Origin: Oscillospiraceae bacterium
GTDB taxonomy: Bacteria > Bacillota > Clostridia > UBA1381
Assembly: GCA_022509005.1 (NCBI GenBank)
Contig: JAFLUC010000001.1
Coordinates: 10,521 to 74,520, forward strand
Length of the DNA stretch: 64,000 bases
Direction: 5' to 3'
The translations under genes were made by a program, and so were the position numbers. This document shows positions 1 to 64,000 of this stretch, one piece after another (positions within the stretch are counted from its first letter, which is position 1; the number at the start of each line of letters is the position of its first letter). Under the pieces are notes generated by a model. It saw nothing but the letters and a program-made list of their open reading frames with translations, was not told the origin of the DNA and made no database searches.

Positions 1-1559
1 GAAGCCTGAACAATACGCTCGCTTTCATTATCAAGCGCGGAGGTAGCCTCATCAAGAATAAGAACACGAGGATTCTTCAAAAATACTCTCGCGATCGAAA
101 TCCTTTGTTTCTGACCGCCTGAGAGCTTCACTCCCCTCTCTCCTACATATGTATCATATCCGTTGGGAAGCTGCATTATAAATTCATGTGCTCCGGCTGC
201 TTTTGCCGCCTCTATTATAGAGTCTCGAGATGCCCCAGGGCGTCCGTATTCAATATTTTCAAGCACCGTTCCGGAAAACAGATATACCTCCTGCTGTACA
301 ACGCCGATTGCGCTTCTCAGCGATTTAAGCGTAAAATCTCGTATATCTCTGCCGTCTAACAGAATGCTTCCATCTGTAACATCATAAAATCGCGGAATGA
401 GATTGCACAATGTTGTTTTTCCTCCTCCTGATGGACCTACAACCGCAACCGAGCCGCCCTCGGGTATTTTAAGATTAATCCCGCTCAAAACCTCCGAATT
501 ATCATCGCTGTAATGGAATGTGACATTTTTAAACTCAATTTCGCCGCGCACATGTTTAAGCTCGACCGCATCCTCTTTCTCTGTGATCTCGGCAGGCGTA
601 TCCATAATCTCGCAGAATCTTTCTATTCCTGTCATACCGCGCTGGAACTGCTCAGTAAACTGAATGAGCGTTTTTACCGAGGCAAACAGCGCGCTTACAT
701 ACAGAAGATATGCCGTAAAATCGCCGGGTGTAATTTTTCCTTTGGTCAAAAATACCGAACCTGCGACAACTACAGTAAGATACATTATACCTTCAAAGAA
801 ACGGTTTACGCTTCCGAAGCCACCCATATAGAAATATGTTTTTTTCTTCAATTTAAGATATTTGACATTTCCGTCTTCAAACTTTTTCTTTTCTATCTCT
901 TCATTAGCAAAAGATTTTACAACCCTTATACCTAAGAGAGAGTCCTCAACCTGAGAATTTATTTCGCCAACCTGTACACGCTGCTCCTTAAACACTTTAC
1001 GCATCTTTTTATTATAGAACTTAATAAAAATAAATACGAACGGAATCACAGCGAACACTATAAGCGTCAGAGACGGGCTTGCGCTGCTCAAAATAGCAAA
1101 TGACAGTATGAGCTTGAGTCCGGCTATAAACAGCTCCTCCGGTCCATGATGCGCAAATTCGGTTATATCAAATAAATCCGATGTTATCCTTGACATTATC
1201 TGTCCTATTTTATGATTTGAATAAAATGAAAACGACAGTTTCTGCAGATGTCCAAACAAATCGCGGCGCATATCGGTTTCCATTTTCGCGCCCATTACAT
1301 GACCTGTGTTCTGCATATAGAAATTCGCTGCCGCGTCAAGCAGACGCAGAGCAAAATATAATGCCGCCATTTTGATTATGAGTATTATCGTTAGCGATGC
1401 GGGGTTGTCAAATGCTGTATTTGTGATGTACCGCACAATTATAGGAAAAACGAGATCGCAAACCGTTGTGAGCGACGCACATAAAAGATCGAACACTATA
1501 ATCCATTTATATTTTTTATAATATGGTAAGAATCTGGCAAACAGATCCTTCATCTTCAT
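1..1559 (-). CDS. ABC transporter, fused permease/ATPase (exporter type); 3' end lies beyond the window
   Basis: Absent from the ORF track because it is truncated. My reverse-strand translation from the ATG at 1559 (MKMKDLFARFLPYYKKYKW...) gives a hydrophobic N-terminal half. This is followed by Walker A GPSGGGKTT, the ABC signature LSGGQKQRISIAR and Walker B VLILDEATSALD at the window edge. Confidence 0.85.
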   Translation of the reverse strand, partial: MKMKDLFARFLPYYKKYKWIIVFDLLCASLTTVCDLVFPIIVRYITNTAFDNPASLTIILIIKMAALYFALRLLDAAANFYMQNTGHVMGAKMETDMRRDLFGHLQKLSFSFYSNHKIGQIMSRITSDLFDITEFAHHGPEELFIAGLKLILSFAILSSASPSLTLIVFAVIPFVFIFIKFYNKKMRKVFKEQRVQVGEINSQVEDSLLGIRVVKSFANEEIEKKKFEDGNVKYLKLKKKTYFYMGGFGSVNRFFEGIMYLTVVVAGSVFLTKGKITPGDFTAYLLYVSALFASVKTLIQFTEQFQRGMTGIERFCEIMDTPAEITEKEDAVELKHVRGEIEFKNVTFHYSDDNSEVLSGINLKIPEGGSVAVVGPSGGGKTTLCNLIPRFYDVTDGSILLDGRDIRDFTLKSLRSAIGVVQQEVYLFSGTVLENIEYGRPGASRDSIIEAAKAAGAHEFIMQLPNGYDTYVGERGVKLSGGQKQRISIARVFLKNPRVLILDEATSALDNESERIVQA

Positions 1560-1714
1560 TGGTGTTGCCATTATTATCATCCTCCGGAAATATATTTAGA
1601 TTTTACCATATTTTTCGGGAGGTGTCAATAATAACATTTCGGGAGTCATAAACCGGTCCTTGTCCACGTATTTATAATATACAGGGTTTAAGGCAGTTTG
1701 AAAGGACAAGAGTT

Positions 1715-2833
1715 ATGAAACGTTTTAAGGCAGTAATTATAACAAAAAAGAATCTTACAAAAGCGGCTATAGCAATACTTGCGGTTTCAGCCTGCGCAGG
1801 AGTATGCTTCGGTATCAAACACAGCGAGCCGGAGGCAGTGGCAGTATTCTCCGACGCTGAGACAATACTTAACGAGGGCATGCCACGTTCGGATGATTTC
1901 AGTATTAAAAAATTTATTGCCTCAGTTCTCGGATTTGATGCAGACAAGCCTGAAACAATAATAGAAGGTTCATCAGAAATTTTTAAAGCAGCGGCAGAAA
2001 CAACCGAGACACCCGAAATTGTGACAGATTCACCGACAGAGCAGCCCGTCGCAGAACCGAACGAGCCTGTCACTGATGACATTGAGCTCCCTTCTCATGA
2101 TGAAATCATAGCAGCGACAAATATTCAAATCAAAAATGCAACTCAATATTCAGTAGACCTCGGCGCGCTTTGTGCGCAGCCGCTTGAAACGATACTCGAT
2201 AAAGGTGACAGTCCCGAAGTGCTTATCATGCATACTCATACCACTGAATGCTATGCAGGCGATGAAATGAGTGGTGAGGGCGAGCGCACAACAAATGAAT
2301 CGTATAACGTATGTGCCGTAGGTGATATTATTGCCGAGACGCTCGAGGGTTATGGCATAAGCGTTATACACGATAAAACCATACACGATTATCCGTCATA
2401 CCAGGGCGCTTATACAAGGGCTATGAATACAATAAATTCTGATCTTGAAACATACCCGAATGTCAAGGTTGTACTTGATATCCACCGTGACGCGTATGTC
2501 TATAGTGACGGAACAAAGCTCCGGGTTGCCGCAAATGTGAACGGAAGCGATACGGCTCAGGTCATGCTCGTTTTAGGCACCGACAGCATGGGGCTTTATC
2601 ACCCATACTGGCGCTCAAATCTTTCGCTTGCAACAAAAATCCAAAGTGCTGCGGAAATAATGTATCCGGGACTAATGCGCCCTATCGATCTGCGCAGTGA
2701 GAGATTCAACATGCATGCTACAAAAGGCTCAATACTTATTGAAATCGGAAGCAATGGCAATAGCTTAGCAGAAGCAAAATCCTCGGCAGGATATATCGGA
2801 AATGCAATCGCCGCGGCACTGCTTAATGGATAG
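1715..2833 (+). CDS. spoIIP: stage II sporulation protein P (SpoIIP-family cell-wall amidase)
   Basis: 372-aa ORF with an N-terminal membrane anchor and SpoIIP-type blocks VLIMHTHTTECY, VVLDIHRDA and QVMLVLG. An SD-like AAAGGA lies upstream. Confidence 0.8.
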   Translation: MKRFKAVIITKKNLTKAAIAILAVSACAGVCFGIKHSEPEAVAVFSDAETILNEGMPRSDDFSIKKFIASVLGFDADKPETIIEGSSEIFKAAAETTETPEIVTDSPTEQPVAEPNEPVTDDIELPSHDEIIAATNIQIKNATQYSVDLGALCAQPLETILDKGDSPEVLIMHTHTTECYAGDEMSGEGERTTNESYNVCAVGDIIAETLEGYGISVIHDKTIHDYPSYQGAYTRAMNTINSDLETYPNVKVVLDIHRDAYVYSDGTKLRVAANVNGSDTAQVMLVLGTDSMGLYHPYWRSNLSLATKIQSAAEIMYPGLMRPIDLRSERFNMHATKGSILIEIGSNGNSLAEAKSSAGYIGNAIAAALLNG

Positions 2834-3707
2834 ATTCACCTAAAAGCGGCGCAACCTTCTTTTTCTGTGCGAGCAGCACACCCAAAAGAATCATCGCTCC
2901 GCCCATAAGCTGACCGGGACCTATAAATTCGCCGAGTACAAGCGAACCGAGAATGACGCTCGTTACAGGTTCTAAAGTCGAAAGAATTCCCGCCTCCTGC
3001 GCGCCCTCATACCGCACGCCAAGCTGGAACAGCGGCATTGCGCCAAGTGTTACGATAAGCGATATTACAGCCGAGAAGCTCCATGAGAGCGGTGAAATAT
3101 CAAAATAGAGTGAGCGCATCGCAGCTCCGAAAATCAGCATTGAAGCGCTCATAATCAGCATCATGTAAAATGTGAGAACAACGTAGTCCATTCTGTCAAG
3201 TCCCGAACGGTCAATATATACAACATAGAAGCTGTAGAAAATTCCTGACAGAATTGCAAGAACGATTCCTGTTATATCCGAGGTTGTACCGATATCGGCA
3301 AACATAAATACCCCTACCGTTACGAACATTACGGCGCTGAGTGTTATTCTCGATAGCTTTTCGCGATATATCACCGCAGATGAGATCACAACGAGAAGAG
3401 GATATATAAAATGCAGCGTTGAAGCAAGTCCGGTTGCAATATAATGATATGAAATATATAAAAGAAGTATCGGCATTGTGCCGCCAAACACTCCGAGGAT
3501 TATTACCTTTTTTATCTGATTCCGGTCAAGGCGCAGATTTCTTTTATCAGCGCGGATTATAGCATACAGCACCGGAAGTGAAATAACGCTGCGCAAAAAC
3601 GTAAGCGTAACACCGTTAATGCCGCCGCGATAAGATATTGCGGTCAGCACCGGCAGTATGCCGTAGAGTATCGCGGAAATAACCAGGCATATTTTACCCT
3701 TTCTCAT
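2823..3707 (-). CDS. EamA/DMT-family membrane transporter
   Basis: 294-aa polytopic hydrophobic ORF with about 10 predicted helices and the two-halves architecture typical of EamA. Confidence 0.75.
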   Translation of the reverse strand: MRKGKICLVISAILYGILPVLTAISYRGGINGVTLTFLRSVISLPVLYAIIRADKRNLRLDRNQIKKVIILGVFGGTMPILLLYISYHYIATGLASTLHFIYPLLVVISSAVIYREKLSRITLSAVMFVTVGVFMFADIGTTSDITGIVLAILSGIFYSFYVVYIDRSGLDRMDYVVLTFYMMLIMSASMLIFGAAMRSLYFDISPLSWSFSAVISLIVTLGAMPLFQLGVRYEGAQEAGILSTLEPVTSVILGSLVLGEFIGPGQLMGGAMILLGVLLAQKKKVAPLLGESIH

Positions 3708-3772
3708 AAAAATCCTCCTTTTTTGATTTTTATGATATTATTTCCCGATTTTTAGTAATTAATACAAAAATA

Positions 3773-4318
3773 TCAGTATATTATAGCAGAAATAATCCAA
3801 TAGTTAAGTCTCTCCTCCGAGTCGTCCGGTTCTGCGCTTGATGTTATAGTCACAGTTCTCGTCTCGTCATCCCATTGCACATCAGCATTAAAGGCTTCTG
3901 ACACTGCGCGCAGCGGCACAAAGGTTCTGTCCTTAATGATACGAGTTGCAACATCAAGTTCAACCGTATGGGTCGCTCCTGCCCATGCTGCACCCGGCTT
4001 TGTAGATGTATTAATTACATTCTTTTCCATAGTTGATTCGCCAATAGTCATACCGACATAATAATCTCCATACTCTCCCCATATTGTAACCCTCTGCCAC
4101 TGATTCATCTCATTCCACGTTACAGTTTTATTCAACGCCTCTGCAATCACGCGTACAGGAACAAGCACATGATTATTTTCCATCACCGGTGCCACATCAA
4201 ACTGAAGCTCCACGCCATCAACAATCACCTTTATATCCTCGTCTTCGGCATGTGAAATCGGTATATGCACCGCCAGAATCATTATAACTGACATGATGAC
4301 AGATATTATTTTTTTCAT
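3773..4318 (-). CDS. secreted copper-amine-oxidase N-terminal-like (stalk) domain protein
   Basis: Signal peptide followed by the VDG.ELQFDV.P....VLVPVR..AEALN and DR.FVPLRAVSEA blocks. I place the start at MKKIIS (4318), behind GGAGG, rather than at the track start 4339. Confidence 0.7.
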   Translation of the reverse strand: MKKIISVIMSVIMILAVHIPISHAEDEDIKVIVDGVELQFDVAPVMENNHVLVPVRVIAEALNKTVTWNEMNQWQRVTIWGEYGDYYVGMTIGESTMEKNVINTSTKPGAAWAGATHTVELDVATRIIKDRTFVPLRAVSEAFNADVQWDDETRTVTITSSAEPDDSEERLNYWIISAIIY

Positions 4319-4396
4319 ATTGTATACCTCCATTCGCATGAGTTTCTATATTAAATGCGATTCAGAATCATAAATTATAGTGACTGAGTATCCACC

Positions 4397-5662
4397 TCAT
4401 ATTGCGTTACCAGTCCCATGTCTCCTGCCGGTAGGCACAGGTACTAATGAAAAATAAATTTCCTTAGTTACGCTTTCCCCTTTGCTGTTTGTCACTTTAA
4501 CTATTGCGACAAGTTTGACTTCGTCATCATCTCCTTGCAGCAGGTGATTTTCTCTAATTGCTTCAATATCAGGTTTCCATGTAGCTGTCTCAGTATATAT
4601 TGCATCCTTATCAGGTTTAACCCAACCGGTATCATTACCTATGCAAATCTCTTCAAATGTTCCGTAAGGTGGGCATGTCCACTCATATGTATATGTATCA
4701 TCAGCACTGCCGTTTTTTACCGATACCATAATCGGAAATCCTGCTAATGGGTTTGTTGATGAATTATGCTGTATATCTAATTCAAATGGCTCGACTTGCT
4801 TCGGCATATGAATTGATCCCATAAGCGCATGTCCTGCCGAAAATTCAACATGCTCTGTTACACTTTCTCCTTTACTGTTTGTGACTTTTACAGAGACACA
4901 TACTTTAAAGTTTTCATAATTCCAGCTATCATTATATTTCCATACAGCAGTTTCACTATAAACGGCATCTTTTTCCGGTTTCTTCCATACGATATCATTA
5001 CCGGAATGTATACTTTCAAAGTTTCCTTCGGAACAGGACCATTCATATGTATATGTTTCGTCAGGTTCGTCACTGAAAACAGAAACCATAATAGCTTGGC
5101 TGCCCGAAATAGGAACATGAGAACCGGGAATATTCTTATCTAAATAGAAAGATTTATCATCATAGAATTTATCATACCAATAGTCATATCTCTCATCACG
5201 GTCAGCAGGTTCGGGACTTGATGTTATATTTACAGTTCTAGTCGCGCTGTTCCACTGCACATCGGCCTTAAGCGCTTCCGATACTGCGCGAAGCGGAACA
5301 AAGGCTCTGTCTTTGATAATACGCGTCGGAACATCAAGTTCAACTGTATGAATTTGGGGAATCAGCTGCTTTTCCATAGTTGATTCACCAATAGTAAACT
5401 GGAGAAAATAATCTCCATACTCTCCTCTTATTGTGACCCTCTGCCACTGATCCTTCACATGCCACTCTACAGTTTTATTCAGCGCCTCAGCAAGCGCTCG
5501 TACCGGCACAAGCACACAGTCATTTTCTATCACCGGCGGCACATCAAACTGTAGCTCCGTACCGTCAACAATCACTTTCACATCATCTTCAGCCAGCGAA
5601 ACAGGTACATGCACCGCCAGAATCATCGCAGCAGACAAGATGACTGATATTAATTTTTTCAT
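4397..5662 (-). CDS. paralogous copper-amine-oxidase N-terminal-like domain protein with two C-terminal ~110-aa repeats
   Basis: The N-terminal ~165 aa are highly similar to the neighbouring 3773-4318 product. The C-terminal half contains two copies of a module with YTYEW(S/T)C ... VKVTNSKGESVT. I place the start at MKKLIS (5662), behind GGAGG. Confidence 0.7.
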   Translation of the reverse strand: MKKLISVILSAAMILAVHVPVSLAEDDVKVIVDGTELQFDVPPVIENDCVLVPVRALAEALNKTVEWHVKDQWQRVTIRGEYGDYFLQFTIGESTMEKQLIPQIHTVELDVPTRIIKDRAFVPLRAVSEALKADVQWNSATRTVNITSSPEPADRDERYDYWYDKFYDDKSFYLDKNIPGSHVPISGSQAIMVSVFSDEPDETYTYEWSCSEGNFESIHSGNDIVWKKPEKDAVYSETAVWKYNDSWNYENFKVCVSVKVTNSKGESVTEHVEFSAGHALMGSIHMPKQVEPFELDIQHNSSTNPLAGFPIMVSVKNGSADDTYTYEWTCPPYGTFEEICIGNDTGWVKPDKDAIYTETATWKPDIEAIRENHLLQGDDDEVKLVAIVKVTNSKGESVTKEIYFSLVPVPTGRRHGTGNAI

Positions 5663-5793
5663 ATTATAGCCTCCATTCACATAAGTTTCTGTATAAAATA
5701 CGATTCAGACTTACAAATGGTTGCATTAATATTAAAAAAATTTGAAAGAACCCAGATGAATATCGTTTGATCATTCACCCGAGTTCTGTAAAT

Positions 5794-7083
5794 TCATCTC
5801 TCGTCAGCTTTCTTTTTTATCTTTTCCCAATATGCCTTTGCGGCATTTTCTGTTTTATTGTCCCCGTATTCGTAATATTTTCTGTCCTTTATGTTATCCG
5901 GCAAATACTGTTGGGTTACATAATGGTTCGGGTATGAATGCGGATATTTATAATCTATACCATGACCAAGATTTTTAGAGCCGCCATAGTGCGAATCCTT
6001 CAAATGCGCTGGGATGTCGCCTGTATCCTTGCTCTTTATATCTGAAAGCGCCGCATCTATAGCGTTTATCGCGCTGTTTGACTTTGGCGCAGTCGCAAGT
6101 AAGATAACAGCCTCGGCAAGCGGGATCCGTGCCTCAGGAAGCCCAAGCTGCAAAGCGGAGTTTACGCATGAATTCACAATAGTCGCAGCCATAGGATATG
6201 CAAGCCCGATATCCTCGGATGCCATTACAAGAATTCGGCGGCATATGCTCGGCAGATCACCTGCCGCGATAAGCCGCGCAAGATAGTGCACAGCCGCGTC
6301 AGGGTCTGAGCCGCGAACCGATTTCTGGAACGCGGACAGTATATCATAATGACTGTCTCCGTCCTTATCATAGCGTAAAGCCTTTTTTTGTGCTGCCTGT
6401 TCGGCTAAATCAAGTGTGAGATACAATTTCCCGTCCTTGTCAGGATGAACAGCCATAAACACAGCTTCAAGCGCGTTGAGCGCTTTTCTTACATCGCCGT
6501 TTGCCGAATGTGCAAGATGCGTTATCGCGTCATTGTCTATTACTGTTTCAAACCCACTCCAAAGTTCGGCTGATAGTTTATCAGCTGCTCGGCGGAGTGA
6601 TATTTCTACATCCTCGGGTGAAACGGGCTTGAATTCAAATACTATACTTCTCGATAAAACAGCGTTATACACATAAAAATACGGGTTTTCCGTTGTACTC
6701 GCAATAAGAGTGATCTTACCGTTTTCCATAAATTCCAACAGTGACTGCTGCTGTTTTTTATTAAAATGCTGTATCTCGTCAAGATACAGCAGCACCCCCT
6801 CCGGTGCAAGAAATGAATCAAGAGTGCCAACAATATGCTTTATATCCGCCACAGACGCGGTTGTAGCGTTGAGACGGTGGAGCGTTTTTCCTGTTTTTGC
6901 CGCAATAATATTGGCAACTGTAGTCTTTCCTACACCGCTCGGACCGTAAAAAACCATATTAGGCACTTCGTTATTTTCTATTATGTTTCTCAGAAGCTTT
7001 CCCTCTCCTAAGAGATGCTTCTGCCCGACCACATCATCTAAAGTCTGCGGTCTTATTCTGTCTGCAAGAGGTGTTGTATTCAT
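5794..7083 (-). CDS. rarA: replication-associated recombination protein A (AAA+ ATPase)
   Basis: LADRIRPQTLDDVVGQKHLLG, Walker A GPSGVGKTT and Walker B LYLDEIQHFNK, with a MgsA-type C-terminal domain. Full-length colinearity with RarA/MgsA. Confidence 0.9.
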   Translation of the reverse strand: MNTTPLADRIRPQTLDDVVGQKHLLGEGKLLRNIIENNEVPNMVFYGPSGVGKTTVANIIAAKTGKTLHRLNATTASVADIKHIVGTLDSFLAPEGVLLYLDEIQHFNKKQQQSLLEFMENGKITLIASTTENPYFYVYNAVLSRSIVFEFKPVSPEDVEISLRRAADKLSAELWSGFETVIDNDAITHLAHSANGDVRKALNALEAVFMAVHPDKDGKLYLTLDLAEQAAQKKALRYDKDGDSHYDILSAFQKSVRGSDPDAAVHYLARLIAAGDLPSICRRILVMASEDIGLAYPMAATIVNSCVNSALQLGLPEARIPLAEAVILLATAPKSNSAINAIDAALSDIKSKDTGDIPAHLKDSHYGGSKNLGHGIDYKYPHSYPNHYVTQQYLPDNIKDRKYYEYGDNKTENAAKAYWEKIKKKADER

Positions 7084-7895
7084 TATTTTTCAAGCTTTGC
7101 TTTGATATCGGCTCTGAGCTTTTCAATCTCTTCTTCGGAAATAGTCGTCATAAACGAACGGCGGCATTCCTCGATATGGTCAAGCTTTTCGAGCGCACCC
7201 TCATAATCCTTAAGCTTACATGCAACCTGCGCTGCATGATACCACGCTTCTACAAATTTCGGGCTTGTTTCAATGACCTTATCCGAAATTTCCTTGGCCT
7301 TTTCATATTCGCCTCTGTTATAGTAACAGATAAGCATATTATCGCATATATCACGATCATCATCTGCGTACTCATAGGCTTCCTTGCAGAAATCAAACGT
7401 ATCCTGACTCATAGGATCAACAATAATCTTAAAGAAGCCAAGCATACCGTAATGCATAATACTTCTGAATCCCTCATTGTACAATTCAACAGCATCCTCT
7501 ATTGCCTCTTCAATATTACCCTGCTTATAGTAGCACATACAGCGCTGGATGATTGCGCGATTTCTGTATTCCGGTTTTATTTTATATGCAAGCATATGAT
7601 TAACAACCGACTCAGCCTCATCAATATCACCTGTACGGAGCAGTACATATGAATATTCAATTCTTATATCACCATTGGCATGACCTGTATCCATTGCCTT
7701 TTTGAAATATTTTTTCGCACCCTTGTAATCGCCGTCCATATAGCATTTTCTGCCCTTTGCACGATAGATTACAGGTATGTTCTTATAAATAAAATACGCC
7801 ATTATAATAACAAATGCCGCTAAACCGAGAAAGAGATTATACTTTGTAAGAAAAAATAATAACGCTAAAACTATAATAACATTTAAAAATTTCAT
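7083..7895 (-). CDS. membrane-anchored TPR-repeat protein
   Basis: Two N-terminal hydrophobic helices followed by repeated TPR-like 34-aa units (GDYKGAKKYFKKAM, GDIDEAESV, GNIEEAIEDA, GEYEKAKEIS, KDYEGALEKL). Confidence 0.6.
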   Translation of the reverse strand: MKFLNVIIVLALLFFLTKYNLFLGLAAFVIIMAYFIYKNIPVIYRAKGRKCYMDGDYKGAKKYFKKAMDTGHANGDIRIEYSYVLLRTGDIDEAESVVNHMLAYKIKPEYRNRAIIQRCMCYYKQGNIEEAIEDAVELYNEGFRSIMHYGMLGFFKIIVDPMSQDTFDFCKEAYEYADDDRDICDNMLICYYNRGEYEKAKEISDKVIETSPKFVEAWYHAAQVACKLKDYEGALEKLDHIEECRRSFMTTISEEEIEKLRADIKAKLEK

Positions 7896-7936
7896 TTGTT
7901 TTCACCTTTCAAATAATATCAGATAAAGTACAACAA

Positions 7937-7958
7937 GCCGCGCTTGTATCAGCGCGGC
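7937..7958 (-). terminator. intrinsic terminator after asnS
   Basis: GCCGCGC-loop-GCGCGGC stem immediately downstream of the asnS stop. On the minus strand it is followed by a T-rich tract. Confidence 0.5.
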
Positions 7959-7969
7959 ATTGAATACAT

Positions 7970-9361
7970 TTAAAATTCTGCTGTTCCTACAGTACGCGGG
8001 AACGGAAGTACATCACGGATATTCTGCATGCCTGTTATATACATAACAGCACGCTCAAAGCCGAGTCCGAAGCCTGCATGCTTATTCGTTCCGTACTTTC
8101 TGAGATCGAGATACCAGTCATAATCCTTCGGATCAAGACCAAGCTCCTGCATTCTCTCTATAAGAACATCATAGTTCTCCTCACGCTGAGATCCGCCTAT
8201 AATCTCTCCGATACCCGGAACGAGAACATCACATGCTGCAACAGTCTTTTTATCGTCATTGAGCTTCATATAGAACGCCTTGATCTCCTTCGGATAGTCT
8301 GTGACCATTACAGGACGCTTAAAGACTGTTTCTGTAAGATAGCGCTCATGCTCTGTCTGCAAATCGTTGCCCCATTCAACCTTGTACTGGAAGTTGTCGT
8401 TATTCTTCTTGAGGATTTCAATCGCTTCTGTATATGTCACGCGCGCAAACTCATTTGATACGACGTTATTAAGTCTTTCGAGCAAGCCCTTATCTATAAA
8501 TTTGTTGAAGAATTCCATCTCTTCCGGCGCGTTTTCAAGACAATAGTTAATTATATACTTTAACATATCCTCTGCCAGATCCATATCATCATTAAGGTCT
8601 GCAAAGGCGATTTCCGGCTCAATCATCCAGAACTCAGCCGCATGGCGGGTAGTATTGGAGTTTTCAGCGCGGAATGTCGGTCCGAATGTATATACGTTTC
8701 TGAACGCCATGCAGTATGTTTCAACATTGAGCTGACCGCTTACGGTGAGGTTTGTGCTCTTGCCGAAAAAGTCCTCGCTGTAATCTATGCTGCCGTCTTC
8801 ATTCTTCGGAAGGTTATCCATATCAAGAGTTGTTACCTTGAACATCTCGCCTGCACCCTCACAGTCGCTGCCTGTTATTATCGGCGTGTGCACATATACA
8901 AAGCCGCGCTTCTGGAAAAATTCATGAATCGCATATGCAATCATTGAGCGTACTCTGAATACTGCTGCAAATGTATTTGTTCTCGGTCTGAGATGCGCGA
9001 TTGTGCGGAGATATTCAAACGAGTGCCGCTTTTTCTGAAGCGGATAATCCGGAGTTGAAACTCCGTCTATCACAACATTCTGTGCCTTTATTTCAAACGG
9101 CTGCTTAGCCTGCGGAGTAAGCTCAAGAATACCTGTAACTGTAATAGCAGCACCAACATTGAGCTTTGCAAGCTCGCTGTAGTTTTCAAGCTTATCAGCC
9201 TCTATAACCACCTGAATGCCGCTGAAAAAGCTTCCGTCATTAAGCTCGATAAAACCGAAATTCTTTGATGCTCTTACAGTTCTTACCCAGCCCGATACGG
9301 TTATCTCTTTTCCTCCATATGTTTCTGTATCACGATAAATACTTTTAACTACTGTTTTCAT
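7970..9361 (-). CDS. asnS: asparagine--tRNA ligase
   Basis: 463 aa with an OB-fold N-terminus and class II motifs ([31 protein letters not shown]). Typical AsnS length. Confidence 0.95.
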
Positions 9362-9379
9362 TTCTATTCCTCTATTATG

Positions 9380-10393
9380 TTATAATATGTTTATACCGTT
9401 TTCGCGGCAAGTTTTAATCATATCCTTAGGCCACACGCTCTGCTGAACCTCGCCGATATGCGCTTTGTTGAGCATAATCATACAAAGACGTGACTGACCA
9501 ATACCGCCGCCTATTGTATACGGCAGCTCTTTGTTGAGAATCATCTTGTGGAAATCAAGCTCCATTCTGTCCAGACAATCCGCTTCTTCGAGCTGTGATT
9601 TAAGAGAATTCTCGTCAACTCTTACGCCCATTGATGAAAGTTCAAACGCAACATCAAGCAGCGGATAGTAAACAACTATATCAGCATTAAGCTCCCAATC
9701 GTCATAGTCCGGCGCGCGTCCATCATGGCGGATTCCCGATTCAAGAACTTTACCAATCTGCATGATGCACGCTGCATGATGCTCTCTTAAGAACTTATTC
9801 TCCCGCTCCTTCGGAGTATCATCCGGATACATATCCTCGAGCTCCTGAGTTGTTATGAATGTTATATCCTCCTTGAAGCAGTTTATAAGCTCCTCATACT
9901 CCGCGCATACTTTCTTTGCAGTTCTGCGCATTGAAGCATAAATACGTCTTACAACCTCCTTAAGCGTAACAAGACTGCGCTGACTCTTTTCAATTACGGC
10001 CTCCCAGTCCCACTGGTCAACGTACATTGAATGAAGGTTATCAACCTCCTCATCACGTCTTATAGCGTTCATATCGGTATAAAGACCTTCGCCCGGCTGG
10101 AAGTTGTACTTTCCGAGGGTGAGTCTTTTCCATTTTGCAAGCGAATGAACAATTTCAAGATTTGCGCCGCCGATGCACGGAGCGTCAAAGTTTACAGGAC
10201 GCTCAACGCCGTTTAAGTTGTCATTAAGACCGGTTTCAGGTCTTACAAACAGCGGTGCTGAAACACGCTGAAGGTTCATTGCCGCGATAAGCTCACGCTG
10301 GAAGGTGTCCTTTATGAACTTAATAGCAGTCTCCGTAGTTCTGCCGTCAAGAGCAGAGCTGTAATTTTCAGGAATTATCAATCCCATTTCCAC
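9380..10393 (-). CDS. asnA: aspartate--ammonia ligase (asparagine synthetase A)
   Basis: 337 aa. Blocks RVSAPLFV, DNLNGVERPV, VDQWDWE and GGGIGQSRLCM are diagnostic of AsnA. Confidence 0.9.
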   Translation of the reverse strand: MEMGLIIPENYSSALDGRTTETAIKFIKDTFQRELIAAMNLQRVSAPLFVRPETGLNDNLNGVERPVNFDAPCIGGANLEIVHSLAKWKRLTLGKYNFQPGEGLYTDMNAIRRDEEVDNLHSMYVDQWDWEAVIEKSQRSLVTLKEVVRRIYASMRRTAKKVCAEYEELINCFKEDITFITTQELEDMYPDDTPKERENKFLREHHAACIMQIGKVLESGIRHDGRAPDYDDWELNADIVVYYPLLDVAFELSSMGVRVDENSLKSQLEEADCLDRMELDFHKMILNKELPYTIGGGIGQSRLCMIMLNKAHIGEVQQSVWPKDMIKTCRENGINIL

Positions 10394-10417
10394 TTACCTC
10401 TTTTCCTTTTTGTATAA

Positions 10418-10585
10418 TCAATCAACAATTTCTATGTTATCAAGCTGCGCACGGAAGCTTTTCCGGATCGCTGCAAGATATTCTTTTCTTAACTCGGCCT
10501 GCTCGGCCTTTTCGGCATCAGTTAATTCCCCTGCCTTCTGCTTTTTTGCAAGCTCATTGATTCGTTCAATTTTCTTTTTATCCAT
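10418..10585 (-). CDS. small DUF896/UPF0291 (YnzC-like) protein, 55 aa
   Basis: Below the track cutoff. My translation is MDKKKIERINELAKKQKAGELTDAEKAEQAELRKEYLAAIRKSFRAQLDNIEIVD-stop, which matches the YnzC-family pattern. Its ATG overlaps the upstream stop (TAATG). Confidence 0.75.
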   Translation of the reverse strand: MDKKKIERINELAKKQKAGELTDAEKAEQAELRKEYLAAIRKSFRAQLDNIEIVD

Positions 10586-11022
10586 TATTCAGTTATTATT
10601 ACAGAATATGTATCCTGATCCCATTCAACCTTTGAGCCGAGCGCTTCCATAACGAAACGGAGCGGAACGAATGTACGCTCCTCGACAATCTCAGCTGCCT
10701 TGTCGAGTGTTATCATCTGATCGTTTACAAATGCTGCAGTTGTCCCTATCTGAAGAACCACGCTTGTTGCTTCCTCATCACCGTTATCTTTTACAGCTAT
10801 AACTGTCTCGTTTTCACTGTCCCACATAACAGTGGCATCAGCCTTTTCAAAAATCGCTCTGAACGGAACCATCGTTCGTTCCTCGGATATATACGGATCA
10901 ACATCAAATTCAAGCTTCTCACCGTTATAATATACTGACGGTGTCTGGGCAAAAGCTGCCGTTGAGCCTATAATAAAGGCTGTGGCAACAGCACCGCATA
11001 AAATCTTTTTCAATAGTATCAC
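10585..11022 (-). CDS. secreted copper-amine-oxidase N-terminal-like domain protein
   Basis: Signal peptide followed by NGEKLEFDVDPYI...TMVPFRAIFE and ERTFVPLRFVMEALG blocks. Confidence 0.7.
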   Translation of the reverse strand: MILLKKILCGAVATAFIIGSTAAFAQTPSVYYNGEKLEFDVDPYISEERTMVPFRAIFEKADATVMWDSENETVIAVKDNGDEEATSVVLQIGTTAAFVNDQMITLDKAAEIVEERTFVPLRFVMEALGSKVEWDQDTYSVIITE

Positions 11023-11135
11023 TCCTTCTCTACGCTACGCAAAACTATGTTTTGCTATGCTACAACTCGCAAGCGAGTTGTTCACCTTGGTAAATAATAA
11101 ATTTATTTTATCATAATTCATCTTCTATGTCAAGT

Positions 11136-11945
11136 TTATATTCCTGTAAAGACAAAGAACAGTGTCACAAACACACCAAGTATTATTCTATACCAGCCGA
11201 ATGAGGTAAAGCTGTGCCGCTTTACAAAGTTCATGAGAAATTTGATTGCAATGAGTGAAACGATGTATGATATCACCATACCTGTTATAAGAACCGCTAT
11301 ATTTGCAGGATAAAATATACCGTGATATGTTACAATCTTCAGAGCGCTTACACCAAACATGACGGGAACCGCAAGAAAAAAGGTGAATTCCGCGGCAACA
11401 GCACGGGAGCAGCCTGCGAGCATGCCTCCGATTATTGTAGAGCCCGAACGCGAAGTTCCGGGTACAATCGAAAGCATCTGGAACAACCCTATCAAAAATG
11501 CTGTTTTATATGTGAGCTGGTCAAGACTTTTTATCTTCACCTTTTTATGTATCTTTTCAACCAAAATAAACGCGATACCATATACTATAAGAGCAGCGGC
11601 AACAACAAACGGTGTTTCCAGCTTTTCCATCATATCATTGAGCAAAAGACCTACAACTGCAGCAGGAATACATCCTATAACAATTTTAAACAAAAGCTGC
11701 CATGTACTTTTCTTTTCCGTTGCCGATTTCTTCTTTGAAAACGGGTTTAGTGTTCTGAAATAAAGCGTTACAACCGCAAGGATTGCGCCGAGCTGTATCA
11801 CATACAAATATAAATCCGATGCTGTAAATCCTTCGTTATGAATAAACTTATTAACAAGAATCATGTGTCCTGTAGAGCTTATCGGGAGCCATTCGGTTAT
11901 ACCCTCAACAAGTCCGAGTATCAATGTTCTTAAATATTCAATCAT
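11136..11945 (-). CDS. uppP: undecaprenyl-diphosphate phosphatase
   Basis: 269-aa polytopic protein with EWLPISSTGH and PGTSRSGSTI motifs of BacA/UppP. Confidence 0.9.
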   Translation of the reverse strand: MIEYLRTLILGLVEGITEWLPISSTGHMILVNKFIHNEGFTASDLYLYVIQLGAILAVVTLYFRTLNPFSKKKSATEKKSTWQLLFKIVIGCIPAAVVGLLLNDMMEKLETPFVVAAALIVYGIAFILVEKIHKKVKIKSLDQLTYKTAFLIGLFQMLSIVPGTSRSGSTIIGGMLAGCSRAVAAEFTFFLAVPVMFGVSALKIVTYHGIFYPANIAVLITGMVISYIVSLIAIKFLMNFVKRHSFTSFGWYRIILGVFVTLFFVFTGI

Positions 11946-12568
11946 CCTTCAATTCCCCTTATATAATCAATAATCAATTGTGCAGCTCGTTCTATCGTTG
12001 TTTTCTGCGAGTTTATACATATGTCATAGTTCTCGATTGCGCCCCACGTACGGTTTGCATAATAGCTGTAATATGTCTTACGCTGCTTATCGGTTTTATT
12101 TACGCGCTCCTTTGCCTTTTTCAAAGAAAGACCATACGCGTCGGCAACACGCTGCGCGCGCCAGTCAACAGATGCATAGATAAATACATTCGTAAGGTCT
12201 ATACCTTCAACATCTTCAAGAACATAGTCAGAGCAGCGGCCTATAATAACACAGTTTTCTTCTGCCGCAACCTTTTTAATAACCTCCGACTGCGCTAAAA
12301 ACAGCTTATCATTTATAGGCATTTCATAATAAAGAGGTCCTGACATACCTCTTACCGAGTAGCTGCCGCTTGCAAGAGAATATAACAAACTTGACGTAGC
12401 CTTTTCATCTATATGTTTCAGTGCTTCGGGTGAGATGTTATTCTTCTTAGCTGCCATTTCAACAAGCTCTTTGTCATATAATGCATACCCGAGCTCACGG
12501 GCTATAATCTCGCCTATATCGTGTCCGGCAGATCCGTATTGCCGTCCGATTGTAATTATTCTTTTCAT
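11942..12568 (-). CDS. cytidylate kinase-like family protein
   Basis: IITIGRQYGSAGHDIGEIIAREL P-loop-like N-terminus. I place the start at MKRIIT (12568), behind GGAGGA. Confidence 0.75.
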   Translation of the reverse strand: MKRIITIGRQYGSAGHDIGEIIARELGYALYDKELVEMAAKKNNISPEALKHIDEKATSSLLYSLASGSYSVRGMSGPLYYEMPINDKLFLAQSEVIKKVAAEENCVIIGRCSDYVLEDVEGIDLTNVFIYASVDWRAQRVADAYGLSLKKAKERVNKTDKQRKTYYSYYANRTWGAIENYDICINSQKTTIERAAQLIIDYIRGIEG

Positions 12569-12604
12569 ACCATTCCTCCATTCTTTCATCGCTTATTTTT
12601 CATG

Positions 12605-13225
12605 TTAAAGCTGAACATTTTCCTTATATTCCTTTATATACTGATTTACCTTTTCAACATAATATTTTGTCTCGGTAAACGGAATCTCGTAAAGATTTTT
12701 TCCGTCTCTGCTGTAATTCGGATCCGCAAGCCATCCATCTACATTTCCGATTCCGGCATTATATGCCGCAAGCGCCGTATCGGTTGATTCGTAGCGGTCA
12801 ATCAACATGCGAAGTAAATAACAGCCAAGCTTTATATTGGTTTCCGGATCCATATAATCATAATTTGTCAAACCAAGTCTGTCTGCGCACTCCTTTGCGG
12901 TCACCTCTGTAAGCTGCATAAGTCCTCCGGCATATGCCGAGCGTGCGTCTGCAACAAACCGGCTCTCCTGCTTGATTACCGCTATCACAAGATATGGGTC
13001 AAGATCGTTTTCATGCGCATATTTTACTATGTAGTCACTGTATTCAACAGGATATTTAATTTTTTTACTTATCTCAGAACCGCTCTTTAATGCTGCAAAA
13101 ACTGCACATGTTGTTATAACAACAAGCAGGAATATAAAAATATTCCGCGTGATTTTTTTACGTCTCCGCTTTCTGCGGACTTTCTGTCTTTGATAAAGTC
13201 TTAATTTCGTTACAGATCTGCTCAA
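12605..13225 (-). CDS. membrane-anchored lytic transglycosylase (SLT domain)
   Basis: Basic N-terminus plus a TM helix, then the catalytic block QESRFV...AGGLMQL and AYNAG. The track start overlaps the coaE 3' end by 68 nt. Confidence 0.8.
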   Translation of the reverse strand: MSRSVTKLRLYQRQKVRRKRRRKKITRNIFIFLLVVITTCAVFAALKSGSEISKKIKYPVEYSDYIVKYAHENDLDPYLVIAVIKQESRFVADARSAYAGGLMQLTEVTAKECADRLGLTNYDYMDPETNIKLGCYLLRMLIDRYESTDTALAAYNAGIGNVDGWLADPNYSRDGKNLYEIPFTETKYYVEKVNQYIKEYKENVQL

Positions 13226-13799
13226 TTTGAACTCCCAACCGGGCTATGCACCCGTTATTTTTTATATTATATGCGCCATGCTTTATATATTCATCATCAC
13301 TCATTTGAGAATTTATTCGCTTTTGTGCCTCCTCACGGCTTATTTTATCCCGCTTCATAATCCGTTCAAGCCGCTTATCATTATCAGCCGTTACTACCAC
13401 GAGCATACGGCAAAGTTCCTCCACAGGGCTGCCTATTATAACCGCACCGTCAATCGCGGCAATCTTCGCATTGGATGCTGAAATCTCGTTTTTGAGGTAT
13501 TCAGTTATATAACTATGCGTAATGCGGTTCAATAATTTCAGCTTATTTTTATCACTGAACACAATTTCAGCCAGTTTCTTTCGATTTAAAGTGTTGTCTG
13601 CGTTAATAATTCCGCTGCCAAAAGCTTCGGAAAGTCTTAAAAGACACGGCATGCCCGGCTCTACTACCGCTCTTGCCGCAGCATCTGCATCGGCAACATA
13701 TATTCCGTTTTGTCGGAATAATTCACTCACTGTTGATTTCCCCGCCCCCGACGCGCCTGTTATTCCGAAAATATAATTAGCTATCATGCCGTCCATCAT
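13158..13799 (-). CDS. coaE: dephospho-CoA kinase
   Basis: [16 protein letters not shown]-loop with CoaE colinearity. The start could instead be the internal MIANY. Confidence 0.85.
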
Positions 13800-14472
13800 T
13801 AATATTCTCTATCTGCCAGTCTATAGCTCCTCTGCCTTCGCGCTCAAGAATCTTATTCGCAAGCTTAAAATGTCCGCAGCCGAAAAAACCTCTTGTGGCT
13901 GAGAGCGGACTGGGATGCGCTGAGGTAAGAATAACATGCTGATCGTTTGTTATGACATTCATTTTCTCTTTTGCGTTGTTGCCCCATAGCATAAAGATTA
14001 CCGGCGTTTCACGCTCGTTTAAAAGCTCCACGATTCTATTGGTAAATATCTCCCAGCCCTTATTGCGGTGAGAGTTAGCCATACCATCGCGGACAGTGAG
14101 AGATGCGTTTAACAACAGCACGCCTTGTCTTGCCCATTTTTCAAGATAGCCGTTATCAGGAATATAGCATCCAAGCTCTTCGTGCAGCTCCTTATATATA
14201 TTTACAAGCGACGGAGGAATCTTCACATCCGGCTTAACCGAAAAACATAAGCCATGTGCCTGTCCCGGTTCATGGTATGGATCCTGACCGAGTATTACAA
14301 CCTTTGTATCCGCATATGACGTCCATTTAAGAGCATTAAAAATATCATACATATCAGGGTGTATTGTATATTTTTTATACTCCTCCGCTAAAAAGCTACG
14401 AAGCCTTTTATAATAATCCTTTTCAAACTCATCACTGAGTAATTCGTCCCAGTCATTGCCTATCTGTACCAT
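13777..14472 (-). CDS. ung: uracil-DNA glycosylase
   Basis: [16 protein letters not shown] and HPSPLS motifs of family 1 UDG. Confidence 0.9.
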
Positions 14473-14529
14473 AAATAATGCCTCCGCATTGCTAAATTAT
14501 TAAGATTATATCATATATTCCATTAAATA

Positions 14530-16110
14530 TCAAGAATTATTTATTTTATTTAAAAAGTTACTGACTTCCTCTATAATAAATTTACCATATCGCTCCGCTT
14601 TTACTGCTCCGATTCCGTCAACGGCAAGAAGTGCCTGTTTATTGGTAGGAAGCTTTGCGCATATATCTAAAATCGTAGCATCACTGAATATAACATATGG
14701 CGGAACACCCTGAATCTTAGCTTGCTTTAATCGTGCGAGACGCAGCTTTTCAAAAAGATCCCGCGACTGATCAGGTGAAAGCCGCGTCGATGCAGCAGGT
14801 GTTAATACCGGCTTTGTCGGGTGTTTCTTTATGGATTCAATGTGACGTCTGTTTATCCTGCGCTCCATACCGCTGCACGAGGAGCAGTTACCGCAGTTTT
14901 TTTTCTGCCGTTCCCCGAAATAATTCAGAATCTGGTTTCTGAGACATGCGGCTGTGCTGCAATAATCAACCATTCTGTTGAGGCGTCTGTAATCAAGACG
15001 TTTTATTTTAAGCCGCTGCGCGGGGGTGAGCTCATCATTATTCTCTGTATGTTCTATAAAAAATTTTATTGTATAAATATCACTCGGCATATACAGCATT
15101 ATACATTCTGCCGCTGCACCATCACGCCCTGCCCTACCTGCCTCCTGATAATAGTTCTCTATATTTTTAGGCATATTGAAATGTACAACAAAAGCTACGT
15201 TCGATTTGTCTATTCCCATGCCGAACGCGTTTGTCGCAATCACTACAGGCATACGGTCAAATATAAAATCCTCTTGGTTCTTTGTACGCTCGTCTGAGTC
15301 AAGTCCGGCATGGTACCGGGTTACGGGATAGTCCATAGCGGAAAGAATTTCATATAACTCGTCAACAGCCTTTCTTGTTGAGCAGTATATAATTCCGCTT
15401 TCATCCTTGTGCCGGTCGAGAATTTCAAGGAGCTCGCTAACTCTGCCTTTTTTACTTTTAGGTCGGCGAACCTCAAAATACAGGTTCGGTCTGTCAAATC
15501 CGGTTGTAAGAACATACGGATCATGAAGTTCGAGTATATTTAAAATATCCTCTCGCACATGACTCGTTGCCGTTGCTGTAAACGCTCCGATTACAGGACG
15601 CTTTGGAAGTGAATCTATGAACTCTGTGATTTTGAGATAGCTAGGACGAAAATCCTGTCCCCATTGCGAAACGCAGTGTGACTCGTCTATTGCGACATAG
15701 CTTATATCAAGCCTGCTGCACACATTCTTAAACGATTCCGTTTCAAGCCGTTCCGGCGCAACATATATAATCTTATATACACCCTTAAGCATGTTTTCTC
15801 GTACCTTAGCGCATTGCGCTTCACTCAGCGAGCTGTTATAATACGCTCCGCGTATTCCTGACTGAACGAGCGCCGTTACCTGGTCGTTCATAAGCGATAT
15901 GAGAGGAGATACAACGATTGTGATTCCTGTCGCCATAAGTGCCGGAATCTGATAGCACATTGATTTTCCCGCGCCTGTTGGCATAATTCCGAGCACATCT
16001 CTGCCATCAAGCAATGCTGATATTATTTTTTCCTGTCCCGAACGGAAGCTGTCGTGACCGAAATATTCTTTTAAAAGTTTCTTAGCCTCTATGATTCGGT
16101 TATGCACCAT
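14530..16110 (-). CDS. recQ: ATP-dependent DNA helicase RecQ
   Basis: FRSGQEKII, PTGAGKS, DESHCVSQWGQDFRP, a zinc-binding CxxC cluster and a C-terminal HRDC-like segment. Confidence 0.9.
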   Translation of the reverse strand: MVHNRIIEAKKLLKEYFGHDSFRSGQEKIISALLDGRDVLGIMPTGAGKSMCYQIPALMATGITIVVSPLISLMNDQVTALVQSGIRGAYYNSSLSEAQCAKVRENMLKGVYKIIYVAPERLETESFKNVCSRLDISYVAIDESHCVSQWGQDFRPSYLKITEFIDSLPKRPVIGAFTATATSHVREDILNILELHDPYVLTTGFDRPNLYFEVRRPKSKKGRVSELLEILDRHKDESGIIYCSTRKAVDELYEILSAMDYPVTRYHAGLDSDERTKNQEDFIFDRMPVVIATNAFGMGIDKSNVAFVVHFNMPKNIENYYQEAGRAGRDGAAAECIMLYMPSDIYTIKFFIEHTENNDELTPAQRLKIKRLDYRRLNRMVDYCSTAACLRNQILNYFGERQKKNCGNCSSCSGMERRINRRHIESIKKHPTKPVLTPAASTRLSPDQSRDLFEKLRLARLKQAKIQGVPPYVIFSDATILDICAKLPTNKQALLAVDGIGAVKAERYGKFIIEEVSNFLNKINNS

Positions 16111-16343
16111 TATCTATTCTCCTTTTATTTTTTCACAAAAAGAAAGCAGCCTGATTATATTAAGGCTGCATTGTTTTTAGGGGGACCCTTGCCTTTCGGC
16201 AAGGGCATATGAAAAAAAGGATGGTGTGACTGCGAATGCAGTCCGATTATAACTTAATTGCTGTATCAATATAGGTTTTATTTTACCGAATATTATATAT
16301 TCAGAAAATATTACACATATAAATATTCCCATTCTTTGTCCAT

Positions 16344-16372
16344 ATTATAACATATACAGGATATAAATGCAA
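16344..16372 (-). promoter_or_regulatory. sigma-A-type promoter (TTGCAT-17-TATAAT with TGn extension) facing recQ
   Basis: The reverse strand reads TTGCAT ttatatcctgtatatgt TATAAT. It lies about 230 nt upstream of the recQ ATG. Confidence 0.45.
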
Positions 16373-16393
16373 GCCTTGTTTATGAACTTTTTG

Positions 16394-17776
16394 TTAATTA
16401 TCCGCAGTATTAAGCGATTTTTGCATCTTCTGCTCCATTTTCGTGAGTCTTTTCCATACGATACACAGCATCGTTATGAAGCATGCTGCCCCACCAAGAG
16501 CATTTGAAATCGGCTCGGCAATGAATACTCCGTTAACACCGAGAGCCGGAATATGCGGCAAAAAGAGTGTAAGCGGTACAACAAGTATCGCCTTTCGGAG
16601 CAGCGAGAAAAAGATAGCCGGTTTCGCATAGCCTAGCGATGTAAATGTACTCTGACCGCCAAATTGCAGTATCATCGCAAAGAACGCGATATAATACAGC
16701 CGCATAGAATGCTGCCCGATACTCAGCATAGTTTCATCAGAAGTGAACATCAGCATATAGAATTTCGGGAACAGCATTACGCTGAACCAGAACATAAGGC
16801 TCACAACCATACCGGCAAGCATTGTGAATTTTATAGACTGCTTAACCCTGTCAGGTTTGTTTGCACCATAATTATATCCCATAACAGGCTGTGAACCGTA
16901 TGCAATGCCCGAGACAGGCAGCGATGCAACTTCGCGAACCGAATTCACCACCGTCATGATGCCGATATATAAATCGCCGTAGCCGGATAATACTACATTA
17001 CAAACTACCTGGACAAGACAGTTTGTGCCGTTCATAATAAATCCTGCTATACCGAGCGACGATATATTTCTTACAAGTTTGAAATCAAGCGGCATATGCT
17101 GTTTTTTAATATGCAGAATGGTTCTTTTGCCGAACAGAAATGACAGTACCCAAAGCATCGAAACAAATTGCGATATGACAGTTGCAAGGGCCGCGCCGCG
17201 AATTCCCATTCTGAATACGAAAATAAACAGCGGATCAAGCATTATATTTAATATCGCACCGCACAGTACCGTTACCATGCCGAATTTTGCAAAGCCCTGC
17301 GAGTTTATGAACCAGTTCATACCAACGCTTATCATAGAGAAAATCGTTCCGATAAGATATATGTTAAGATAATCATTTGCGTATGAATATGTAGACGCGC
17401 TTGCGCCGAGCGCATAGAGAACAGGCGTTTTAAATATATAGCATACCGCCGTAAGAACAGCACCAGAAGCGATTATAAGCTCAAATGTATTTGTCATAAT
17501 CCTCTCGGCGCGGTTTATATCACCCGCCCCTCTTGCGATTGAGCACAGCGCGCCGCCGCCCTGTCCGAACAGCGTTGTAAATGCGTTTACAAGCGTTACA
17601 ATCGGAAATATAAGCCCTATTCCCGTAAGAGCAAGTCCCGATGTGCCCGGAAGATGACCTATGTACATTCTATCTGTTATATTATATAAAATCTGAACAA
17701 GCTGCGCAATAGTAAGCGGTATAGCCTGCGCGAGAATATGCCGCCTTACACTTCCTGAGGCAAAATCATTTTCCAT
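16394..17776 (-). CDS. MATE-family efflux transporter
   Basis: 460-aa, 12-TM-type hydrophobic ORF with MATE-like N-terminal blocks. Confidence 0.85.
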   Translation of the reverse strand: MENDFASGSVRRHILAQAIPLTIAQLVQILYNITDRMYIGHLPGTSGLALTGIGLIFPIVTLVNAFTTLFGQGGGALCSIARGAGDINRAERIMTNTFELIIASGAVLTAVCYIFKTPVLYALGASASTYSYANDYLNIYLIGTIFSMISVGMNWFINSQGFAKFGMVTVLCGAILNIMLDPLFIFVFRMGIRGAALATVISQFVSMLWVLSFLFGKRTILHIKKQHMPLDFKLVRNISSLGIAGFIMNGTNCLVQVVCNVVLSGYGDLYIGIMTVVNSVREVASLPVSGIAYGSQPVMGYNYGANKPDRVKQSIKFTMLAGMVVSLMFWFSVMLFPKFYMLMFTSDETMLSIGQHSMRLYYIAFFAMILQFGGQSTFTSLGYAKPAIFFSLLRKAILVVPLTLFLPHIPALGVNGVFIAEPISNALGGAACFITMLCIVWKRLTKMEQKMQKSLNTADN

Positions 17777-18641
17777 TGTGGTGCCTTTCTGTATTATTTT
17801 TTATAAACATAATCAAAGATACACTGCATATAATCACATAGCCTATTACGCTCAGGCTATCCGGAATCTGACCGAGAACGAAAAATCCGAGTGCTGCGGC
17901 AAATATGATCTGTGTATAATCAAACACCGATATTTCACGTGCCGGAGCGTATGAATAAGCAGCCGTAATAGTGAACTGTCCGCCTGCTGCGCTTGCGCCG
18001 GCACATATTAAAAATATAAGCTGCAGCCATGACATCGGATGAAAATTGAATATCAGATACGGCATCGTTACAATACATGAAAATATTGAGAAGAAAAATA
18101 CGATATATGTTTTTCTCTCACCCATTTCAGTAAGCTTTCTTACCATTGCGTATGCTATACCTGCACCAAGTCCGCCGCAAAGTCCGACAATACTTGCAGG
18201 ATTTAAAAGCCCCGGTGTCGGCTTAATTATAAACAGGCTGCCGATAAACGCAGTAACTACCATCAGTCCTTGGAAAAGGCTTACGCGTTCCTTTAAAAGG
18301 ATGAAGGAGAAAATAACCGCGAAAAACGGCGACAGCTTGTTCAGCATTGAAGCGTCTGTAAGCACAAGATGATCTATAGCGTAAAAATTGCATAGTATGC
18401 CCACCGTGCCGCATATAGCGCGAGTCAGAAGTCCAGGGAAACTTCCCTTGTGCCACTTAAAGCTTTCCTTATTTTTAATAAGCGCAACAAACGCGATAAC
18501 CGCCGCAACCGCGTTTCTGAAAAAACTCTTTTCGATTGACGGCAAATCACCTGACAATCGCACAAACATATTCATGAGTGCAAAGCAGAACGCTGATGTC
18601 ATTATGCACAACGCGCCCTTTGCCCTGTTTGATATAGCCAA
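17766..18641 (-). CDS. EamA/DMT-family membrane transporter
   Basis: 291-aa polytopic ORF with the duplicated EamA architecture. Confidence 0.75.
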   Translation of the reverse strand: MAISNRAKGALCIMTSAFCFALMNMFVRLSGDLPSIEKSFFRNAVAAVIAFVALIKNKESFKWHKGSFPGLLTRAICGTVGILCNFYAIDHLVLTDASMLNKLSPFFAVIFSFILLKERVSLFQGLMVVTAFIGSLFIIKPTPGLLNPASIVGLCGGLGAGIAYAMVRKLTEMGERKTYIVFFFSIFSCIVTMPYLIFNFHPMSWLQLIFLICAGASAAGGQFTITAAYSYAPAREISVFDYTQIIFAAALGFFVLGQIPDSLSVIGYVIICSVSLIMFIKNNTERHHNGK

Positions 18642-18646
18642 TTTAC

Positions 18647-20218
18647 CTAACCTCTTTTCGCTGTAAATATCTTTTCCGCAACCTTAATGCCGTCTATCGC
18701 CGCAGTCATTATGCCTCCTGCATATCCTGCGCCCTCGCCGCATGGGTATATGCCTGATATATTCGACTGCATGGTTTCGTCATCACGCACTATTCTGACC
18801 GGCGATGATGAACGAGTTTCGGGCGCTGTTAAAATTGCGCCGTCCGAAGCAAATCCGTTAAGCCTTTTATCTAAAAGCGGAAGCGCTTCGCGCATTGTAT
18901 CTGTTACATATTCCGGCAACAGATTGTCAAGGCTGCACATTTTAACTCCGGGTTTATATGTCGGGCTGATATCCGCCTCGGCGCCGTTGCCCTTTAAGAA
19001 ATCACCAACTGTCTGGGCCGGAGCGATATATCCTCCGCCCCCAAGCTCAAATGCCTTTTGCTCTATTTCACGCTGGAAATAGCAGCCTTCAAGAACATCA
19101 TCTCCGGGCAAATCGTCCGGCATAACGTTAACAAGTAACGCACTGTTCGCGTTCTCTCCGTCACGCGCAAACTCGCTCATGCCGTTCGTTACAACTCCCC
19201 CCGGCTCCGATGATGACGCAACTACCGTTCCGCCCGGACACATACAAAACGTATATGCTGTTCTGCCGTTCGAAGTCTTAACCGACAGCTTATAATCTGC
19301 CGCCGGAAGTAACGGATACATATCGCCGTACTGTGCTCGGCTTATAAGCTCCTGCTTATGCTCAATACGCGCGCCGATTGCAAAAACCTTACGTTCCATC
19401 GCCGCACCATTGTCACGGAGCATTTCAAATGTATCTCTCGCACTATGACCTGTCGCAATTATAAGCGTGTCTGCTTCTATTTCATATTCTCCATTTTCAT
19501 CAGTTACCTTTACAGCCGCTAATGAGCCGTTTTTTGTAACAATTCCTGAAAACCTTGATGAAAAACGCACATCTCCGCCATGCGCTTTTATGTCCTCACG
19601 GAAAGATTTAACCATTCCCACAAGCTTGTCTGTGCCTATATGCGGTTTCGCGCGATAAGTTATCTCATATGGAGCTCCGTGTTTTGCAAACTGTTCCAAT
19701 ACATATTTTATTCTCGTATCGTTCACACCTGTTGTGAGCTTGCCGTCGGAAAAGGTTCCGGCACCGCCCTCGCCGAACTGTACGTTTGATTCAGCATTTA
19801 GCTCGCCATTTGTTTTAAATCTCTCCACGTCTGCCATACGCGTATCAACATCACATCCCCGTTCAAGTACAATCACCATTGCGCCATGCTTTGCGAGCGT
19901 ATGCGCGCACATCATTCCGGCAGGACCGAAGCCCGCAATTATAACCGGCTTTATGGGCGGTGTTCCCTTCGGGAATTTATATCTCTTATCGGTTATCTTT
20001 GACGCATTCTTAACTGTTTTAAGCACCTTAGCCTCGTTATCTGCGTCTACATCAATCGTATATACATAATGAATATCGTTCTTTTTACGCGCGTCAATCG
20101 ACTGCTTGTATATTCGAAACGATCTTATATTTTTTAATTTGTACTTCTTTGCTATATACTCCGACAGATTTTCCTCCGGCATCTGTATCGGATAGCTTAT
20201 GTTGCTGATTCGTATCAT
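18647..20218 (-). CDS. FAD-dependent oxidoreductase (COG2509-like)
   Basis: Dinucleotide-binding motif IIAGFGPAGMMCA and a second GxG region. 523-aa length with colinearity to the uncharacterised FAD-dependent dehydrogenase family. Confidence 0.7.
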   Translation of the reverse strand: MIRISNISYPIQMPEENLSEYIAKKYKLKNIRSFRIYKQSIDARKKNDIHYVYTIDVDADNEAKVLKTVKNASKITDKRYKFPKGTPPIKPVIIAGFGPAGMMCAHTLAKHGAMVIVLERGCDVDTRMADVERFKTNGELNAESNVQFGEGGAGTFSDGKLTTGVNDTRIKYVLEQFAKHGAPYEITYRAKPHIGTDKLVGMVKSFREDIKAHGGDVRFSSRFSGIVTKNGSLAAVKVTDENGEYEIEADTLIIATGHSARDTFEMLRDNGAAMERKVFAIGARIEHKQELISRAQYGDMYPLLPAADYKLSVKTSNGRTAYTFCMCPGGTVVASSSEPGGVVTNGMSEFARDGENANSALLVNVMPDDLPGDDVLEGCYFQREIEQKAFELGGGGYIAPAQTVGDFLKGNGAEADISPTYKPGVKMCSLDNLLPEYVTDTMREALPLLDKRLNGFASDGAILTAPETRSSSPVRIVRDDETMQSNISGIYPCGEGAGYAGGIMTAAIDGIKVAEKIFTAKRG

Positions 20219-20244
20219 TTAACCATGCCCCTGTTTGCATATAA

Positions 20245-20271
20245 AGGGAAGGGCAAACTTAACCCTTCCCT
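20245..20271 (-). terminator. intrinsic terminator after purL
   Basis: GGGAAGGG-loop-CCCTTCCC stem just downstream of the purL stop, followed by TTTAT on the minus strand. Confidence 0.5.
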
Positions 20272-20279
20272 TATAATTC

Positions 20280-23200
20280 TTATTTAAAATAATTTACGCC
20301 TGCCTCAAACAGTTTCTGATCCTTCTGACCCGGAACATTTGAAGCTATATTGTTGCCGATACGCTCGCTGTGTCCCATCTTACCGAGGATTCTGCCGTCC
20401 GGTGATGTGATACCTTCAATTGAAGCTATTGAACCGTTCGGGTTCCATTCGCTGTCATAGGTAGCCTTGCCGTCAAGATTTACATACTGTGTTGCGATCT
20501 GACCGTTTGCAGCAAGCTGCGCAACCATTTCAGGTGACGCGATAAATCGTCCTTCACCGTGTGAAAGCGCGATCGTGTGAACATCGCCCGTTTCCACATT
20601 TGCAAACCATGGTGATTTGTTTGACGCAATTCTTGTATACGCCATTCTTGATATATGTCTGCCAATCGTGTTAAACGTGAGCGTAGGCATATCCGCGTCA
20701 AGATCACGAATCTCACCGTACGGCACAAGACCAAGTTTTACAAGTGCCTGGAAACCGTTACAGATACCGAGCATAAGACCATCGCGGTTCTTTAACATAT
20801 TCATAACCGCTTCCTTAACCTGAGGATTTCTGAATGCAGTTGCAATAAACTTACCTGAACCCTCCGGCTCATCACCGCCTGAGAAGCCGCCCGGAATCAT
20901 TACGATCTGGCTGTTGTCTATTCTTCTCTTCATCTCGGCAAGCGATTCTTCAACGTCATTACCTGTGAGGTTTCTTATAACAAATACATCAGCTGCACCG
21001 CCTGCGCGTTCAAATACTCTTGCAGTGTCATACTCGCAGTTTGTGCCCGGGAATACCGGTATAAATATTCTCGGCTTTGCAAACTTCTCACCGGCTACAA
21101 TTATACTTCTCTTATCGTATGAATATGTTTCCGGCTCCTCTGTAAAGTGACCTGCGTGTGTCGGATAAATACGCTCTAACGGCTCTGTCCATGCCTTTGC
21201 CGCCTCGCAAAGCGGAATCTCAACACCGCACGCCTTAAGGCTCTTGCCGCCTGTTGTACCGATCACGATACCGCCTCTGAGCTCCTCATCGGACTCAACC
21301 ACGATACCGCCGAGCGGTGCGCCGAAGAGCATGTCAGGAGTTACATTAAGCTCTGCGCCAATCATGTTGCCAAATGCCGACTTTGCAACAACCTCTGCAA
21401 GACCGAATCCCTTTATTGCAGTTGCAGAGATAACCTTGCCCTCAACCTCTGCCGCGTGGACATTCTCGAGCATTGTCTTATATGCGTCCCAATTCGGGAG
21501 ATCGTTTTCATCAAGCTCTAACGGGAAATATATAAGCTTTGAACCCGATTTGATATATTCCTGTGAAATTACCATATCCGCCTTTGCCGGAGCAACAGCG
21601 AAAGATGTGAGCGTCGGAGGAACATCAAGCTCATTGAATGAGCCGGACATTGAATCCTTACCGCCTATAGCCGCGATATTGAGCGCGAGCTGTGCCTTGT
21701 ATGCGCCCATGAGCGCTGCAAACGGCTTGCCCCAACGCTTCGGGTCTGTGCCTAAGCGTTCAAAATACTCCTGGAACGTGAGATATATCGTCTTATAATC
21801 AGCGCCCATAGCCACTGCCTTTGAAACTGATTCAACAACAGCGAAGGTTGAACCGTGATATGGTGACCACTTTGAGATCTCCGGATTATAGCCGAATGTC
21901 ATTATTGTAGCCGAATTTGTCTGTCCGGTAAGTACCGGAACCTTTGCAGCCATACCGTCTGTAGGCGTGAGCTGATACTTACCGCCGAACGGCATGAGAA
22001 CCGAGCCTGCACCGATAGTTGAATCGAATTTTTCAGAAAGTCCCTTCTGTGAGCATACATTAAGATTTCCGAGAGTTTCAAGCCACTTTGCTTTTATATC
22101 ACCCTCTGCCGTCTTATTAAACGGAGCCTCGCACTCATTAGGAAGCTCTACTTCTATATCAGTGTTCTTGGTCGCACCGTTTGTGTTTAAGAAGTCACGA
22201 GAAATATCACATACAGTCTTGCCTCTCCAGTTCATAACGAGTCTGTTCTCGTCTGTTACAACAGCAACCTTAGTAGCCTCAAGGTTTTCCTCGTGCGCAT
22301 ATTTTATAAATGTATCAGCGTCCTTTTCACGAACGACAACCGCCATTCTTTCCTGCGACTCGGAAATTGCAAGCTCTGTACCGTCAAGACCCTCGTACTT
22401 CTTCGGAACCTTATCAAGATCAATCTGTAATCCGTCCGCAAGCTCGCCTATAGCAACAGAAACGCCACCCGCGCCAAAATCATTACAGCGTCTTATAAGT
22501 GTTGTAACCTTATTATCGCGGAACAGTCTTTGCAGCTTTCTTTCAATCGGCGGATTACCCTTCTGTACCTCAGAACCGCATGTTACAACTGACTTCTCGT
22601 CATGTGCCTTTGATGAGCCTGTGGCGCCGCCGATACCGTCGCGCCCTGTACGTCCGCCCAGGAGGATTATAACATCACCCTTTTCGGGTACTTCTCTTAT
22701 TACATTAGCCTTAGGAGCCGCTCCTATAACTGCTCCTATCTCCATTCTCTTTGCTACATACCCCTCGTCATAGATCTCCTGAACCTGACCTGTTGCAAGA
22801 CCGATCTGGTTTCCGTATGAACTGTAGCCTGATGACGCTTTCTTTGTAATCTTTCTCTGCATGAGCTTGCCCGGGATAGTTTCCTTAAGGCTCTTTCTCG
22901 GATCGCCCGCACCTGTTACACGCATTGCCTGATATACATATGAACGACCTGATAACGGGTCACGGATCGCTCCGCCAAGACATGTCGCAGCACCGCCGAA
23001 CGGCTCAATTTCCGTCGGATGGTTATGCGTTTCGTTCTTGAACATTATGAGCCAGTCCTCTGTTTTGCCCTCTATCTCAACCGGCATAACGATTGAGCAG
23101 GCATTGATTTCCTCCGACTCGTCTATTTCTTTCAGATAACCCTTCTTTTTAAGCTGCTTTACAATAATTGTAGCCATATTCATAAGGCAGGTATTCCTAT

Positions 23201-23996
23201 CCTTATCGTATAATTCAGCCTTTGCGTCAAGATACTCAGCATATGCATCCGCAATAACGTCCGAATACTTGCCGTCCGGTATATTAACATTGTTTATCTT
23301 TGTTGAGAAGGTTGTGTGACGGCAATGGTCTGACCAGTATGTATCAATCATACGAAGCTCGGTAACCGTCGGATTTCTCTTCTCGTCATTAGCAAAATAG
23401 TTCTGACAGAATTTCAAATCGTCAAGATCCATTGCAAAGCCCATGCTGTCTAAAAATGCCTGCATGTCAGCCTCGCCCATTGTGATGAAGCCGTCTATGA
23501 TTTTTACATCCTCAGGATAATCAACCTTCATATCAAGTGACTCAGGTTTCTCAAGCGACGCCTCGCGTGTTTCAACAGGGTTTATAACATACTTCTTTAC
23601 CTCGGCAACGTCCTCATCAGACACATCACCTATGAGCACATATACCTTTGCATAGCGCACTGTAGGTCTGTCCTTAGCCGTAAGTATCGAAATACATTCC
23701 TCAGCGCTTGCTGCTCTCTGGTCAAACTGACCCGGAAGCGCTTCAACGCCGAAACGCTTTCCCTCAGGAATCTCAATCTTTTCATCATAAGCATTGTCAA
23801 CCGGCGGTTCTGAGAAGATAAGACCTCTCGCCTTACTGTATTCCTCATCTGTTATGCCCTCTACATCATAACGGTTTATGATGCGGACATCCTTAAGACC
23901 TGTCATATTCAGATTTTCACGAAGATCAGCAAGTATATCCTTTGCCTCAACATCAAAGCCCGGCTTTTTTTCAACATAAATTCTTCTTACAGCCAT
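20280..23996 (-). CDS. purL: phosphoribosylformylglycinamidine synthase, single-chain large form
   Basis: 1238 aa with a PurS-like N-terminus, AIR-synthase-related repeats (ETHNHPT) and a C-terminal glutaminase (GICNGFQ, HGEGR). Confidence 0.95.
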   Translation of the reverse strand: MAVRRIYVEKKPGFDVEAKDILADLRENLNMTGLKDVRIINRYDVEGITDEEYSKARGLIFSEPPVDNAYDEKIEIPEGKRFGVEALPGQFDQRAASAEECISILTAKDRPTVRYAKVYVLIGDVSDEDVAEVKKYVINPVETREASLEKPESLDMKVDYPEDVKIIDGFITMGEADMQAFLDSMGFAMDLDDLKFCQNYFANDEKRNPTVTELRMIDTYWSDHCRHTTFSTKINNVNIPDGKYSDVIADAYAEYLDAKAELYDKDRNTCLMNMATIIVKQLKKKGYLKEIDESEEINACSIVMPVEIEGKTEDWLIMFKNETHNHPTEIEPFGGAATCLGGAIRDPLSGRSYVYQAMRVTGAGDPRKSLKETIPGKLMQRKITKKASSGYSSYGNQIGLATGQVQEIYDEGYVAKRMEIGAVIGAAPKANVIREVPEKGDVIILLGGRTGRDGIGGATGSSKAHDEKSVVTCGSEVQKGNPPIERKLQRLFRDNKVTTLIRRCNDFGAGGVSVAIGELADGLQIDLDKVPKKYEGLDGTELAISESQERMAVVVREKDADTFIKYAHEENLEATKVAVVTDENRLVMNWRGKTVCDISRDFLNTNGATKNTDIEVELPNECEAPFNKTAEGDIKAKWLETLGNLNVCSQKGLSEKFDSTIGAGSVLMPFGGKYQLTPTDGMAAKVPVLTGQTNSATIMTFGYNPEISKWSPYHGSTFAVVESVSKAVAMGADYKTIYLTFQEYFERLGTDPKRWGKPFAALMGAYKAQLALNIAAIGGKDSMSGSFNELDVPPTLTSFAVAPAKADMVISQEYIKSGSKLIYFPLELDENDLPNWDAYKTMLENVHAAEVEGKVISATAIKGFGLAEVVAKSAFGNMIGAELNVTPDMLFGAPLGGIVVESDEELRGGIVIGTTGGKSLKACGVEIPLCEAAKAWTEPLERIYPTHAGHFTEEPETYSYDKRSIIVAGEKFAKPRIFIPVFPGTNCEYDTARVFERAGGAADVFVIRNLTGNDVEESLAEMKRRIDNSQIVMIPGGFSGGDEPEGSGKFIATAFRNPQVKEAVMNMLKNRDGLMLGICNGFQALVKLGLVPYGEIRDLDADMPTLTFNTIGRHISRMAYTRIASNKSPWFANVETGDVHTIALSHGEGRFIASPEMVAQLAANGQIATQYVNLDGKATYDSEWNPNGSIASIEGITSPDGRILGKMGHSERIGNNIASNVPGQKDQKLFEAGVNYFK

Positions 23997-24077
23997 CTTT
24001 AGTCTCCTTTATTATAATGCCTTGCGCGGTATAATACCGCTACACAATTCTATATGGTTATTCTATCATATTCTCTT

Positions 24078-24956
24078 TCAATTTGCAATACCTAAATTCA
24101 GTGATTGCGGAGTTTCAAGAGTAATATTTCCTATCTTGCAGCCCCGAAGCTCGTCGAGCACCATGTTTGCTGCGCGCTCCATATCAACCTCACCGCCGCT
24201 TATAACGAATCCTCTGCGTCTGCCTATAAGCTCTAACAGCTCGTATCCTTGAAGCTCTGCTATTTCATCCTTTATCTTATATCGCGTCTTTACCTCCTCA
24301 GGGTATTCATCACGCAGATACTCGCATAACGAATATGCTAAAAGCTCGGTATTCATTATCTCGTCACGGATAGCGCCCGTGTATGCAAGACGCTTTGCAA
24401 GCTCCTGATCCTCAAACTTCGGCGGCAATATGCCCGGTGTGTCTAAAAGCTCGGCATCACCTTTAATTCTCAGCCACTGCTTGCCCTTTGTAACACCTGG
24501 GCGGTCACCCGTTTTTGTGCTTGCCTTTCCCAAGAGGCGATTTATAAGACTCGATTTTCCCACATTCGGAATACCGACCATCATGAGCTTCAGAGTTCTT
24601 GTTCTCCCCTTCTCGGCATCACGGTTGATTCTTTCCTGAACGAGATCACGTGCGGCTGCAAGCACCTTATTTATACCCATTCCGGTCGTACAGCTTATTG
24701 GAATAACCTTTATTCCCCTCTCGTTATACCATGCAATCCACATATCTGTTTTTCTGCGGTCTGCAAGATCAGATTTGTTCATAACAAGAAGCCGCGGCTT
24801 ATGCTTTATTATGTCGTCAAAATTAGGATTACGTCCCGAAAACGGAATTCTTGCATCAAGAATTTCAACGACAACATCTATCATTTTGAGATTATCTTCA
24901 ATGAGTCGCCTCGTTTTTGCCATGTGACCCGGATACCATTGTAATATATTCTGCAT
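24078..24956 (-). CDS. rbgA: ribosome biogenesis GTPase A (YlqF/RbgA)
   Basis: MQNILQWYPGHMAKT, and circularly permuted G motifs (NKSDL ... GIPNVGKSS ... DTPG). I place the start at 24956, behind AAAGGAAAGAG. Confidence 0.9.
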   Translation of the reverse strand: MQNILQWYPGHMAKTRRLIEDNLKMIDVVVEILDARIPFSGRNPNFDDIIKHKPRLLVMNKSDLADRRKTDMWIAWYNERGIKVIPISCTTGMGINKVLAAARDLVQERINRDAEKGRTRTLKLMMVGIPNVGKSSLINRLLGKASTKTGDRPGVTKGKQWLRIKGDAELLDTPGILPPKFEDQELAKRLAYTGAIRDEIMNTELLAYSLCEYLRDEYPEEVKTRYKIKDEIAELQGYELLELIGRRRGFVISGGEVDMERAANMVLDELRGCKIGNITLETPQSLNLGIAN

Positions 24957-24977
24957 ATCTCTTTCCTTTCTTATATA

Positions 24978-25016
24978 CAATTATAGGTGTATCATTTTGA
25001 TACACCTATAATTGTA
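24978..25016 (-). terminator. perfect 17-bp palindrome between lepB and rbgA (probable terminator/attenuator)
   Basis: ACAATTATAGGTGTATC-atttt-GATACACCTATAATTGT. Confidence 0.45.
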
Positions 25017-25772
25017 TTATTTTACTTTTCCGAATTTTGATAATGGGAATACCCTGAGCTGTGCTTTTCCAAGTATAGACTTTATCGGTACCTGACCAAG
25101 CCTCGGATCGCGGCTGTCTGATGAATGCTCTCTGTTATCTCCCATTACAAATACACAGCCTTCCTCAACCGTAGTTTTATAATCACCCTCAGAAGTATAT
25201 GTTGAACCCTGAATATAAGGCTCCACAAGCTTGACATTATCAACATAAACCTCTCCACCGGTTATTTCAACAGTCTGTCCCTCGGTTGCAATTACACGCT
25301 TCACATAATATTTCTTTTTATATTCATTAGGTAGAGAAAAGCTCTTTATTATCTTGTTTATACCTGTTATATTTTCTCTCTTAAAATATTCCTCGCGCTT
25401 TTTATACACACTGTCAAGAATGATAATATCACCATTATGCGGCTTGTATCCGAGTCTTGTAACAATAAGACGCTGACCGTCAGAAAGCGTCGGATCCATG
25501 CTGCGTCCGTCTACCTTTACAATTTCAACAACGAAACACTTTATAGCCAACGCAACAGCAATAGCAATCGCGATTGAATATACCCATTCAAATATCTCAC
25601 GAGCAGCTGATTTTTTCTTTTTCTCTTTCTTCTTCTCCGGTTCTGTCGTTTCTGTTACATTATCAATTTCAACAGCGTTTGCTGATCCCTCTTGCTCTGC
25701 TGTGGTGTTTTCAGCTTTTGCATCTTCCTCCGGATTATTTATATTTTCATTTATGTTTTTGTTTTCGTCCAT
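25017..25772 (-). CDS. lepB: signal peptidase I
   Basis: TM anchor, catalytic S in GRSMDPTL, GDNREHSSDSR box. Acidic/Lys-rich N-terminal extension. I place the start at 25772, behind AGAGAGG. Confidence 0.85.
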   Translation of the reverse strand: MDENKNINENINNPEEDAKAENTTAEQEGSANAVEIDNVTETTEPEKKKEKKKKSAAREIFEWVYSIAIAIAVALAIKCFVVEIVKVDGRSMDPTLSDGQRLIVTRLGYKPHNGDIIILDSVYKKREEYFKRENITGINKIIKSFSLPNEYKKKYYVKRVIATEGQTVEITGGEVYVDNVKLVEPYIQGSTYTSEGDYKTTVEEGCVFVMGDNREHSSDSRDPRLGQVPIKSILGKAQLRVFPLSKFGKVK

Positions 25773-25801
25773 AGTAAAAACCTCTCTTTCAGATTGCACT
25801 G

Positions 25802-25836
25802 AAAAAAATTACAGGACGGCGCATTGCACCGTCCGT
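25802..25836 (-). terminator. intrinsic terminator after rplS
   Basis: GGACGG(t)GC...GC(g)CCGTCC stem followed by T7 on the minus strand. Confidence 0.6.
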
Positions 25837-25842
25837 AACCCC

Positions 25843-26193
25843 TCAGATTCTTTCCTTAACCTTTGCAGCTTTACCTACTCTGTCACGGAGATAGAAGAGC
25901 TTAGCACGACGAACCTTACCGTGTCTTACAACTTCGATCTTCTCAACGTTAGGTGAATTTACCGGCCATGTCTTTTCAACACCAACACCGTATGAAATAC
26001 GTCTTGCTGTGAATGTTTTGCCGATACCGCCGCCCTGGATCTTGATGATTGTACCCTCGAACATCTGAGTTCTTGTTCTTGAACCCTCAACGATCTTCTG
26101 GTAAACCTTAACTGTGTCACCAACCTGAATTTCAGGAAGGTCATTTCTTATCTGGTCTTTTGCGATTGAATCAAGAATTTCTTTTGTGTTCAT
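25843..26193 (-). CDS. rplS: 50S ribosomal protein L19
   Basis: [10 protein letters not shown]...[32 protein letters not shown]...[11 protein letters not shown] place the start at 26193, behind GGAGGA, not at the track start. Confidence 0.95.
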
Positions 26194-26263
26194 GATCAAA
26201 TCCTCCTTTATAACTGAGACATTCGTGCCGACCAAGGCAGAGGACTGTCCGTAATTCCAAAAT

Positions 26264-26292
26264 ATTATATCATAACCAATAGTTTAATTCAA
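26264..26292 (-). promoter_or_regulatory. sigma-A-type promoter for rplS (TTGAAT-17-TATAAT)
   Basis: The reverse strand reads TTGAAT taaactattggttatga TATAAT, about 70 nt upstream of the rplS ATG. Confidence 0.5.
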
Positions 26293-26361
26293 GTATTTTT
26301 TTAATCCGTATTGATGAAATTTCACAGTTAAATATCGTTTTTATTGTATATTATACCCAAA

Positions 26362-26967
26362 TCACTCTCCGTTATTAATTATAATAATGCCTACTCCGCT
26401 CTTAACTGAAATTTCACATATATTGTTTTCTATAATATTACTATTTCCGCGGCTTGTGCCGAAATACAGAGTTTCGTTATCAAGCTGCCATCTAAGACCT
26501 TTTGTTGTGATTCCGGTCAGATCGCCGTATACAGGTATAATCGAAAGTGTTTTCCCTTTGCAGCCATCAATAATAAGCTTATCCTTTATTATGTGTATCT
26601 CATTCTTGTCATCGACAAGAAATGAACCGGGATAGCTCTGCATAATGAATATGTCCGTAAGTGTATGGTCTAATCTGTCTCCGGTCATGCCCAGCAGCAT
26701 AATTTCGTCATATCCATGCTCTTTTGCGTACGATACTGCAAGCTCGCCATCGGTAAAATCTTTATCTGTAGGATATTCGTATATCTTTATGCCAGGCTCC
26801 CTATAATGCGAATCAAAGTCACCAATTGCAATATCGGGTGTAATGCCCATTGCTTTTGCATGACGAATACCACCGTCTGCACATATTATAAAATCGCTGC
26901 TCTTAAGCCGCGATTTTATATAATCATAATTATTTATTGTTCCGTTTCCTATTATAACTGCGCGCAT
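26362..26967 (-). CDS. thiN: thiamine diphosphokinase
   Basis: IIGNG...ICADGG...IGDFDS...DKD.TD blocks of TPK. Conserved position after rpe. Confidence 0.85.
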   Translation of the reverse strand: MRAVIIGNGTINNYDYIKSRLKSSDFIICADGGIRHAKAMGITPDIAIGDFDSHYREPGIKIYEYPTDKDFTDGELAVSYAKEHGYDEIMLLGMTGDRLDHTLTDIFIMQSYPGSFLVDDKNEIHIIKDKLIIDGCKGKTLSIIPVYGDLTGITTKGLRWQLDNETLYFGTSRGNSNIIENNICEISVKSGVGIIIINNGE

Positions 26968-27602
26968 TTTGCAGTCAGCTCCTTAATGTTGTCAGTTATT
27001 GAGCCTTGAAATACTGCGCTCCCGGCCACAATCACATTTGCTCCGGCAAGTACAGGCTCTGTTATATTTTTGTTATTAACACCGCCGTCAATCTGAATAA
27101 GAAAATCAGATCCGGTAATTTTCCGGAGCTCCGAGATTTTTTCTTCAACGGCTTTTATATATGCCTGACCTCCGTAACCCGGCTCGACTGTCATGCATAA
27201 AACCATATCCGCTTTATCGATATACGGCAGTATAATATCAATCGGCGTATTCGGACTTATTGCCACACCAGCGCGGCATCCGCGTCGTTTTATCATATCT
27301 ATACAGCCGCCTATGCCATTTGTCGCCTCTGCATGGAAGGTTACAAAATCAGCACCGGAGTCTATAAACCTATCTATATATTTTTCCGGCTCAACTATCA
27401 TCAGATGAACGTCAAAAACCATGTCTGTGATTTTTCTTATTGAGTCAATAACAGGAAAAGCAAAGCTTATATTCGGTACAAATACGCCATCCATTACATC
27501 TATATGCAACCACGGCGCACCCGCAGACTCAGCCTCTTTTATCTGCTGTCCTAAATTCGCAAAATCCGCCGCAAGGATCGACGGCGCGAGAATTATGTCC
27601 AT
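26952..27602 (-). CDS. rpe: ribulose-phosphate 3-epimerase
   Basis: APSILAADF, HIDVMDG.FVPN, VEPGYGGQ and DGG motifs. Confidence 0.95.
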   Translation of the reverse strand: MDIILAPSILAADFANLGQQIKEAESAGAPWLHIDVMDGVFVPNISFAFPVIDSIRKITDMVFDVHLMIVEPEKYIDRFIDSGADFVTFHAEATNGIGGCIDMIKRRGCRAGVAISPNTPIDIILPYIDKADMVLCMTVEPGYGGQAYIKAVEEKISELRKITGSDFLIQIDGGVNNKNITEPVLAGANVIVAGSAVFQGSITDNIKELTAKCAQL

Positions 27603-28453
27603 TGTTTCCTACTCCTTTGTATTTCATACAGCTCTTTGTATGATTCATATCTTGAAGCTGCAATTTTGCCTGAGCGAACCATTTCCTTAACAGCGCAGTC
27701 TGGTTCGCCTATATGCGCGCAGCCGCGAAAACGGCATTGCCCCGTAAGCTCTCGCATTTCCGGAAAGCATTGTGACAGTTCTTCGCATGTCACATCCTCC
27801 GGTTCTATTGACGAAAATCCCGGAGTATCAAGCACGTATCCGCCGCCTTGTATTTTAAACAGCTCCACGTGTCTTGTTGTATGTCTGCCCCGGCTTATTT
27901 TATCCGATACTGATCCGGTTTCCAGTCCCTGCCCGGTTATAAGAGTTAAAAGACTTGATTTCCCGACTCCGCTCACGCCTGCAAAAGCCGCTGTTCGGCC
28001 GCGTATCAGAGAATATAGCTCTTCTATTCCCTCACCCTTCTCCGCGCTCACAGCAAGCGTTCTGTAACCTGCATTTTCATAAAGCTTCATCAGATCTGAA
28101 CAGTCCGCAAGATCAATTTTGTTTACGCAGACAATCGGCTCTATTCCGTTTATTTCAGCATTTACAAGCATTTTATCAATTACCGCTGTGCTCGGATCAG
28201 GACTTTTTGCCGCTGCTACTACAACGATCATATCTATATTGGCAACAGCCGGTCTTATCAGCTTCGATCGGCGCGGATATATTTCATTAATCGAACCCTT
28301 GCCGTTTTTTACCTCAATTTCCACCTCATCGCCAATCATCGGAATTATGCGTTCACGGCGAAATTTACCGCGGGCTTTGCACTCAACCGAGCCAAGCTCC
28401 TCAGTCATCACATAATAGAACCCGCCTATACCTTTATATATTGTACCCTTCAT
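27593..28453 (-). CDS. rsgA: ribosome small-subunit-dependent GTPase A
   Basis: OB-fold N-terminus, NKIDL, GVSGVGKSSL, DTPGF and a C-terminal zinc cluster CRFRGCAH..EPDC. Confidence 0.9.
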   Translation of the reverse strand: MKGTIYKGIGGFYYVMTEELGSVECKARGKFRRERIIPMIGDEVEIEVKNGKGSINEIYPRRSKLIRPAVANIDMIVVVAAAKSPDPSTAVIDKMLVNAEINGIEPIVCVNKIDLADCSDLMKLYENAGYRTLAVSAEKGEGIEELYSLIRGRTAAFAGVSGVGKSSLLTLITGQGLETGSVSDKISRGRHTTRHVELFKIQGGGYVLDTPGFSSIEPEDVTCEELSQCFPEMRELTGQCRFRGCAHIGEPDCAVKEMVRSGKIAASRYESYKELYEIQRSRKQWT

Positions 28454-30492
28454 CAGAATGTAACCGTCTTATCGCTTATCTTTGCTCCGTCTATATAAGC
28501 TTGTATGCTTACACTGCCACTCTCGTGAATCTCAACCGCAACCTGTCCCTCAGTCTTGGAATGCACCGCATCATGAACAGTTTCGCCGTTTGCAACAATC
28601 TTAACATTTACCGTATCATTTGCAGCATCTGCCGGAATTCTGACTGTATACATATGACCTGCCGCAGAGCCTCCGGTTGGAGTGGTATTTGTTTCCGTAA
28701 CGGGTTGAGAGTTGTTGCTTTCCGTTTGTGGTGCCTTCGGCTGGACTGTCTCCGTGCCGCCGCCATTTGAAACGACAACAGAAACTGTATCACCCTCCTT
28801 AAGCTTAGTTCCGGGATCAGGACTCTGTCTAATTACGATTCCTGCCGGCTGAGAAGAGGGACTGTTTGAAACAGAGTCGATACCGAGCCCTATTGATATC
28901 AAGTGTGAGCTTGCATTATCAAGCGTATAACCTGTAAGAGCCGGCACTTCAACATCTGTTTTCTGTTTATAAACAGGCTTTTTACCCACGCTGTAATGGA
29001 TAGTAACGATATCACCTTCTTTAAGGTGCGTACCTGCAGCCGGAGTCTGGCGGGTTATATACCCCTCTTCAACTTCCTCATTATCTTCCTCTACCATAAA
29101 GTGTCCCAGAGAGCGATCATTAAGCGCAATAATAGCATCTTCAAGCTTCATATTTTCAAGGTTTGGAACTTCTATGCTGCCGCCCGATGGGCCAAGTGAA
29201 ACAACAAGCTTTATGGGGATGCGTTTATCTAAATCCGCCCCCGGTTCCGGAAACTGTGTTATAACATAGTCCTCCGGTACACTGTCAGATAAGGTATATT
29301 CTATCTTACTGTCTATCTTGTATTTGCTTTTTTCCGCTTCTTTATACGCATCCTCGAGACTCATATTCATAAGATCCGGAACTGTTTTTGAAAACGGTCT
29401 GAGCATCACAACTATAATAGCTGCCGCAACCAGAACAATCGCCGCAACCGTTGCAAATGCAAGCAGAATAGAATTGCGCTCTGCTCGTTTTTTATGCAAT
29501 TTTGACTTTGACGCAATTTTAGTGCGCGTGTTTCGTCCTCTTGGCATAATATCATCTTTCGTGACAATATTAATTTCTGACCTGTTTTCGCTGCTATTAT
29601 TTACCGGGAAATTATCTGTATTTTCAGCCTCTAACGACGGGAGTGTTTCATCGGCAAGTACCGCTCTTAAATCATCAAGCAGCTCACGTGTATTCTGATA
29701 GCGCTTTGCCGGTTCACGGCTCATTGCCTTCATCGTTATATACGCAAGGTCCGTTGGAACATCAAGATTAACACACTTAACGTTCACAGCCTCCTCCTCA
29801 ATATGCATAAGCGCAACTGATACAGGGCTGTCTCCGTCAAACGGAACCCTGCCTGCCAGCATCTCATAAAGCACTATGCCAAGTGAGTATATATCAGAAC
29901 GAAAATCGGTATATCCGCCCTTTGCCTGCTCCGGTGAAATATAATGAACGCTGCCCAGAGCAGTTCCTCCGGCGATTGATTTATCATTTTCCATAGCCTT
30001 GGCAATACCGAAGTCTGTAACCTTCAACACACCGCCCGGCGCCATTATAATGTTTTGCGGCTTGATGTCTCGGTGGATTATCCCCCGCTCATGCGCCGCC
30101 TGAATTCCCTGTGCAATCTGGATCGCATAGTCGCAGGCCTCCTGCCACGGCATACGAGGATTAGCCTTTATGTATTCCTTCAGCGTGATACCGTCGACAA
30201 GCTCCATTACCATATAATTAAATCCGTCAAACTCACAAACATCATAAACCGAAACGATATTCGGATGAACAAGACTTGCTGAAGATCTTGCTTCCTTTAT
30301 AAAGTTCTCTACAACCATGCTTTCGCTTTCATAGCTCTCACGAAGTATCTTAATAGCAACATCACGGTCAAGAACCTTATCATGAGCCTTGTATACCATT
30401 GCCATGCCGCCGGTTCCTATTTTACTCAGTAAAGTATATCTATTGCTAAGAGTAGAACCGACAAGATTTTCAGTATTACTCATTATTACCAT
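28453..30492 (-). CDS. prkC: Ser/Thr protein kinase with PASTA repeats
   Basis: Hanks kinase motifs (GTGGMAMVYKA, HRDIKPQN, DFGIA), a TM segment, three PASTA-like repeats and a C-terminal Ig-like domain. Confidence 0.9.
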   Translation of the reverse strand: MVIMSNTENLVGSTLSNRYTLLSKIGTGGMAMVYKAHDKVLDRDVAIKILRESYESESMVVENFIKEARSSASLVHPNIVSVYDVCEFDGFNYMVMELVDGITLKEYIKANPRMPWQEACDYAIQIAQGIQAAHERGIIHRDIKPQNIIMAPGGVLKVTDFGIAKAMENDKSIAGGTALGSVHYISPEQAKGGYTDFRSDIYSLGIVLYEMLAGRVPFDGDSPVSVALMHIEEEAVNVKCVNLDVPTDLAYITMKAMSREPAKRYQNTRELLDDLRAVLADETLPSLEAENTDNFPVNNSSENRSEINIVTKDDIMPRGRNTRTKIASKSKLHKKRAERNSILLAFATVAAIVLVAAAIIVVMLRPFSKTVPDLMNMSLEDAYKEAEKSKYKIDSKIEYTLSDSVPEDYVITQFPEPGADLDKRIPIKLVVSLGPSGGSIEVPNLENMKLEDAIIALNDRSLGHFMVEEDNEEVEEGYITRQTPAAGTHLKEGDIVTIHYSVGKKPVYKQKTDVEVPALTGYTLDNASSHLISIGLGIDSVSNSPSSQPAGIVIRQSPDPGTKLKEGDTVSVVVSNGGGTETVQPKAPQTESNNSQPVTETNTTPTGGSAAGHMYTVRIPADAANDTVNVKIVANGETVHDAVHSKTEGQVAVEIHESGSVSIQAYIDGAKISDKTVTF

Positions 30493-31216
30493 TAACTCCT
30501 TTCAGTACAACGGCGGTTATATTATCAGCGCCGCCTCGCTCCAATGCGAGTGCCATAAGCTTATTTACCGCTTCCTCCGCGCTGTTTTCATTGATCACGC
30601 TAAGAAGCTCTCCATCCTCAATTTCACCGTACAATCCATCTGTGCACAGCAACAGACTCTCACCATTATATGGTTTTACGGCAGCATCAGCCTTCACCTC
30701 CGGCTCCACGCCCATTGCTCGCGTTATCCTGTTTCTGTGAGGATGACGTTTCGCCTCCTCAGTTGTTATCATACCAAGCTTAACAAGCTCCTGAACGTAT
30801 GAATGATCCTTTGTAAGCTGTGTTATATTGTCTCTCGCCATGTACGCCCGCGAATCTCCAACGTGAGCTATTATTACATATCCGCCGCGAATCATACACA
30901 TTGTTGCGGTTGTACCCATGCCCATAACTCTTTCGTTTTCAAGCGAGTATTTGTATATCTTATCATTGGCGTATCTGAAAGCACTTCGAAGAACTTCCTG
31001 CGCCTGGAATCTGTCAAGCTCATCGGTAAGATGATCTTTTATATAATTGCCTATCTCGGTTACAGCAATAGAACTTGCAACCTCGCCTGCAAGATGACCG
31101 CCCATGCCGTCTGCAACAACAGCATACGAATACTTCTCGTCACTATAAATTGCAAAGCTGTCTTCATTAATTTTTCGGACTTTTCCGACATCGGTCAATG
31201 CTTTAATTTCCAACAC
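30476..31216 (-). CDS. stp: PP2C-family Ser/Thr phosphatase
   Basis: NEDSF, ADGMGGH, GDSR, CTDGL and DNIT motifs. Conserved pairing with prkC. Confidence 0.9.
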   Translation of the reverse strand: MLEIKALTDVGKVRKINEDSFAIYSDEKYSYAVVADGMGGHLAGEVASSIAVTEIGNYIKDHLTDELDRFQAQEVLRSAFRYANDKIYKYSLENERVMGMGTTATMCMIRGGYVIIAHVGDSRAYMARDNITQLTKDHSYVQELVKLGMITTEEAKRHPHRNRITRAMGVEPEVKADAAVKPYNGESLLLCTDGLYGEIEDGELLSVINENSAEEAVNKLMALALERGGADNITAVVLKGVNGNNE

Positions 31217-31228
31217 AACACACTCCTT

Positions 31229-32293
31229 TCATTCGCCGTTTACGGTATCTTTAATACCAACAGCCTTTTTTCTAAGCTGTCCGCATGACGCGGATATGTC
31301 AGATCCAAGCTCGCGTCGTATTGTAGCGTTTACTCCCCGTGCAATAAGCCTGTCTCTGAACGCGTTTATTTCATCCTTTGTTCCTTTTACAAAACTCCGC
31401 TCCTCAACCTTGTTTACCGGAATAAGATTTACATGAGCATGGAGCTGTTTAACGAGCGCCGCAAGCTCGTCTGCGTTTTTAATACTGTCGTTTACTCCGT
31501 GAATGAGCGAATACTCAAAGCTGAGTCGTCTGCCTGTCACATCAACGTAATATTTGCATGCCTTTATAAGCTCGTTTATTCTATATTTATGATTTATAGG
31601 CATTACGCTGCTGCGTATTTCATCATTAGGTGCATGAAGCGATATTGTGAGCGTAATCGGCATCCCCTCATCTGCAAGCTTATATATTCCCGGTACTACA
31701 CCGCAGGTTGAAAGCGTTATGTGCCTATATCCTATGTTTTTACCCTTCTCATGATTTACATTATGAAGGAATTTAATCACGTTATCATAGTTATCAAGCG
31801 GTTCGCCTATACCCATGATCACAATATTTGAAATACGCTCGCCCATATCCTTTTCGGCAAATATCACCTGATTTAAGATCTCGCCTGCTGTAAGCGAGCG
31901 GTACAGTCCGCCGATAGTAGACGCACAGAACCGGCAGCCCATGCGGCAGCCTATCTGTGACGATATGCAGATAGTAAGTCCGTGATGGTAGCGCATAACT
32001 ACGCTTTCTATGCAATTCCCGTCAGGAAGGCGGAAAAGATATTTAACTGTTCCGTCCAGTTGAGAAACGAATTTCTGCTCTATTTCAAGGGTAGAAACGT
32101 ATGTATTCTCCGACAGTTTTAAGCGCAGAGATTTTGATATATCCGTCATTTCATCGTATGACGTAACGCCCATATGCAGCCATTTGTATATCTGCGCCGC
32201 ACGGAACTTCTTTTCTCCGATTGAAATAAGATACGCTTCAAGCTCACTGTATTCAAAATCTTTAAGGTCAATCATATTTTCACTAATTTGCAT
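31229..32293 (-). CDS. rlmN: 23S rRNA/tRNA (adenine-C2)-methyltransferase, radical SAM
   Basis: FRAAQIYKW, the CxxxCxxC cluster (GCRMGCRFC) and a C-terminal CGQL. Confidence 0.9.
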   Translation of the reverse strand: MQISENMIDLKDFEYSELEAYLISIGEKKFRAAQIYKWLHMGVTSYDEMTDISKSLRLKLSENTYVSTLEIEQKFVSQLDGTVKYLFRLPDGNCIESVVMRYHHGLTICISSQIGCRMGCRFCASTIGGLYRSLTAGEILNQVIFAEKDMGERISNIVIMGIGEPLDNYDNVIKFLHNVNHEKGKNIGYRHITLSTCGVVPGIYKLADEGMPITLTISLHAPNDEIRSSVMPINHKYRINELIKACKYYVDVTGRRLSFEYSLIHGVNDSIKNADELAALVKQLHAHVNLIPVNKVEERSFVKGTKDEINAFRDRLIARGVNATIRRELGSDISASCGQLRKKAVGIKDTVNGE

Positions 32294-33543
32294 ATATAAA
32301 ATCCGTCTGAATTATCCGTATCCGGGCAATACGTTTTTTCGTATTGCTTTTTAAAGTTGCCGTTATCTGCAAGAAAAGCTGATATTACATCTCCGTTTTC
32401 TCTGCTGTTTAAGGTACAGGTAGAATACACAAGCGTGCCCCCGGATTTAACGTATTTAGCGCCGTTTTTAAGTATCTTAATCTGAAGCTTCGGCAGCTCG
32501 TCTATATCGGTTCTGTCAAGCTTTATATCCGGTTTGCGGCGGATAATACCCAGCCCTGAGCACGGCACATCACAAAGCACCCTGTCTGCTGCGCCTATAA
32601 GCTCCGAATCCTCTATTGTACCATCGTTTATTCGTGCGTCAATTATATCTATACCGAGCCTTCTTGCACTACCTGTTATAAGTTTTATTTTATGCTCATG
32701 AATATCACAAGAAATTATATGTCCTTCATTATTCATAAGCTCCGCTATATGCGTTGACTTTCCTCCTGGAGCGGCGCACATATCTATTACCGTTTCACCC
32801 GGCTGCGGCGCAAGTGTTATTGCCGCGTTATATGCTGCTCTGTCCTGAACGCTGAAATATCCGTTTTTATATAAGTCCGATTCAGCTATGTCAAATCCAT
32901 CTGAATATACAAGGCTTCCCTCGCATGACTCCGCTTTTATTCCTCGCTCTTGAAGCTCTGATATAAGCTGCGGCGTGCTGCATTTTAATAAATTAGCTCT
33001 TAAGGTAAGAGGTGCCGGCTCATTTAATGATGCCATGATTTTTTCTGCGCGAACTCTCTCAAAAGTACCAATAAACAGCTTTACCATATTTGTGCTGTAC
33101 GAATATTTCACTGACAGATACTGCTCTGTATTTTCTGGATAGGTTATGCGGCAGCCATCGCGGCAAAATGAACGCAGAACCGCGTTTACAAATCTGTCGC
33201 TGCCCTTTCTTCCATAGCGCTTTGCAAGCTTAACGCTCTCATTTACCGCCGCGCTCTCGGGAATTTTATCTGTATATAAAAGCTGATACAAGCCAATCTC
33301 TAAGATTATTCTTACATAATCCGCAAGCTTTTTCAGTTTGATGCTTGAATATTTCCCTATTATGTGAATTAATGTATAATGCCTTGACACAACTCCATAT
33401 ACAAGATTTGTTAAGAGCGCCTTTTCTGAAGCTGTCATACCCTTGCATTTTGTCATGCGCTCCTTTAAGGCAAGATTAGAATATGCCGAATTCTCAAAAA
33501 TCTCGTACAGAGTGAGCAAAGCAGCTTCTCGCGCGCCTATCAA
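32272..33543 (-). CDS. rsmB: 16S rRNA (cytosine967-C5)-methyltransferase
   Basis: NusB-like N-terminal domain, SAM site DMCAAPGGK, and catalytic DVPCSG and YSTCT. Confidence 0.9.
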   Translation of the reverse strand: MIGAREAALLTLYEIFENSAYSNLALKERMTKCKGMTASEKALLTNLVYGVVSRHYTLIHIIGKYSSIKLKKLADYVRIILEIGLYQLLYTDKIPESAAVNESVKLAKRYGRKGSDRFVNAVLRSFCRDGCRITYPENTEQYLSVKYSYSTNMVKLFIGTFERVRAEKIMASLNEPAPLTLRANLLKCSTPQLISELQERGIKAESCEGSLVYSDGFDIAESDLYKNGYFSVQDRAAYNAAITLAPQPGETVIDMCAAPGGKSTHIAELMNNEGHIISCDIHEHKIKLITGSARRLGIDIIDARINDGTIEDSELIGAADRVLCDVPCSGLGIIRRKPDIKLDRTDIDELPKLQIKILKNGAKYVKSGGTLVYSTCTLNSRENGDVISAFLADNGNFKKQYEKTYCPDTDNSDGFYICKLVKI

Positions 33544-34256
33544 TCTCTTCTCCTGCCGCTTGCGTTCATTACAATAAGCAGCAGACGAAGAACCTGAAGC
33601 GCTGTTGCCGCTGCTGAGGCAAAATATGTCAATGCCGCGGCGGTAAGAACCTTTTTCGTTCCGACAAGCTCTTCCTCGTCAAGTATTGCCATGCTATGAA
33701 GCGTTTGTATCGCCCTTGCACTTGCGTTTGTTTCGGTCGGAAGTGTTATAAGCTGGAATGCGAATACTGCACCGTAGAGTATAACTCCGAACATTGCAAG
33801 ACCAAACTGGCTTAATATGATACCCAATAAAATTAAAGGTATCGCCGCATAGCTGCATATATTTACAAATGGAACGATACCGTTTCGCAGTTTTATCGGC
33901 GCATATCCGACCTGATGCTGTACCGCATGCCCGCATTCATGAGCTGCAACACCAAGCGCAGCGATTGATGTCGAATTATAGGTAGCTTCTGAAAGCTTTA
34001 TAAGATTTTCCTTCGGACTGAAATAATCTGTCAGCTTACCCTGTCCTAGTTCTATTCTGACATTATAAAGTCCGTTTGCATCGAGGATTTTCCTCGCGCA
34101 TTCCGCGCCGGTTATTCCGCGGCGCGATGAAATCTTATCATATTTATTAAAAGTACCCTTTACATTTGCTGAAGCAATAAGAGTAATTATAAGACCTAAA
34201 ACTACAAGTAAATAAGTCGGGTCAAAATACATTCCGTAATAATACATACCTGGCAT
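33540..34256 (-). CDS. zinc metallopeptidase (Zn_peptidase_2 family membrane protein)
   Basis: HECGHAVQH HExxH motif flanked by TM helices, 238 aa. Confidence 0.8.
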   Translation of the reverse strand: MPGMYYYGMYFDPTYLLVVLGLIITLIASANVKGTFNKYDKISSRRGITGAECARKILDANGLYNVRIELGQGKLTDYFSPKENLIKLSEATYNSTSIAALGVAAHECGHAVQHQVGYAPIKLRNGIVPFVNICSYAAIPLILLGIILSQFGLAMFGVILYGAVFAFQLITLPTETNASARAIQTLHSMAILDEEELVGTKKVLTAAALTYFASAAATALQVLRLLLIVMNASGRRRD

Positions 34257-34268
34257 AAAGATTCCTCC

Positions 34269-35216
34269 TTAACTGTCTATTGAAATTCCGAGTATCGCAC
34301 CTGTTTCTATCTCGTGTCCTCTTGCATAGTCTTCTGCGTTCATGCGCTTTGCGCCTGCGAACTGCACAGATTTCAGATACAGCGCGCCGCTGCCGCAGGA
34401 AACAAGAAGACCCTTTTTCTTAACTATTCCCAAAATCTCACCGGGGCTGCCTGATGCGTCTGTTTTCTCAGCCTCATAAATTTTCAGGCCGCTGCCCTTG
34501 TACGTAGTCTGTGCCGCAGGAGCAGGATTCATTCCGCAGATAAGCTTTGAAATTTCAGCCGCAGACTTCGTCCAGTCAATCTGAGCCGTCTCTTTGTTAA
34601 TCATCGGCGCATATGTATGCTCGGCATCATTCTGCCTTACATATTCTGCCGTTCCGTCTATAATTTTGCCTATTGTGCTGACAAGCAGACTTCCTCCTAT
34701 TTCGGCAAGTCTTAAAAACAGCTCTCCTGAGGTTTCATACTCACCTATCGGAGTTTCAGCAATACCAATAACATCACCGGTATCAAGACCATAATCCATG
34801 CGCATAATACTTACGCCTGTTTTTGTCTCACCGTTTATTACAGACCACTGTATCGGCGCCGCACCCCTGTATTTCGGGAGCAGCGACGCATGTACGTTAA
34901 TACATCCGTATCTCGGATAGTCTATAATATATCTTGGTAAAAGCTTGCCGTATGCCGCGACAATAATCATATCCGGAGCGAGTGCTTCAAGCTGTTCTTT
35001 AAACGACTCATTTTTCATTGTTTCCGGCTGGAATACAGGAATATCTAACTCCTCTGCCTTCATCTTAACAGCCGTCGGAACAAGCTTATGTCCTCTGCCC
35101 TTGGGCTTATCTGGCTGCGAAACAGCACCTATGATTTCATATTCTGTTTTACTGAGTGTATCAAGCACCGCCGCCGCAAAATCCGGCGTGCCCATGAACA
35201 ATATCTTAATCGACAT
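34269..35216 (-). CDS. fmt: methionyl-tRNA formyltransferase
   Basis: [27 protein letters not shown]. Conserved def-fmt pairing. Confidence 0.95.
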
Positions 35217-35655
35217 ATTTTGTCACCTTCTCCGTGAATACATGCCCTTCAAGATGGTCATATTCATGCAAAAGAGCACGGGCAAGCAGTGCCTCACCCT
35301 CGACTATGAACCATTTTCCGTTTCTGTCCTGAGCCTTTACCTTAGCATAATTCGGACGCGTTACCTCACCGTAAAGTCCGGGAAAGCTGAGGCAGCCCTC
35401 GTTTCCAGTCTGCTCGCCGGAGATTTCAACGATTTCGGGATTTATAAGCTCAATTCTGCCTTCACCTATATCAATAACAACAGCTCTTTTCATGATTCCC
35501 ACCTGAGGAGCGGCAAGTCCCACGCCTTCTGCCTTGTTCATTGTATCATACATATCATCAAGCAGAATCCAAAGCTTTTCATCAAACTTCTTAACTTCTT
35601 TACACTTTTTTCTGAGAATTTCATCATCTCTTAAGCGTATTTCACGTATAGCCAT
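35206..35655 (-). CDS. def: peptide deformylase
   Basis: [18 protein letters not shown] and HEYDHLEG motifs. Confidence 0.95.
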
Positions 35656-35667
35656 TGTAATCCTCCA

Positions 35668-38103
35668 TTAGTATATAGTAATTGGATTTTTATCTATCGA
35701 AACTGTTGTGTTTTCAAAATCCTTATTTTTAGCAACAGCCTCCGCGGCTCTTATAAGCCTGTCGTTTAATAAATCCGCATTTTCACATTTTAATATAATC
35801 TGCCACCTGTAGCGGTTCTTTATTCTGGATACTCCTGACGGAATAGGACCTAAAATCGCCGCCTTTTGTGTTATTTCATGTATATCACCGAACGACTCTT
35901 TAAATAAAAATGCGGCACGCCGTGTTTTGTCGTTATCTGTATCGGTGAGCCTTATACATACCATTTCCGAATACGGCGGATACCACATAGCTCTGCGCTC
36001 GGCTATAGTCTCTAAATAAAAGCTTTTGTAATCATGAGTTTTAACAAGCTTAACGGCAAGATTTTCAGGATCGTATGTCTGAATAACGGCTCTTCCGGGT
36101 TTCTCACCTCTGCCTGCTCTGCCTGATACCTGTTCCAGCGTATCAAAGGTACGCTCACCGCTTCTGAAATCATTTATGTGCAGCATAGTGTCTGCACTCA
36201 TAACGCCTACAAGCGTCACATTTGCAAAATCCAGTCCTTTTGAAACCATCTGCGTTCCTACGAGAATATCTATCTTCTCGTTTGCAAACCGGTCAAGAAT
36301 CTCTTTGTGTGAATTTTTTCTTATGGTCACGTCAGCATCAAGCCTGATCGTAGAAGCATTCGGAAAAAGACGATGAACCTCATCCTCAACTCGCTGAGTT
36401 CCGCCGCCGAAATAGCGTATATACTTACTGCCGCATGCAGGACATTTTGTGTAATTGCACTGCTTATGTCCGCAGTAATGACACTTTAAGCTGTCATCAT
36501 AGCTATGATAAGTAAGCGTTATATTACAGTTCGGGCACATCGGTACAAAGCCGCATTTCCTACACGATACGAATGTAGAAAATCCGCGTCTGTTCATAAA
36601 CAAGATCGATTGCTCGCCATTTTCGAGATTATGCTCTATTGCATTACGAAGCGTTTTTGAAAACATACTCTTATTTCCGTTCTCTAGCTCTACGCGCATA
36701 TCAACAATATCAATATCAGGCATTTTGCCGCGATTATAGCGCTCTTTCATTTCAATCAGTTTGTATTTTTTATCAAGCGCATTTTTATAGCTTTCCAGCG
36801 ATGGAGTTGCCGATGCAAGAATCGTTACCGCTCCGTTTTGCTTAGCTCTGAAAATTGCCGTCTCTCTTGCATGATAGCGCGGACTTATCTCCGATTTATA
36901 CGTTTCAGAATGCTCCTCATCTATGATTATAATGCCTATATTTTTAAGCGGAGCAAATACGGCGCTCCTAGCGCCTATTACTATATCAGCATCGCCGTTC
37001 ATAATTCGTGTCCACTGGTCATAGCGTTCGCCAAGCGAAAGTCCGCTGTGAAATATCGCAATTCTATCACCGAATCTCGAAACAAACCTTGAAACCATCT
37101 GCGGTGTAAGCGAGATTTCAGGTACAAGCATCAACGCAGTTCTGCCCAGCTTTACAGAATGAGCAATAGCCTGCAGAAAAACCTCCGTTTTGCCGCTGCC
37201 CGTTACTCCGTGTAAAAGCATTGTTTCACCGGTTTTATCATCTATTCCGCTGCATATTTCATAAATCGCACCTGCCTGCTCCGATGTAGGCAAAGGCGGC
37301 GCGGTTATTTCCCCCGCGGATTCGTAAGCAGGACGGTCAATATACAGATCGAAGTATTCTGCCATTCCGTTTTTCACGAGCGCAGCAAGCGCTCCGTAGT
37401 TTCCCATCGAAAACCGTACAAGATCGGCAGCGGATAGAAAGTCATTGCTTTTAAGTATAGAAAGCATGCGCTTCTGTATCCCCGAACGCGACTTGGTGAA
37501 GAATTCGTTTACCGTATCCGTATCGGCAATAAGCCTTACAGCGCGGATTTTGCGCTTGTTTATATCGCGCATATGCCGATATTCCTTTTTAAGAACTCCC
37601 TTTTTCTCCATTCGTGATATCAAAGAACGAATATCCTTCTCGAAATATGAGCCGAGCGAATATATATCCATCCCTCCGCCATTATCTTTAAGAAGCTCCA
37701 TAACACGCTCATCGTTTGAGCCCGATCGCGGTTTATATTCTTCATCTGATATTACAATCCATTCAAGCGTTTTTACAGCTGTACCTGTCGGCATCATTGT
37801 ATGGATAATCTCCTGATACGATGCAAGATACCGTGTGCGCATAAACTCAATGAGAGGAACATCCTCCGCAAGAAACGCCGGTTCATCCGATGCAAATCTG
37901 ATTATATTTTTAATTTGTACACTTGCCTCCGTATTGGATTTTGTTCGAAGAACAAAGCCCTCAATCTCCTTGTTCCCTTTTGAAAACGGAACAATAACAC
38001 GGCTTCCCGGCCTGATGCTTTCAGTCAACTCTTCAGGCACAGCATAGTCGAAAACGCGGTCCACCGCGCGGGAGATATGGTTTACTATGACCTCGGCATA
38101 CAT
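35668..38103 (-). CDS. priA: primosomal protein N' (replication restart helicase)
   Basis: 811 aa with GVTGSGKTEV, DEEH, a Cys-rich zinc insertion (CxxC x4) and QVSGRAGR. Confidence 0.95.
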   Translation of the reverse strand: MYAEVIVNHISRAVDRVFDYAVPEELTESIRPGSRVIVPFSKGNKEIEGFVLRTKSNTEASVQIKNIIRFASDEPAFLAEDVPLIEFMRTRYLASYQEIIHTMMPTGTAVKTLEWIVISDEEYKPRSGSNDERVMELLKDNGGGMDIYSLGSYFEKDIRSLISRMEKKGVLKKEYRHMRDINKRKIRAVRLIADTDTVNEFFTKSRSGIQKRMLSILKSNDFLSAADLVRFSMGNYGALAALVKNGMAEYFDLYIDRPAYESAGEITAPPLPTSEQAGAIYEICSGIDDKTGETMLLHGVTGSGKTEVFLQAIAHSVKLGRTALMLVPEISLTPQMVSRFVSRFGDRIAIFHSGLSLGERYDQWTRIMNGDADIVIGARSAVFAPLKNIGIIIIDEEHSETYKSEISPRYHARETAIFRAKQNGAVTILASATPSLESYKNALDKKYKLIEMKERYNRGKMPDIDIVDMRVELENGNKSMFSKTLRNAIEHNLENGEQSILFMNRRGFSTFVSCRKCGFVPMCPNCNITLTYHSYDDSLKCHYCGHKQCNYTKCPACGSKYIRYFGGGTQRVEDEVHRLFPNASTIRLDADVTIRKNSHKEILDRFANEKIDILVGTQMVSKGLDFANVTLVGVMSADTMLHINDFRSGERTFDTLEQVSGRAGRGEKPGRAVIQTYDPENLAVKLVKTHDYKSFYLETIAERRAMWYPPYSEMVCIRLTDTDNDKTRRAAFLFKESFGDIHEITQKAAILGPIPSGVSRIKNRYRWQIILKCENADLLNDRLIRAAEAVAKNKDFENTTVSIDKNPITIY

Positions 38104-38507
38104 CAGAATTCGCCGTCTTTTGCCTCTGTGTGGGTTGCAGCGCTGAGAGCAACGTCAACCGCATTAAGCTCAGCTGCATCATCAAAAGGGTCCGAATCGG
38201 CCTCATCCTTCAGATCGTTCGTCTTTTCCTTTTCAAAATGTGAAATAGCATTGATTTTCTCCTGTTCATAAGCTCTTGCGCGCGCAATAGCCTCTGAGCG
38301 GACGTATCCTATAACGCCTTGGGATATTTCATCTACAGCCTGTGTTACAGGCTTGTTAAGTGTCGTATCGTAGTTCTCAGCATTGTTTTCGTTAGCTTCA
38401 AGACGCTCATTGCCTATCATTCTCGCTCTTTTTGCCACCATAGATACCAATGTGTATCTGCTGTCAACACATCTGTCAAGTTCCGTGATACCCGGTTTAA
38501 TCATCAT
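38103..38507 (-). CDS. rpoZ: DNA-directed RNA polymerase subunit omega with acidic C-terminal extension
   Basis: SRYTLVSMVAKRARMI core. Conserved position between gmk and priA. Confidence 0.8.
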   Translation of the reverse strand: MMIKPGITELDRCVDSRYTLVSMVAKRARMIGNERLEANENNAENYDTTLNKPVTQAVDEISQGVIGYVRSEAIARARAYEQEKINAISHFEKEKTNDLKDEADSDPFDDAAELNAVDVALSAATHTEAKDGEF

Positions 38508-38544
38508 AATATTTTCCTCCTGTTATTCCTTTGGATTGCATATG

Positions 38545-39138
38545 TTATATTATTTCATTTATAAGCTCATCAAGCTTATTTCTTTCTCTGCGTTTGGTGT
38601 TAAAGAAACTGATAACATCCTCAACGCATTGTTCTAAATCATCATTTATAATCTGTGTATTATACTTTTCCGCCTGCTGAAGCTCCCATCTTGCTGCGGA
38701 AATACGTTTTTCAATTTCTGCCTCATCTTCTCGACCCCTTGTTATAAGGCGGTTCTTCAGTTCCTTCATCGACGGTGGAATAAGGAAAATCAATACCGCC
38801 TCAGGTAAGAGCTTTTTGACCTGAAGCGCTCCCTGCGGTTCTATTTCAAGCAGAACATCTTTACCATCATATAAAAGCGACTCCACCGCCTTTTTCGGCG
38901 TACCGTAATAGTTTCCGCTGTACTCGGCATATTCAAGCATTTCTCCGTCGCGGATCATACTGTCGAATTCCACTTTGGAAACATAATGATACGTTTCGCC
39001 CGGAACCTCACCTACACGGCATTCGCGCGTTGTTGCGGAAACCGAAAGAAATACATTATCGCGCTGCAGCAGCTCTTTGCATACCGTTCCCTTGCCTGTT
39101 CCAGAAGGACCGGACAAAACAAATAATATACCTTTCAT
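38545..39138 (-). CDS. gmk: guanylate kinase
   Basis: MKGILFVLSGPSGTGKGT, TTR and YYGT blocks. I place the start at 39138, behind GAGGAGGA and one nt after the remA stop. The track start 39195 overlaps remA. Confidence 0.95.
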   Translation of the reverse strand: MKGILFVLSGPSGTGKGTVCKELLQRDNVFLSVSATTRECRVGEVPGETYHYVSKVEFDSMIRDGEMLEYAEYSGNYYGTPKKAVESLLYDGKDVLLEIEPQGALQVKKLLPEAVLIFLIPPSMKELKNRLITRGREDEAEIEKRISAARWELQQAEKYNTQIINDDLEQCVEDVISFFNTKRRERNKLDELINEII

Positions 39139-39139
39139 A

Positions 39140-39406
39140 TCAATCCTCCTCGGGATATTCATCCGGTTCATATTCGCCGTCAAGCCTTGCAGCAAGCTTT
39201 TCAGGTATTATGGCGGAAAGAATAACATGTCTTGAATCCATAATTACGACAGAACGTGTACGTCTGCCATAGGTCGCGTTAACCAGAAGCCCCCTATCCT
39301 CTGCTTCACGGATAAGACGCTTGATCGGCGCGCTGTCAGGACTTACCACTGAAACAACGCGCGCAGCGGAAATCATGTTTCCGAATCCTAAATTTACTAA
39401 TCTCAT
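39140..39406 (-). CDS. remA: RemA/DUF370-family regulator
   Basis: [32 protein letters not shown]...[12 protein letters not shown] is near-diagnostic of RemA (YlzA). Conserved position upstream of gmk. Confidence 0.85.
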
Positions 39407-39417
39407 ATTTACTCCAT

Positions 39418-40296
39418 CTATTCTATGTTCTGGATTTGCTCCCGCAGCTTCTCAATCTCACCCTTCAGCGCAACAACATGCTTTGCCGTTTCAAGGTCAG
39501 AGGCCTTGGACCCGATCGTGTTCACTTCACGATTTATCTCCTGAATCAGGAAATCAAGCTTCCGCCCTGCCGGCTCGCCGCTGTCCATAATTGCATCAAA
39601 TTCATCATAGTGGCTGGCAAGTCTCACGATCTCCTCATTTACCGCAACCTTATCTGCAAAAATAGCAACTTCTGTAAGTACGCGAGCATCATCGATATCT
39701 CTCCCCTCCAAAAGCTCATTGATCTTTGTGTACAGCTTATCGCGGTATTCCGATACAATTTGAGGCGAGCGTTCGTCAATCTTAACGGCAAGTGAGCGCA
39801 TATATTGAACTCTTGCTCGCAGGTCGGCTTCAATTCTGCCCCCCTCGCGCTCTCGCATTCCTGTAAACGCTGCAATTGCCACATCTGCAACAGTGCTTAC
39901 AGCCTGCCACAGCTCATCCTCGTCATCACGCTTCTGTTCATAACGAAAAATATCTGAAAAAGATGCTATAACCGATGCTGTAATATCATCTTTCAGTCCG
40001 AACTTTTGGCTCAATCCCTTTAAGGCATCAATATAGTTTCCGGCAAGCTCCTCATTGATCATAACGGTCTTATCTGACTCGCCGCATGTTTCAATACTTA
40101 TATAAACGTCAATCTTGCCTCTTGCTACTGCCTTACTTATCGCACTGCGCATTCTCTCTTCAAGAAAGCCGTATTGTCTCGGAGCCTTAATATTATAATC
40201 TGTAAAACGGTGGTTTACTGATTTAATCTCAACAGTTATTTTCTTCTCCCCGATTATAGCCTCGCTTCTGCCATAGCCGGTCATACTTTTTAACAT
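39418..40296 (-). CDS. yicC: YicC/YloC-family protein
   Basis: [13 protein letters not shown]-terminus, a C-terminal [13 protein letters not shown] block, 292 aa. Confidence 0.85.
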
Positions 40297-40408
40297 AGCT
40301 ATTACTACGAACTCCTTTCAAAAAAGCATATTATTTTTAATTGTATCATAATTCCAATGTAATTTCAACTATTTTTTATGATTTTTTTTGGGAAAGCTGT
40401 AAAACATA

Positions 40409-40437
40409 TTGAAAAAAATACAGTTAAATGTTATAAT
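40409..40437 (+). promoter_or_regulatory. sigma-A-type promoter (TTGAAA-17-TATAAT, TGn extended) for the GTPase-NYN/tmcAL operon
   Basis: TTGAAA aaaatacagttaaatgt TATAAT, ending 17 nt before the ATG at 40455. Confidence 0.55.
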
Positions 40438-40454
40438 AGAATTTGGTGATTGTT

Positions 40455-43025
40455 ATGAAAAAATTAGTAATAGGAATACTGGCCCACGTTGACTCCGGCA
40501 AGACCACCCTATCCGAAGGAATGCTCTACCATTCAGGACAGATACGGAAGCTCGGTAGAGTCGACCACGGTGACGCATTTCTTGACACAAACGAAATAGA
40601 ACGAGAAAAAGGAATAACTATATTTTCCAAGCAAGCTGTTCTTAGGTTTAATAATTCCGAATTTACACTACTTGACACCCCGGGACATATTGATTTTTCA
40701 GCCGAAATGGAACGCACGCTCCAAGTACTTGACTATGCAATTCTTGTTATAAGCGGTTCGGAGGGAGTGCAGAACCATACCGAAACGCTGTGGAAGCTTC
40801 TGATACGCTACAACGTACCCGTATTTTTGTTTATAAATAAAATGGATATATCATATCACGAAAAGGACGAGCTTTTATCAGAGCTTCACAAAAAACTCTC
40901 CGACGGCTGTGTGGATTTTACTGATCGTGGCAGCAGTGATTTTGCCGAAGCCTGCGGCACGTGCAGCGAACAGCTTATGGAGGAATTTCTCGAAACAGAA
41001 AATATATCCGACAACTCTATAAGAAAAGCAATTAAGAATCGTGAAATATTCCCCTGTTTCTTCGGTTCAGCGTTAAAGGTAAACGGTGTAAGCGAATTTA
41101 TGGATTCACTGGACTATTATACCGTTATGCCAAAATATAAAAGTGAATTCGGTGCTAAGGTATTTAAAATTGCCGAGGATGACAGCGGCGCGCGTCTTTC
41201 ATATATTAAAATTACCGGCGGTACTCTTAAGGCTAAAGATGTTATCTACGGCAAAGACACACAAGGTAACGAATGGAATGAAAAAGTCGACAGAGTACGA
41301 ATATATAACGGCGAAAAATTTACCACTATAGACGAAGCTTTACCTGGAACGGTGTGCGCCGTAACAGGATTAAGCCGCACCTATGCCGGAGAAGGGCTCG
41401 GGATTGAGAGCAATTCCGAAAATCCGTATCTTGAACCGGTCTTAACCTATAAGGTTGACACGCTCGACGGCACAGATGTGCAGACTGCTCTTTCCAGACT
41501 CCGAATACTTGAATCCGAAGATCCACAGCTCCATGTAATATGGAACGAACAGCTCAGTGAAATACACATCCAGCTTATGGGCGAGGTTCAGCTTGAGGTT
41601 CTGCGCCGGATTATAGGCGAACGCTTCAATATGACGGTAGATTTCGGTCAGGGTTCTATCGCCTATCGCGAAACAATCGCATCAACTGTTGAAGGCGTAG
41701 GTCATTTTGAACCGCTCCGGCACTATTCAGAGGTGCATCTTATTCTTGAACCACTACCGCGCGGCAGCGGACTGAAATTTGAAACAAAATGCAGCGAGGA
41801 CGCTCTTGATAAAAACTGGCAGAGATTAATCCTCACGCACCTGCGTGAAAAGACACATATCGGAGTGCTTACAGGCTCGCCAATAGCTGATATAAAGATA
41901 ACACTTGCTGCAGGCAGAGCACACAAGAAGCATACGGAAGGCGGTGATTTCCGTCAGGCCACATACCGCGCTGTACGCCACGGGCTGATGCATGCCGAAA
42001 ATATTCTTCTCGAACCGTTTTACAGCTTTAGGCTTGAAATACCAACAGAAAATATCGGCCGTGCCATGACAGATTTACAGCAGATGGGAGCAGAATTTTC
42101 ACAGCCGGAGCTTGATGGTGACTTTTCCGTTATTACCGGCAGCGCGCCTGTTTCCCAGATGCGAAGCTATCATGCCGATATTACGGCATATACAGCAGGA
42201 CGCGGAAAGCTTACCTGTATTTTAAAAGGATATGAGGAATGCCGCAACCCGGATGAGGTCATAGCAGAGCGCGGATATGATCCGGAAGCTGACATCGCAA
42301 ATTCTCCCGATTCCGTATTCTGTGCACATGGAGCCGGATTCCTTGTAAAATGGGATGAGGTAACACGCTACATGCATCTTGAAAGTGTGCTGTCACCCGA
42401 AATCAAAGCAGAAAATGCCTCGATTCGCGCATCAAATTTCATTAATGCAGTTGTGGATGATGACGAACTTTTACGTATTTTTGAGCGTACATACGGGCCT
42501 GTAAAGCATGACCGTTATAATGCTGTGCAAAAAAGAACAAAAAAATCGTCACCAATGCCAAAATCAAGAAAGACAACACCTTTACCCGGCGGACCTCTGT
42601 ATATCTTAGTTGACGGATATAATATTATATTTGCATGGGACGGGCTGAAAAAAGCAGCGGAAGAAAGCCTTGACCTTGCGCGAGAGCTTTTAATCGACCG
42701 TATGTGCAACTACTGCGGCTATATGAACTGCGAGCTTATACTTGTATTCGATGCGTATAAAGTAAAAGGAAACCCCGGAAGCGTTGAAAAGGTTCACAAC
42801 ATAAATGTTGTATATACAAAGGAAGCCGAAACAGCTGACGCGTATATAGAAAAGGTAACACATGAACTAGCAAAAAAGCATCGTGTAAGAGTAGCCACCT
42901 CCGATAATCTTGAGCAGATTATAATTCTCGGCAGCGGGGCTATAAGAGTATCGGCAGCCGAATTTGAAAAAGAGGTACTTGATGCCGAAACGCAGATAAG
43001 AAAATTTATAGAGCAGACATTCTGA
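40455..43025 (+). CDS. TetM/EF-G-like translational GTPase fused to a C-terminal Rae1/YacP-type NYN ribonuclease domain
   Basis: N-terminus has G1 AHVDSGKTT, G3 DTPGH and G4 NKMD and is colinear with TetM/EF-G domains II-V over about 650 aa. A Lys/Pro-rich linker follows. From 42594 the protein reads LYILVDGYNIIF...LVFDAY...VVYTKEAETADAYIE...VATSDNLEQ, which matches YacP/Rae1. It is one uninterrupted frame. I prefer the ATG at 40455 to the TTG at 40443. Confidence 0.8.
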   Translation: MKKLVIGILAHVDSGKTTLSEGMLYHSGQIRKLGRVDHGDAFLDTNEIEREKGITIFSKQAVLRFNNSEFTLLDTPGHIDFSAEMERTLQVLDYAILVISGSEGVQNHTETLWKLLIRYNVPVFLFINKMDISYHEKDELLSELHKKLSDGCVDFTDRGSSDFAEACGTCSEQLMEEFLETENISDNSIRKAIKNREIFPCFFGSALKVNGVSEFMDSLDYYTVMPKYKSEFGAKVFKIAEDDSGARLSYIKITGGTLKAKDVIYGKDTQGNEWNEKVDRVRIYNGEKFTTIDEALPGTVCAVTGLSRTYAGEGLGIESNSENPYLEPVLTYKVDTLDGTDVQTALSRLRILESEDPQLHVIWNEQLSEIHIQLMGEVQLEVLRRIIGERFNMTVDFGQGSIAYRETIASTVEGVGHFEPLRHYSEVHLILEPLPRGSGLKFETKCSEDALDKNWQRLILTHLREKTHIGVLTGSPIADIKITLAAGRAHKKHTEGGDFRQATYRAVRHGLMHAENILLEPFYSFRLEIPTENIGRAMTDLQQMGAEFSQPELDGDFSVITGSAPVSQMRSYHADITAYTAGRGKLTCILKGYEECRNPDEVIAERGYDPEADIANSPDSVFCAHGAGFLVKWDEVTRYMHLESVLSPEIKAENASIRASNFINAVVDDDELLRIFERTYGPVKHDRYNAVQKRTKKSSPMPKSRKTTPLPGGPLYILVDGYNIIFAWDGLKKAAEESLDLARELLIDRMCNYCGYMNCELILVFDAYKVKGNPGSVEKVHNINVVYTKEAETADAYIEKVTHELAKKHRVRVATSDNLEQIIILGSGAIRVSAAEFEKEVLDAETQIRKFIEQTF

Positions 43026-43042
43026 AGAAAGGCATGATTATT

Positions 43043-44194
43043 ATGGCGGTAGGAATTATTGCGGAGTTCAATCCGTTTCATAACGGACATAAATACCTCA
43101 TAGAAGAGGCAAAGCACCGTTCAGGCTGCGATTCTGCTGTTGCAGTTATGAGCGGTGAATGGGTCCAGCGCGGCAATATAGCGATCACAGATAAATGGAC
43201 GCGCACTGAACAAGCACTTTTGAACGGAATTGATCTTGTTATTGAATTGCCGGTTATATATTCGATGAATACGGCACAAAAATTTGCATGCGGTGCTGTG
43301 GGAACGCTTACCGCAACAGGCGTAATCGATACACTTGCCTTCGGCTCGGAGTCCGGAGACGCAAATGTGCTCCTTAACGCCGCTGATCTGCTTATAAACG
43401 AGCCTGCTGAGGTTTCGGATAGAATAAAAACGCTCTGTGGTATGGGAATGACATATGCAGCAGCACGTGCGGCAGCATATACCGGTATAATCAACAGTAA
43501 GCTTCTTTCTTCCCCGAATGATATTCTCGCAATTGAATACATACAGGCAATGGAGAAGCTTGGTTCCGATTTTGATATATGCGCAATAAAGCGAAAAGGC
43601 GTAGAACATGACAGCAATGAACACTTCGATAACATAGCCTCCGCTTCCGAAATCCGACGCAGAATATCAGAAAACAGTAATGTATCTGGTTTTCTCCCCT
43701 GCCCTGTTTTCCCTGTGTATTCATCCTCAAGGCTTGATACAGCTCTTATTGCAAAGCTGCGCTGCTGCGGAGCGGAGTATTTAAGAGATATAAACGATGT
43801 TGCTGAGGGACTTGAAAACAGATTTATAAAAGCAGCATCTGAATACGATACCGTAGACGAACTGTGCAAGGCAGTGAAATCAAAGCGATATGCGTTAAGC
43901 CGCATAAGGCGAATTGCATGGTCAGCACTTCTGGGCATAACAAAGGATAAAGCTGCGGCAGCGCCTTCATATATACGCGTACTTGGTATGAATGAAAGAG
44001 GTATGGCGCTTTTGAAGCAGATGAAAACAACAGCGTCACTGCCGGTTATAATAAAACCTGCAGACTATGCCGGAGATGATACATCATTTTTGAGCAGCCT
44101 CGCTGAAGATATTTTCGCACTATGCGCGCACGACAAATCGCTGCGCGGCGGAGGCAGGGATATGACCACATCTCCTGTGATTATGCGCGGATAA
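43043..44194 (+). CDS. tmcAL: tRNA(Met) cytidine acetate ligase (YlbM/DUF795 nucleotidyltransferase)
   Basis: GIIAEFNPFHNGHKYLI HxGH-type N-terminus and colinearity with the TmcAL family. Confidence 0.8.
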   Translation: MAVGIIAEFNPFHNGHKYLIEEAKHRSGCDSAVAVMSGEWVQRGNIAITDKWTRTEQALLNGIDLVIELPVIYSMNTAQKFACGAVGTLTATGVIDTLAFGSESGDANVLLNAADLLINEPAEVSDRIKTLCGMGMTYAAARAAAYTGIINSKLLSSPNDILAIEYIQAMEKLGSDFDICAIKRKGVEHDSNEHFDNIASASEIRRRISENSNVSGFLPCPVFPVYSSSRLDTALIAKLRCCGAEYLRDINDVAEGLENRFIKAASEYDTVDELCKAVKSKRYALSRIRRIAWSALLGITKDKAAAAPSYIRVLGMNERGMALLKQMKTTASLPVIIKPADYAGDDTSFLSSLAEDIFALCAHDKSLRGGGRDMTTSPVIMRG

Positions 44195-44218
44195 AAAATA
44201 AAATACAAACATAACAAG

Positions 44219-44261
44219 CACCTGCATAATATAATTAATTAACTAATTATATTGGCAGGTG
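44219..44261 (+). promoter_or_regulatory. imperfect 16-bp hairpin between tmcAL and sigK whose 3' arm contains the sigK SD
   Basis: CACCTGC-a-TAATATAATTA / loop attaac / TAATTATAT-tg-GCAGGTG. The GGCAGGTG in the 3' arm lies 6 nt before the ATG at 44267. Confidence 0.4.
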
Positions 44262-44266
44262 TTCTT

Positions 44267-44947
44267 ATGTTAAGCGCAGTATTTGAATGGTTAAAAGCCG
44301 TCGTATTGATGACCGGTTATGTTTCAGGAAGCGCGTCGTTTCCTAAGCCATTAACCGCAGATGAAGAAGATAAATATTTAAAGTTATTTAACGAAGGAGA
44401 TGAAAACGCCAAAAACGTACTTATAGAACGAAATCTGCGTCTTGTAGCACATATCGCGAAAAAATACAGTGATGACCGAAATGCTGAGGATCTGATCTCA
44501 ATAGGCACAATAGGATTGATCAAAGGGATAAATACATATAAGCTCTCAAAAAATAAAAAGCTTTCATCATATGTTGCAAGGTGTATTGAAAATGAGGTTT
44601 TAATGTATCTGCGTTCGCTGCGCAAGCAGAAGAATGAGGTGTATATGGATGACAGCATAGGAACTGATACTGACGGGAACAGTATGACGCTTTCTGATAT
44701 ACTCCCGAATAACGACCCGGATATAGCGGATACTGTTTCGGACAACATCGATGCTGTCAAACTTCAAAAGGTGCTGTTATCCTGTTTAACGCAGACGGAG
44801 AACGATATCATTTCAGACCGCTATGGACTTGGCGGCAGACCACGTAAAACACAGCAGCAGATCGCCGACCAACTTGGTATAAGCCGCAGCTATGTCAGCC
44901 GTATTGAAAAAAGATGTCTGATAAAGCTTTCAGAGGCATTAAAGTAA
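44267..44947 (+). CDS. sigK: sporulation sigma factor, pro-sigma-K type (uninterrupted)
   Basis: Hydrophobic pro-sequence, then SFPKPLTADEEDKYL...ERNLRLVAHIAKKY, closer to SigK (FPQPLS...RLVAHI) than to SigE. Region 4 HTH ISRSYVSRIEKR. The track start 44252 is a TTG. Confidence 0.7.
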   Translation: MLSAVFEWLKAVVLMTGYVSGSASFPKPLTADEEDKYLKLFNEGDENAKNVLIERNLRLVAHIAKKYSDDRNAEDLISIGTIGLIKGINTYKLSKNKKLSSYVARCIENEVLMYLRSLRKQKNEVYMDDSIGTDTDGNSMTLSDILPNNDPDIADTVSDNIDAVKLQKVLLSCLTQTENDIISDRYGLGGRPRKTQQQIADQLGISRSYVSRIEKRCLIKLSEALK

Positions 44948-44956
44948 AATATAGCC

Positions 44957-44980
44957 AAAACAGGGGCACAGCCCCTGTTT
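44957..44980. terminator. bidirectional intrinsic terminator between sigK and the GH53 gene
   Basis: AAAA-CAGGGGC-aca-GCCCCTG-TTT located between convergent stops. Confidence 0.6.
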
Positions 44981-44993
44981 GAATATACACAGA

Positions 44994-46871
44994 TTATTCA
45001 ATCGACTCAGAATTACTTACAGTAAAACCTGCAATTTCTCCCGATATCCACATAAATGCCTTAACACTTGCGGCACTGTCGTTAAACCTAACATTACATG
45101 TTCCTTTTCCTGTTACCGCGCTCTTTTTTACGTCAATAAGAATGCCTTCTTTATCATATGCAGCGATATAAATATCCGTCTTAGTATTCTCATCACAGTC
45201 ATAAGCTATTTCAGCACTGCCTATAGCTGCGCTCACAATAGCGACAGTATTCTCTTTCCTCCGCGGATTTCTTGTATCAGAATAGAGCTGAACCGTTGAA
45301 ATTGCTTTTCCGTCAAAGTTAAATAATGTTGTGTTTTCAACCACATTTACCTGGGTATTGTTTCCCTCCTCTGTGATAGCCCAGCCGACAAGATTGTTTC
45401 CGCGCTCGTCCTCAACGTGTATTTTCAGCGGGTCCCAATATAGCACTCCTATGCAATTATCCGCCTGCCTCATATAATTTATAAGCTCTGCCATAAACCC
45501 TTTATGTCCGCTCTCGGTATCAGGATAAATGTCGCGATATGCGTCAATGTTAAACAGCTGTCCATCATAACCATCCTTTTTCTTATCAGTCCAGTTATAG
45601 CCTGCTTCCATTATTATTACCGGTTTATTATATATTTCCGAAAGCTCGTTTACTCGCGATTTACACACCGATGCGGTCTGAGTTGTCCATGACGGATAAT
45701 ATGATATGCCGGTCACATCCCACTTACCTCCCGCTTCTTGATATGCGTCAAACCACCATCTATGGTTTCCGGCATTGGAATATGAAAACCCTCCGTCGCT
45801 TGCAAGATGCACGATGACCTGGGTATCGGGCGATACTGCCTTTATTGCGTCATAGCCACTGTTTAAGAACTGAGCTATGCCTTCAAAATCCGTTTTATAT
45901 GTTATATTGTCTGCGGTCTGCTCATATTCAATTGAATAGGCTGCGGGATTATAAAAGCTGTCATAGCTGCCTCCAAACGGCAGGAATACTCCGCCGTTTA
46001 TCTCGTTTCCGATAGAAACATATTCCGGGGTTGTTCCCTGTTCTGCAAGCTCCTTCATAATTCTTTCGGTATAGTTATATATAAGTTCACTAAGCTTATT
46101 CTTTATCTCTGTTTTCTGCTCCATCGTCATAGTGCTGAGAAATGTATAATCCTCAATATCATATCCGAGGCTGTTCTTTATCTCCAGCACCCAGTCAGAC
46201 GGAATACGCTGACGCTCGCCGTTTGACCAATAATCAGAATAGTTGAACGTGAATACAATCTGCATCCCCGCATCCTTTGCCTCTCTTGCAAGTGCAAGGC
46301 AGTCCTCTTCATTCTGATATCCTGCCGGCAGATAATATGTTCCGTCACCATGTCCCGGACCCGGATCGTTTGAGAGTCTTATACGACATGCGTTCATGCC
46401 ATTTGCGCCTAAGTACTCAATTGGATTTATTTCATTATCGTCAAAGTCATAGTATTTTCCGCCCATATCATGGACAATTGTATACTCCGAAATATCGCCG
46501 CCGTTTAAAAATATAGATTCTTTTGACACTTCTGCCTTTACATTACTGATTTGCGCGATTGAGGTTCCGTCATTATAAAGACCGTATTCAATTGTACCGT
46601 CATTTACATATATACCCTTGATGGTCACGGTCGTTCCGCTTGTTTCAGTCGATTTCGGCAATACTGCAGTTCCTTTTGTAGATGCGTTTGATCTCGCCCA
46701 CATGTAACAGCTTCCGTCAACCGACGAATTGCTGTATTCAGCCGTTACGTCATAATAACCCTCGGCAAGTCCTGTTATTTTACCTGTGTCCTCTGCCGAT
46801 ACAGGTGATGTTATGAACTGAGCTCCCATCATAACAGCAAGCACCGCAGCAGATATATTTTTAAATTTCAC
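44994..46871 (-). CDS. secreted GH53 arabinogalactan endo-beta-1,4-galactanase with N- and C-terminal accessory domains
   Basis: Signal peptide. Catalytic-domain blocks FNYSDYWSNG, VSIGNEINGG, ISYYPSW and VIIMEAGY parallel the GH53 motifs FHYSDFWADP, VGNE, SYYPFW and VAETSY. Confidence 0.75.
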   Translation of the reverse strand: MKFKNISAAVLAVMMGAQFITSPVSAEDTGKITGLAEGYYDVTAEYSNSSVDGSCYMWARSNASTKGTAVLPKSTETSGTTVTIKGIYVNDGTIEYGLYNDGTSIAQISNVKAEVSKESIFLNGGDISEYTIVHDMGGKYYDFDDNEINPIEYLGANGMNACRIRLSNDPGPGHGDGTYYLPAGYQNEEDCLALAREAKDAGMQIVFTFNYSDYWSNGERQRIPSDWVLEIKNSLGYDIEDYTFLSTMTMEQKTEIKNKLSELIYNYTERIMKELAEQGTTPEYVSIGNEINGGVFLPFGGSYDSFYNPAAYSIEYEQTADNITYKTDFEGIAQFLNSGYDAIKAVSPDTQVIVHLASDGGFSYSNAGNHRWWFDAYQEAGGKWDVTGISYYPSWTTQTASVCKSRVNELSEIYNKPVIIMEAGYNWTDKKKDGYDGQLFNIDAYRDIYPDTESGHKGFMAELINYMRQADNCIGVLYWDPLKIHVEDERGNNLVGWAITEEGNNTQVNVVENTTLFNFDGKAISTVQLYSDTRNPRRKENTVAIVSAAIGSAEIAYDCDENTKTDIYIAAYDKEGILIDVKKSAVTGKGTCNVRFNDSAASVKAFMWISGEIAGFTVSNSESIE

Positions 46872-46940
46872 TTTTTTCGCTCCTTTATATTTTATATATA
46901 CATTCTACCATATAATATATATAACGTCAATGACCACTGC

Positions 46941-46967
46941 ACAAAAATATGACTGCAGCATATAATA
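46941..46967 (+). promoter_or_regulatory. candidate sigma-K-type promoter upstream of dpaA (AC-16-CATATAATA)
   Basis: AC at 46941-46942, a 16-nt spacer, then CATAtaaTA at 46959-46967. This matches the AC-N16/17-CATAnnnTA consensus as I recall it. The region is AT-rich, so a chance match is possible. Confidence 0.3.
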
Positions 46968-47005
46968 TCAAATAAAAACTAATATTACTGAAGGGAGTTT
47001 TATAT

Positions 47006-47812
47006 ATGTTCAGAAACATTTCGGTTATAGGCGGCGATCTGCGCCAGATCACACTCGCAAGAATGCTTATTGAGGATGGATACAATGTGCTGATTTACGG
47101 ATTTACAAATGATATTAAAACCGAAGGGATTCCAACAACCGATAATTTAAAAGAAGCTCTCGACGCTGATATTATCATTCTCCCTGTTCCGGTTTCTTTT
47201 GATAATAAAACAATAAATATGACTTTTTCCGAAACAGTTCTCTCAACAGATGAGCTGATCAACGAGATCAATCCGCTCTCTATCGTTTTCGGCGGCAGAA
47301 TTTCGGAATATATCGCATCAAGACTTAGCGCAAGAGGCATAAAATACAAGGACTACATGGTTCGTGATGAGCTTGCGATACGCAATGCCGTACCTACCGC
47401 GGAAGGAGCTATAAAAATCGCAATTGAGGAAACTCCTATAACTTTGCACAACAGTAAATGTCTTGTTCTCGGTTATGGTAAGGTCGGAAAAATTCTTGCC
47501 AGATGCCTTGACGGAATCGGTGCTCATACATATGTAGAAGCCCGTAAATATGCCGATCTCGCGCTCATTGAAGGCCACGGCTTCCATCCGCTTACAATGA
47601 ATGAGACAACAGCGCATATTGATGAATTTGATGTTATTTTTAATACGATTCCCGCACTTGTTCTCACAGAGAATGTACTGAAAAAAATAAAGCCCGATAC
47701 ACTGATAATAGATCTTGCCAGCCGTCCAGGCGGCGTTGATTTCGACACTGCGCGTAATCTTGGACTAAGAGTAATATGGGCACTGTCGCTTCCGGGAAGT
47801 ATATCGGGTTGA
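47006..47812 (+). CDS. dpaA: dipicolinate synthase subunit A, 5' segment (codons 1-264 authentic to 47799, then 4 element-derived codons and a stop)
   Basis: Colinear with SpoVFA/DpaA (VIGGDLRQ, VPTAEGAI, VLGYGKVGK, IIDLASRPGGVDF, SLPG). It ends prematurely as SISG-stop exactly where sequence composition changes. Confidence 0.85.
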   Translation: MFRNISVIGGDLRQITLARMLIEDGYNVLIYGFTNDIKTEGIPTTDNLKEALDADIIILPVPVSFDNKTINMTFSETVLSTDELINEINPLSIVFGGRISEYIASRLSARGIKYKDYMVRDELAIRNAVPTAEGAIKIAIEETPITLHNSKCLVLGYGKVGKILARCLDGIGAHTYVEARKYADLALIEGHGFHPLTMNETTAHIDEFDVIFNTIPALVLTENVLKKIKPDTLIIDLASRPGGVDFDTARNLGLRVIWALSLPGSISG

Positions 47813-47843
47813 AAAAATGGATATCAAAAAAATTTGATATCCA
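47812..47843 (-). terminator. intrinsic terminator overlapping the last codons of the serine recombinase gene
   Basis: TGGATATCAAA-aaaa-TTTGATATCCA perfect 11-bp stem, followed by T6 on the minus strand. Confidence 0.6.
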
Positions 47844-49347
47844 CTTTTCCGTCTGCAATCTCTATAACTTTAATAACCGCTTTTGCTATTTGTTTTTTTA
47901 TTTCCGTATTATAATTATCCCAATCTTTTATGATATTTTCAATATCAAGCTTATCTGCATTTCCGTTTTGTTCTTCAAGCTGTAACCTTGTAATTTCTTC
48001 CAGTATCTCATTTTTCTCTCTATCCAATTCCACAATACGCTGATTGATATACTCAATCGTTATACTGTTTCCTTTAGCAACTGCTGACAGTAGATTTTTT
48101 ATTTCTTCATCTGTTTTTGATAACTCTATTTTCAATTCATTTATTTCGGGTGAATCTTTTACAACACTGCTTTGTTTTATCTCCTTGAGTTCATTTAATC
48201 TTTTAAATAATGCCTCTTTAACTATATTTTCTATTGTTTCGACAGGAACCATTTTTTTAGAATGCGGACATGTTTTATATCTGCGCCCTCTGCAATATAA
48301 ATATCTATATACTGTTTTATTGTTTTTTGATCTTGCTTTATACTTTTTAATATAGTAATTATATCCGCACCCGCATTTCATCAATCCTTGCAGCCACGTT
48401 AAGCTTCCTGTTCCTATGTTTGAGTGTCCTTTTCTTTGTGCAAAAATATTTCTTACAGAAAGCCATACATCAGCGTCAATTATTCCGTCATGTAAACCTA
48501 ATGTTACATAATCATTTTTCAGATTAACAAATTTTGAGCCTTTACGTTTGGACACTTTCCCGTAGACGTAACAACCTTTAACACCCTTATAATCCTCAAT
48601 AGAATTATTCATTGTTGCCCCAATACCCAAAAGATAATTATATATATCAGCATTTGCCTTTACATGAATCGGACTTTTCAACATTCTTGATACAGCATTT
48701 GAACTCCATGGACGGTTTTGCCTTGTCGGTACTTTCTTCTCATTTAATTCACGAGCTATCGCATTCAGACTCATACCATTGAGATAATCTTTATACATTT
48801 TTTCTAATATTCTGCTCTCGTCTTTCTTTATTTTAAATGTATAAGTTTTTTTACCATTTAATTGTGTTTCTATCTTTTCATATCCGAATGGAGCATATCC
48901 TCCTAAATAGAATCCCTTTTCACCTCTGCTATAATAGTTATCTTCTACTCTCTGTTGTATGGTTTCTCGTTCCATTTCTGCAAAAGTCATAAGAATACTA
49001 ACCATTGCTTTTCCTTGAGTAGTTGATGTATCAAACTGCTCATTAACAGACACCAAATCCGTATTATATTTTTCAAATTCTCTTTGCATATTGATAAAAT
49101 CATAAAGCGAACGGCTTATTCTATCGTATTTATAGATGATTATTCTCGATACGTTCCCTTGTTTTACTTCCGTCATCATACGCTGAAACTCAGGTCTGTT
49201 TTTCACTGATTTACCCGAATATCCTTTATCTGAAAATATCTCATATGATTCATTTTTATTTATTTTCTTTTTACATTCCTCTATCTGAGATTCAATACTG
49301 ATACTGTCTTTTTTGTCAACTGACTGTCTTGCATATATTGCTTGCAT
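47824..49347 (-). CDS. large serine recombinase (serine integrase)
   Basis: Resolvase-type catalytic N-terminus (AIYARQSVDKKDSISIESQ, YKYDRISRS), a recombinase domain, a Cys-rich zinc ribbon (CGCG...CRGRRYKTCPH) and a C-terminal coiled coil. 507 aa. Confidence 0.9.
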   Translation of the reverse strand: MQAIYARQSVDKKDSISIESQIEECKKKINKNESYEIFSDKGYSGKSVKNRPEFQRMMTEVKQGNVSRIIIYKYDRISRSLYDFINMQREFEKYNTDLVSVNEQFDTSTTQGKAMVSILMTFAEMERETIQQRVEDNYYSRGEKGFYLGGYAPFGYEKIETQLNGKKTYTFKIKKDESRILEKMYKDYLNGMSLNAIARELNEKKVPTRQNRPWSSNAVSRMLKSPIHVKANADIYNYLLGIGATMNNSIEDYKGVKGCYVYGKVSKRKGSKFVNLKNDYVTLGLHDGIIDADVWLSVRNIFAQRKGHSNIGTGSLTWLQGLMKCGCGYNYYIKKYKARSKNNKTVYRYLYCRGRRYKTCPHSKKMVPVETIENIVKEALFKRLNELKEIKQSSVVKDSPEINELKIELSKTDEEIKNLLSAVAKGNSITIEYINQRIVELDREKNEILEEITRLQLEEQNGNADKLDIENIIKDWDNYNTEIKKQIAKAVIKVIEIADGKVDIKFF

Positions 49348-49370
49348 ATATTTCTTACCCCTTTATTGAA

Positions 49371-49399
49371 ATACGGTGGAGATTAAATCTCCACCGTAT
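49371..49399 (-). terminator. 13-bp perfect hairpin between the small ORF and the recombinase start
   Basis: ATACGGTGGAGAT-taa-ATCTCCACCGTAT. On the minus strand it is followed by TTTCAAT and the recombinase SD AAAGGGG. It could be a partial terminator or attenuator. Confidence 0.45.
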
Positions 49400-49404
49400 T
49401 GATT

Positions 49405-49578
49405 TTAAATTTTTTGTTTGATAATACTTTCTATGCGATCTTTTATTTGAATATCACATTTTTTTCTCTGTATAAAATCAATTTTCGGTGTAAATGTATT
49501 CACAGTAATTCCATCTCTTTTATAACTACTTATCATCTCACCGATTAAACTATTTGATGATTCTGTCACACTATACAT
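49405..49578 (-). CDS. small hypothetical protein, 57 aa (candidate recombination directionality factor)
   Basis: Below the track cutoff. My translation is MYSVTESSNSLIGEMISSYKRDGITVNTFTPKIDFIQRKKCDIQIKDRIESIIKQKI-stop. SD GGAGTG lies 9 nt upstream, and a consensus promoter lies just upstream. Confidence 0.4.
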   Translation of the reverse strand: MYSVTESSNSLIGEMISSYKRDGITVNTFTPKIDFIQRKKCDIQIKDRIESIIKQKI

Positions 49579-49611
49579 ATAAAAATCACTCCATTCTTAG
49601 AAATTTTTTTA

Positions 49612-49640
49612 ATTATAATCCGTTTTTCTTCAAATGTAAA
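49612..49640 (-). promoter_or_regulatory. sigma-A-type promoter (TTTACA-17-TATAAT) upstream of the small ORF/recombinase
   Basis: The reverse strand reads TTTACA tttgaagaaaaacggat TATAAT. Confidence 0.5.
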
Positions 49641-49678
49641 CGGCGCATGACGAATTTTCATCGTTTATTCTATAAATT

Positions 49679-50218
49679 TTATGCTCGAATCTGCTTGTTT
49701 GATACCTTTTCATCTTCAAATACGTGTTTCTGATAAGATCGCAATTCATTCAATCTCACAGTTCGATCTAATATTTGTACATGGTGTAACATACACGACA
49801 CAATAATTGCTTCATCATAAGCAATTGGAACAAACTCCATTAAAACCTTTGCGTAGTACACCCCATCCAGTAATGTATCTCTTGGGATTGGATTGAAATT
49901 ACTATCGACAATATATGGTGTAACATTAACACTCGCTGTAAAAAACATACTATTAGCGTATAACAAATTATACGGGTGTTCTATGTTACCACATTTTAAT
50001 GGTAGTTCCAATATACTACGCTCCATAGCTGAGAGTGTGCCTCGCTCAACTGCAGCATCAATAGCATTATTTATCGCTGTTATCATCTCCGCATTTTCTT
50101 TAGAAAAAATGACACTTATCTCATACACTGGTACCATTTCATCTTCATGTTCTAGTTCAAATAATCTCTGAAAATCAAGAACAACAACATCTGTTTTTAA
50201 TTTTGTTTCCATTGTCAA
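49679..50218 (-). CDS. hypothetical protein, possibly a DUF2815-like phage/plasmid ssDNA-binding protein
   Basis: 179 aa. The pattern ...YEISVIFSKENAEMITAINNAIDAA...LELPLKCGNIE...YANSMFFTASVNVTPYIVDSNFNPI...DGVYYAKVLMEFVPIAYD...VSCMLHHVQIL parallels the DUF2815 consensus as I remember it. Not verified. Confidence 0.45.
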   Translation of the reverse strand: MTMETKLKTDVVVLDFQRLFELEHEDEMVPVYEISVIFSKENAEMITAINNAIDAAVERGTLSAMERSILELPLKCGNIEHPYNLLYANSMFFTASVNVTPYIVDSNFNPIPRDTLLDGVYYAKVLMEFVPIAYDEAIIVSCMLHHVQILDRTVRLNELRSYQKHVFEDEKVSNKQIRA

Positions 50219-50466
50219 CTCGCTTTCTTCAAATTTTTTATAATATTTAGTGAAATGTTATTTCGAAGCTTCGTCTGTTAATATTGTAATATTATTATAG
50301 CAGCTCTTTCATTTACAGTCAATTGGACGTGTTTAACAAGGTTTAATGTATCAATTTAGTATAAAGGGAGATTTTGAGAGCTGATATGAAAAAATCCAAT
50401 AAAAACGATCAATTAGAATAATTAATATATAGGGATACTGTCTTTGTTTCAAGTACATAATTTTAG

Positions 50467-50493
50467 GGTGCAGAATGATTGATATTCTGCACC
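50467..50493 (-). terminator. 10-bp hairpin just after the rep stop
   Basis: GGTGCAGAAT-gattgat-ATTCTGCACC. The downstream U-tract is weak. Confidence 0.4.
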
Positions 50494-50500
50494 TTATAAA

Positions 50501-51325
50501 TTATCTTTTTGTGTACTGCTCATATGAGTTTCTTCCAATCAAATTATTAATTCCATCATTATGATTCATAATAACATTATCTGTCCGCCTATAAGTCAAT
50601 TCTTTATCACCTATATATTTTTTGATATTACTATATTTTGTACGCAACTTAGTAATATTCATATCAGCAGAGCAACTATAAATTTTCATTCCTGTTGGAT
50701 AGAAAGATATTCTCTGAATTTTATTCTCATACCGAGTGATGTCAAAATAATACGACATCGTATTGACATTATTTATTTTTTGTACATTGACAGCTATTCC
50801 CCTTTTCCACAGTTTACGAACGCTATCATCTGTAATATTAAATGACTGTCCATCAAGACGTTTTATGAGACTGTGTATATGCCATGAACCCCTGGTATCT
50901 GGTTCTTTGATATAAAAGTATCTAAGTTTCCCATATCGCCTTTTAAGTTTATTCAGGAATTTCTGAAAATCTTTACTCAATCTTTCAGGTTCGCTCATAA
51001 ACTCTGAATATGTGAGAGTTACAAATCTTTCAGTATCGTCACCGTAGAAGAAACCTTTTATATATCTGGGAACATCTTTAAATGATTCTTTAAATGACGA
51101 TATATTTTTAGTTGATGTCTTGTTGTATTCCTTGATTTCCCCTGTTCGAGTATCAATAAAATGATCTTTATCAATTTTCTTTGTAGGGATGAAATTTAAA
51201 TTGTTTTTCTGAAAATTTTTACTGTCAATAATCTCGGTATATCGTGGAGTTTGAAAAACTGTCACTTGGTCTGTGGGATTAATTGGTTGAAACTCTGTTT
51301 GATGGTTAATTGTTTTTATTGGCAT
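50501..51325 (-). CDS. HUH-type rolling-circle replication initiator-like protein (Rep)
   Basis: Motif 1-like RFVTLTY, HUH motif SWHIHSLI, and a downstream Tyr-rich block NTMSYYFDITRY. I place the start at MPIKTI (51325), behind AAGGAGGGG. The track start 51382 lacks an SD. Confidence 0.6.
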   Translation of the reverse strand: MPIKTINHQTEFQPINPTDQVTVFQTPRYTEIIDSKNFQKNNLNFIPTKKIDKDHFIDTRTGEIKEYNKTSTKNISSFKESFKDVPRYIKGFFYGDDTERFVTLTYSEFMSEPERLSKDFQKFLNKLKRRYGKLRYFYIKEPDTRGSWHIHSLIKRLDGQSFNITDDSVRKLWKRGIAVNVQKINNVNTMSYYFDITRYENKIQRISFYPTGMKIYSCSADMNITKLRTKYSNIKKYIGDKELTYRRTDNVIMNHNDGINNLIGRNSYEQYTKR

Positions 51326-51763
51326 ATTCTGCCCCTCCTTAAAATGATTTAGTTGGTTATTCGTAAAATGAATGTACCGCACTTAATCCTAATAAGAATG
51401 GACCGAACGTTTTATTTGATTTTTTTTACTTTCGCTATAATTTATCAACATCTATAAATAAATTCAACAATTCGACAATAGATTTTAAACATGATACAAG
51501 AGGTCTGGGATAACTTTAAAGATATTATTCTTTATGGATAATATAGAAAATGGTCTGTTAAATTAAAAAGATTAAAAATGATTTTGACACTTAATTCAAC
51601 TAATCAAAAATGTGTTACTTGTTTCCATAATAATTAAATATGGAGTATTCCTTGTATTACTATTAGCGATTACTACTAATCTTGATAATTGAGGATACAA
51701 CTAACTTATTTTAAAATAATTTCTTATAATAAAATATTCCTAACTTACTTCATCATCTCTAAG

Positions 51764-51801
51764 ATATAAAAAGTACAGAATCAGAAATGAATCTGTACTT
51801 T
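51764..51801 (-). terminator. intrinsic terminator after the 226-aa gene
   Basis: AAAGTACAGA-loop-TCTGTACTTT followed by TTTTAT on the minus strand, 7 nt after the stop. Confidence 0.55.
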
Positions 51802-51807
51802 ATAAGA

Positions 51808-52488
51808 CTATCGATATATTTTTCTTATTTCTGTTTTACCCTCAATAAAGTTATAATGTTCATATTGATAAATCGTTCTATATTTATATCTGATATTTAC
51901 ACTGTGGGGTATAGGAAATAATAATATTTTACCTAAAAACTCATTTACGTTATCGGGTACTGGATTATATGATTTTTTAAAGAAATATTCATTCTTCCAT
52001 TTCTGATATTTTTTATCCGTCAATTCTTGATTTTCTTTTAATTTTAATATATCCTGTTTAAATTCATTTAATGATAAATGCGGATTCCTAAGACATTCTT
52101 TCTCTGCGTCACTTACAGATATACAATCTCTAAACGCAATTGAATATTCTCTCTCTTTATTTCTGATATTCGGATATATCGGAAAATCATATTTATTATT
52201 AATCGCATTTCTTTTTACCCATAAGGATTTTTCTACTTTATAGATACCAACAACTTTAGCTTTATGTATAGCAAAAACATACTCTATTTTCTCATAAGCC
52301 GTTTTTCTCATTTCCCATGCACCACGAGTACAATTATATATTATCTCATGTACATCTTTATATATATCATAATCTTTAACAGATAAATTCTGTTCTTTAC
52401 AAGCTTTTTCAAAAGATTTTCCAATATGAGCAAAGAATACATGTTCATTTTTTAAATCTGTTATATCTTTATATAACTCATTTGACAT
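51808..52488 (-). CDS. hypothetical protein (226 aa, no recognised domain)
   Basis: Clean ORF with SD GGAGG and its own promoter and terminator. I recognise no family. Confidence 0.5.
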   Translation of the reverse strand: MSNELYKDITDLKNEHVFFAHIGKSFEKACKEQNLSVKDYDIYKDVHEIIYNCTRGAWEMRKTAYEKIEYVFAIHKAKVVGIYKVEKSLWVKRNAINNKYDFPIYPNIRNKEREYSIAFRDCISVSDAEKECLRNPHLSLNEFKQDILKLKENQELTDKKYQKWKNEYFFKKSYNPVPDNVNEFLGKILLFPIPHSVNIRYKYRTIYQYEHYNFIEGKTEIRKIYR

Positions 52489-52517
52489 TTTTATTGCCTC
52501 CTAATCTATTATGCAGT

Positions 52518-52546
52518 TATTATAGCATAAAATGTCATAAAAGTCT
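52518..52546 (-). promoter_or_regulatory. sigma-A-type promoter (TAGACT-17-TATAAT, TGn extended) for the 226-aa gene
   Basis: The reverse strand reads TAGACT tttatgacattttatgc TATAAT. Confidence 0.4.
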
Positions 52547-52690
52547 ATTGATAGTATCGTTAATTTTCATATACGAAAATTGTTACTTGTGACTATTGAT
52601 AAAATTTATTACAATCATATTTAACTTATATATAATAAAGTCAGTAATAAAAAATACCGATGATTTTATTACTTTAAATCATCTTGTATT

Positions 52691-52775
52691 ATACATTCTC
52701 TCTGCGTATAGAATTTATATTACCTTGTAAAATAAATCCTTTATACGACATTTTAAAGCGTCCTGTATATGAATT
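52691..52775. repeat. ~85-bp imperfect direct repeat, copy 1
   Basis: ATACATTCTC...ATTACCT..TAAAATAAATCCTTTATAC..CATTTTAAAG.G.TCTGT.TATGAATT recurs at 52874-52959. Confidence 0.7.
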
Positions 52776-52808
52776 AAACGAATCAGATATCCCATTTATC
52801 TTCTACTA

Positions 52809-52848
52809 CAAAAAATATCGGAGCAGTATATACATATACCACTCCGAC
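52809..52848 (-). terminator. probable intrinsic terminator of the SPFH operon
   Basis: The minus strand reads TCGGAG..GTATAT..ATATAC..CTCCGA, a composite stem followed by ATATTTTTTG. It lies between the two repeat copies. Confidence 0.45.
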
Positions 52849-52873
52849 AATTATCCTTAAATCACTTTATATC

Positions 52874-52959
52874 ATACATTCTCATTCCATATATGAATCA
52901 ATATTACCTCATAAAATAAATCCTTTATACATCATTTTAAAGTGTTCTGTGTATGAATT
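52874..52959. repeat. ~85-bp imperfect direct repeat, copy 2 (abuts the stop of the 285-aa gene)
   Basis: See copy 1. Alignment by eye shows most positions identical. Confidence 0.7.
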
Positions 52960-53816
52960 TATACATGGTATTCAATAATTTTATTGTACACATACATATT
53001 TACTGCGTCATACTTACTTGTTAAAATAGGTCTTTCATTTCCACCTAAATATTTTACTATAGCGGCTGCGACAGCGGACGAAGCTGAATTCCCAAACAGT
53101 GAACCAACCGTTATCTTACTACACCCTTTTATGTAATTCATAAATGAATAAAGCTGTGAAATATCTTTATCGGATATGCCATTTGGATTATCAGGGTCTT
53201 CTGTATCAATAAAATCCAGAACAAGTGTCCACTTTGAATTAAGCCTACTGTCATATCCGTCTTTACCTATAAAGATATGCGCTTCGTTACAATACGGATC
53301 ACCATACTTAAGACCCCTGTCAATATCAATATATCCACTACACAAAGTATATACATTTCCATATGGGAATTGTGTGCTGTAAAACTCCATTTTTCCACCT
53401 GTTGAAAAATATGCACGCTCATTAAAACTATGTATCATAGGATTCAGGAATCGCTTCTCCATACCACATTTATCCGCCAAATATACCGCAGGTTCATATA
53501 ATATTTGTAATATCTTATCAATACATCTGAGAATAAATTCACCATCTTCTTGCGTACCATACCAGGGAATAGAAATAACATCGGCATATCTTCTAAATTC
53601 TTCACTCATATTTGTAACATCTAAAATATATTCTTCAGGATTAGACTTATAAATAAATATGTAAAGTGATTTCATTACTTTTATAAAATTATCATTATTT
53701 GCCACTGACCTCATATACTCGTCAACAGTTGTCAGGTTTTTTTCAAGCCATTTGCATATTTCGCTACAATATATAAGTCTGTCGCATAATGGAAGTGCTG
53801 CAAAATCATTATCCAT
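52959..53816 (-). CDS. hypothetical protein (285 aa, no recognised domain)
   Basis: Last gene of the minus-strand operon starting at 57476. I recognise no family. Confidence 0.5.
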   Translation of the reverse strand: MDNDFAALPLCDRLIYCSEICKWLEKNLTTVDEYMRSVANNDNFIKVMKSLYIFIYKSNPEEYILDVTNMSEEFRRYADVISIPWYGTQEDGEFILRCIDKILQILYEPAVYLADKCGMEKRFLNPMIHSFNERAYFSTGGKMEFYSTQFPYGNVYTLCSGYIDIDRGLKYGDPYCNEAHIFIGKDGYDSRLNSKWTLVLDFIDTEDPDNPNGISDKDISQLYSFMNYIKGCSKITVGSLFGNSASSAVAAAIVKYLGGNERPILTSKYDAVNMYVYNKIIEYHV

Positions 53817-53861
53817 AATTCTTTTACCTCATATTTTATTTTTTCAATAATTATTTAGCGA

Positions 53862-54131
53862 TTATTTCCCTAAAAATTTTTTATTTGCTTCTTTTCTCAA
53901 TTTTTTACTCGGTACAAACTTCAATTTCACATTTTCTATAACTTCTGCCGACTTTGTACCTTGATTTTTAATTTCTGACGTTAAATACCCTACATCATCA
54001 CTAATCACAAATTTCTCTTGATTCAATAACGCTTCTTTTATATCCTCTGCGAATACTTCTTTAAACTTGTCATATAAGGCTTCCGTTGTGATTTTCTCTA
54101 CTGAAAATTTTAATAATTCCGCTTTGTTCAT
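53862..54131 (-). CDS. divergent HU/IHF-fold DNA-binding protein
   Basis: 89 aa. MNKAELLKFSVEKI... N-terminus and a C-terminal KLKFVPSKKLRKEANK parallel HU (MNKAELI...VPAFKAGKALKDAV). The beta-arm is short and lacks the RNP motif. Confidence 0.5.
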   Translation of the reverse strand: MNKAELLKFSVEKITTEALYDKFKEVFAEDIKEALLNQEKFVISDDVGYLTSEIKNQGTKSAEVIENVKLKFVPSKKLRKEANKKFLGK

Positions 54132-54239
54132 TTCTCTACACTCCCTGTAATCCTTGTAATTTCTTATCAGATGAATCCTGTTAGATTAAAATGTTAATCG
54201 ATTTCATAAGCTTATTATCTTCGTAAGAATTTGTATTTG

Positions 54240-55775
54240 TCAATTTTCTATATATTTATTTGATACAATTGCACTAACATCGATAGCAACCATAGCACTT
54301 GTAACATCACTTGAGCTATATCCATACTTAGTAGTCAATGTATTCTTAATAGTATTTTCATCCATATTACGTAATTCGAACATTTCAATAGCTTTGATTT
54401 CAATTTCACTTAACGGTTTTTTCTCCAATTGTCTCGTAATTTTATGTATTTCGGCTTTAATTCCACCAATTTCAATCAATACTTTAGCATTAGCGCGCGA
54501 ACTAAAAAGACCTTTTTTTAATTTTGATTTTTCAGCTTTATATTGCTTCGCTAATTCGCTCATTCGTGCTTTTAGCTTTTGTTCAAGCGCAATGGCTTTT
54601 TTCTTTTGTTCTTCTTCATCTTTTTTCTTCTTTTGTATTTGTTCCAATAAGGATTGAACACTTTTACTAATAGGATAATCAGTATTAATTTTCTTTATCT
54701 TTTTAACTACATAAACAAAGTCATCAACAATGTCTTTTAGACGATATTTATCTTTAGTAGTATTATATTCAATAGCTAACGAATCTGCCCTCAATGATAA
54801 TGCTTCTAATTCTTCTTCCTCTGTTGACGAAAGATTAAGATGAATATATGTATAGATATCAACTCTACTCATCGTAAGATTATTATCTGTACTAAACGCT
54901 TCCGCAAGCCACATCAATTCTTGTCTATAATTACTAACAAATTTTTGAATTAACTCATTATGATCTATAGTTTCAAGTAATGAAATAATTTCCCTTTGTA
55001 TCAAATGCAATAATGAGTTGTTAATACTTATAGCAAGGAATCTTGCATGTTTTTTAGCATCCAGCATCTCTACGATGTCTTCGGCAATATGGTAAGAACT
55101 ATCTTGCGCATCCATTTTATTTACAACGAGTCTAGCAAGACTATAAATACTACTATCCTTAACATCTATGCTTTGAGCAAGATTGTAAATACTATTACCT
55201 TGAGAATCTATATTTTTAGCAAGATTATATTTATCTTTTTCATTGTCCATAGCCTCCAACAGAGCCGCAAACATAGCCTCCAATTTTCCTGCATTCTTAT
55301 AAAAAAAAGCTGATTTAACGAAACGCAATGTATTGTCGAAAAGCTTTTCAATCACTAATGATATAAAAGTTAATTTATTATTATCATCACAATTATCTAA
55401 TGCTTTATTCGCATAAAATAAAGTCTGATTAATACCAACTTCACTCTTACCATGCAATATGTCTTGCTTGATTTTGAAAAGCTCAATTTCCATTCTTAAA
55501 GTCCACCCAGCAAAACTATTTGCGTCAAGTGCTAACAGACTATCACAGGTTGCTATTGCTTTTCTATACTCATCAACATCCAGATAATTTAGAGCCAAGT
55601 CATAATAATTTTTGATTTTATTATTTTGTTCACTCTTAATCAATTCCGAAAAATTCGCTATTATTTTTTGTGAATTTTCCGCTGAATATTTTGTTCCGCA
55701 CCGCTGACAAACAAATACCTCTGATTCTTTTACCATATCTGTACTACCGCACATTTCACAAGTTAATCTCTCCAT
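54240..55775 (-). CDS. N-terminal zinc-ribbon protein with helical-repeat and Lys/Glu-rich coiled-coil regions (511 aa)
   Basis: CEMCGS...CQRCGTKY zinc ribbon at residues 6-29, TPR-like helical pairs, and a KKKKDEEEQKKKAIALEQKLKARMSELAKQYKAEKSKLKK coiled coil. Confidence 0.5.
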   Translation of the reverse strand: MERLTCEMCGSTDMVKESEVFVCQRCGTKYSAENSQKIIANFSELIKSEQNNKIKNYYDLALNYLDVDEYRKAIATCDSLLALDANSFAGWTLRMEIELFKIKQDILHGKSEVGINQTLFYANKALDNCDDNNKLTFISLVIEKLFDNTLRFVKSAFFYKNAGKLEAMFAALLEAMDNEKDKYNLAKNIDSQGNSIYNLAQSIDVKDSSIYSLARLVVNKMDAQDSSYHIAEDIVEMLDAKKHARFLAISINNSLLHLIQREIISLLETIDHNELIQKFVSNYRQELMWLAEAFSTDNNLTMSRVDIYTYIHLNLSSTEEEELEALSLRADSLAIEYNTTKDKYRLKDIVDDFVYVVKKIKKINTDYPISKSVQSLLEQIQKKKKDEEEQKKKAIALEQKLKARMSELAKQYKAEKSKLKKGLFSSRANAKVLIEIGGIKAEIHKITRQLEKKPLSEIEIKAIEMFELRNMDENTIKNTLTTKYGYSSSDVTSAMVAIDVSAIVSNKYIEN

Positions 55776-55794
55776 TTTGATTATCCTCCTTTGT

Positions 55795-56232
55795 TTATTT
55801 CCAATATGTTTTCTTTAATTTTTCAAATTCCTTATGTTTTTTCGCTGCTTTTTCATCAACCTTAACCATATGCTCATTTCCTGACGATAAAATTATCAAA
55901 CGTATTGCAAAGAACGCTAAAACCGCAATATGTATAACTATTGGTATAGCAATATACATACTTACCAAACAAGCTATAATACACAAGATTATCGACACAA
56001 TCGTACTTGATACCGCATATCCGACAGCCGTATAAATATATGCGAAGCCTTGAGGTGATTTGTTATTACATTTACCGAACACCCATAAACTGACCGCAAT
56101 ACCGCCTATCGCTATAAGCGAGAAAATATATGCTATTATAAATGTTGCCGTTATTGGTACTATTAAAAATAATAATGTTACCACTACTGCTGCTATTACA
56201 GCAGATAAAACAATTCTCATATTATTATCCAA
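55795..56232 (-). CDS. small integral membrane protein (4 predicted TM helices)
   Basis: Strongly hydrophobic, with a basic C-terminal tail. A TTG at 56232 sits 6 nt after GGAGGG. The alternatives are the ATG at 56220 or the track start 56259, which overlaps the SPFH gene. Confidence 0.5.
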   Translation of the reverse strand: MDNNMRIVLSAVIAAVVVTLLFLIVPITATFIIAYIFSLIAIGGIAVSLWVFGKCNNKSPQGFAYIYTAVGYAVSSTIVSIILCIIACLVSMYIAIPIVIHIAVLAFFAIRLIILSSGNEHMVKVDEKAAKKHKEFEKLKKTYWK

Positions 56233-56234
56233 TT

Positions 56235-57476
56235 TTATCCCTCCAGTTTTGTACCGCATTCAAGACAGAATTTTGCGCCTTGCGGTGCTTCCTTTCCGCA
56301 GTTAGGGCAAACAGCCTGTAATCTGCCGCCGCATTCCATACAGAATTTGCCTTTAGATGTTTTCTTATTGCAATGAGGACATATTATTTCATTTTCATTA
56401 AGCTGTTCTATTTTTGTACCACATTCAAGACAGAATTTTGCATTCTGCGGTAACTTATTACCGCAGTTAGGACAAATATTATCAGATTCATTCTTTGGCT
56501 TTACAGCGTTCCCAAGACTCTCATTAACCAATCCGCCGACTGTACCACCGACACCTGCCATTACTCCAAGACCTATACCCAGATTCGCCACATTACCGGC
56601 ACCCTCATTTTTAGCAAAATTTTGAGCAACATCAAATCCTCTCTCCTGTGCATAGGTGTATCCCTCAATCTGACGTTTCTGAGCCATTCCCTCTGCTTCA
56701 AGAATCATCTTTTGTTTCTCTGTTTCCTGTTCTATAATACTAACGCTCTGCTGTAATCTTGCTTCTGCAATATCCGCATATTGTCTGAAATGAATTTCTT
56801 TAAACCGTCTGTAAGTCGCATCACTTTCAGGTTTAACGATAGTAGTTACAAAGAAATGAACAAGTGATAATCCATATTCTTCAAAATCGTCTACAAGCAT
56901 TTTATGAATACTTTCCGACATTTCAGGGAGCTTTTCATCTATCTGGAATATATTAATACTGTTATTCCGTATATATGATGACAGATACCCTTTAAACCTC
57001 ATCATAAGAAACGCTCTGAATTTTTGAATCAATGCGGATTGTGTTAAATTTGTTTCTGTTCCTACCACCTTTACAAGTAGTTTACATGAATCTATAACAC
57101 GAAGTGACATTTCACCGCTTGCCCCTATTTGAATAGGAAAATTATATGTAGGCTCTATATATTCAATTTTACTGTCTGTACCCCATTTAACAGCCATTTG
57201 TTCAGTTTTATTTATAAAATATACTTCACAATGGAATGGCGTGTTATTATCAAAGGGTTTATTATAGAATTTGCTGATAAGAGGTATATTCTGCGTTTCC
57301 AGAGTATGTCTGCCGGCTTGAAATACATCTAAAATCTGACCATTCATATAAAATACAGCTTCTTGCGATTCATGTACAATAAGCTGTGTTTGAGTATTAA
57401 AATCCTCAATCGGTGATTTCCATACAAAGGTTGTATTGTCACCCTCATATTTAATGACCTGTGCTATATTAGCCAT
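56235..57476 (-). CDS. SPFH/Band-7 (YdjI/COG4260-like) protein with three C-terminal zinc ribbons
   Basis: N-terminus VIKYEGDNTTFVWKSPIEDF...LIVHESQEAVFYMNGQ...AGRHTLETQNIPL is typical of the Band_7_1/YdjI family. The C-terminus has CPNCGNKLPQNAKFCLECG, CPHCNKKTSKGKFCMECG and CPNCGKEAPQGAKFCLECG. Confidence 0.75.
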   Translation of the reverse strand: MANIAQVIKYEGDNTTFVWKSPIEDFNTQTQLIVHESQEAVFYMNGQILDVFQAGRHTLETQNIPLISKFYNKPFDNNTPFHCEVYFINKTEQMAVKWGTDSKIEYIEPTYNFPIQIGASGEMSLRVIDSCKLLVKVVGTETNLTQSALIQKFRAFLMMRFKGYLSSYIRNNSINIFQIDEKLPEMSESIHKMLVDDFEEYGLSLVHFFVTTIVKPESDATYRRFKEIHFRQYADIAEARLQQSVSIIEQETEKQKMILEAEGMAQKRQIEGYTYAQERGFDVAQNFAKNEGAGNVANLGIGLGVMAGVGGTVGGLVNESLGNAVKPKNESDNICPNCGNKLPQNAKFCLECGTKIEQLNENEIICPHCNKKTSKGKFCMECGGRLQAVCPNCGKEAPQGAKFCLECGTKLEG

Positions 57477-57547
57477 AATACATTATCCTTTCTGTGTAGC
57501 CATGATGTATTTATCATGTGTACCAACTCCATTGTTTATATAGATTC

Positions 57548-57576
57548 ATTATAACACACTTCACAATATTTTGCAA
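57548..57576 (-). promoter_or_regulatory. sigma-A-type promoter (TTGCAA-17-TATAAT, TGn extended) for the SPFH operon
   Basis: The reverse strand reads TTGCAA aatattgtgaagtgtgt TATAAT, about 70 nt upstream of the ATG at 57476. Confidence 0.55.
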
Positions 57577-57665
57577 CCATTATTTAACTTAATATTTAAC
57601 TGTATTTTTGCCTATATCTTTAAATAATAAAATCGGTTAAAATTATATTATACGGAGGTGTCTAT

Positions 57666-57839
57666 ATGGAATTCATTATAAAAAAACCAACCAGTTCCAA
57701 TCGCACAGTGAGAATGCCGGATGACCTGATAGAAAAAATAAGCAAGCTCGCTGCTGAACAAGAAATTTCTTTTAATCAATTAGTGATTCAATGCTGTGAA
57801 TTTGCACTTGAACATCTAAACAAGAAAAAAGATAAATAA
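57666..57839 (+). CDS. ribbon-helix-helix (CopG/Arc-like) DNA-binding protein, 57 aa
   Basis: Below the track cutoff. My translation is MEFIIKKPTSSNRTVRMPDDLIEKISKLAAEQEISFNQLVIQCCEFALEHLNKKKDK-stop, which shows a beta-strand/helix/helix RHH pattern. SD GGAGGTG lies upstream. Confidence 0.55.
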   Translation: MEFIIKKPTSSNRTVRMPDDLIEKISKLAAEQEISFNQLVIQCCEFALEHLNKKKDK

Positions 57840-57867
57840 TATAATTAACTGATTCTATTGGTTCTTA

Positions 57868-57931
57868 TATCCAATCCTCTATCCTATAAACTTCTCATTT
57901 TTTATAGTATTTTAGAAATGGGGATTGGATA
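57868..57931. repeat. 10-bp inverted repeat pair downstream of the RHH gene and tyrosine recombinase gene
   Basis: TATCCAATCC (57868-57877) and GGATTGGATA (57922-57931), enclosing a nested CTATAAA/TTTATAG hairpin. Confidence 0.5.
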
Positions 57932-57957
57932 GTTATTTCCTTATATAAAATCTCTTT

Positions 57958-58533
57958 TCATAAATTAACAGCATTATAACAGTCTGTAATCACTTCTTTA
58001 GTGATACCTATATATCTTAATGTAATTTCACTTGAACTGTGATTCAACATCTTTTGAAGTGTTTCTATTGGTACCTTATTAATATACCTGTGAAAAGCCA
58101 TTGTTTTTCTTAATGTATGAGTACCATAATTACCTTTAATACCTAAATCCTTTAGTGTACTTTTAATAATATGATGTAATGGTCTTACCCCTAAATGTCC
58201 TCCCTTTCTGCTTTTGAATAAATAATCGTTAAGGTCTACACTTTTAAACGTATCCAAATATGTTCTTATAGCATCCTTTGCGTTTTTGTTTAATACAAAT
58301 GTTCTTGCCTTTCCTGTTTTTTCTTCCTTTATAGTAACTTCATCAAATATCGTTTTTCCGTCTGTAACATCACTGATTTTCAATGATAATAAATCCCCTG
58401 CACGAAGTCCGACATTGATTCCTACTACAAATATACAATAATCCCTCTTGTTTTCTTTACCATATAGATATTGTTTGATTTTGTTGATATCCTTGATATT
58501 TCTTATAGGTTCAACCTCTTTGGGTATTGGCAT
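57958..58533 (-). CDS. small tyrosine recombinase (catalytic domain only, FimB/FimE-sized)
   Basis: 191 aa. GLRAGDLLSL (Arg I), HTLRKT (His-x-x-Arg) and LNHSSSEITLRYI (His/Tyr nucleophile). Confidence 0.85.
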   Translation of the reverse strand: MPIPKEVEPIRNIKDINKIKQYLYGKENKRDYCIFVVGINVGLRAGDLLSLKISDVTDGKTIFDEVTIKEEKTGKARTFVLNKNAKDAIRTYLDTFKSVDLNDYLFKSRKGGHLGVRPLHHIIKSTLKDLGIKGNYGTHTLRKTMAFHRYINKVPIETLQKMLNHSSSEITLRYIGITKEVITDCYNAVNL

Positions 58534-58637
58534 AGTTGTTCTCCTTTCACATTTTGCATTTGTTGAGATTTATATTATATATTTATCACAGTTCTCTTTA
58601 AATGTAAACGGTTTTTAGGACAGTCACAGAGTAAAAA

Positions 58638-58680
58638 CAATATTACCTTATAGCTAAATTTGCGATAAAAGGTAATATTG
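58638..58680. repeat. perfect 12-bp inverted repeat CAATATTACCTT-N19-AAGGTAATATTG
   Basis: Read directly. Lies in the divergent region between the tyrosine recombinase gene and vbhA. Confidence 0.75.
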
Positions 58681-58757
58681 AAAATCACATGTAAAAGGAT
58701 TTTTTATGATAAACTGCTTATAAACCTAACAATACCAATACTTTCAGGCTTTTTAGA

Positions 58758-58788
58758 CAATATTACCTTCTGTTAAATGGTAATATTA
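58758..58788. repeat. second copy of the same inverted repeat: CAATATTACCTT-N9-GGTAATATTA
   Basis: Read directly, about 120 bp from the first copy. Confidence 0.75.
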
Positions 58789-58830
58789 GAATGATATTTC
58801 AAATAAAAAATTTAATATCAAAAAAATCTA

Positions 58831-58859
58831 TGTACATTTTATTAAATCTATGTTATAAT
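58831..58859 (+). promoter_or_regulatory. candidate promoter of the vbhA-fic operon (TGTACA-17-TATAAT, TGn extended)
   Basis: TGTACA ttttattaaatctatgt TATAAT. AATCTATGT occurs twice across it. Confidence 0.4.
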
Positions 58860-58877
58860 ATTTTTGAGGTGTTTATT

Positions 58878-59054
58878 ATGACTGAAAAACAGAAAACTCA
58901 TTTAGATGAGGTTATATTCTCTATGGAAGTTGAGGGGTTTGAAATTCCCGATGAAGAAAAAGAAACTCTTATCGACATTCTAAACGGCAGATATACGTTT
59001 CAAGAAATATTAGATTCTTATATTTCAGAGGCTAAGGCTTATGGACGAGTATAA
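58878..59054 (+). CDS. VbhA-type Fic antitoxin
   Basis: 58 aa. It contains the inhibitory S-x-x-x-E-G motif (FSMEVEGF) characteristic of VbhA/class I Fic antitoxins. SD GAGGTG. Overlaps the fic start by 14 nt. The track start 58791 is upstream of the SD. Confidence 0.75.
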   Translation: MTEKQKTHLDEVIFSMEVEGFEIPDEEKETLIDILNGRYTFQEILDSYISEAKAYGRV

Positions 59055-59646
59055 ATATTATTATAAAGGTGCAGATTTTTACTGTTATCCTGATACTAAG
59101 GTACTGATTAATAAATTCGGAATACGTGACAGTGAGCAGTTAGAAACCGTTGAACGCAAAATTACCGCATTAAAGACTTTGGAGCTTGAAGAAAAGCCGT
59201 TTAATGGTAATTTGGATTATAAATATTTATTGAGTATTCATCATTATTTATTCTGTGATTTATATGAGTGGGCTGGTAAAATACGTGTTGGTGAATTTAT
59301 GTTTAAAGGCGACAGTATGTTTTTCAGAGCATGTTATATAGAACAAGGATTTGATAGTTTTTATAATAAGCTGCTTAATGAAAACTTCTTAAAGGTTTTA
59401 GATAAAAATAAATTTTGTGAACGTCTTGCATATTATATGGGTGAATTAAATGCGCTCCACCCTTTTAGAGAGGGAAACGGCAGGACAAGCAGACTATATT
59501 TCAAACAATTGGCAAAACAAGCTGGATATCAAATAAAGTTCAGTAATGTTTCAAAAGATGAATTATTAAATGCTGATATCGCAGCTTTTAACTGCAAATA
59601 CGATCCGTTAATTCGAGTATTGGACAAGGTTGTATTAAGCAATTAA
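59041..59646 (+). CDS. Fic-domain toxin (class I, VbhT/FicT-like)
   Basis: Canonical Fic motif HPFREGNGRTSR, 201 aa. Confidence 0.9.
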   Translation: MDEYKYYYKGADFYCYPDTKVLINKFGIRDSEQLETVERKITALKTLELEEKPFNGNLDYKYLLSIHHYLFCDLYEWAGKIRVGEFMFKGDSMFFRACYIEQGFDSFYNKLLNENFLKVLDKNKFCERLAYYMGELNALHPFREGNGRTSRLYFKQLAKQAGYQIKFSNVSKDELLNADIAAFNCKYDPLIRVLDKVVLSN

Positions 59647-59690
59647 TACTATCAGACGATATGTAATGGTTATTAAATAAAGATTATTAC

Positions 59691-59724
59691 AATCCGAGCA
59701 ATTATCACGCTCGGATTATTTTTC
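59691..59724 (+). terminator. intrinsic terminator after fic, about 25 bp inside the right element end
   Basis: AATCCGAGC-aattatcac-GCTCGGATT followed by ATTTTT. Confidence 0.65.
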
Positions 59725-59749
59725 AACTGAATACGTTTCCTCCCGGGAG

Positions 59750-59822
59750 ATTTGCGCCCGTCACAGCTGGAATTATCATAAAGGACACGATAACAAATAT
59801 GATTTCTGAGCTTCAGGGTTAA
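59750..59822 (+). CDS. dpaA: dipicolinate synthase subunit A, 3' segment (final 24 codons plus stop)
   Basis: Reads (R)FAPVTAGIIIKDTITNMISELQG-stop, matching the conserved DpaA tail LPG-x-x-AP-x-TAG-x-I. It is in frame with 47006-47799 when the two segments are joined. Confidence 0.75.
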
Positions 59823-59825
59823 ATA

Positions 59826-59863
59826 AAAGAACACATTCCGCTGCTGTGGAATGTGTTTTTTTG
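59826..59863. terminator. bidirectional intrinsic terminator between the dpaA tail and rpiB
   Basis: AAAAG-AACACATTCC-loop-GGAATGTGTT-TTTTT. Confidence 0.7.
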
Positions 59864-60301
59864 TTAGTTTTCCTCGATTTCGTGAATTTTCGTAACACGT
59901 GTCGCGTGTCTGCCGCCGAGAAACTCGGCGTTGTTCCATGCATCAACGATCATGAATGCAAGATCGCGGCCTGTTATTCTGCCGCCAAGACAGATGATGT
60001 TTGCATTATTGTGCTGCTTTGCCATTGTCGCACTGTACACGTCCGTGCAGTGCGCGGCACGTATGCCTTTATATTTATTTGCCGCTATGGAAATGCCTAT
60101 ACCTGTTCCACACACGAGAATCCCCTTCTCTGCTTCGTCCGATAATACAGCCTCACATACAGGCTTTGCACAATCAGGATAATCAATACTGTCCTCGCTA
60201 TATGCGCCGTAATCCTTATACGCTATTCCAAGCTCGTCAAGATGCTTCTTTATATGCTCCTTTAATTCATAACCGCCGTGGTCTGATCCTATAGCTATCA
60301 T
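59864..60301 (-). CDS. rpiB: ribose-5-phosphate isomerase B
   Basis: MIAIGSDHGGYELKE, ILVCGTGIGISIAANK. Confidence 0.9.
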   Translation of the reverse strand: MIAIGSDHGGYELKEHIKKHLDELGIAYKDYGAYSEDSIDYPDCAKPVCEAVLSDEAEKGILVCGTGIGISIAANKYKGIRAAHCTDVYSATMAKQHNNANIICLGGRITGRDLAFMIVDAWNNAEFLGGRHATRVTKIHEIEEN

Positions 60302-60993
60302 TTATCACTTAATCCTTTCTTCTTGTTTTCAAGCTCACGCTCCGCCTGTGATTTGCGCAGATACAGAGGCGTTATCATATTATAATGAACAGCCGTATCC
60401 GCTTTGGCGAGAGCGAGCGCCGCAACAGATGCAGCACGCACCTCCGAAAGATTAGCCGGGGCGAATATAACATCTTCCCCTGTTATTTCCTCTCTGTGCT
60501 TCAGCATTCCGTCACCTGTGTATATAACAATACCGTCCGAAAATAGTTCTGAAATTTCATCAACCGTCATAACAGTCGGGGCAAGAAGCTCTCTTTGTTC
60601 ATTGCCGGAAAAGCAGTATGCCGCCGTAAATACCTCCTCACGACGCGCATCAAGCATCGGTATGACAACTGCAGATGATCCAACATAGTTATACGCCAGC
60701 GCTTCAAGCGTGTTTATGCCAACCACCGGCTTTCCCGCTGCCTGCGCAAACGCGCGGACTGTTGAAATGCCTATTCTCAGTCCTGTAAACGAGCCCGGAC
60801 CCACTGTTACAGCGAACATATCCATTTCTGATATATCCATGTCAAGGTCATTAAGCAGACGCTCAACCATCACCATGAGGTTCTGCGAGTGCTTTTTCTT
60901 ATTTCTTATTACATACTCTCCAAGTATTACATTATCCTCTGCAACAGCCGCGGAGGCTGGAAATGATGAAGTGTCTACCGCAAGAATTTTCAT
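60298..60993 (-). CDS. tsaB: tRNA t6A37 biosynthesis protein TsaB
   Basis: MKILAVDTSS, GPGSFTGLRIG. Confidence 0.85.
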   Translation of the reverse strand: MKILAVDTSSFPASAAVAEDNVILGEYVIRNKKKHSQNLMVMVERLLNDLDMDISEMDMFAVTVGPGSFTGLRIGISTVRAFAQAAGKPVVGINTLEALAYNYVGSSAVVIPMLDARREEVFTAAYCFSGNEQRELLAPTVMTVDEISELFSDGIVIYTGDGMLKHREEITGEDVIFAPANLSEVRAASVAALALAKADTAVHYNMITPLYLRKSQAERELENKKKGLSDK

Positions 60994-61424
60994 TACAGTT
61001 CCTTCCCCTCCAATATGATATGTCTGTAGTCAAAGCCCTTTTCATCATCCTTAAGAATCGAAATCTTTATATAATCCTCCGGGAAAAGCTCCTCTATAAG
61101 CTCCGCCCATTCTACTATGCACACACCGCCCGCATCCAGATAATCCTCGTAGCCTATCTCATACATTTCGTCCGGATCCGCAATGCGATAAACGTCAAAA
61201 TGATAGAGCGGAAGCCTTCCTTCGTATTCGTTTACAATCGTAAAGGTCGGGCTTGTAACATGTTGTGTGATGCCGAGCGCTTTTGCAAGACCCTGAACAA
61301 ATGCGGTCTTACCCGCGCCCAGATCGCCGTACATTGCGATAAATTCGCCGCCATTTAAGGTGTCTGCAAATTCTGCCGCAATCTGCGCTGTATCGTCATA
61401 TGAATATGATTCGTATTCTATCAT
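60993..61424 (-). CDS. tsaE: tRNA t6A37 biosynthesis ATPase TsaE
   Basis: GDLGAGKTAFVQG, TSPTFT, HFDVYR. Confidence 0.85.
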   Translation of the reverse strand: MIEYESYSYDDTAQIAAEFADTLNGGEFIAMYGDLGAGKTAFVQGLAKALGITQHVTSPTFTIVNEYEGRLPLYHFDVYRIADPDEMYEIGYEDYLDAGGVCIVEWAELIEELFPEDYIKISILKDDEKGFDYRHIILEGKEL

Positions 61425-63094
61425 CAGAACAGCCCCGAAATCACACTGTTTTCATCTATGTCTATCTTCTCCGCCGCAGGTACAGCCGGAAGTCCGGGCA
61501 TTGTCATTATACTGCCTGCCTCTGCTACTATGAAACCTGCGCCGTTTGAGATACGGATTGTGTTTATTTCGACTGTGAAGCCCTCCGGTCTTCCTAAAAG
61601 ACTTGCGTTATCCGATAATGAATACTGTGTTTTAGCAACGCATACTGGCTTTTTGTCAAGTCCCAGCTTTTCAAGTGCTGTTATTGCCTTCTTAGCCTTT
61701 GCCGAGAATGAAACTCCGCTGCCTCCATAAATTTTTGTTACAATAGCTTTAAGCTTATCCGCAATCGAATCATTTACATCATATACCGGCTTATAACGAG
61801 CCTCAGTATTCTCTATCGTTTCAAGCACATATTTCGCAAGCGTTTCACCGCCCTCGCCGCCTTTTGCAAACACCTCGCAAAGCGCGCATTTTGCGCCGTA
61901 CTCCGCGCACTTGTCCTCTACAAATTTCAGTTCAGCATCTGTATCTGTAGCAAATCGGTTTATTGCTACAACAACAGGCGTTCCGAAACTCTGCATATTT
62001 TCAATATGCTTTTTGAGGTTTACAATACCCTTTTTAAGCGCGTCAAGATTTTCGTCCGTGAGTTTGTCTTTTGCGACTCCGCCGTTATATTTTAACGCCT
62101 TTACAGTCGCTACTATAACAACCGCTGACGGTCTTAAGCCCGACATACGGCACTTTATATCCATAAACTTCTCCGCGCCCAGATCAGCGCCAAAACCTGC
62201 CTCAGTTATAGCGTAGTCACCAAGCTTAACTGCAAGCTTTGTTGCCTGTACACTGTTACAGCCGTGAGCAATATTAGCAAACGGCCCGCCATGAATAAAT
62301 GTCGGGGTATGCTCAAGCGTCTGGACGATATTCGGCTTTATCGCATCCTTTAGGAGTGCTGCCATCGCACCTTGCGCATTAAGATCGCGTGCATATACCG
62401 GCTCACCTGATCTTGTGTATGCAACAATTATATTTCCCAGTCTTTCTTTTAAATCCGTAATATCGTTTGCAAGACAAAGAATTGCCATTACTTCCGAAGC
62501 AACGGTTATCATGAAGTGGTCCTCTCGCGGGATTCCGTTGATTTTACCGCCCATACCGATTACAATATTTCTAAGCGCCCTGTCATTCATATCAAGGCAG
62601 CGCTTCCATACTATGTTTGTAACGTCAATATCAAGGCGATTGCCCTTCTGAATATGATTATCAAGCATTGCGGCAAGAAGATTATTTGCTGCAGTAATCG
62701 CATGCATATCGCCTGTGAAATGAAGATTAATATCCTCCATAGGAACAACCTGAGCATAGCCGCCGCCGGCCGCACCGCCCTTTATACCGAATACAGGACC
62801 GAGCGACGGCTCACGAAGCGCGATAAATGTCTTTTTACCAAGACGCGTCATTGCGTCTCCAAGACCTATTGTCACAGTTGTTTTACCCTCGCCCGCAGGC
62901 GTCGGGTTTATTGCTGTTACAAGGATGAGCTTACCATCCTCATTTTTCTCAGCCTTCTTTACAGCTTCGGCTGAGAGTTTTGCCTTGTATTTTCCGTAAT
63001 ACTCAAGATCATCCTCGTCTATTCCCGCCGCCGCAGCAATATCACGTATATGCAGCATTTGTGCCTGCTGCGCAATTTCAATATCTGAAAGCAT
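61424..63094 (-). CDS. fhs: formate--tetrahydrofolate ligase
   Basis: 556 aa. [27 protein letters not shown]. Confidence 0.95.
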
Positions 63095-63176
63095 ATCTAT
63101 TACCTCCTATTATGTATCTTTATACGACAAACAGAGCTGAATATAATATTCAGCTCTCTTTATACATAATTACCTA

Positions 63177-63632
63177 TTAGCTATTTGCATGTTCTTCTCT
63201 ATCTTCCTGAACCTTTCTGAGCAGAAGATCAAGTCTGTGCTCTACATCCGCGAGAATCTCATCAACATATCTGTCCGTATCCATCTTGATTTCTCTTGAA
63301 TCTCTTTCTGACATGTCTCTGATCTGTTCGGCCTTTTCATATGCCTGTCTTGTTATTTCATGTTCGTCAACGAGTCTTTCCTGAGTTTCCTCAGCTGACT
63401 TCTTTATTGCGTCAGCGCGTTCCTCTGCCTCATCAAGAATTCTCTGTCTTTCAGTCTTAACCCATTTAGCTTCTTTGAGCGCTTCCGGATAAACAAGTCT
63501 GATTTCCTGAATATAATCAAGAAGCTCCTCCTTATCTAGCATGATCTTTCCTGTAAGAGGAACTGAGGAAGCTTTTGTTATTGTCTCCTCCATCATGTCT
63601 ATAATTTCCATGACATCCATATCCATATCCAT
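63177..63632 (-). CDS. hypothetical acidic coiled-coil protein
   Basis: 151 aa, Glu/Asp/Arg-rich helical sequence. I cannot place it in a family. Confidence 0.5.
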   Translation of the reverse strand: MDMDMDVMEIIDMMEETITKASSVPLTGKIMLDKEELLDYIQEIRLVYPEALKEAKWVKTERQRILDEAEERADAIKKSAEETQERLVDEHEITRQAYEKAEQIRDMSERDSREIKMDTDRYVDEILADVEHRLDLLLRKVQEDREEHANS

Positions 63633-63666
63633 TTTGATTACACCCTTTCATTTTATTTTAAAAGCA

Positions 63667-64000
63667 TTACTGCTTGCATTTATCTTTTATATTTTGTATA
63701 ATTTCATCAGGAACAATTCCTGATAAATTTCCCTTATAGCCTGCAAGTTCCTTAACCATGCTGGAACTGATATATGAATACATCGAATTTGTCATCATAA
63801 ACATTGTTTCGCATTCATCGTTCAGAGTTTTATTAAGAAGTGCCATCTGGAACTCGTATTCGAAATCATTGACAGTTCTTAGGCCTTTTATAATTACATT
63901 TGCATTATGCTGCTTTGCAAATTCAACCAAAAGACCATCGAAGCTTGCCGTTTCCACATTATTGAGATGATTAGTGACTCTTTTTATGAGATCAACTCTC
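63667..64000 (-). CDS. coaD: phosphopantetheine adenylyltransferase (N-terminus beyond the window)
   Basis: ...FDGLLVEFAKQHNANVIIKGLRTVNDFEYEFQMALLNK...YISSSMVKE. The frame stays open upstream of the track ATG to the window edge (RVDLIKRVTNHLNN). Confidence 0.85.
   Translation of the reverse strand, partial: RVDLIKRVTNHLNNVETASFDGLLVEFAKQHNANVIIKGLRTVNDFEYEFQMALLNKTLNDECETMFMMTNSMYSYISSSMVKELAGYKGNLSGIVPDEIIQNIKDKCKQ

Follow-up and report, generated by a model that had tools for sequence, protein, structure and literature searches.

What would a bacterial protein do that joins, in one reading frame, a ribosome-binding translational GTPase (trGTPase) and an endoribonuclease of the Rae1 type? 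The question is raised by a gene in a 64,000-nt stretch of an Oscillospiraceae genome (hereafter referred to as the window), in which an uninterrupted plus-strand frame running from ATG 40455 to a stop codon at 43023-43025 encodes a protein of 856 aa, identical in sequence and length to NCBI MCH5211424.1. The gene, its parts and its immediate surroundings comprise the following features.

40409-40437, plus strand: promoter-like site with -35 TTGAAA, 17-nt spacer, extended TG and -10 TATAAT (11/12 consensus matches)
40445-40449, plus strand: Shine-Dalgarno-like GGTGA, 5 nt upstream of ATG 40455 (read from the sequence)
40455-43025, plus strand: whole gene, translational GTPase and Rae1-type NYN fusion, 856 aa (ORF and profile matches)
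40464-41120, plus strand: G domain, residues 4-222 (Pfam GTP_EFTU, E 1.8e-50)
41148-41648, plus strand: domains II and III, residues 232-398 (Pfam EF-G_D2, 232-313, and EFG_III, 327-398, above cut-offs)
41652-41996, plus strand: domain IV, residues 400-514 (Pfam EFG_IV)
42006-42248, plus strand: domain V, residues 518-598 (Pfam EFG_C, E 1.4e-17)
42249-42377, plus strand: family-specific C-terminal module, residues 599-641, helix, beta-hairpin, helix (invariant block; AF2)
42378-42497, plus strand: fusion-specific spacer and helix pair, residues 642-681 (AF2 helices 655-668 and 670-680)
42498-42602, plus strand: disordered basic Pro-rich tether, residues 682-716 (pLDDT <50 for 685-712)
42603-43022, plus strand: NYN_YacP (Rae1-type) endonuclease domain, residues 717-856 (Pfam PF05991)
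43043-44194, plus strand: downstream gene of the TmcAL/YlbM family, PF05636 (Pfam HIGH_NTase1, E 2e-117)

Gene structure and neighbourhood

A preliminary description of this stretch had proposed that a single 856-codon frame fuses two enzymes, and the proposal held: no stop or frameshift separates two genes here, none of 19 full-length fused genes in genome or plasmid records is split, and the best 120 clusters of related proteins, representing many independent assemblies, all have the same fused architecture. An assembly artefact is ruled out as the source of the GTPase-NYN fusion. Five apparent stand-alone NYN proteins (short representatives P0152, P0199, P0254, P0216 and P0121) proved on inspection to be 5'-truncated or frameshifted fragments of fusions.

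An alternative start codon is present at TTG 40443, and the GGTGA at 40445-40449 supports ATG 40455 as the start, giving the 856 aa of MCH5211424.1. What had been called a consensus promoter survives as a TTGAAA/TATAAT site identified by consensus match only, in a region where promoter-like sites are not enriched over shuffled sequences. The leader that follows this site is only ~11 nt long, which would be too short to hold a leader-peptide attenuator of the tet(M) type.

The locus is a core chromosomal neighbourhood with no mobile element, and scans with PADLOC (defence systems) and Rfam matched nothing. A cluster with many rRNA-modification genes (rlmN, rsmB) borders the gene, whose neighbours also include yicC and tmcAL. 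In this lineage sigK also adjoins the fusion gene, an adjacency that is lineage-specific. The downstream TmcAL-family gene, which scores 354.5 against the cut-off of 360 of the NCBIfam TmcAL model (NF010191), begins 17 nt after the fusion gene if translated from ATG 43043, as called in a 92%-identical relative, or 8 nt after it from ATG 43034. No terminator-like site was found on the plus strand between the two genes, and they are probably co-transcribed here. The translation-related operon with tmcAL that had been suggested holds for the window and for the 92%-identical relative, which has the same layout, but not more widely: among the more distant related loci, 25 come with 3 kb or more of flanking sequence, and tmcAL adjoins the gene in none of them. 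A tblastn search of 28 related loci with tmcAL, sigK, yicC, remA, gmk, rpoZ and priA as neighbour queries returned no neighbour match, and the tmcAL operon was rejected as a feature of the family.

Subfamily placement of the GTPase body

All Pfam domain matches in the 856-aa protein exceed their gathering scores. The G domain carries the G1 (AHVDSGKTT), switch I (GITI), G3 (DTPGH), G4 (NKMD) and G5 (GSAL) motifs and is followed by domains II, III, IV and V in that order, the arrangement of an EF2-type five-domain trGTPase; the motifs and domains II-V recognized in the preliminary description are thereby borne out. K16, T17, T55, D74, K129 and D131 are kept in all 76 diverse fused homologues compared, H78 in 75 and N128 in 74. 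In the AF2 model domains II and III form beta-barrel and alpha/beta folds, and the protein as a whole has an EF-G fold (Foldseek E 2e-51). Sequence matches in the PDB are to ribosome-bound EF-G and TetM structures, with EF-G scoring best (258 bits).

The identity of this body as TetM/EF-G, which had been taken for granted, requires revision, since its sequence places it in a distinct subfamily that is neither TetM nor EF-G and that also occurs without a nuclease. The body is about equidistant from both (identity ~29% to TetM and ~29-30% to EF-G). Its best NCBIfam match, tet_protect (NF012153), reaches 412 bits against a cut-off of 775 and also falls below the exception-model cut-offs, while the TetM/W/O/S model NF033148 scores 287 against 1100, and the EF-G models TIGR00484 and PRK12740 score 313 against 659 and 346 against 583, respectively. 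The tip loops of domain IV, His/Lys-rich and strongly conserved, are family-specific, with no counterpart known elsewhere (GHFEPLRHY, residues 416-424, and AHKKHTEGGDFRQATYRA, residues 489-506) and nearly invariant across 82 family members; both are unlike their counterparts in EF-G (RQSGGxGQYG and SYHDVDSSE) and in TetM (PPNPFWAS and LYYSPVSTPADF). Compared with EF-G, the fusion protein has a shorter G' insert, a loop I that is 4 residues shorter and without GGxGQ(Y/F)G, a loop II that departs from the (S/T)(Y/F)HxVDSS pattern, and extra C-terminal modules; the His of the EF-G YHDVD loop aligns with H490.

Tet(M) and Tet(O) have the same five-domain plan, share the short, TetM-sized G' insert, are colinear with the fusion protein over ~600 residues in a single stretch (residues 1-595), and would presumably share its ribosomal binding site. 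In an NJ tree with EF-G as outgroup, TetM is the sister (closest outgroup) of the fused and unfused family; the tree does not separate single from multiple origins of the fusion. Atkinson (2015) placed the fused proteins in the Tet subfamily and speculated that they combine a protection protein with an RNase. Together with tet_protect as the best NCBIfam match, these likenesses favour the reading implied by the NCBI product name, namely a ribosomal protection protein against tetracycline-type or other A-site antibiotics that has acquired an RNase. The finer comparison speaks against that reading. In Tet(M), loop III of domain IV (L505-Y-Y-S508-P509-V510, with S508/P509 conserved) is the functional determinant that dislodges tetracycline, whereas the segment aligned to it (TetM sequence checked against PDB 3J9Y) reads AHKKHT and is invariant in that different form throughout the family. 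Loops I and III and the C-terminal extension of Tet(M)/Tet(O) are entirely unlike those of the fusion protein, in which a different module takes the place of the TetM C-terminal helix, and the fusion gene differs further in being a chromosomal core gene and in carrying a nuclease. The score well below the tet_protect cut-off, an identity to TetM that is the same as to EF-G, the genomic context free of mobile elements, the lack of room for an attenuator and the absence of a PADLOC match likewise count against a protection protein.

The survey of fused and unfused forms called for in the preliminary description locates nuclease-free members of the subfamily in Lactobacillales, Bacillales, Actinobacteria and Peptostreptococcaceae, with examples in Ligilactobacillus salivarius (plasmid pMP118, LSL_RS10690, 644 aa), Bifidobacterium, Coriobacteriaceae, Neobacillus and Intestinibacter. 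These unfused relatives are 42-53% identical to the fusion protein over the GTPase body, have the same domain IV signature loops and C-terminal beta-hairpin module, and end right after the MH motif (H641 of the fusion protein). No NYN match was found within 7 kb of their genes, as would mark a split pair. Because the subfamily also occurs without the nuclease, the GTPase body would have a function of its own, which need not be rescue.

The nuclease domain, its tether and their distribution

The Rae1/YacP NYN domain previously read at the C-terminus is confirmed by profile search, with PF05991 matching residues 717-854 (E 1.3e-47, 162.3 bits against a cut-off of 24.6). This domain is 43% identical to residues 4-139 of B. 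subtilis YacP/Rae1 (PDB 5MQ8/5MQ9, E 4e-25) and contains the motifs LVDGYN, VFDA, ETAD and ATSD, in which D720, D766, D795 and D817 align with Rae1 D7, D53, D81 and D104. What defines the NYN_YacP family is a first Asp followed by GYN, together with no fewer than four catalytic Asp residues (Matelska, 2017). All 76 fused homologues keep both the GYN motif and the four Asp residues, and the catalytic residues of either enzyme vary hardly at all among them. The catalytically dead Rae1 mutant described in the literature is D7N D81N. All comparable residues of the Rae1 specificity region are also conserved in the NYN domain.

Unlike the Rae1 proteins of B. subtilis and C. difficile, the window protein has no C-terminal tail, a region of helices with conserved basic residues: the match covers positions 1-140 of the 166 in the model, and the protein ends two residues on. 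Tail loss was considered as a signature of the fusion and then reduced to a feature of the lineage, since the tail is missing in about half of the fused members and kept in about half; a replacement of the tail by the GTPase would therefore not be general. Rae1 itself is a free protein of ~170 aa, with a tail of ~30 aa, encoded in an rlmB-rae1-sigH cluster, whereas the fusion lies at an unrelated locus.

The segment joining the two enzymes had been described as a Lys/Pro-rich linker, which is accurate for its last 35 residues; the whole segment, however, comprises 118 residues and includes two conserved structured modules. The first (residues 599-641) is common to fused and unfused forms, is matched by no Pfam or NCBIfam model, carries the motif GYxxC..YDxxxD..SVFCAHGAGFxVxW..MH, and is modelled with a pLDDT of ~80 in the full-length protein (65 for residues 599-690 modelled alone). 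The conserved residues C596, C623, H625 and H641 suggest a possible metal site. The second, the fusion-specific helix pair, bears a motif (D.ELLRIFERTYG) conserved in the 76 fused members and is preceded by a spacer that varies from 21 to 143 aa among them. The tether that follows is 32-39 aa long in close relatives, with a median of ~35 aa across diverse members, and is rich in basic residues and proline (K+R 26%, D+E 4%, P 16%). The full-length AF2 model shows no confident contact between modules (pTM 0.50).

A search of the protein library with the linker and NYN domain as query identified 496 clusters (50% identity) at E<=1e-30, the best 150 of which are mostly fusions of 820-1156 aa or fragments of fusions. 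Fused members occur in Oscillospiraceae, Lachnospiraceae, Blautia, Acetatifactor, Pseudobutyrivibrio, Monoglobus and Agathobacter rectalis, and the family is large and conserved in gut Clostridia. Comparison with the 92%-identical orthologue yields a dN/dS of 0.046 for the whole gene and of 0.009 for the NYN domain, and both the GTPase and the NYN halves are under strong purifying selection. No second, free copy of Rae1 was found in the window, and no stand-alone Rae1 in the partial records searched (1.2 Mb of M. pectinilyticus and 0.25 Mb of A. rectalis). The rlmB gene of M. pectinilyticus is followed by unrelated genes rather than by rae1, and neither species has rlmB or sigH ahead of the rpmG-secE-nusG cluster, a place that gives no indication either way on a free rae1. 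The fusion would probably act in place of free Rae1 in these Clostridia.

Proposed role on stalled and collided ribosomes

Rae1 is a ribosome-associated, translation-dependent mRNA endonuclease whose stall-dependent cleavage promotes tmRNA tagging; translated mRNAs are its only experimentally established substrates, and the mapped cut of the free enzyme lies 12 nt upstream of the codon in the leading ribosome's A site. Its earlier designation as an A-site nuclease, adopted in the preliminary description, is one that its own authors have since abandoned: the position now assigned to Rae1 is the tail of stalled ribosomes, and it acts on collided ribosomes, feeding trans-translation (Tetreault, 2026). 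The NYN domain of the fusion protein is accordingly expected, from its likeness to Rae1, to cleave mRNA endonucleolytically on stalled or collided ribosomes and to feed tmRNA.

Given that both halves are real, intact and under purifying selection, the ribosome-delivered NYN nuclease proposed at the outset remains the natural interpretation, although its A-site premise is outdated. We favour, with moderate confidence, a gene product that would be a ribosome-docking GTPase to which a flexible basic tether attaches an mRNA endonuclease of the Rae1 type, and which would serve collision rescue. In its GTP form the body would bind the factor-binding site of a stalled ribosome, or of one that has collided with a stalled ribosome, with domain IV probing the A site or decoding centre. 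Only stalled or collided complexes would last long enough for the nuclease on its tether to reach and cleave the mRNA, which would be exposed at the entry-channel side of the bound ribosome; in a disome, the cut site would be the short stretch of mRNA that links the two ribosomes, just behind the leading one, matching the mapped Rae1 cut. GTP hydrolysis would then free the factor from the ribosome, and the truncated mRNA would turn the ribosomes into tmRNA-SmpB substrates. This would amount to the Rae1 collision-rescue (CART) pathway with recruitment hard-wired through the GTPase. Both the ribosome state recognized and the position of the cut are points that we purely infer.

Functional analogues can be found elsewhere. 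SmrB of E. coli and Cue2 of yeast are collision-dependent endonucleases leading to rescue, an analogy of function only; their SMR fold is unrelated to NYN. Hbs1-Dom34, in which a GTPase delivers an A-site factor in no-go decay, is likewise a functional analogy only, and in none of these systems is a nuclease covalently attached to a translational GTPase.

A more far-reaching version, which we put forward tentatively and regard as rather doubtful, would make the fusion a 'ribosome-docked scissor' gated by GTP and the defining case for the way in which Rae1-type nucleases work. The trailing ribosome of a collision is unable to translocate, and its factor site would be taken by the body, while the 35-residue tether would bring the NYN domain to the inter-ribosome mRNA; the cut would fall where it does for free Rae1, 12 nt upstream of the codon in the leading A site. 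Across much of the gut Clostridia the fusion would have taken over from free Rae1, and the unfused GTPase of other Firmicutes and of Actinobacteria would be a previously unrecognised sensor of stalls or collisions, and perhaps the recruitment partner that free Rae1 is missing.

Among the competing explanations, the one that fares best, though we consider it improbable, is a factor in ribosome biogenesis or turnover, with immature, hibernating or damaged ribosomes as the docking target of its GTPase and rRNA as the substrate of its NYN domain, for instance in 16S 3'-end maturation or the initiation of decay. A parallel is offered by eukaryotic Nob1, a PIN nuclease acting with the GTPase eIF5B. 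A role of YacP in rRNA/tRNA processing was the first to be predicted, from its cysS-mrnC-rlmB neighbourhood (Matelska, 2017), and both the neighbours of the window gene (rlmN, rsmB, yicC and tmcAL) and a basic tether that could bind rRNA would suit such a role. This neighbourhood is not conserved across the family, however, and a domain so close to Rae1, with the comparable specificity-region residues intact, argues for the translated mRNAs that Rae1 is established to cut.

Slightly less probable is a stress-triggered global shut-off of translation, RelE-like in effect, whereby the protein would enter any vacant A site, as in starvation or sporulation, and cut mRNA indiscriminately, with the GTP/GDP level as the switch and no specific recognition of stalls or collisions. 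TetM-type factors do bind ribosomes with an empty A site, the conserved His/Lys-rich loops of domain IV have a composition that would suit contacts with decoding-centre mRNA or rRNA, and the sigK adjacency in this lineage points in the same direction. That adjacency is nevertheless confined to the lineage, the promoter-like site upstream is of the near-consensus sigma-70 (housekeeping) type, and no conserved antitoxin-like partner was found among the related loci; housekeeping quality control is a better match for the very strong purifying selection and for the broad distribution as a core gene.

That the two halves are independent, their fusion being a mere convenience of co-expression for an uncharacterised GTPase and an ordinary Rae1, is unlikely. 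The GTPase does occur alone in several phyla, the Rae1 tail is kept in about half of the fused proteins, and the disordered tether and low-confidence module contacts of the AF2 model are compatible with independence, but most of the 150 top-scoring matches among the 50%-identity clusters retain the fusion, every full-length fused gene examined is intact, and the fusion-specific helix pair and the length of the tether are themselves conserved. Least probable is the antibiotic protection protein with an acquired RNase, for the differences from Tet(M) in loop, C-terminal module and genomic context set out above.

The preliminary description was right that the architecture might already be catalogued and that no functional study existed to its knowledge: the fusion was mentioned by Atkinson (2015) and Matelska (2017), without functional work, and the literature searched yielded no functional study. 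What emerges from the analysis is an uncharacterised trGTPase subfamily with nuclease-bearing and nuclease-free members; the fused family is abundant in dominant human-gut Clostridia (Agathobacter rectalis, Blautia, Oscillospiraceae) and is widely mislabelled as a tetracycline-resistance gene, inflating resistome counts. Rae1 has only just been identified as the nuclease behind tmRNA-mediated rescue of collided ribosomes in Gram-positive bacteria, and the interaction by which it finds and binds the ribosome has been too transient to capture (Tetreault, 2026). A natural fusion that couples the Rae1 domain to a factor whose ribosomal site is well defined gives a Rosetta-stone hint at Rae1's place of action, and, as GTPase factors of this kind can be trapped with non-hydrolysable GTP analogues, it offers a practical handle for cryo-EM.

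Architecture, integrity and distribution of the fusion

The preliminary description had read the fusion gene (40455-43025, forward strand) as a single uninterrupted 856-codon frame joining a translational GTPase to a Rae1-type NYN nuclease, a reading that the analysis bears out. The frame runs from TTG 40443 or ATG 40455 to a stop at 43025 without interruption; the ATG is preceded by GGTGA, and translation from it yields an 856-aa product whose sequence and length match NCBI MCH5211424.1 exactly. Profile search recovered the GTP_EFTU, EF-G and NYN_YacP domains that the description had predicted, all six exceeding their own gathering scores.

Pfam domains of the fusion protein
Residues 4-222, GTP_EFTU
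Residues 232-313, EF-G_D2
Residues 327-398, EFG_III
Residues 400-514, EFG_IV
Residues 518-598, EFG_C
Residues 717-854, NYN_YacP (162 bits, cut-off 24.6)

The NYN part shares 43% identity with residues 4-139 of the B. subtilis YacP/Rae1 crystal-structure sequence (5MQ8/5MQ9), the GTPase body matches ribosome-bound EF-G and TetM chains in sequence, and an AlphaFold2 model of the whole protein (mean pLDDT 76.7) retrieved EF-G structures with Foldseek (E ~2e-51).

Residues 599-856, used as query for a full HMMER scan against 1.84 billion representatives, returned 3097 matches at E ≤ 1e-3, of which 496 reached E ≤ 1e-30. Among the best 150, most were 820-1156-aa fusions or their fragments; a few short matches resembling free NYN proteins were rejected as truncated or frameshifted pieces. 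The identical domain set, at ~850 aa, was present in each of the 120 best clusters at 90% identity, which stem from many independent assemblies, and full-length fused genes were continuous in 19/19 cases (PLSDB records L002 and L003, and 17 GTDB loci). This recurrence across independent assemblies, together with the unsplit genes, excludes a sequencing artefact. Where the host is named, it belongs to the Clostridia: Oscillospiraceae, Lachnospiraceae, Blautia, Acetatifactor, Pseudobutyrivibrio, Clostridiaceae, Monoglobus pectinilyticus, Agathobacter rectalis and Candidatus Ornithomonoglobus. On a contig labelled Barnesiella intestinihominis (CAVJLG010000039.1, locus L028), in a bin assigned to Bacteroidota, a fused gene with 56% identity most likely reflects a mis-binned Clostridia contig rather than transfer.

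Conservation was assessed in 76 fused homologues, including cluster representatives at ≤50% identity. The G1 Lys/Thr, switch-I Thr, G3 Asp, G4 Lys and G4 Asp are present in 76/76, the G3 His in 75 and the G4 Asn in 74; in the nuclease, D720, G721, Y722, N723, D766, D795 and D817 are likewise invariant (76/76). D720, D766, D795 and D817 align with Rae1 D7, D53, D81 and D104, and the published catalytic-dead Rae1 is D7N D81N. Compared with a 92%-identical orthologue, the whole gene has a dN/dS of 0.046 and the NYN domain one of 0.009; high dS makes these ratios approximate, yet they lie clearly far below 1. As far as sequence can tell, both enzymes are alive; the gene is intact and matters to its hosts.

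The 118 residues separating domain V from NYN had been described as a Lys/Pro-rich linker, which holds for the final stretch; an alignment of 42 homologues (≥63% identical) shows that the remainder is more than a simple linker.

Segment between domain V and NYN
Residues 599-641, conserved block (helix, beta-hairpin, helix) with motif SVFCAHGAGFxVxW...MH, pLDDT ~80 in full-length context
After 641 and before the helix pair, weakly conserved spacer
Residues 655-680, helix pair carrying D.ELLRIFERTYG
Residues ~682-716, disordered tether (pLDDT <50), basic and proline-rich (K+R 26%, D+E 4%, P 16%)

Both flanking motifs could be placed in 40 sequences, and in each of these the tether measures 32-39 residues. 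Among the 76 far more diverse fused proteins its median is ~35 aa, and the spacer before the helix pair is the more variable in length (21-143 aa). Residues 599-712 match no Pfam or NCBIfam model. Modelled in isolation, residues 599-690 fall to pLDDT 65, suggesting that the C-terminal module packs onto the GTPase body. Long low-complexity insertions occur in some members, as repeats rich in Gly/Asp/Arg within the G' region or as stretches rich in Ser/Gly/Ala within the post-module spacer; such proteins, for example P0128 (1156 aa) and P0153 (1069 aa), retain all catalytic motifs.

A GTPase subfamily distinct from TetM and EF-G

The body had been called TetM/EF-G-like, which is accurate for its five EF-G-type domains and its chain matches, but it is neither TetM nor EF-G. 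Both identities were rejected: every NCBIfam equivalog or exception model scores far under its cut-off (tet_protect 412 vs 775, TetM/W/O/S 287 vs 1100, EF-G 313 vs 659), and MAFFT identity is 29.2% to TetM (sequence checked against PDB 3J9Y) and 29.8% to a Streptococcus EF-G. By contrast, other fused proteins match the body at 46-65% identity. A set of unfused proteins, 644-741 aa long, reaches 42-53%; these come from Ligilactobacillus salivarius pMP118, a Coriobacteriaceae isolate, Neobacillus cucumis, Bifidobacterium avesanii, Intestinibacter bartlettii and a Clostridiales MAG.

The C-terminal beta-hairpin module, in which conserved C596, C623, H625 and H641 hint at a metal site, is common to both forms, with and without the nuclease. 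They also share two domain IV tip loops, GHFEPLRHY and AHxKHTEGGDFRQATYRA, nearly invariant in 82 sequences; at these positions EF-G has GGxGQ(Y/F)G and (Y/F)HDVDSSE, and TetM has PPNPFWAS and LYYSPVSTPADF. In a neighbour-joining tree without support values the members form a single clade, sister to TetM, and EF-G is the outgroup; this agrees with the family's placement in the "Tet" subfamily (Atkinson, 2015). Unfused members are dispersed within a star-like radiation, so that this tree fits one fusion with several losses and repeated fusion alike.

NCBI product names for the family are inconsistent: entries appear, among others, as [quoted passage not shown], as "NYN domain-containing protein" or as "translation factor GTPase family protein". 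The tetracycline-resistance name is unsupported, since the NCBIfam cut-offs are not reached; the family flags a systematic mis-annotation as "tetracycline resistance protein" that could raise counts in resistome surveys of gut metagenomes.

Gene neighbourhood

The fusion gene is divergent from a conserved Firmicute core cluster, across a 158-nt intergenic region with promoter-like sites on both strands; on its downstream side come a PF05636 (TmcAL/YlbM family) gene and then sigK.

Features around the fusion gene
28453-40296, reverse strand, core cluster prkC (PASTA Ser/Thr kinase)-rlmN-rsmB-fmt-(def)-priA-rpoZ-gmk-remA-yicC, the yicC family being an endoribonuclease
44252-44947, sigK, intact and uninterrupted
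44994-46871, GH53 galactanase
47824-49347, reverse strand, large serine recombinase (Resolvase, Recombinase, Zn_ribbon_recom)

A translation-related operon with tmcAL had been proposed. The layout recurs in the 92%-identical relative, but in A. rectalis, M. pectinilyticus and every other related locus that has flanking sequence, the gene has none of tmcAL, sigK or yicC next to it, which makes the "translation operon" a local accident and no family trait. No mobile-element genes flank the fusion gene; the serine recombinase, ~5 kb downstream of it and ~3 kb beyond sigK, past GH53, may lie at the border of an integrated element. Elsewhere, a 511-aa ORF (54240-55775, reverse strand) has no Pfam match at E ≤ 1e-5, and the 64-kb window contains neither a tRNA gene nor any Rfam family at gathering threshold.

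In L. salivarius pMP118, the unfused gene (L001:5986-7920) adjoins rpsN (ribosomal protein S14) and a "putative metal homeostasis protein" (neighbours at L001:5402-5798), a layout reminiscent of zinc-regulated alternative ribosomal-protein loci. A divergent BrnT-family toxin/CopG-family antitoxin pair lies immediately upstream of the A. rectalis fused gene (L002:5310-5818); since it was found at no other locus, it is probably a coincidence.

Relation to free Rae1 and a proposed mechanism

The architecture is not new, having been noted twice (Atkinson, 2015; Matelska et al., 2017), as the preliminary description had guessed. Among the papers searched in full text none reports a functional study, and recent Rae1 papers leave the GTPase fusion unmentioned; it is a catalogued, functionally unexplored variant of a Rae1-type nuclease and an EF2-type trGTPase. 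The description's premise of Rae1 as an A-site nuclease needs correction, the model having changed in the meantime: tmRNA tagging after induced collisions depends on Rae1 ("CART"), and no ribosome-bound Rae1 structure exists, which is attributed to transient binding (Tetreault, 2026, preprint).

In B. subtilis and C. difficile, free Rae1 occupies its canonical place, with rlmB on one side and sigH on the other. A tblastn search of PLSDB with the NYN domain, covering large chromosome-like records (518, 368 and 335 kb in M. pectinilyticus, 252 kb in A. rectalis), found fused copies only and no free Rae1 in these records. In M. pectinilyticus, unrelated genes come after rlmB, and in neither species does the nusG region show the rlmB-rae1-sigH arrangement. 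These records, part of two genomes, are consistent with the fusion replacing free Rae1. A 2026 census places Rae1 in >87% of Firmicutes; its hmmsearch threshold (E ≤ 1e-10), with no size filter stated for Rae1 in the methods, implies that fusions would have been counted as Rae1.

The general idea of a ribosome-delivered nuclease remains reasonable with both domains intact, once its A-site premise is corrected, and we lean, by a modest measure, towards a GTPase-docked, tethered Rae1 acting on stalled or collided ribosomes, a mechanism built by inference on the facts described here. The GTP-form body would dock at the factor-binding site of such a ribosome, its unusual domain IV tip probing the decoding region, and the basic tether would let the NYN domain sweep adjacent solvent-exposed mRNA; ~35 disordered residues would reach roughly 120 Å at most when fully extended (our estimate), plus the variable spacer. 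In the simplest geometry the cut would fall at the entry-channel side of the bound ribosome and, were this the trailing member of a disome, immediately behind the leading one, at the place where cuts by free Rae1 are seen. GTP hydrolysis would release the factor, and ribosomes on the truncated mRNA would pass to tmRNA-SmpB.

Among the other readings, a factor for rRNA processing or decay is unlikely, though it fares best of these; a nuclease for non-specific stress shut-off is slightly less plausible still, and a fusion reflecting co-expression without mechanistic meaning comes just below it. Antibiotic ribosomal protection is very improbable: Tet(M) loop III (L505-V510, with conserved S508/P509), held responsible for tetracycline dislodgement, is replaced, and this change and the chromosomal context together speak against a role in resistance. 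The main value of the fusion, read as a tethered Rae1, is that of a natural construct which could make the ribosome-binding mode of this rescue nuclease directly testable.

Follow-up and report, generated by a model that had tools for sequence, protein, structure and literature searches.

In the heterocysts of Anabaena, which are terminally differentiated cells, the fdxN element is excised during development by the large serine recombinase XisF. Intervening elements are also a known theme among sporulation genes. In B. subtilis, skin resides in sigK (recombinase SpoIVCA) and SPbeta in spsM (SprA/SprB), while C. difficile harbors skinCd (PMC4191935, PMC5499854, PMC5025042). For SPbeta and skinCd, the integrase itself is not sporulation-specific and the control is carried by the directionality factor (PMC4191935, PMC5499854, PMC5025042). 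The gin element in gerE of Bacillus cereus ATCC10987 is not a prophage, and its serine recombinase GirC needs the accessory protein GirX (42 aa) for excision (PMC5595907). In Bacillus weihenstephanensis KBAB4, according to the citing literature, spoVFB (dpaB) is interrupted by an element of this kind, vfbin (Abe et al. 2013, cited in PMC4191935 and PMC10747680).

Here, we analyze a 64-kb stretch of DNA (the window) that adds a new case to this theme: its dpaA, which serves to make the spore compound dipicolinic acid, is split. The first-pass annotation of the window knew of no described dpaA-splitting element with such a gene content, and we found no description of any element splitting dpaA, under this name or as spoVFA, in the searchable literature.

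Results and Discussion

The first-pass annotation proposed that dpaA is split by an element of ca 11.95 kb bearing a large serine recombinase (LSR) and that the frame could be restored by excision, and the present results bear this out. The plus-strand ORF at 47006–47812 encodes 268 aa and ends in WALSLPGSISG, with the stop codon at 47810–47812. The dpaA part of it (47006–47793) comprises codons 1–262 and the first two bases of Pro263, and the 3' segment, from Pro263 to Gly288 and the stop codon, is found at 59742–59825 on the same strand. The gene is interrupted after codon 263/264 by the 11,950-bp insert (47794–59743). The peptide (R)FAPVTAGIIIKDTITNMISELQG, followed by a stop and encoded at 59750–59822 in the frame of the first-pass annotation, aligns with the C-termini of DpaA homologues, as had been suggested. 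Joining 47799 to 59750 gives 867 nt, that is, 288 codons plus a stop. The joined protein scores 322 bits against NCBIfam NF006162 (dipicolinate synthase subunit DpsA, cutoff 261), which it matches from end to end (residues 4–286 on profile positions 6–291 of 297). An intact homologue, likewise of 288 aa (P0001), shares 92% identity with it and has a tail, RFAPVTAGIIIKDTITNMIAELQG, that deviates from that of the window in one residue. Judged from these alignments, precise excision would rebuild the full-length DpaA frame. The strong terminator noted behind the tail is also present (59822–59865, plus strand), with a 20-bp stem followed by a T-run, and is common to dpaA and the convergent rpiB.

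Through the insertion, the conserved 24-residue C-terminal helix of DpaA is exchanged for SISG and a stop. One could argue that the truncated 268-aa protein is still functional, the insertion at the 3' end being neutral, as for many integrases, and excision unneeded; the loss is limited to 24 of 288 residues, and the Rossmann core is intact. We consider this scenario improbable. Among 22 homologues (59–76% identity), 10 columns of the lost segment are invariant and three nearly so. The segment forms the terminal helix (270–287), and the joined protein can be aligned with the solved DpaA structure (PDB 2RIR) as far as residue 295 of its 300; the truncation should therefore impair the enzyme. 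Furthermore, all but five of the 120 closest homologues are 285–291 aa long, the exceptions being two interrupted proteins of 268 aa, a 264-aa fragment, a 308-aa protein and a further one of 268 aa. P0033 and P0089, the other 268-aa DpaA proteins among these 120 best matches, are both cut after the same Pro codon as in the window, and the insert in the dpaA of P0033 is a related element. No intact close homologue ending in LPGSISG was found among the 120 best matches. The elements provide no substitute tail either, as the replacement C-termini vary among them (SISG, KVWS, INGWS and KMIC, each followed by a stop), and in every interrupted locus the orphan tail still has an open, conserved reading frame.

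The split is no chance arrangement. An uninterrupted dpaA, for which the first-pass annotation had proposed to search, is found in a close relative (L089, a 44-kb contig), where it represents the empty site within the same gene order as in the window (GH53-dpaA-rpiB-tsaB-tsaE-fhs). The blastn alignment of the two stops at 47790 and restarts at 59742, so that the breaks fall at the junctions of the element. The window being part of a metagenome-assembled genome, we have also considered that the junctions could be an assembly or binning artefact in a chimeric contig. This is very improbable: both junctions lie on one contig, the flanking host synteny fits L089 on both sides, and NCBI, Logan and ENA all record the truncated DpaA together with the LSR on one 112-kb contig. 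In addition, like junctions have been assembled independently from different samples and with different pipelines (L002 and L003, L004 and L005, L006 and L007, L008, L010, L090).

We now consider the position of the crossover. The element side of attL (47792–47816, plus strand) consists of a CC core (47792–47793), N14 (47794–47807) and GTTGAAAAA (47808–47816), while that of attR (59719–59743, plus strand) consists of TTTTTCAAC (59719–59727), N14 (59728–59741) and the CC core (59742–59743). The element ends are near-palindromic half-sites, TTTTTCAAC-N14-[CC]-N14-GTTGAAAAA, a layout that is typical of LSR att sites. Six elements have CC-N14-[G/A]TTGAAAAA at their dpaA 5' junction, as GTTGAAAAA in the window, L002, L090 and L010 and as ATTGAAAAA in L006 and L008. 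At the dpaA tail, TTTTTCAAC-N14-CC is found also in L004, L006 and L008, with one-base variants of TTTTTCAAC in L009, L010, L011 and L012, and the att architecture is kept in at least seven elements. This comparison across the family, together with the symmetry seen in the reconstructed attP, makes the CC of the Pro codon (47792–47793/59742–59743) the most likely crossover and disfavour AG (47798–47799/59748–59749). The 288-codon in-frame join at 47799|59750 stands as first annotated, and AG as the crossover gives way to CC. The 288-aa protein and the 11,950-bp length of the element do not depend on which in-register crossover is taken. Searches of public data returned no exact copy of the restored protein and no free attP.

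The LSR gene (47824–49347, minus strand, 507 aa) ends 25 nt from 47799, beside the left junction as annotated, and its product contains the three LSR domains (Pfam Resolvase, 1e-34; Recombinase, 8e-21; Zn_ribbon_recom, 3e-9). Every invariant residue of a 40-sequence alignment is kept, including Y5, R7 and S9. The best NCBIfam match is XisF, with 137 bits far under the cutoff of 375. Directly upstream lies a conserved 57-aa ORF (49405–49578, minus strand), a homologue of which immediately precedes the LSR in 12 of the 12 related loci inspected, including an element of only 3.2 kb. The ORF has no Pfam, PHROG or PADLOC match and no detectable similarity to known directionality factors, and its AF2 model (a β-hairpin and a helix, pLDDT 75) gave no significant fold match. 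It is a candidate for a recombination directionality factor or accessory protein. Between this ORF and the LSR start codon there is a GC-rich hairpin with a 14-bp stem (49370–49400, minus strand), a possible attenuator; strong hairpins of other sequence occupy the same position in L004, L006, L008, L009, L011 and L012. The operon is preceded by a σA-type promoter (49612–49640, minus strand; TTTACA-N17-TATAAT, 11/12 match). CCGTTTACA-N17-TATAAT is kept in the window, L006, L008 and L009, and the −35 hexamer is one base off in L011 (TTTACT) and L012 (TGTACA).

As to the host, sigK is intact and located outside the element (44252–44947, plus strand, 231 aa; NCBIfam NF004471 SigK, 293 bits, cutoff 252), while dpaB is not in the 64-kb window. 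A σK-like promoter precedes dpaA (46941–46967, plus strand; AC-N16-CATAtaaTA), and the pattern AC-N16-CATAnnnTA is kept in the window, L089 and L001, with variation confined to the n positions. The same site also matches a σ70-like promoter at 10/12 positions, and we infer the σK type from the B. subtilis consensus. Within the whole element, none of the three σE/σK consensus patterns tried has a match (0 vs 1.6, 0.2 and 1.1 expected), so that no canonical sporulation-specific trigger is visible; the first-pass annotation had likewise seen no such promoter in front of the recombinase, where the σA-type one is located. Read-through from the dpaA promoter is, in the orientation of the window, antisense to the LSR.

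As noted in the first pass, the insert is AT-richer than its flanks (GC 0.305 vs 0.432 for the rest of the window) and mostly transcribed against dpaA (11 of 14 ORFs on the minus strand). Beyond the recombinase operon, it encodes on the minus strand an Enc34/Gp2.5-like ssDNA-binding protein (SSB; 49679–50218, 179 aa; Pfam PF10991, 2e-19; PHROG 112, 4e-17) and a rolling-circle replication initiator (Rep; 50501–51382, 293 aa; Pfam PF23343, 2e-14; PHROG 3419). These are followed by five cargo ORFs (51808–56259, minus strand; 226, 285, 89, 511 and 154 aa) that have no significant family match, including in Pfam, PHROG and PADLOC; the 511-aa product has an N-terminal zinc ribbon and the 154-aa one is a membrane protein. 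Next come an SPFH/Band-7 protein with C-terminal zinc ribbons (56235–57476, minus strand, 413 aa; Pfam PF13421, 4e-40; DZR, Zn_Ribbon_1), which has a homologue in the L002/L004 element, and a 57-aa ribbon-helix-helix (HicB/CopG-like) DNA-binding protein (57666–57839, plus strand; Pfam HicB, 6.5e-6; RHH_1, 0.0018). A small tyrosine recombinase follows, consisting of the catalytic domain only (57958–58533, minus strand, 191 aa; Pfam Phage_integrase, 6e-26; PHROG 216, 4e-55), with homologues of 186–191 aa in the L002, L006, L007 and L008 elements. At the right end, a Fic-domain protein (59041–59646) and an overlapping small upstream ORF (together 58791–59646, plus strand) were identified (Pfam Fic, 1e-13; PADLOC PDC-S04, 3e-71); the small ORF carries an S-x-x-x-E-G motif and is presumably a VbhA-type antitoxin. 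Judged by its Rep and SSB genes, the element is a plasmid-like mobile element, and a prophage identity was rejected on the same grounds. The strong AT-richness and the own replication genes give it the look of a currently mobile element, not a domesticated switch.

The element is one of a family, with an LSR clade dedicated to dpaA and dpaB. LSR relatives were collected and dpaA or dpaB sought within 10 kb. Among the relatives found, nearly all LSRs of at least about 46% identity lie at the same dpaA codon, in either orientation, or in dpaB. Those at 46–69% identity adjoin the dpaA tail in L004–L009, L011, L012, L015 and L018 and the dpaA 5' part in L010, L016 and L017, while L013, L014 and L019 split dpaB, at about codon 13. 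Above 46%, only L020 departs from this, with a truncated LSR match (53%, residues 3–417) and neither gene nearby, and at 45% identity or less no dpaA or dpaB was found within 10 kb. LSR identity correlates with host DpaA identity (Spearman 0.79, 15 non-independent pairs). The 3.2-kb element retains only the small ORF and the LSR, plus a single cargo gene, which fits the intervening-element model, where a minimal recombination unit is predicted to persist (PMC6957869). In L006, codons 1–124 are missing from the dpaA 5' part, which points either to possible decay of the interrupted gene or to a misassembled contig.

A plasmid-like element sits at dpaA Pro263 of an uncultured Oscillospiraceae-type Clostridium, and the explanation that we favour, and consider reasonably probable, is that LSR-mediated excision restores the gene. 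The LSR, with the conserved 57-aa protein as directionality factor, would recombine attL with attR at CC, giving a circle carrying attP and an intact 288-aa dpaA behind the σK-like promoter. GirC and GirX provide a precedent for such a pairing. Excision would take place in the terminally differentiated mother cell, so that dipicolinic acid can be made, while the element would be retained in the forespore chromosome; the excised circle could also replicate by means of its own Rep and SSB. For the mother-cell setting in particular, the likeness to skin/sigK, SPbeta/spsM, vfbin/spoVFB and gin/gerE tips the balance only slightly in its favour. The dpaA/dpaB-dedicated LSR clade, the 3.2-kb minimal element, the intact sigK and the σK-like dpaA promoter speak for this setting, and the conserved σA-type operon promoter and the lack of a σE/K motif in the element speak against it. 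Further points that weigh against the favoured explanation are the antisense direction of dpaA read-through relative to the LSR, the look of a currently mobile element, the incomplete dpaA of L006, the failed search for the restored protein and attP, the lack of similarity between the small ORF and known directionality factors, and the absence of dpaB from the window.

The same two promoter observations would suit an ordinary integrative element without a developmental role, for which a conserved dpaA sequence happens to serve as attB. Excision would then follow the element's own schedule, stochastic or stress-induced, and as long as a lysogen keeps the element, its synthesis of dipicolinic acid would be impaired. 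The Rep, SSB, second recombinase and defence- or toxin-like cargo, all typical of mobile elements, the deviating GC content and the seemingly 5'-deleted dpaA of L006 are also consistent with this. Nevertheless, we judge it the less likely course of events, a possibility to be kept in mind. The family uses two different sites, at codon 263 in dpaA and near codon 13 in dpaB, in genes that share only function and timing, which is hard to explain through sequence preference alone, and the 3.2-kb remnant keeps an intact LSR and small ORF. The family is also widespread, several LSR clusters having 20–98 members, an argument against any strong cost of carriage to spore formers. Finally, all known cases of this gene class act as developmental switches (PMC4191935, PMC5595907, PMC6957869).

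Comparison with Known Systems

Excision of the dpaA element as favoured above would resemble that of the fdxN element, a developmentally excised element with a large serine recombinase, but the window LSR is no member of the XisF equivalog, and the two systems differ in phylum, target gene and developmental programme. The Rep relates the element to small Firmicutes rolling-circle plasmids, the 1.5–2.5 kb cryptic members of which have Reps 26–33% identical to it over 59–90% of the length; these are free replicons without integrases, whereas the present element is LSR-integrated in the chromosome.

With skin, SPbeta and skinCd, the element shares an LSR gene at one end, a mother-cell gene as target and a precise excision that restores (here, would restore) the ORF. 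Those elements are, however, prophages or prophage remnants of 14–134 kb, with documented σE/K promoters on recombinase or directionality-factor genes, of which none is visible in the window element, and skin splits sigK, which is intact here. The likeness to gin lies in the tiny partner protein, the 57-aa ORF being always linked to the LSR, in the non-prophage nature and in the additional recombinase genes carried. Yet gin targets gerE, and girC and girX are expressed only in sporulation, from T3 to T5 (PMC5595907), while the operon promoter in the window looks σA-type.

The target of vfbin, as described in the citing papers, is likewise a gene for a dipicolinate synthase subunit, one that the mother cell expresses late. 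By these descriptions, vfbin interrupts subunit B in Bacillus, whereas the present element interrupts subunit A in uncultured Clostridia and has a plasmid-like content; excision by a site-specific recombinase, which restores the frame, has been shown experimentally for vfbin, while for the dpaA element we infer it. The vfbin-like target recurs among the relatives of the window LSR, its sisters in L013 and L014 splitting dpaB.

Results

The first piece of dpaA is a plus-strand ORF at 47006-47812, which encodes a 268-aa product ending in ...VIWALSLPGSISG and a stop codon. The second piece, at 59750-59822 on the same strand, codes for FAPVTAGIIIKDTITNMISELQG and a stop codon, and is followed by a terminator with a 20-bp stem (59822-59865). 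Joining 47799 to 59750 in silico yields 867 nt, that is, 288 codons and a stop, and the split gene and its in-frame rejoining, proposed in the first-pass annotation, are confirmed by this ORF and by its full-length match to NF006162, the NCBIfam equivalog for dipicolinate synthase subunit A (322 bits, cutoff 261; residues 4-286 on profile positions 6-291 of 297). With the older model TIGR02853 the score is 252, under the cutoff of 319.65. The joined protein is 92% identical to an intact homologue of 288 aa (P0001), with one difference in the last 24 residues, and its tail aligns with the C-termini of DpaA proteins. The exact joined sequence is absent from a collection of 15 billion proteins. 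Precise excision would, in silico, restore an intact and presumably functional dpaA ORF.

One could argue that DpaA simply tolerates the loss of its C-terminus. The 24 aa that are cut off contain 10 invariant and 3 nearly invariant columns in an alignment of 22 homologues (59-76% identity), and they make up the terminal helix 270-287 of the DpaA model. When the profile of these 22 homologues is compared to the PDB, its match to the solved DpaA structure (2RIR, E 3e-61) extends to residue 295 of 300; the other PDB match, 3D4O, has E 2e-57. It is also important to point out that no replacement tail is supplied by the element and that the substitute C-termini vary among elements (SISG, KVWS, INGWS or KMIC before the stop). 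Wherever the orphan dpaA tail of an interrupted locus is readable, it has stayed open and conserved. A harmless truncation is therefore very unlikely.

The block between the two pieces has a GC content of 0.305, compared to 0.432 for the rest of the window, and its ORFs lie mainly on the minus strand; the AT-rich composition and the mostly antisense transcription noticed earlier are thereby put into numbers. An uninterrupted counterpart is found on the 44-kb contig L089, which encodes a further intact 288-aa DpaA, from the protein cluster that contains the truncated one. The two loci have in common a GH53 glycosidase, dpaA, rpiB, tsaB, tsaE and formate-tetrahydrofolate ligase, and the insert is missing from L089. 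In blastn, positions 8014-10785 of L089 correspond to 45036-47790 of the window, and 10787-12040 to 59742-60992, with 83% identity in each segment. This demonstrates a real insert of 11,950 bp (47794-59743), whose ends map to 47792 and 59743, give or take a few bases, and an assembly artefact is barely conceivable. A second empty site is present in L001, so that the uninterrupted dpaA that the first-pass annotation had suggested looking for exists in two relatives.

The position of the crossover cannot be fixed from the window alone, since the left end, attL (GCTTCCGGGAAG followed by TATAT), and the right end, attR (TCCTCCCGGGAG followed by ATTTG), share in register only TCC, GG and AG. The relatives are more informative. 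Six elements have ...CTN-[CC]-N14-[G/A]TTGAAAAA at the dpaA 5' junction, and relatives at the 3' junction have TTTTTCAAC-N14-[CC]-GGG... The arm of the L090 element reads GATAAAC straight after CC, which means that it diverges right after the Pro codon, while in the arm of L004 the base two positions 5' of CC no longer fits the Leu codon, which places the divergence right before the Pro codon. The reconstructed circle junction, attP, is TTTTTCAAC-N14-CC-N14-GTTGAAAAA, with CC as its exact symmetry centre. From these two arms, the symmetry of attP and the blastn break at the empty site, the crossover is placed, to within one base, at positions 1 and 2 of the Pro263 codon, with the putative core at 47792-93 and 59742-43. 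For the same reasons, the AG junction (47798-99 and 59748-49) chosen in the first-pass annotation was given up in favor of CC; the restored protein is identical in both cases. The att sites are thus short, imperfect inverted repeats around a 2-bp core, lacking long direct repeats, as is typical for a large serine recombinase (LSR).

The restored empty site, attB, is predicted to read ...CTGTCGCTTCC joined to CGGGAGATTTGCGCC..., and the circle junction ...ACGTTTCCTCC joined to GGGAAGTATATCGGGTTGAAAAA... Neither the restored allele nor a free attP was found in the public data searched. The family-level attP pattern has no matches in IMG/VR and 37 in JGI metagenomes, all of them unrelated hairpin repeats that have neither an LSR nor a Rep or dpaA in their vicinity. 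One hairpin caught in this way, TTTTTCAACTTTTAYTACCCCATCCCTAAAGGGTGAAAAGTTGAAAAA, is highly repeated on many contigs of a few samples (L091, L100 and L103-L126, JGI metagenome contigs), often close to contig ends, and looks like a repeat element of another organism.

We now consider the gene content of the element. As noticed before, an LSR gene lies at the left junction (47824-49347, minus strand). Its 507-aa product has the three LSR domains (PF00239 resolvase, PF07508 recombinase and PF13408 zinc ribbon) and has the conserved residue at every position that does not vary among 40 homologues (Y5, R7 and S9, for example). The distance of the stop codon is 30 nt to the attL core and 7 nt to the GTTGAAAAA/TTTTTCAAC arm motif. 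Reading away from the 5' piece of dpaA, the LSR is followed by a hairpin, a 57-aa ORF, a Gp2.5/Enc34-type ssDNA-binding protein (SSB) and a rolling-circle Rep, then by five ORFs with no family assignment, an SPFH protein with zinc ribbons and a ribbon-helix-helix protein, and at the far end by a 191-aa tyrosine recombinase and a small ORF with a Fic protein.

The Rep (PF23343, PHROG 3419) is a predicted HUH-type initiator and is 26-33% identical to the Reps of cryptic Firmicutes plasmids of 1.5-2.5 kb, as expected for a rolling-circle replicon. No virion structural, packaging or lysis genes are present in the element, where only the SSB, the Rep and the integrase match a PHROG, and no relative of the LSR was found in IMG/VR. 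On these grounds, that is, the missing phage genes, the lack of an IMG/VR relative and the plasmid-type Rep, the predicted gene content is that of an integrative, plasmid-like element and not of a prophage remnant. Two direct repeats of ca 100 nt (52674-52959), 78-86% identical and 183-184 nt apart, lie in an AT-rich intergenic part of the element and may represent an origin or serve in regulation. Rfam has no matches anywhere in the window.

The Fic protein, within 58791-59646 on the plus strand, matches the candidate defence family PDC-S04 (3e-71), and the region looks like a toxin-like module. The ORF overlapping its 5' end contains S-x-x-x-E-G, which we take to be the inhibitory motif of VbhA-type antitoxins. 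The cargo at the same end of related elements is a TIR-domain protein (CAP12-PCTIR_TIR) or a nucleotidyltransferase in L006-L008, and YoeB/RelB in L090; a TPR-TIR protein is also found in the interior of the L002/L004 element.

Each of the 12 loci inspected, including the minimal element, has an ORF of 54-63 aa directly upstream of the LSR, with the shared motif Y.K.G.TV..Y.P......RKKD.QI...I..IIK. In the window it is the 57-aa ORF at 49405-49578 (minus strand). This ORF has no family match; a word-index search returned the query itself only, and full phmmer gave one real relative (58 aa, 45% identity) together with spurious long proteins. The predicted fold is a β-hairpin and a helix. Foldseek against the PDB gave nothing under E = 4, and the directionality-factor chain 9dxd_B, at rank 6 with E = 5.7, does not constitute evidence; neither in sequence nor in fold does the ORF resemble known directionality factors.

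Upstream of the small ORF, CCGTTTACA-N17-TATAAT is kept in the window and three relatives, and two more have one-base variants of the -35 element. The window sequence, TTTACA-N17-TATAAT, identifies the predicted promoter of the operon of small ORF and LSR as a σA-type one. The small-ORF promoter of L010 deviates from it and has CATATAATA. Seven elements (the window at 49370-49400, L004, L006, L008, L009, L011 and L012) have a strong GC-rich hairpin in the gap that separates the small ORF from the LSR start, followed in some of them by a T-run. Since its position is conserved and its sequence is not, a structural role is suggested, for example as terminator, attenuator or by occlusion of the ribosome-binding site, and the hairpin could attenuate LSR expression relative to that of the small protein.

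The earlier observation that no σE/K-type promoter precedes the recombinase was extended to the whole element. With three patterns, based on the B. subtilis consensus only, there are 0 matches, compared to 1.6, 0.2 and 1.1 expected by chance. Judged by these consensus motifs, the recombinase and the candidate directionality factor carry no sign of control by a sporulation sigma factor, E or K.

The element is not an isolated case. Among the 120 best DpaA homologues, P0033 (...LPGKVWS) and P0089 (...LPINGWS) are also 268 aa long and end just after the same Pro codon. P0033 is encoded on a 77-kb contig, where a 13.1-kb element lies between it and the dpaA tail and dpaB. This element has homologous genes for a small tyrosine recombinase, an SPFH protein, an SSB, a Rep and an LSR that is 66% identical.

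With the LSR alignment as query, 80 loci were obtained from a set of one genome per GTDB species. These were searched, along with the loci found before, by tblastn with DpaA, DpaB and the LSR. In L004/5, L006/7, L008, L009, L011, L012 and L015, an LSR of 46-69% identity adjoins the dpaA tail and is co-directional with dpaA; in L018 (46%) the upstream end of the LSR is next to the tail, in divergent orientation. In L010, L016 and L017 (49-56%) the LSR adjoins the dpaA 5' part and is antiparallel to dpaA, like in the window. LSRs of 43-54% identity lie in a split or fragmented dpaB in L013, L014 (after codon ~13) and L019. A truncated LSR (L020, 53%) has no dpaA or dpaB nearby, and the remaining loci (at most 45%) have neither within 10 kb. 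The complete elements are between 3.2 kb and 13.1 kb long. The smallest one (L010, 764-4875) consists only of a gene for a Na+/Ca2+-exchanger-like membrane protein, the small ORF and the LSR. The identity of the LSR and that of the host DpaA have a Spearman coefficient of 0.79 for 15 non-independent pairs, a purely descriptive value.

Both orientations thus occur, and the nearest relatives of the window element have the opposite one. The order of LSR stop, 7 nt, TTTTTCAAC, N14 and core is kept with the same spacing in both, the core being CC or GG relative to the LSR. We infer from this pattern a nearly palindromic attP, with a polarity determined by the core alone. Another option considered was that the interior of the window element has been inverted relative to the att arms, as the LSR of the closest relatives adjoins the tail. 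An orientation set by the core is simpler and agrees with the conserved spacing of LSR stop, arm and core, and the inversion was rejected.

In the dpaB loci, the split site of the sister LSRs (43-54%) is after ca codon 13, directly after MVGYAICGSFCTH (L013, 4455-4500 and 12262-12750; L014, 11553-11840; L019, 5441-5524), and the arm motif, ATCTTGTTAC / GTAACAAGAT, differs from that of the dpaA elements. The dpaB of L013 is seemingly broken again near codon 158. L014 and L019 both come from MAG WQYZ01 and have different dpaB fragments beside different LSRs, which means that one dpaB gene may hold several elements. In L006 (2400-3151) the dpaA 5' part begins at codon 125, with DUF3791/DUF3990 genes and larE/larC in place of codons 1-124; either this dpaA was disrupted a second time or suffered a deletion, or the contig is misassembled.

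As to the host, sigK (44252-44947, plus strand; 231 aa) is intact and uninterrupted 2 kb upstream of dpaA, so that the classical skin target is free in this host while dpaA is occupied. Upstream of dpaA, AC-N16-CATAnnnTA is kept in three relatives, with variation only at unspecified positions, which makes the predicted promoter σK-like. In B. subtilis, spoVF is σK-dependent. The insertion, at codon 263, lies inside the coding sequence of a sporulation gene that is predicted to be expressed in the mother cell. Directly downstream of dpaA, most other hosts of the family have dpaB, of which none is found within the 64-kb window or beside dpaA in L089. In this genus dpaA is monocistronic, with a terminator and the convergent rpiB behind it (window, 59826 onward; L089, 10868-10912), and dpaB would therefore be expected elsewhere. 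An 860-aa EF-G/Tet(M)-like GTPase at 40443-43025 (plus strand) scores 412 bits on the tetracycline ribosomal-protection model (cutoff 775) and is probably a paralogue of EF-G rather than a resistance gene.

Discussion

Established at the level of DNA sequence are the insertion, the att architecture, the intact LSR and the fact that recombination in register restores dpaA. In the proposed mechanism, the LSR and the small protein would excise the element, and this would take place in the mother cell, by analogy with skin, SPβ, vfbin and gin, for which mother-cell excision is described as experimentally shown in PMC4191935, PMC5595907, PMC6957869 and PMC5025042.

By this analogy, we consider excision in the mother cell somewhat probable. 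It is favored by the fact that the recombinase clade uses two targets of unrelated sequence, located in two genes with nothing in common but function and timing, by the persistence of a minimal recombination unit, by the frequency of the family and by the sporulation signals of the host (sigK and the dpaA promoter). What speaks against it is that the operon promoter is σA-type and that no σE/K motif was found, that the element looks like a mobile replicon, that dpaA read-through is antisense to the LSR in the orientation of the window, and that the dpaA of L006 lacks its first 124 codons as well. The alternative, an ordinary mobile element with no developmental role, is on balance rather unlikely.

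Returning to mother-cell excision, one can speculate about a scenario that joins these observations, which we regard as unlikely in its entirety. The LSR clade would be specialized on the dipicolinate synthase genes and would have co-diversified with its dpaA and dpaB hosts, gut and termite Clostridia, as a plasmid-borne developmental switch. Excision in the doomed mother cell would restore dipicolinic acid synthesis, and the element would amplify there via its own rolling-circle Rep and SSB. Lysis of the mother cell would release it for horizontal spread, while the spore would inherit the integrated copy. Control would be exerted by the conserved σA promoter, the hairpin and the small ORF, not by σE/K promoters, and the near-palindromic attP would let lineages flip the orientation by inverting the CC core.

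If excision is indeed developmental, a mobile element would be needed for the spore heat resistance and dormancy of abundant, uncultured anaerobes of the gut, and pipelines that call such a dpaA truncated would underestimate the sporulation capacity. The att sites of ca 48 bp and the small linked ORF constitute a testable candidate pair of integrase and directionality factor, and the family provides natural examples of orientation switching at one attB.

Intervening elements are known in sigK, spsM, spoVFB, spoVR, gerE and yabG, mostly of Bacillus and a few clostridial pathogens. The type of system is thus well known, and the gene of the sister subunit, spoVFB, is already a documented target. 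The first-pass annotation was not aware of a described element in dpaA with this gene content, and we found none in spoVFA/dpaA in 8 million full texts, a set that does not cover the vfbin paper (Abe et al. 2013). With the present element, the A subunit of dipicolinate synthase joins the genes with intervening elements, and a recombinase clade of uncultured gut, rumen and termite Clostridia is seen to occupy dpaA and dpaB repeatedly. What is added to the known systems is this clade in uncultured Clostridia, the plasmid-like gene content, the two orientations at one attB and a compact candidate unit of integrase and directionality factor.

Follow-up and report, generated by a model that had tools for sequence, protein, structure and literature searches.

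Five minus-strand genes carried by a mobile element in the window, the 64,000-nucleotide stretch of DNA analysed here, probably represent two units rather than one five-gene system: a mobile membrane module consisting of an SPFH protein, a four-helix membrane (4-TM) protein and a protein with a zinc-ribbon head, and two unrelated cargo genes. All five open reading frames are present where a sequence-only reading had placed them. That reading had regarded them as a single uncharacterised membrane-associated set on a mobile element, a description which fits the first three genes and is not supported for genes 4 and 5, and the five-gene unit is here corrected to one of three genes. Judged by sequence comparison, genes 1 to 3 are a copy of a conserved, widespread and horizontally mobile trio.

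The first gene of the module (56235..57476, minus strand) encodes a soluble, flotillin-like SPFH protein of 413 amino acids, recognised by Pfam and by direct reading. Band_7_1 is matched at E 4e-40 over residues 28-218, together with Zn_Ribbon_1, DZR and Zn_ribbon_3, and the three zinc ribbons that had been proposed can be read directly at the C-terminus, as CxxC-x9-10-CxxC motifs in residues 334-411. The middle of the protein is a helical region followed by a Gly-rich hydrophobic stretch around residues 296-325. A TM helix was looked for at the N-terminus and none was found. At least 529 relatives were collected at 52-81% identity, and a structure search did not return a close solved structure. 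In the window genome, this SPFH subfamily occurs once and the zinc-ribbon head occurs once, the two being adjacent.

The second gene (55795..56232, minus strand) encodes a protein of 145 amino acids, with four hydrophobic helices and a Lys-rich C-terminal tail, which was characterised by TM prediction and by tblastn and HMM searches. Its start follows GGAGGG and is placed either 2 nt (TTG, 56232) or 14 nt (ATG, 56220) past the SPFH stop codon. No match was obtained in Pfam (E 0.01), NCBIfam, PHROG or PADLOC; the protein has no TPM domain and does not match the Pfam models of the NfeD or YqiJ families. By tblastn, it shows 25-65% identity to the gene downstream of the SPFH gene in 31 loci.

The third gene, zr511 (54240..55775, minus strand), encodes 511 amino acids, which begin with a CxxC...CxxC ribbon and continue with an all-helical body of TPR-like and coiled-coil character. 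In the AF2 model (mean pLDDT 74), the body is predicted to be all-helical and TPR-like, with a long helix at residues 371-420. Neither a TM helix nor, by Pfam, a TIR domain was detected in zr511, and no TIR_2 domain was found in the 95%-complete assembly of the window genome. The conserved head consists of the zinc ribbon and the first TPR-like hairpin (residues 1 to about 100-150), and its cysteines C6, C9, C23 and C26 are invariant in alignments with 25-44 relatives. A phmmer search of 1.84 billion cluster-representative proteins gave 1994 matches; the best 150 are all restricted to the N-terminal 75-190 residues, no relative of the body occurs among these best 150, and 1e-30 was reached by zr511 itself only. 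The TIR protein of one related locus (L010) aligns with zr511 over residues 6-93 only (E 2e-6). As a reverse check, three homologues chosen by head similarity were inspected: two of them are found one or two positions downstream of a Band_7_1 gene, and the other has no SPFH gene nearby. On the structural model, the third protein of this copy is predicted to be helical and soluble, a scaffold in which neither an enzyme domain nor another effector is recognisable.

The arrangement of the trio was followed in a sample of 80 related SPFH loci from six phyla, whose SPFH proteins are 52-81% identical to gene 1. The 4-TM gene lies directly 3' of the SPFH gene in 67 of these loci (HMM) and a protein bearing the head, namely the zinc ribbon plus TPR hairpin, is encoded downstream in 63; like the other census fractions these are floors, because several loci counted as "none" end at a contig edge. 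The seed of the head HMM was a zinc-ribbon regular expression, and some generic ribbons may be included in the head counts; by gene rank, the head is placed at rank 2 in 55/73 and at rank 3 in 27/67, with a low upstream background (13 of 396 genes). A TIR domain is present in 39-41 of the 80 loci. Pfam analysis of 44 third genes identified TIR_2 in 23, and also TPRs, DUF6273, LRR_5, Ank, RCC1 and FGE-sulfatase. The third proteins of the TIR type have the organisation ZnR-TPR-TIR; most also have one or more hydrophobic (TM-like) segments, and an extra binding or repeat domain (DUF6273, LRR, RCC1 or FGE-sulfatase-like) is frequent. The zinc ribbon and the first TPR hairpin are the sole part common to third-gene proteins that are otherwise unrelated. 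At the level of the class, the SPFH subfamily was found in 29 of 399 genomes and 24 of 217 genera; within the genus, it was found in 5 of 27 species.

The literature searched yielded no description of an SPFH/4-TM/zinc-ribbon-head trio. None of the five proteins, the SPFH, 4-TM and head proteins included, is matched by a system model of PADLOC-DB v2.0.0, in agreement with the earlier reading, which recognised no named defence system of this composition. When PADLOC was applied to the relatives, no match was obtained for the SPFH protein, the small head protein or most TIR partners, and one weak ThsB-like match was recorded.

The first three genes had been likened to ydjG, ydjH and ydjI of B. 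subtilis. A loose resemblance exists, but for ydjG and ydjH it does not extend to homology. In the pspA-ydjGHI (samGHI) system, YdjG and YdjH recruit the soluble SPFH protein YdjI/SamI to the membrane (PMC8581546, PMC11237479, PMC13713150), and the dependence of YdjI on its membrane partners has been described (PMC8581546, PMC13713150). YdjG contains two zinc ribbons, an NTF2/YpeB-like domain and a TM segment (PMC11237479). Like YdjI, gene 1 encodes a soluble Band_7_1 SPFH protein with C-terminal zinc ribbons and stands beside membrane and zinc-ribbon genes; the recruitment of an SPFH scaffold by a membrane partner is likely to be the logic common to both sets. This YdjI architecture, Band_7_1 plus C-terminal ribbons in a soluble protein (PMC8581546, PMC11237479), would be expected of a housekeeping PspA-type membrane-stress operon orthologous to pspA-ydjGHI, but such an identity is highly improbable, as three of the four defining features are contradicted. 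No PspA was found: there is none at the locus, as already reported, and PspA_IM30 gave no match in the 95%-complete assembly, whereas control genomes were matched. The membrane partner is a bare 4-TM protein, in contrast to YdjH with its TPM_phosphatase domain, and gene 3, unlike YdjG, encodes one ribbon and TPR repeats, with neither an NTF2-like domain nor a TM segment. The gene order of the trio is also reversed with respect to ydjGHI; its distribution is patchy, it is mobile and located on a mobile element, and its third gene is hypervariable. In addition, the same genome possesses on contig C75 a separate YdjG/YdjI-like pair, beside the other Band_7_1 gene. The YdjG-like protein of this pair has 429 amino acids, two N-terminal ribbons and C-terminal TM helices, and its SPFH protein and that of gene 1 have the ribbons alone in common.

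Operons that couple SPFH proteins to partners include stomatin/NfeD (QmcA-YbbJ), flotillin-YqiJ/YuaF and HflK/C-FtsH; in these, the proposed task of the SPFH assembly is to organise or cage a membrane client. The window SPFH gene is likewise tightly coupled to a gene for a small membrane protein. In contrast to these operons, its product lacks a TM anchor of its own, and the client gene has a dedicated zinc-ribbon/TPR head and varies by genome.

Genes 4 and 5 are probably not part of the SPFH module and form a separate unit. Co-occurrence of all five genes in other genomes, on which the sequence-only reading depended, was not seen: tblastn with hu89 and orf285 gave no hit in the 80 related SPFH loci. 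Their homologues are found elsewhere, and the DNA similarity to sister elements ends at the start of gene 3; together, these observations argue for the separation of genes 4 and 5 from the trio.

Gene 4 (hu89; 53862..54131, minus strand) encodes a basic protein of 89 amino acids with an HU-like fold predicted by AF2 and Foldseek. The AF2 model (pLDDT 84) has the element order H-E-E-E-H and an arm shorter than that of HU, and the top eight Foldseek matches in the PDB all belong to the HU family, with TM 0.47-0.65 and weak E from about 0.02 to 0.3. Conversely, the protein has no Pfam HU match (PF00216, Bac_DNA_binding), a genome-wide search with PF00216 returned the chromosomal HU gene only, and hhalign against HU gave a colinear alignment that was not significant (P about 0.02). 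The HU fold that had been assigned to this gene thus receives moderate support from the predicted structure, while the profile comparisons do not bear it out. The relatives of hu89 sit in phage-type replication gene clusters and, judged by these, hu89 is probably phage-derived. Gene 5 (orf285; 52959..53816, minus strand) encodes an acidic protein of 285 amino acids which has no match in Pfam, PHROGs (E 0.001), NCBIfam or PADLOC. It had been termed an orphan, and indeed no family was matched; however, the homologue search recovered one cluster at 50% identity among 5.8 billion clusters, making it a near-orphan. This sole homologue adjoins a WYL gene and a weak PDDEXK_4-like gene.

The possible transcription of the five genes bears on whether they could all form one functional cargo system. 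They share a strand, flanked by one promoter-like site upstream and one terminator-like hairpin downstream, and no terminator was found between genes 3 and 4. The upstream site, TTGCAA-17-TATAAT with a TG extension (57548..57576, minus strand; about 70 nt upstream of the SPFH start), is present where a promoter had been proposed, as a consensus match only; promoter-like matches are not enriched in the region, with 33 found and 41.5 expected from shuffles. The proposed terminator also has a counterpart in a hairpin of 15 pairs followed by a T-run (52816..52849, minus strand), 110 nt after gene 5. The gaps between the five genes are, in order, 2, 19, 108 and 45 nt. At the 108-nt gap sits a second promoter-like site, TTGACA-18-GATAAT (54214..54243, minus strand), which matches at 11/12 positions, outscores the upstream site, overlaps the stop of gene 3 and precedes gene 4 by 83 nt. 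Because of this site a single five-gene transcript is not established; genes 4 and 5 are probably under their own promoter, and they could also be on a transcript shared with genes 1 to 3 via read-through from the upstream promoter. One functional system made of all five genes is very improbable, given this internal site, the different content of sister elements at that position, and the fact that hu89 and orf285 have no relative in the SPFH loci and have homologues in unrelated contexts.

The host element (47800..59749, boundaries approximate, no strand assigned; ~11.95 kb) splits dpaA, a sporulation gene, which is interrupted in frame after the codons for ...WALSLPG. The GC content of the element is 0.25-0.38, compared with 0.43-0.47 in the flanks. 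Its genes comprise a large serine recombinase, which adjoins one junction, an Enc34-type SSB, a rolling-circle Rep, orf226, the five genes described above, an RHH gene, a short tyrosine recombinase and a Fic pair. Intervening elements excised by serine recombinases are known in sporulation genes, such as skin in sigK and others in spoVFB, spoVR and gerE of Bacillus. The host element resembles them in its in-frame interruption of dpaA and in the large serine recombinase beside one junction; it differs from them in having rolling-circle Rep and SSB genes and a second, short tyrosine recombinase.

The same dpaA codon is occupied by sister elements in loci L002 (= G002) and L010, whose cargo includes SPFH, 4-TM and small head proteins and a ZnR/TPR/TIR protein. 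Between the window and these elements, DNA similarity breaks off no more than 30 nt into gene 3 and picks up again only in rep, and different genes occupy the position of genes 4 and 5. The variable slot of the host element lies between the 4-TM gene and the replication genes and holds gene 3 together with genes 4 and 5. On the other side of the SPFH gene, a divergent gene (57666..57839, plus strand) encodes a HicB/CopG-like RHH protein of 57 amino acids (Pfam HicB E 6.5e-6, RHH_1 1.8e-3). Homologues of this protein occur upstream of the SPFH gene in loci L003 and L004 (70-75% identity) and in L002 and L010 (about 36%), and it is a candidate regulator of the SPFH module.

The SPFH and 4-TM genes are part of the conserved backbone in at least three dpaA-targeting sister elements, beside recombinase and rolling-circle replication genes. 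This position would suit a role serving the element, for example the exclusion of competing elements or phages at the membrane, or the stabilisation of the membrane during replication or transfer of the element. Such a role is improbable: most of the 80 related modules are not beside recognisable element genes, and a relative was found in only 5 of 2.9 million viral contigs of IMG/VR. For the trio in general, the Pfam families hit by the 130 flanking proteins number 142, with 13 of them recombinase or TnpV, and no neighbour is conserved, in keeping with a mobile distribution. A visible enrichment in defence genes is missing from the immediate flanks of the 80 loci, which speaks against a conflict role of the trio.

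In the SPFH tree, six phyla are intermixed and the window copy belongs to a clade of 14 rows with 95/94 support; a TIR accompanies 11 of the 14. As the window SPFH lies inside this TIR-rich clade, the TIR partner of this copy has most likely been lost or swapped out. The same placement, together with the TIR carried by same-site sister elements, the lack of any TIR_2 match in the genome assembly and the orphan body of gene 3 (among the best 150 of 1994 matches), would also be expected of a decayed remnant, in which cargo replacement removed the effector and left SPFH, 4-TM and head genes that no longer serve a function. This account is unlikely, though to be taken seriously, since none of the three open reading frames is disrupted, their ribosome-binding sites are good and their spacing is tight, the SPFH protein is 74-81% identical to its closest relatives, and the TIR-less arrangement of 4-TM plus head recurs in 19 of the 80 loci and in 23 of 75 tree rows.

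For the trio as a membrane module distinct from genes 4 and 5, gene order and analogy suggest a mode of action. An SPFH oligomer would be held at the cytoplasmic surface of the membrane by the 4-TM protein, much as soluble YdjI is by YdjG and YdjH in B. subtilis, and the conserved head would dock the variable third protein onto this SPFH platform, its contact perhaps being the SPFH zinc-ribbon tail. Among the relatives, the docked protein would be a ZnR-TPR-TIR protein in about half of the cases, so that the module family as a whole looks like a membrane-based sensing or conflict platform, probably anti-phage. The likeness to bacterial TIR defence (Thoeris ThsB and other TIR NADases) consists in the TIR that about half of the related modules have on the head-bearing protein, whereas the window copy has neither a TIR nor a ThsA-like partner; we infer a defence role mainly from the TIR-bearing relatives. 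In plants, SPFH (HIR) proteins organise immune receptors in membrane nanodomains (PMC13534476), and this pairing of an SPFH scaffold with a receptor-like immune protein parallels the related modules as an analogy only. It is conceivable, though doubtful, that the trio is an undescribed immune or conflict platform of gut anaerobes, in which a 4-TM-anchored SPFH assembly would receive exchangeable zinc-ribbon-headed receptors or effectors (TIR in half), the window copy being a natural effector-swap variant.

To our knowledge, SPFH proteins occur universally as membrane scaffolds, and little is understood of what they do in bacteria. In the family described here, gene order in six phyla links one SPFH subfamily with a dedicated 4-TM partner and with a putative docking head, which recurs on many different proteins, half of them with an immune-type TIR. 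If the docking logic holds, the trio would be a modular device for positioning sensors or effectors at the membrane, and a candidate defence family would be added in gut Clostridia, in about 7% of the class genomes sampled. The window contributes a TIR-less copy nested among TIR-bearing relatives and, through the sister elements at the same dpaA codon, clear boundaries for the swappable slot; the trio is also seen to coexist with a YdjG/YdjI-type pair, from which it is distinct, in a genome that gave no PspA match. Comparison of this copy with the TIR-bearing sister elements at the same site would, if the platform reading is true, show the scaffold's own role.

The five minus-strand open reading frames proposed by the sequence-only reading are confirmed in position. 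Gene 1 (56235-57476, minus strand) encodes an SPFH protein of 413 aa, which matches Pfam Band_7_1 over residues 28-218 (E 4e-40) and also several zinc-ribbon families; the three ribbons claimed for it are readable as CxxC-x9-10-CxxC units in residues 334-411. An N-terminal TM helix is absent from this protein, its sole hydrophobic stretch being a Gly-rich segment near residue 300, and it has no significant match among PDB sequences. Gene 2 (55795-56232, minus strand) begins 2 nt (TTG) or 14 nt (ATG) past the SPFH stop, with GGAGGG in front, and in its 145-aa product four helices are strongly hydrophobic and the tail is Lys-rich. Gene 3 (54240-55775, minus strand) follows after 19 nt with the ribosome-binding site AAAGGAGG and encodes 511 aa. 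In its AF2 model (pLDDT 74), everything beyond a small zinc-ribbon sheet is helical and arranged like TPRs, one helix extending over 50 residues (371-420). Foldseek with this model retrieves generic TPR proteins only (TM about 0.15), and PADLOC, PHROGs and NCBIfam offer nothing useful for any of the five proteins.

At least 529 SPFH relatives are present in a scan of one genome per species, and 80 loci at 52-81% identity were retained for comparison. When every protein of the host element is searched against these loci by tblastn, the 4-TM protein matches 31 and the first 95 or so residues of gene 3 match 26. A census by local ORF calling and locally built HMMs places a homologous 4-TM gene (141-257 aa) directly 3′ of the SPFH gene in 67/80 loci. 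In 63/80, a protein starting with the same head, namely the zinc ribbon and first TPR-like hairpin, is encoded downstream of the SPFH gene; several of the loci that have no head-bearing gene are truncated by contig ends. By gene rank, head-bearing proteins account for 55/73 genes at rank 2 and 27/67 at rank 3, and for 13/396 upstream genes. In a reverse check, three proteins were picked by head similarity alone, and for two of them a Band_7_1 gene is the first or second gene upstream. Gene order, tight coupling, a soluble SPFH protein and a 4-TM partner are established for the module formed by genes 1-3.

The third gene is the variable one. The smallest head-bearing protein has 111 aa and the largest 1476 aa, and the head, with four invariant Cys, is their sole common part. 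Pfam detects TIR_2 in 23 of 44 such proteins, together with many TPRs, DUF6273, LRR_5, ankyrin, RCC1 and FGE-sulfatase, and a local TIR HMM finds TIR in 39-41 of the 80 loci. Two flavours of head are distinguished: "MKQLTCEMCGST..." on non-TIR bodies, gene 3 included, and "MAxFKCKMCGG..." on TIR proteins. Ten proteins with the "MKQLTCEMCGST..." head carry repeat or unknown bodies only and no enzyme domain. An exhaustive phmmer search with gene 3 against 1.84 billion cluster representatives (E 0.001 or better) gives 1994 matches, the best 150 of which are confined to the N-terminal 75-190 residues; only gene 3 itself reaches 1e-30. A word-indexed search likewise returns relatives of the head only, and alignment with the TIR protein of locus L010 is limited to residues 6-93. 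Judged from these alignments, gene 3 is a shared head joined to an orphan body.

Some loci show unusual arrangements. A ribosomal L7/L12 C-terminal-like domain is fused to the zinc-ribbon head at L002:10230-10565 and L077:10090-12069 (Pfam E 1e-10 to 5e-11), an unexpected pairing; a C-terminus of this kind in gene 3 was considered and rejected, no similarity being found on comparison. Some close relatives (L003, L004) have extra genes between the 4-TM and TIR genes, one for a small protein (139-146 aa) carrying a lipoprotein-like signal and one for a head-bearing protein of 347-349 aa, and module composition is therefore flexible. A related module occurs in L131 and L132, in which the tail of the Band_7_1 protein is a GYF_2 domain in place of zinc ribbons; the gene still precedes a small gene and a head-bearing protein, and a RhuM-like gene and an integrase are nearby.

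An SPFH tree (76 rows) places the window in a 14-row clade with support of 95/94, and TIR is present in 11 of these rows. Across the tree, the TIR label must change at least 18 times, supported branches forcing at least eight changes, and six phyla are interleaved. A conserved head on variable bodies, with frequent swapping, is established as well. The SPFH subfamily is found in 29/399 sampled genomes of the class, 24/217 genera and 5/27 species of the genus, and on five IMG/VR contigs only. The 130 nearest flanking proteins of the loci represent 142 different Pfam families, and 13 are recombinases or TnpV; among the genes that flank the 80 loci most closely, one to either side, no neighbour is conserved and defence genes are in no obvious excess.

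Genes 4 and 5 had been assigned to the same operon. The promoter-like and terminator-like sites named for it are present; promoter-like matches in the region are not enriched against shuffles, and a better one (11/12) lies in the 108-nt gap preceding gene 4. The five genes do not co-occur in the loci compared: tblastn finds no match to gene 4, gene 5 or the neighbouring orphan orf226 in the 80 SPFH loci, and homologues of genes 4 and 5 occur in unrelated contexts. A five-gene system is accordingly rejected, and on sequence comparison genes 4 and 5 are separate cargo. The HU fold read into gene 4 (hu89, 89 aa) is plausible but not firm: no HU profile matches, but the top eight PDB matches of its AF2 model (pLDDT 84) are HU-family structures (TM 0.47-0.65, E from about 0.02 to 0.3), and hhalign against HU gives a weak, colinear alignment. 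Its homologues, at 63-75% identity, fall into a dozen clusters. Three homologues that were looked up have an NAD-dependent ligase gene on one side and thymidylate synthase, 5′-3′ exonuclease and helicase genes on the other, with a primase-type Toprim gene also at one locus. One of these three contigs is an IMG/VR viral contig, the only one there with a hu89 relative, and no match is found in deposited phage genomes. Gene 5 (orf285, 52959-53816, minus strand; 285 aa) is a near-orphan, with no match in four HMM libraries and no significant one in PDB sequences. Its single homologue cluster (50% identity, short contigs) has as neighbours a WYL gene and a gene that is weakly PDDEXK_4-like. The protein ends with ITVGSLFGNSASSAVAAAIVKYLGG (residues about 235-260), which may resemble a phosphatase-type P-loop lacking the catalytic Cys and Arg.

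Genes 1-3 had also been likened to ydjGHI of Bacillus subtilis. There, the Band-7 protein YdjI, whose C-terminus bears a ribbon, is soluble and depends on two membrane proteins to reach the membrane and recruit PspA: YdjH, which has a TPM domain, and YdjG, which combines an NTF2-like domain with two ribbons and a TM segment (PMC8581546, PMC11237479, PMC13713150). The likeness holds for the SPFH architecture only; the 4-TM protein has no TPM domain. The noted absence of pspA extends to the window's 95%-complete genome, where no PspA is found. A second, chromosomal Band_7_1 gene of this genome (L091, G000:C75:36228-39899; ORF 1348-2535) encodes a YdjI-like protein of 395 aa with C-terminal ribbons. 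It follows, after a 7-nt gap, ORF 52-1341, whose YdjG-like product of 429 aa has two N-terminal zinc ribbons and C-terminal TM helices. The two SPFH proteins of the genome have only ribbons in common. Given the missing PspA and TPM domain and this separate YdjG/YdjI-like pair, a YdjGHI orthologue is rejected. An NfeD-type pair is rejected too, because the 4-TM protein matches no Pfam family. No second head protein or TIR_2 domain is found in the genome, PADLOC v2 has no model for the trio, and no description of an SPFH/4-TM/zinc-ribbon-head trio is found in the literature searched, full text included; the trio is rated among SPFH-partner systems.

An island of low GC (about 47.8 to 59.75 kb) houses the five genes together with those for a large serine recombinase, Enc34-type SSB, rolling-circle Rep, RHH protein, short tyrosine recombinase and Fic protein; the whole element has no megablast match in phage and plasmid collections. 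The island splits the sporulation gene dpaA, whose 5′ part ends ...WALSLPG plus four foreign codons and whose missing tail (GRFAPVTAGIIIKDTITNMISELQG) is encoded immediately to the right; intact relatives read uninterrupted through ...WALS(L/I)PGR(V/T)APVT(A/S)G.... Sister elements occupy the same codon in L002 (the G002 contig, from a congeneric species) and in L010. All three have in common the genes for the tyrosine recombinase, SPFH protein, 4-TM protein, Rep and serine recombinase, at 66-78% DNA identity. Similarity to the window is lost by nucleotide 30 of gene 3 and is next seen only in rep. In this slot, the sisters encode a ZnR-TPR-TIR protein (with several hydrophobic segments in L010) along with a small head protein or two, and the window has gene 3, hu89, orf285 and orf226.

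In the window (47006-47812 and about 59745-59822), in L139 (G002:C9:18000-37200) and in L010, elements of 12-13 kb use one dpaA codon, in at least three species. Relative to dpaA, the G002 element (13.1 kb) is inverted: the part of the gene next to its serine recombinase is the 3′ one, and in the window it is the 5′ one. Even so, both right junctions read ...TFPPGR..., an unusual outcome for a serine integrase whose core is asymmetric. A further species of the genus has a dpaA that is apparently split near residue 130 by about 10 kb (G009:C148:16720-17145 and 27099-27494); the gene would then have a second insertion site, distinct from the first. Within the variable slot, orf226 (51808-52488, minus strand; 226 aa) weakly matches the single-gene system PD-T4-3 in PADLOC (E 5e-4, 51 residues) and PHROG 5356 (E 5.5e-3). 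At the right end, the Fic-domain protein (58791-59646, plus strand; Pfam E 1e-13) overlaps a small upstream ORF, consistent with a toxin-antitoxin or addiction pair.

In the proposed mechanism, an SPFH oligomer would be anchored by the 4-TM protein, and the variable protein would dock via its head onto this platform. In the TIR versions the platform would control a TIR effector, and for this reason the family probably serves conflict or defence. The protein docked in the window copy would be a soluble helical scaffold without effector; alternatively, this copy may be a remnant state. The window copy lends itself less directly to testing than its TIR-bearing relatives do, yet it provides a useful natural contrast to them.
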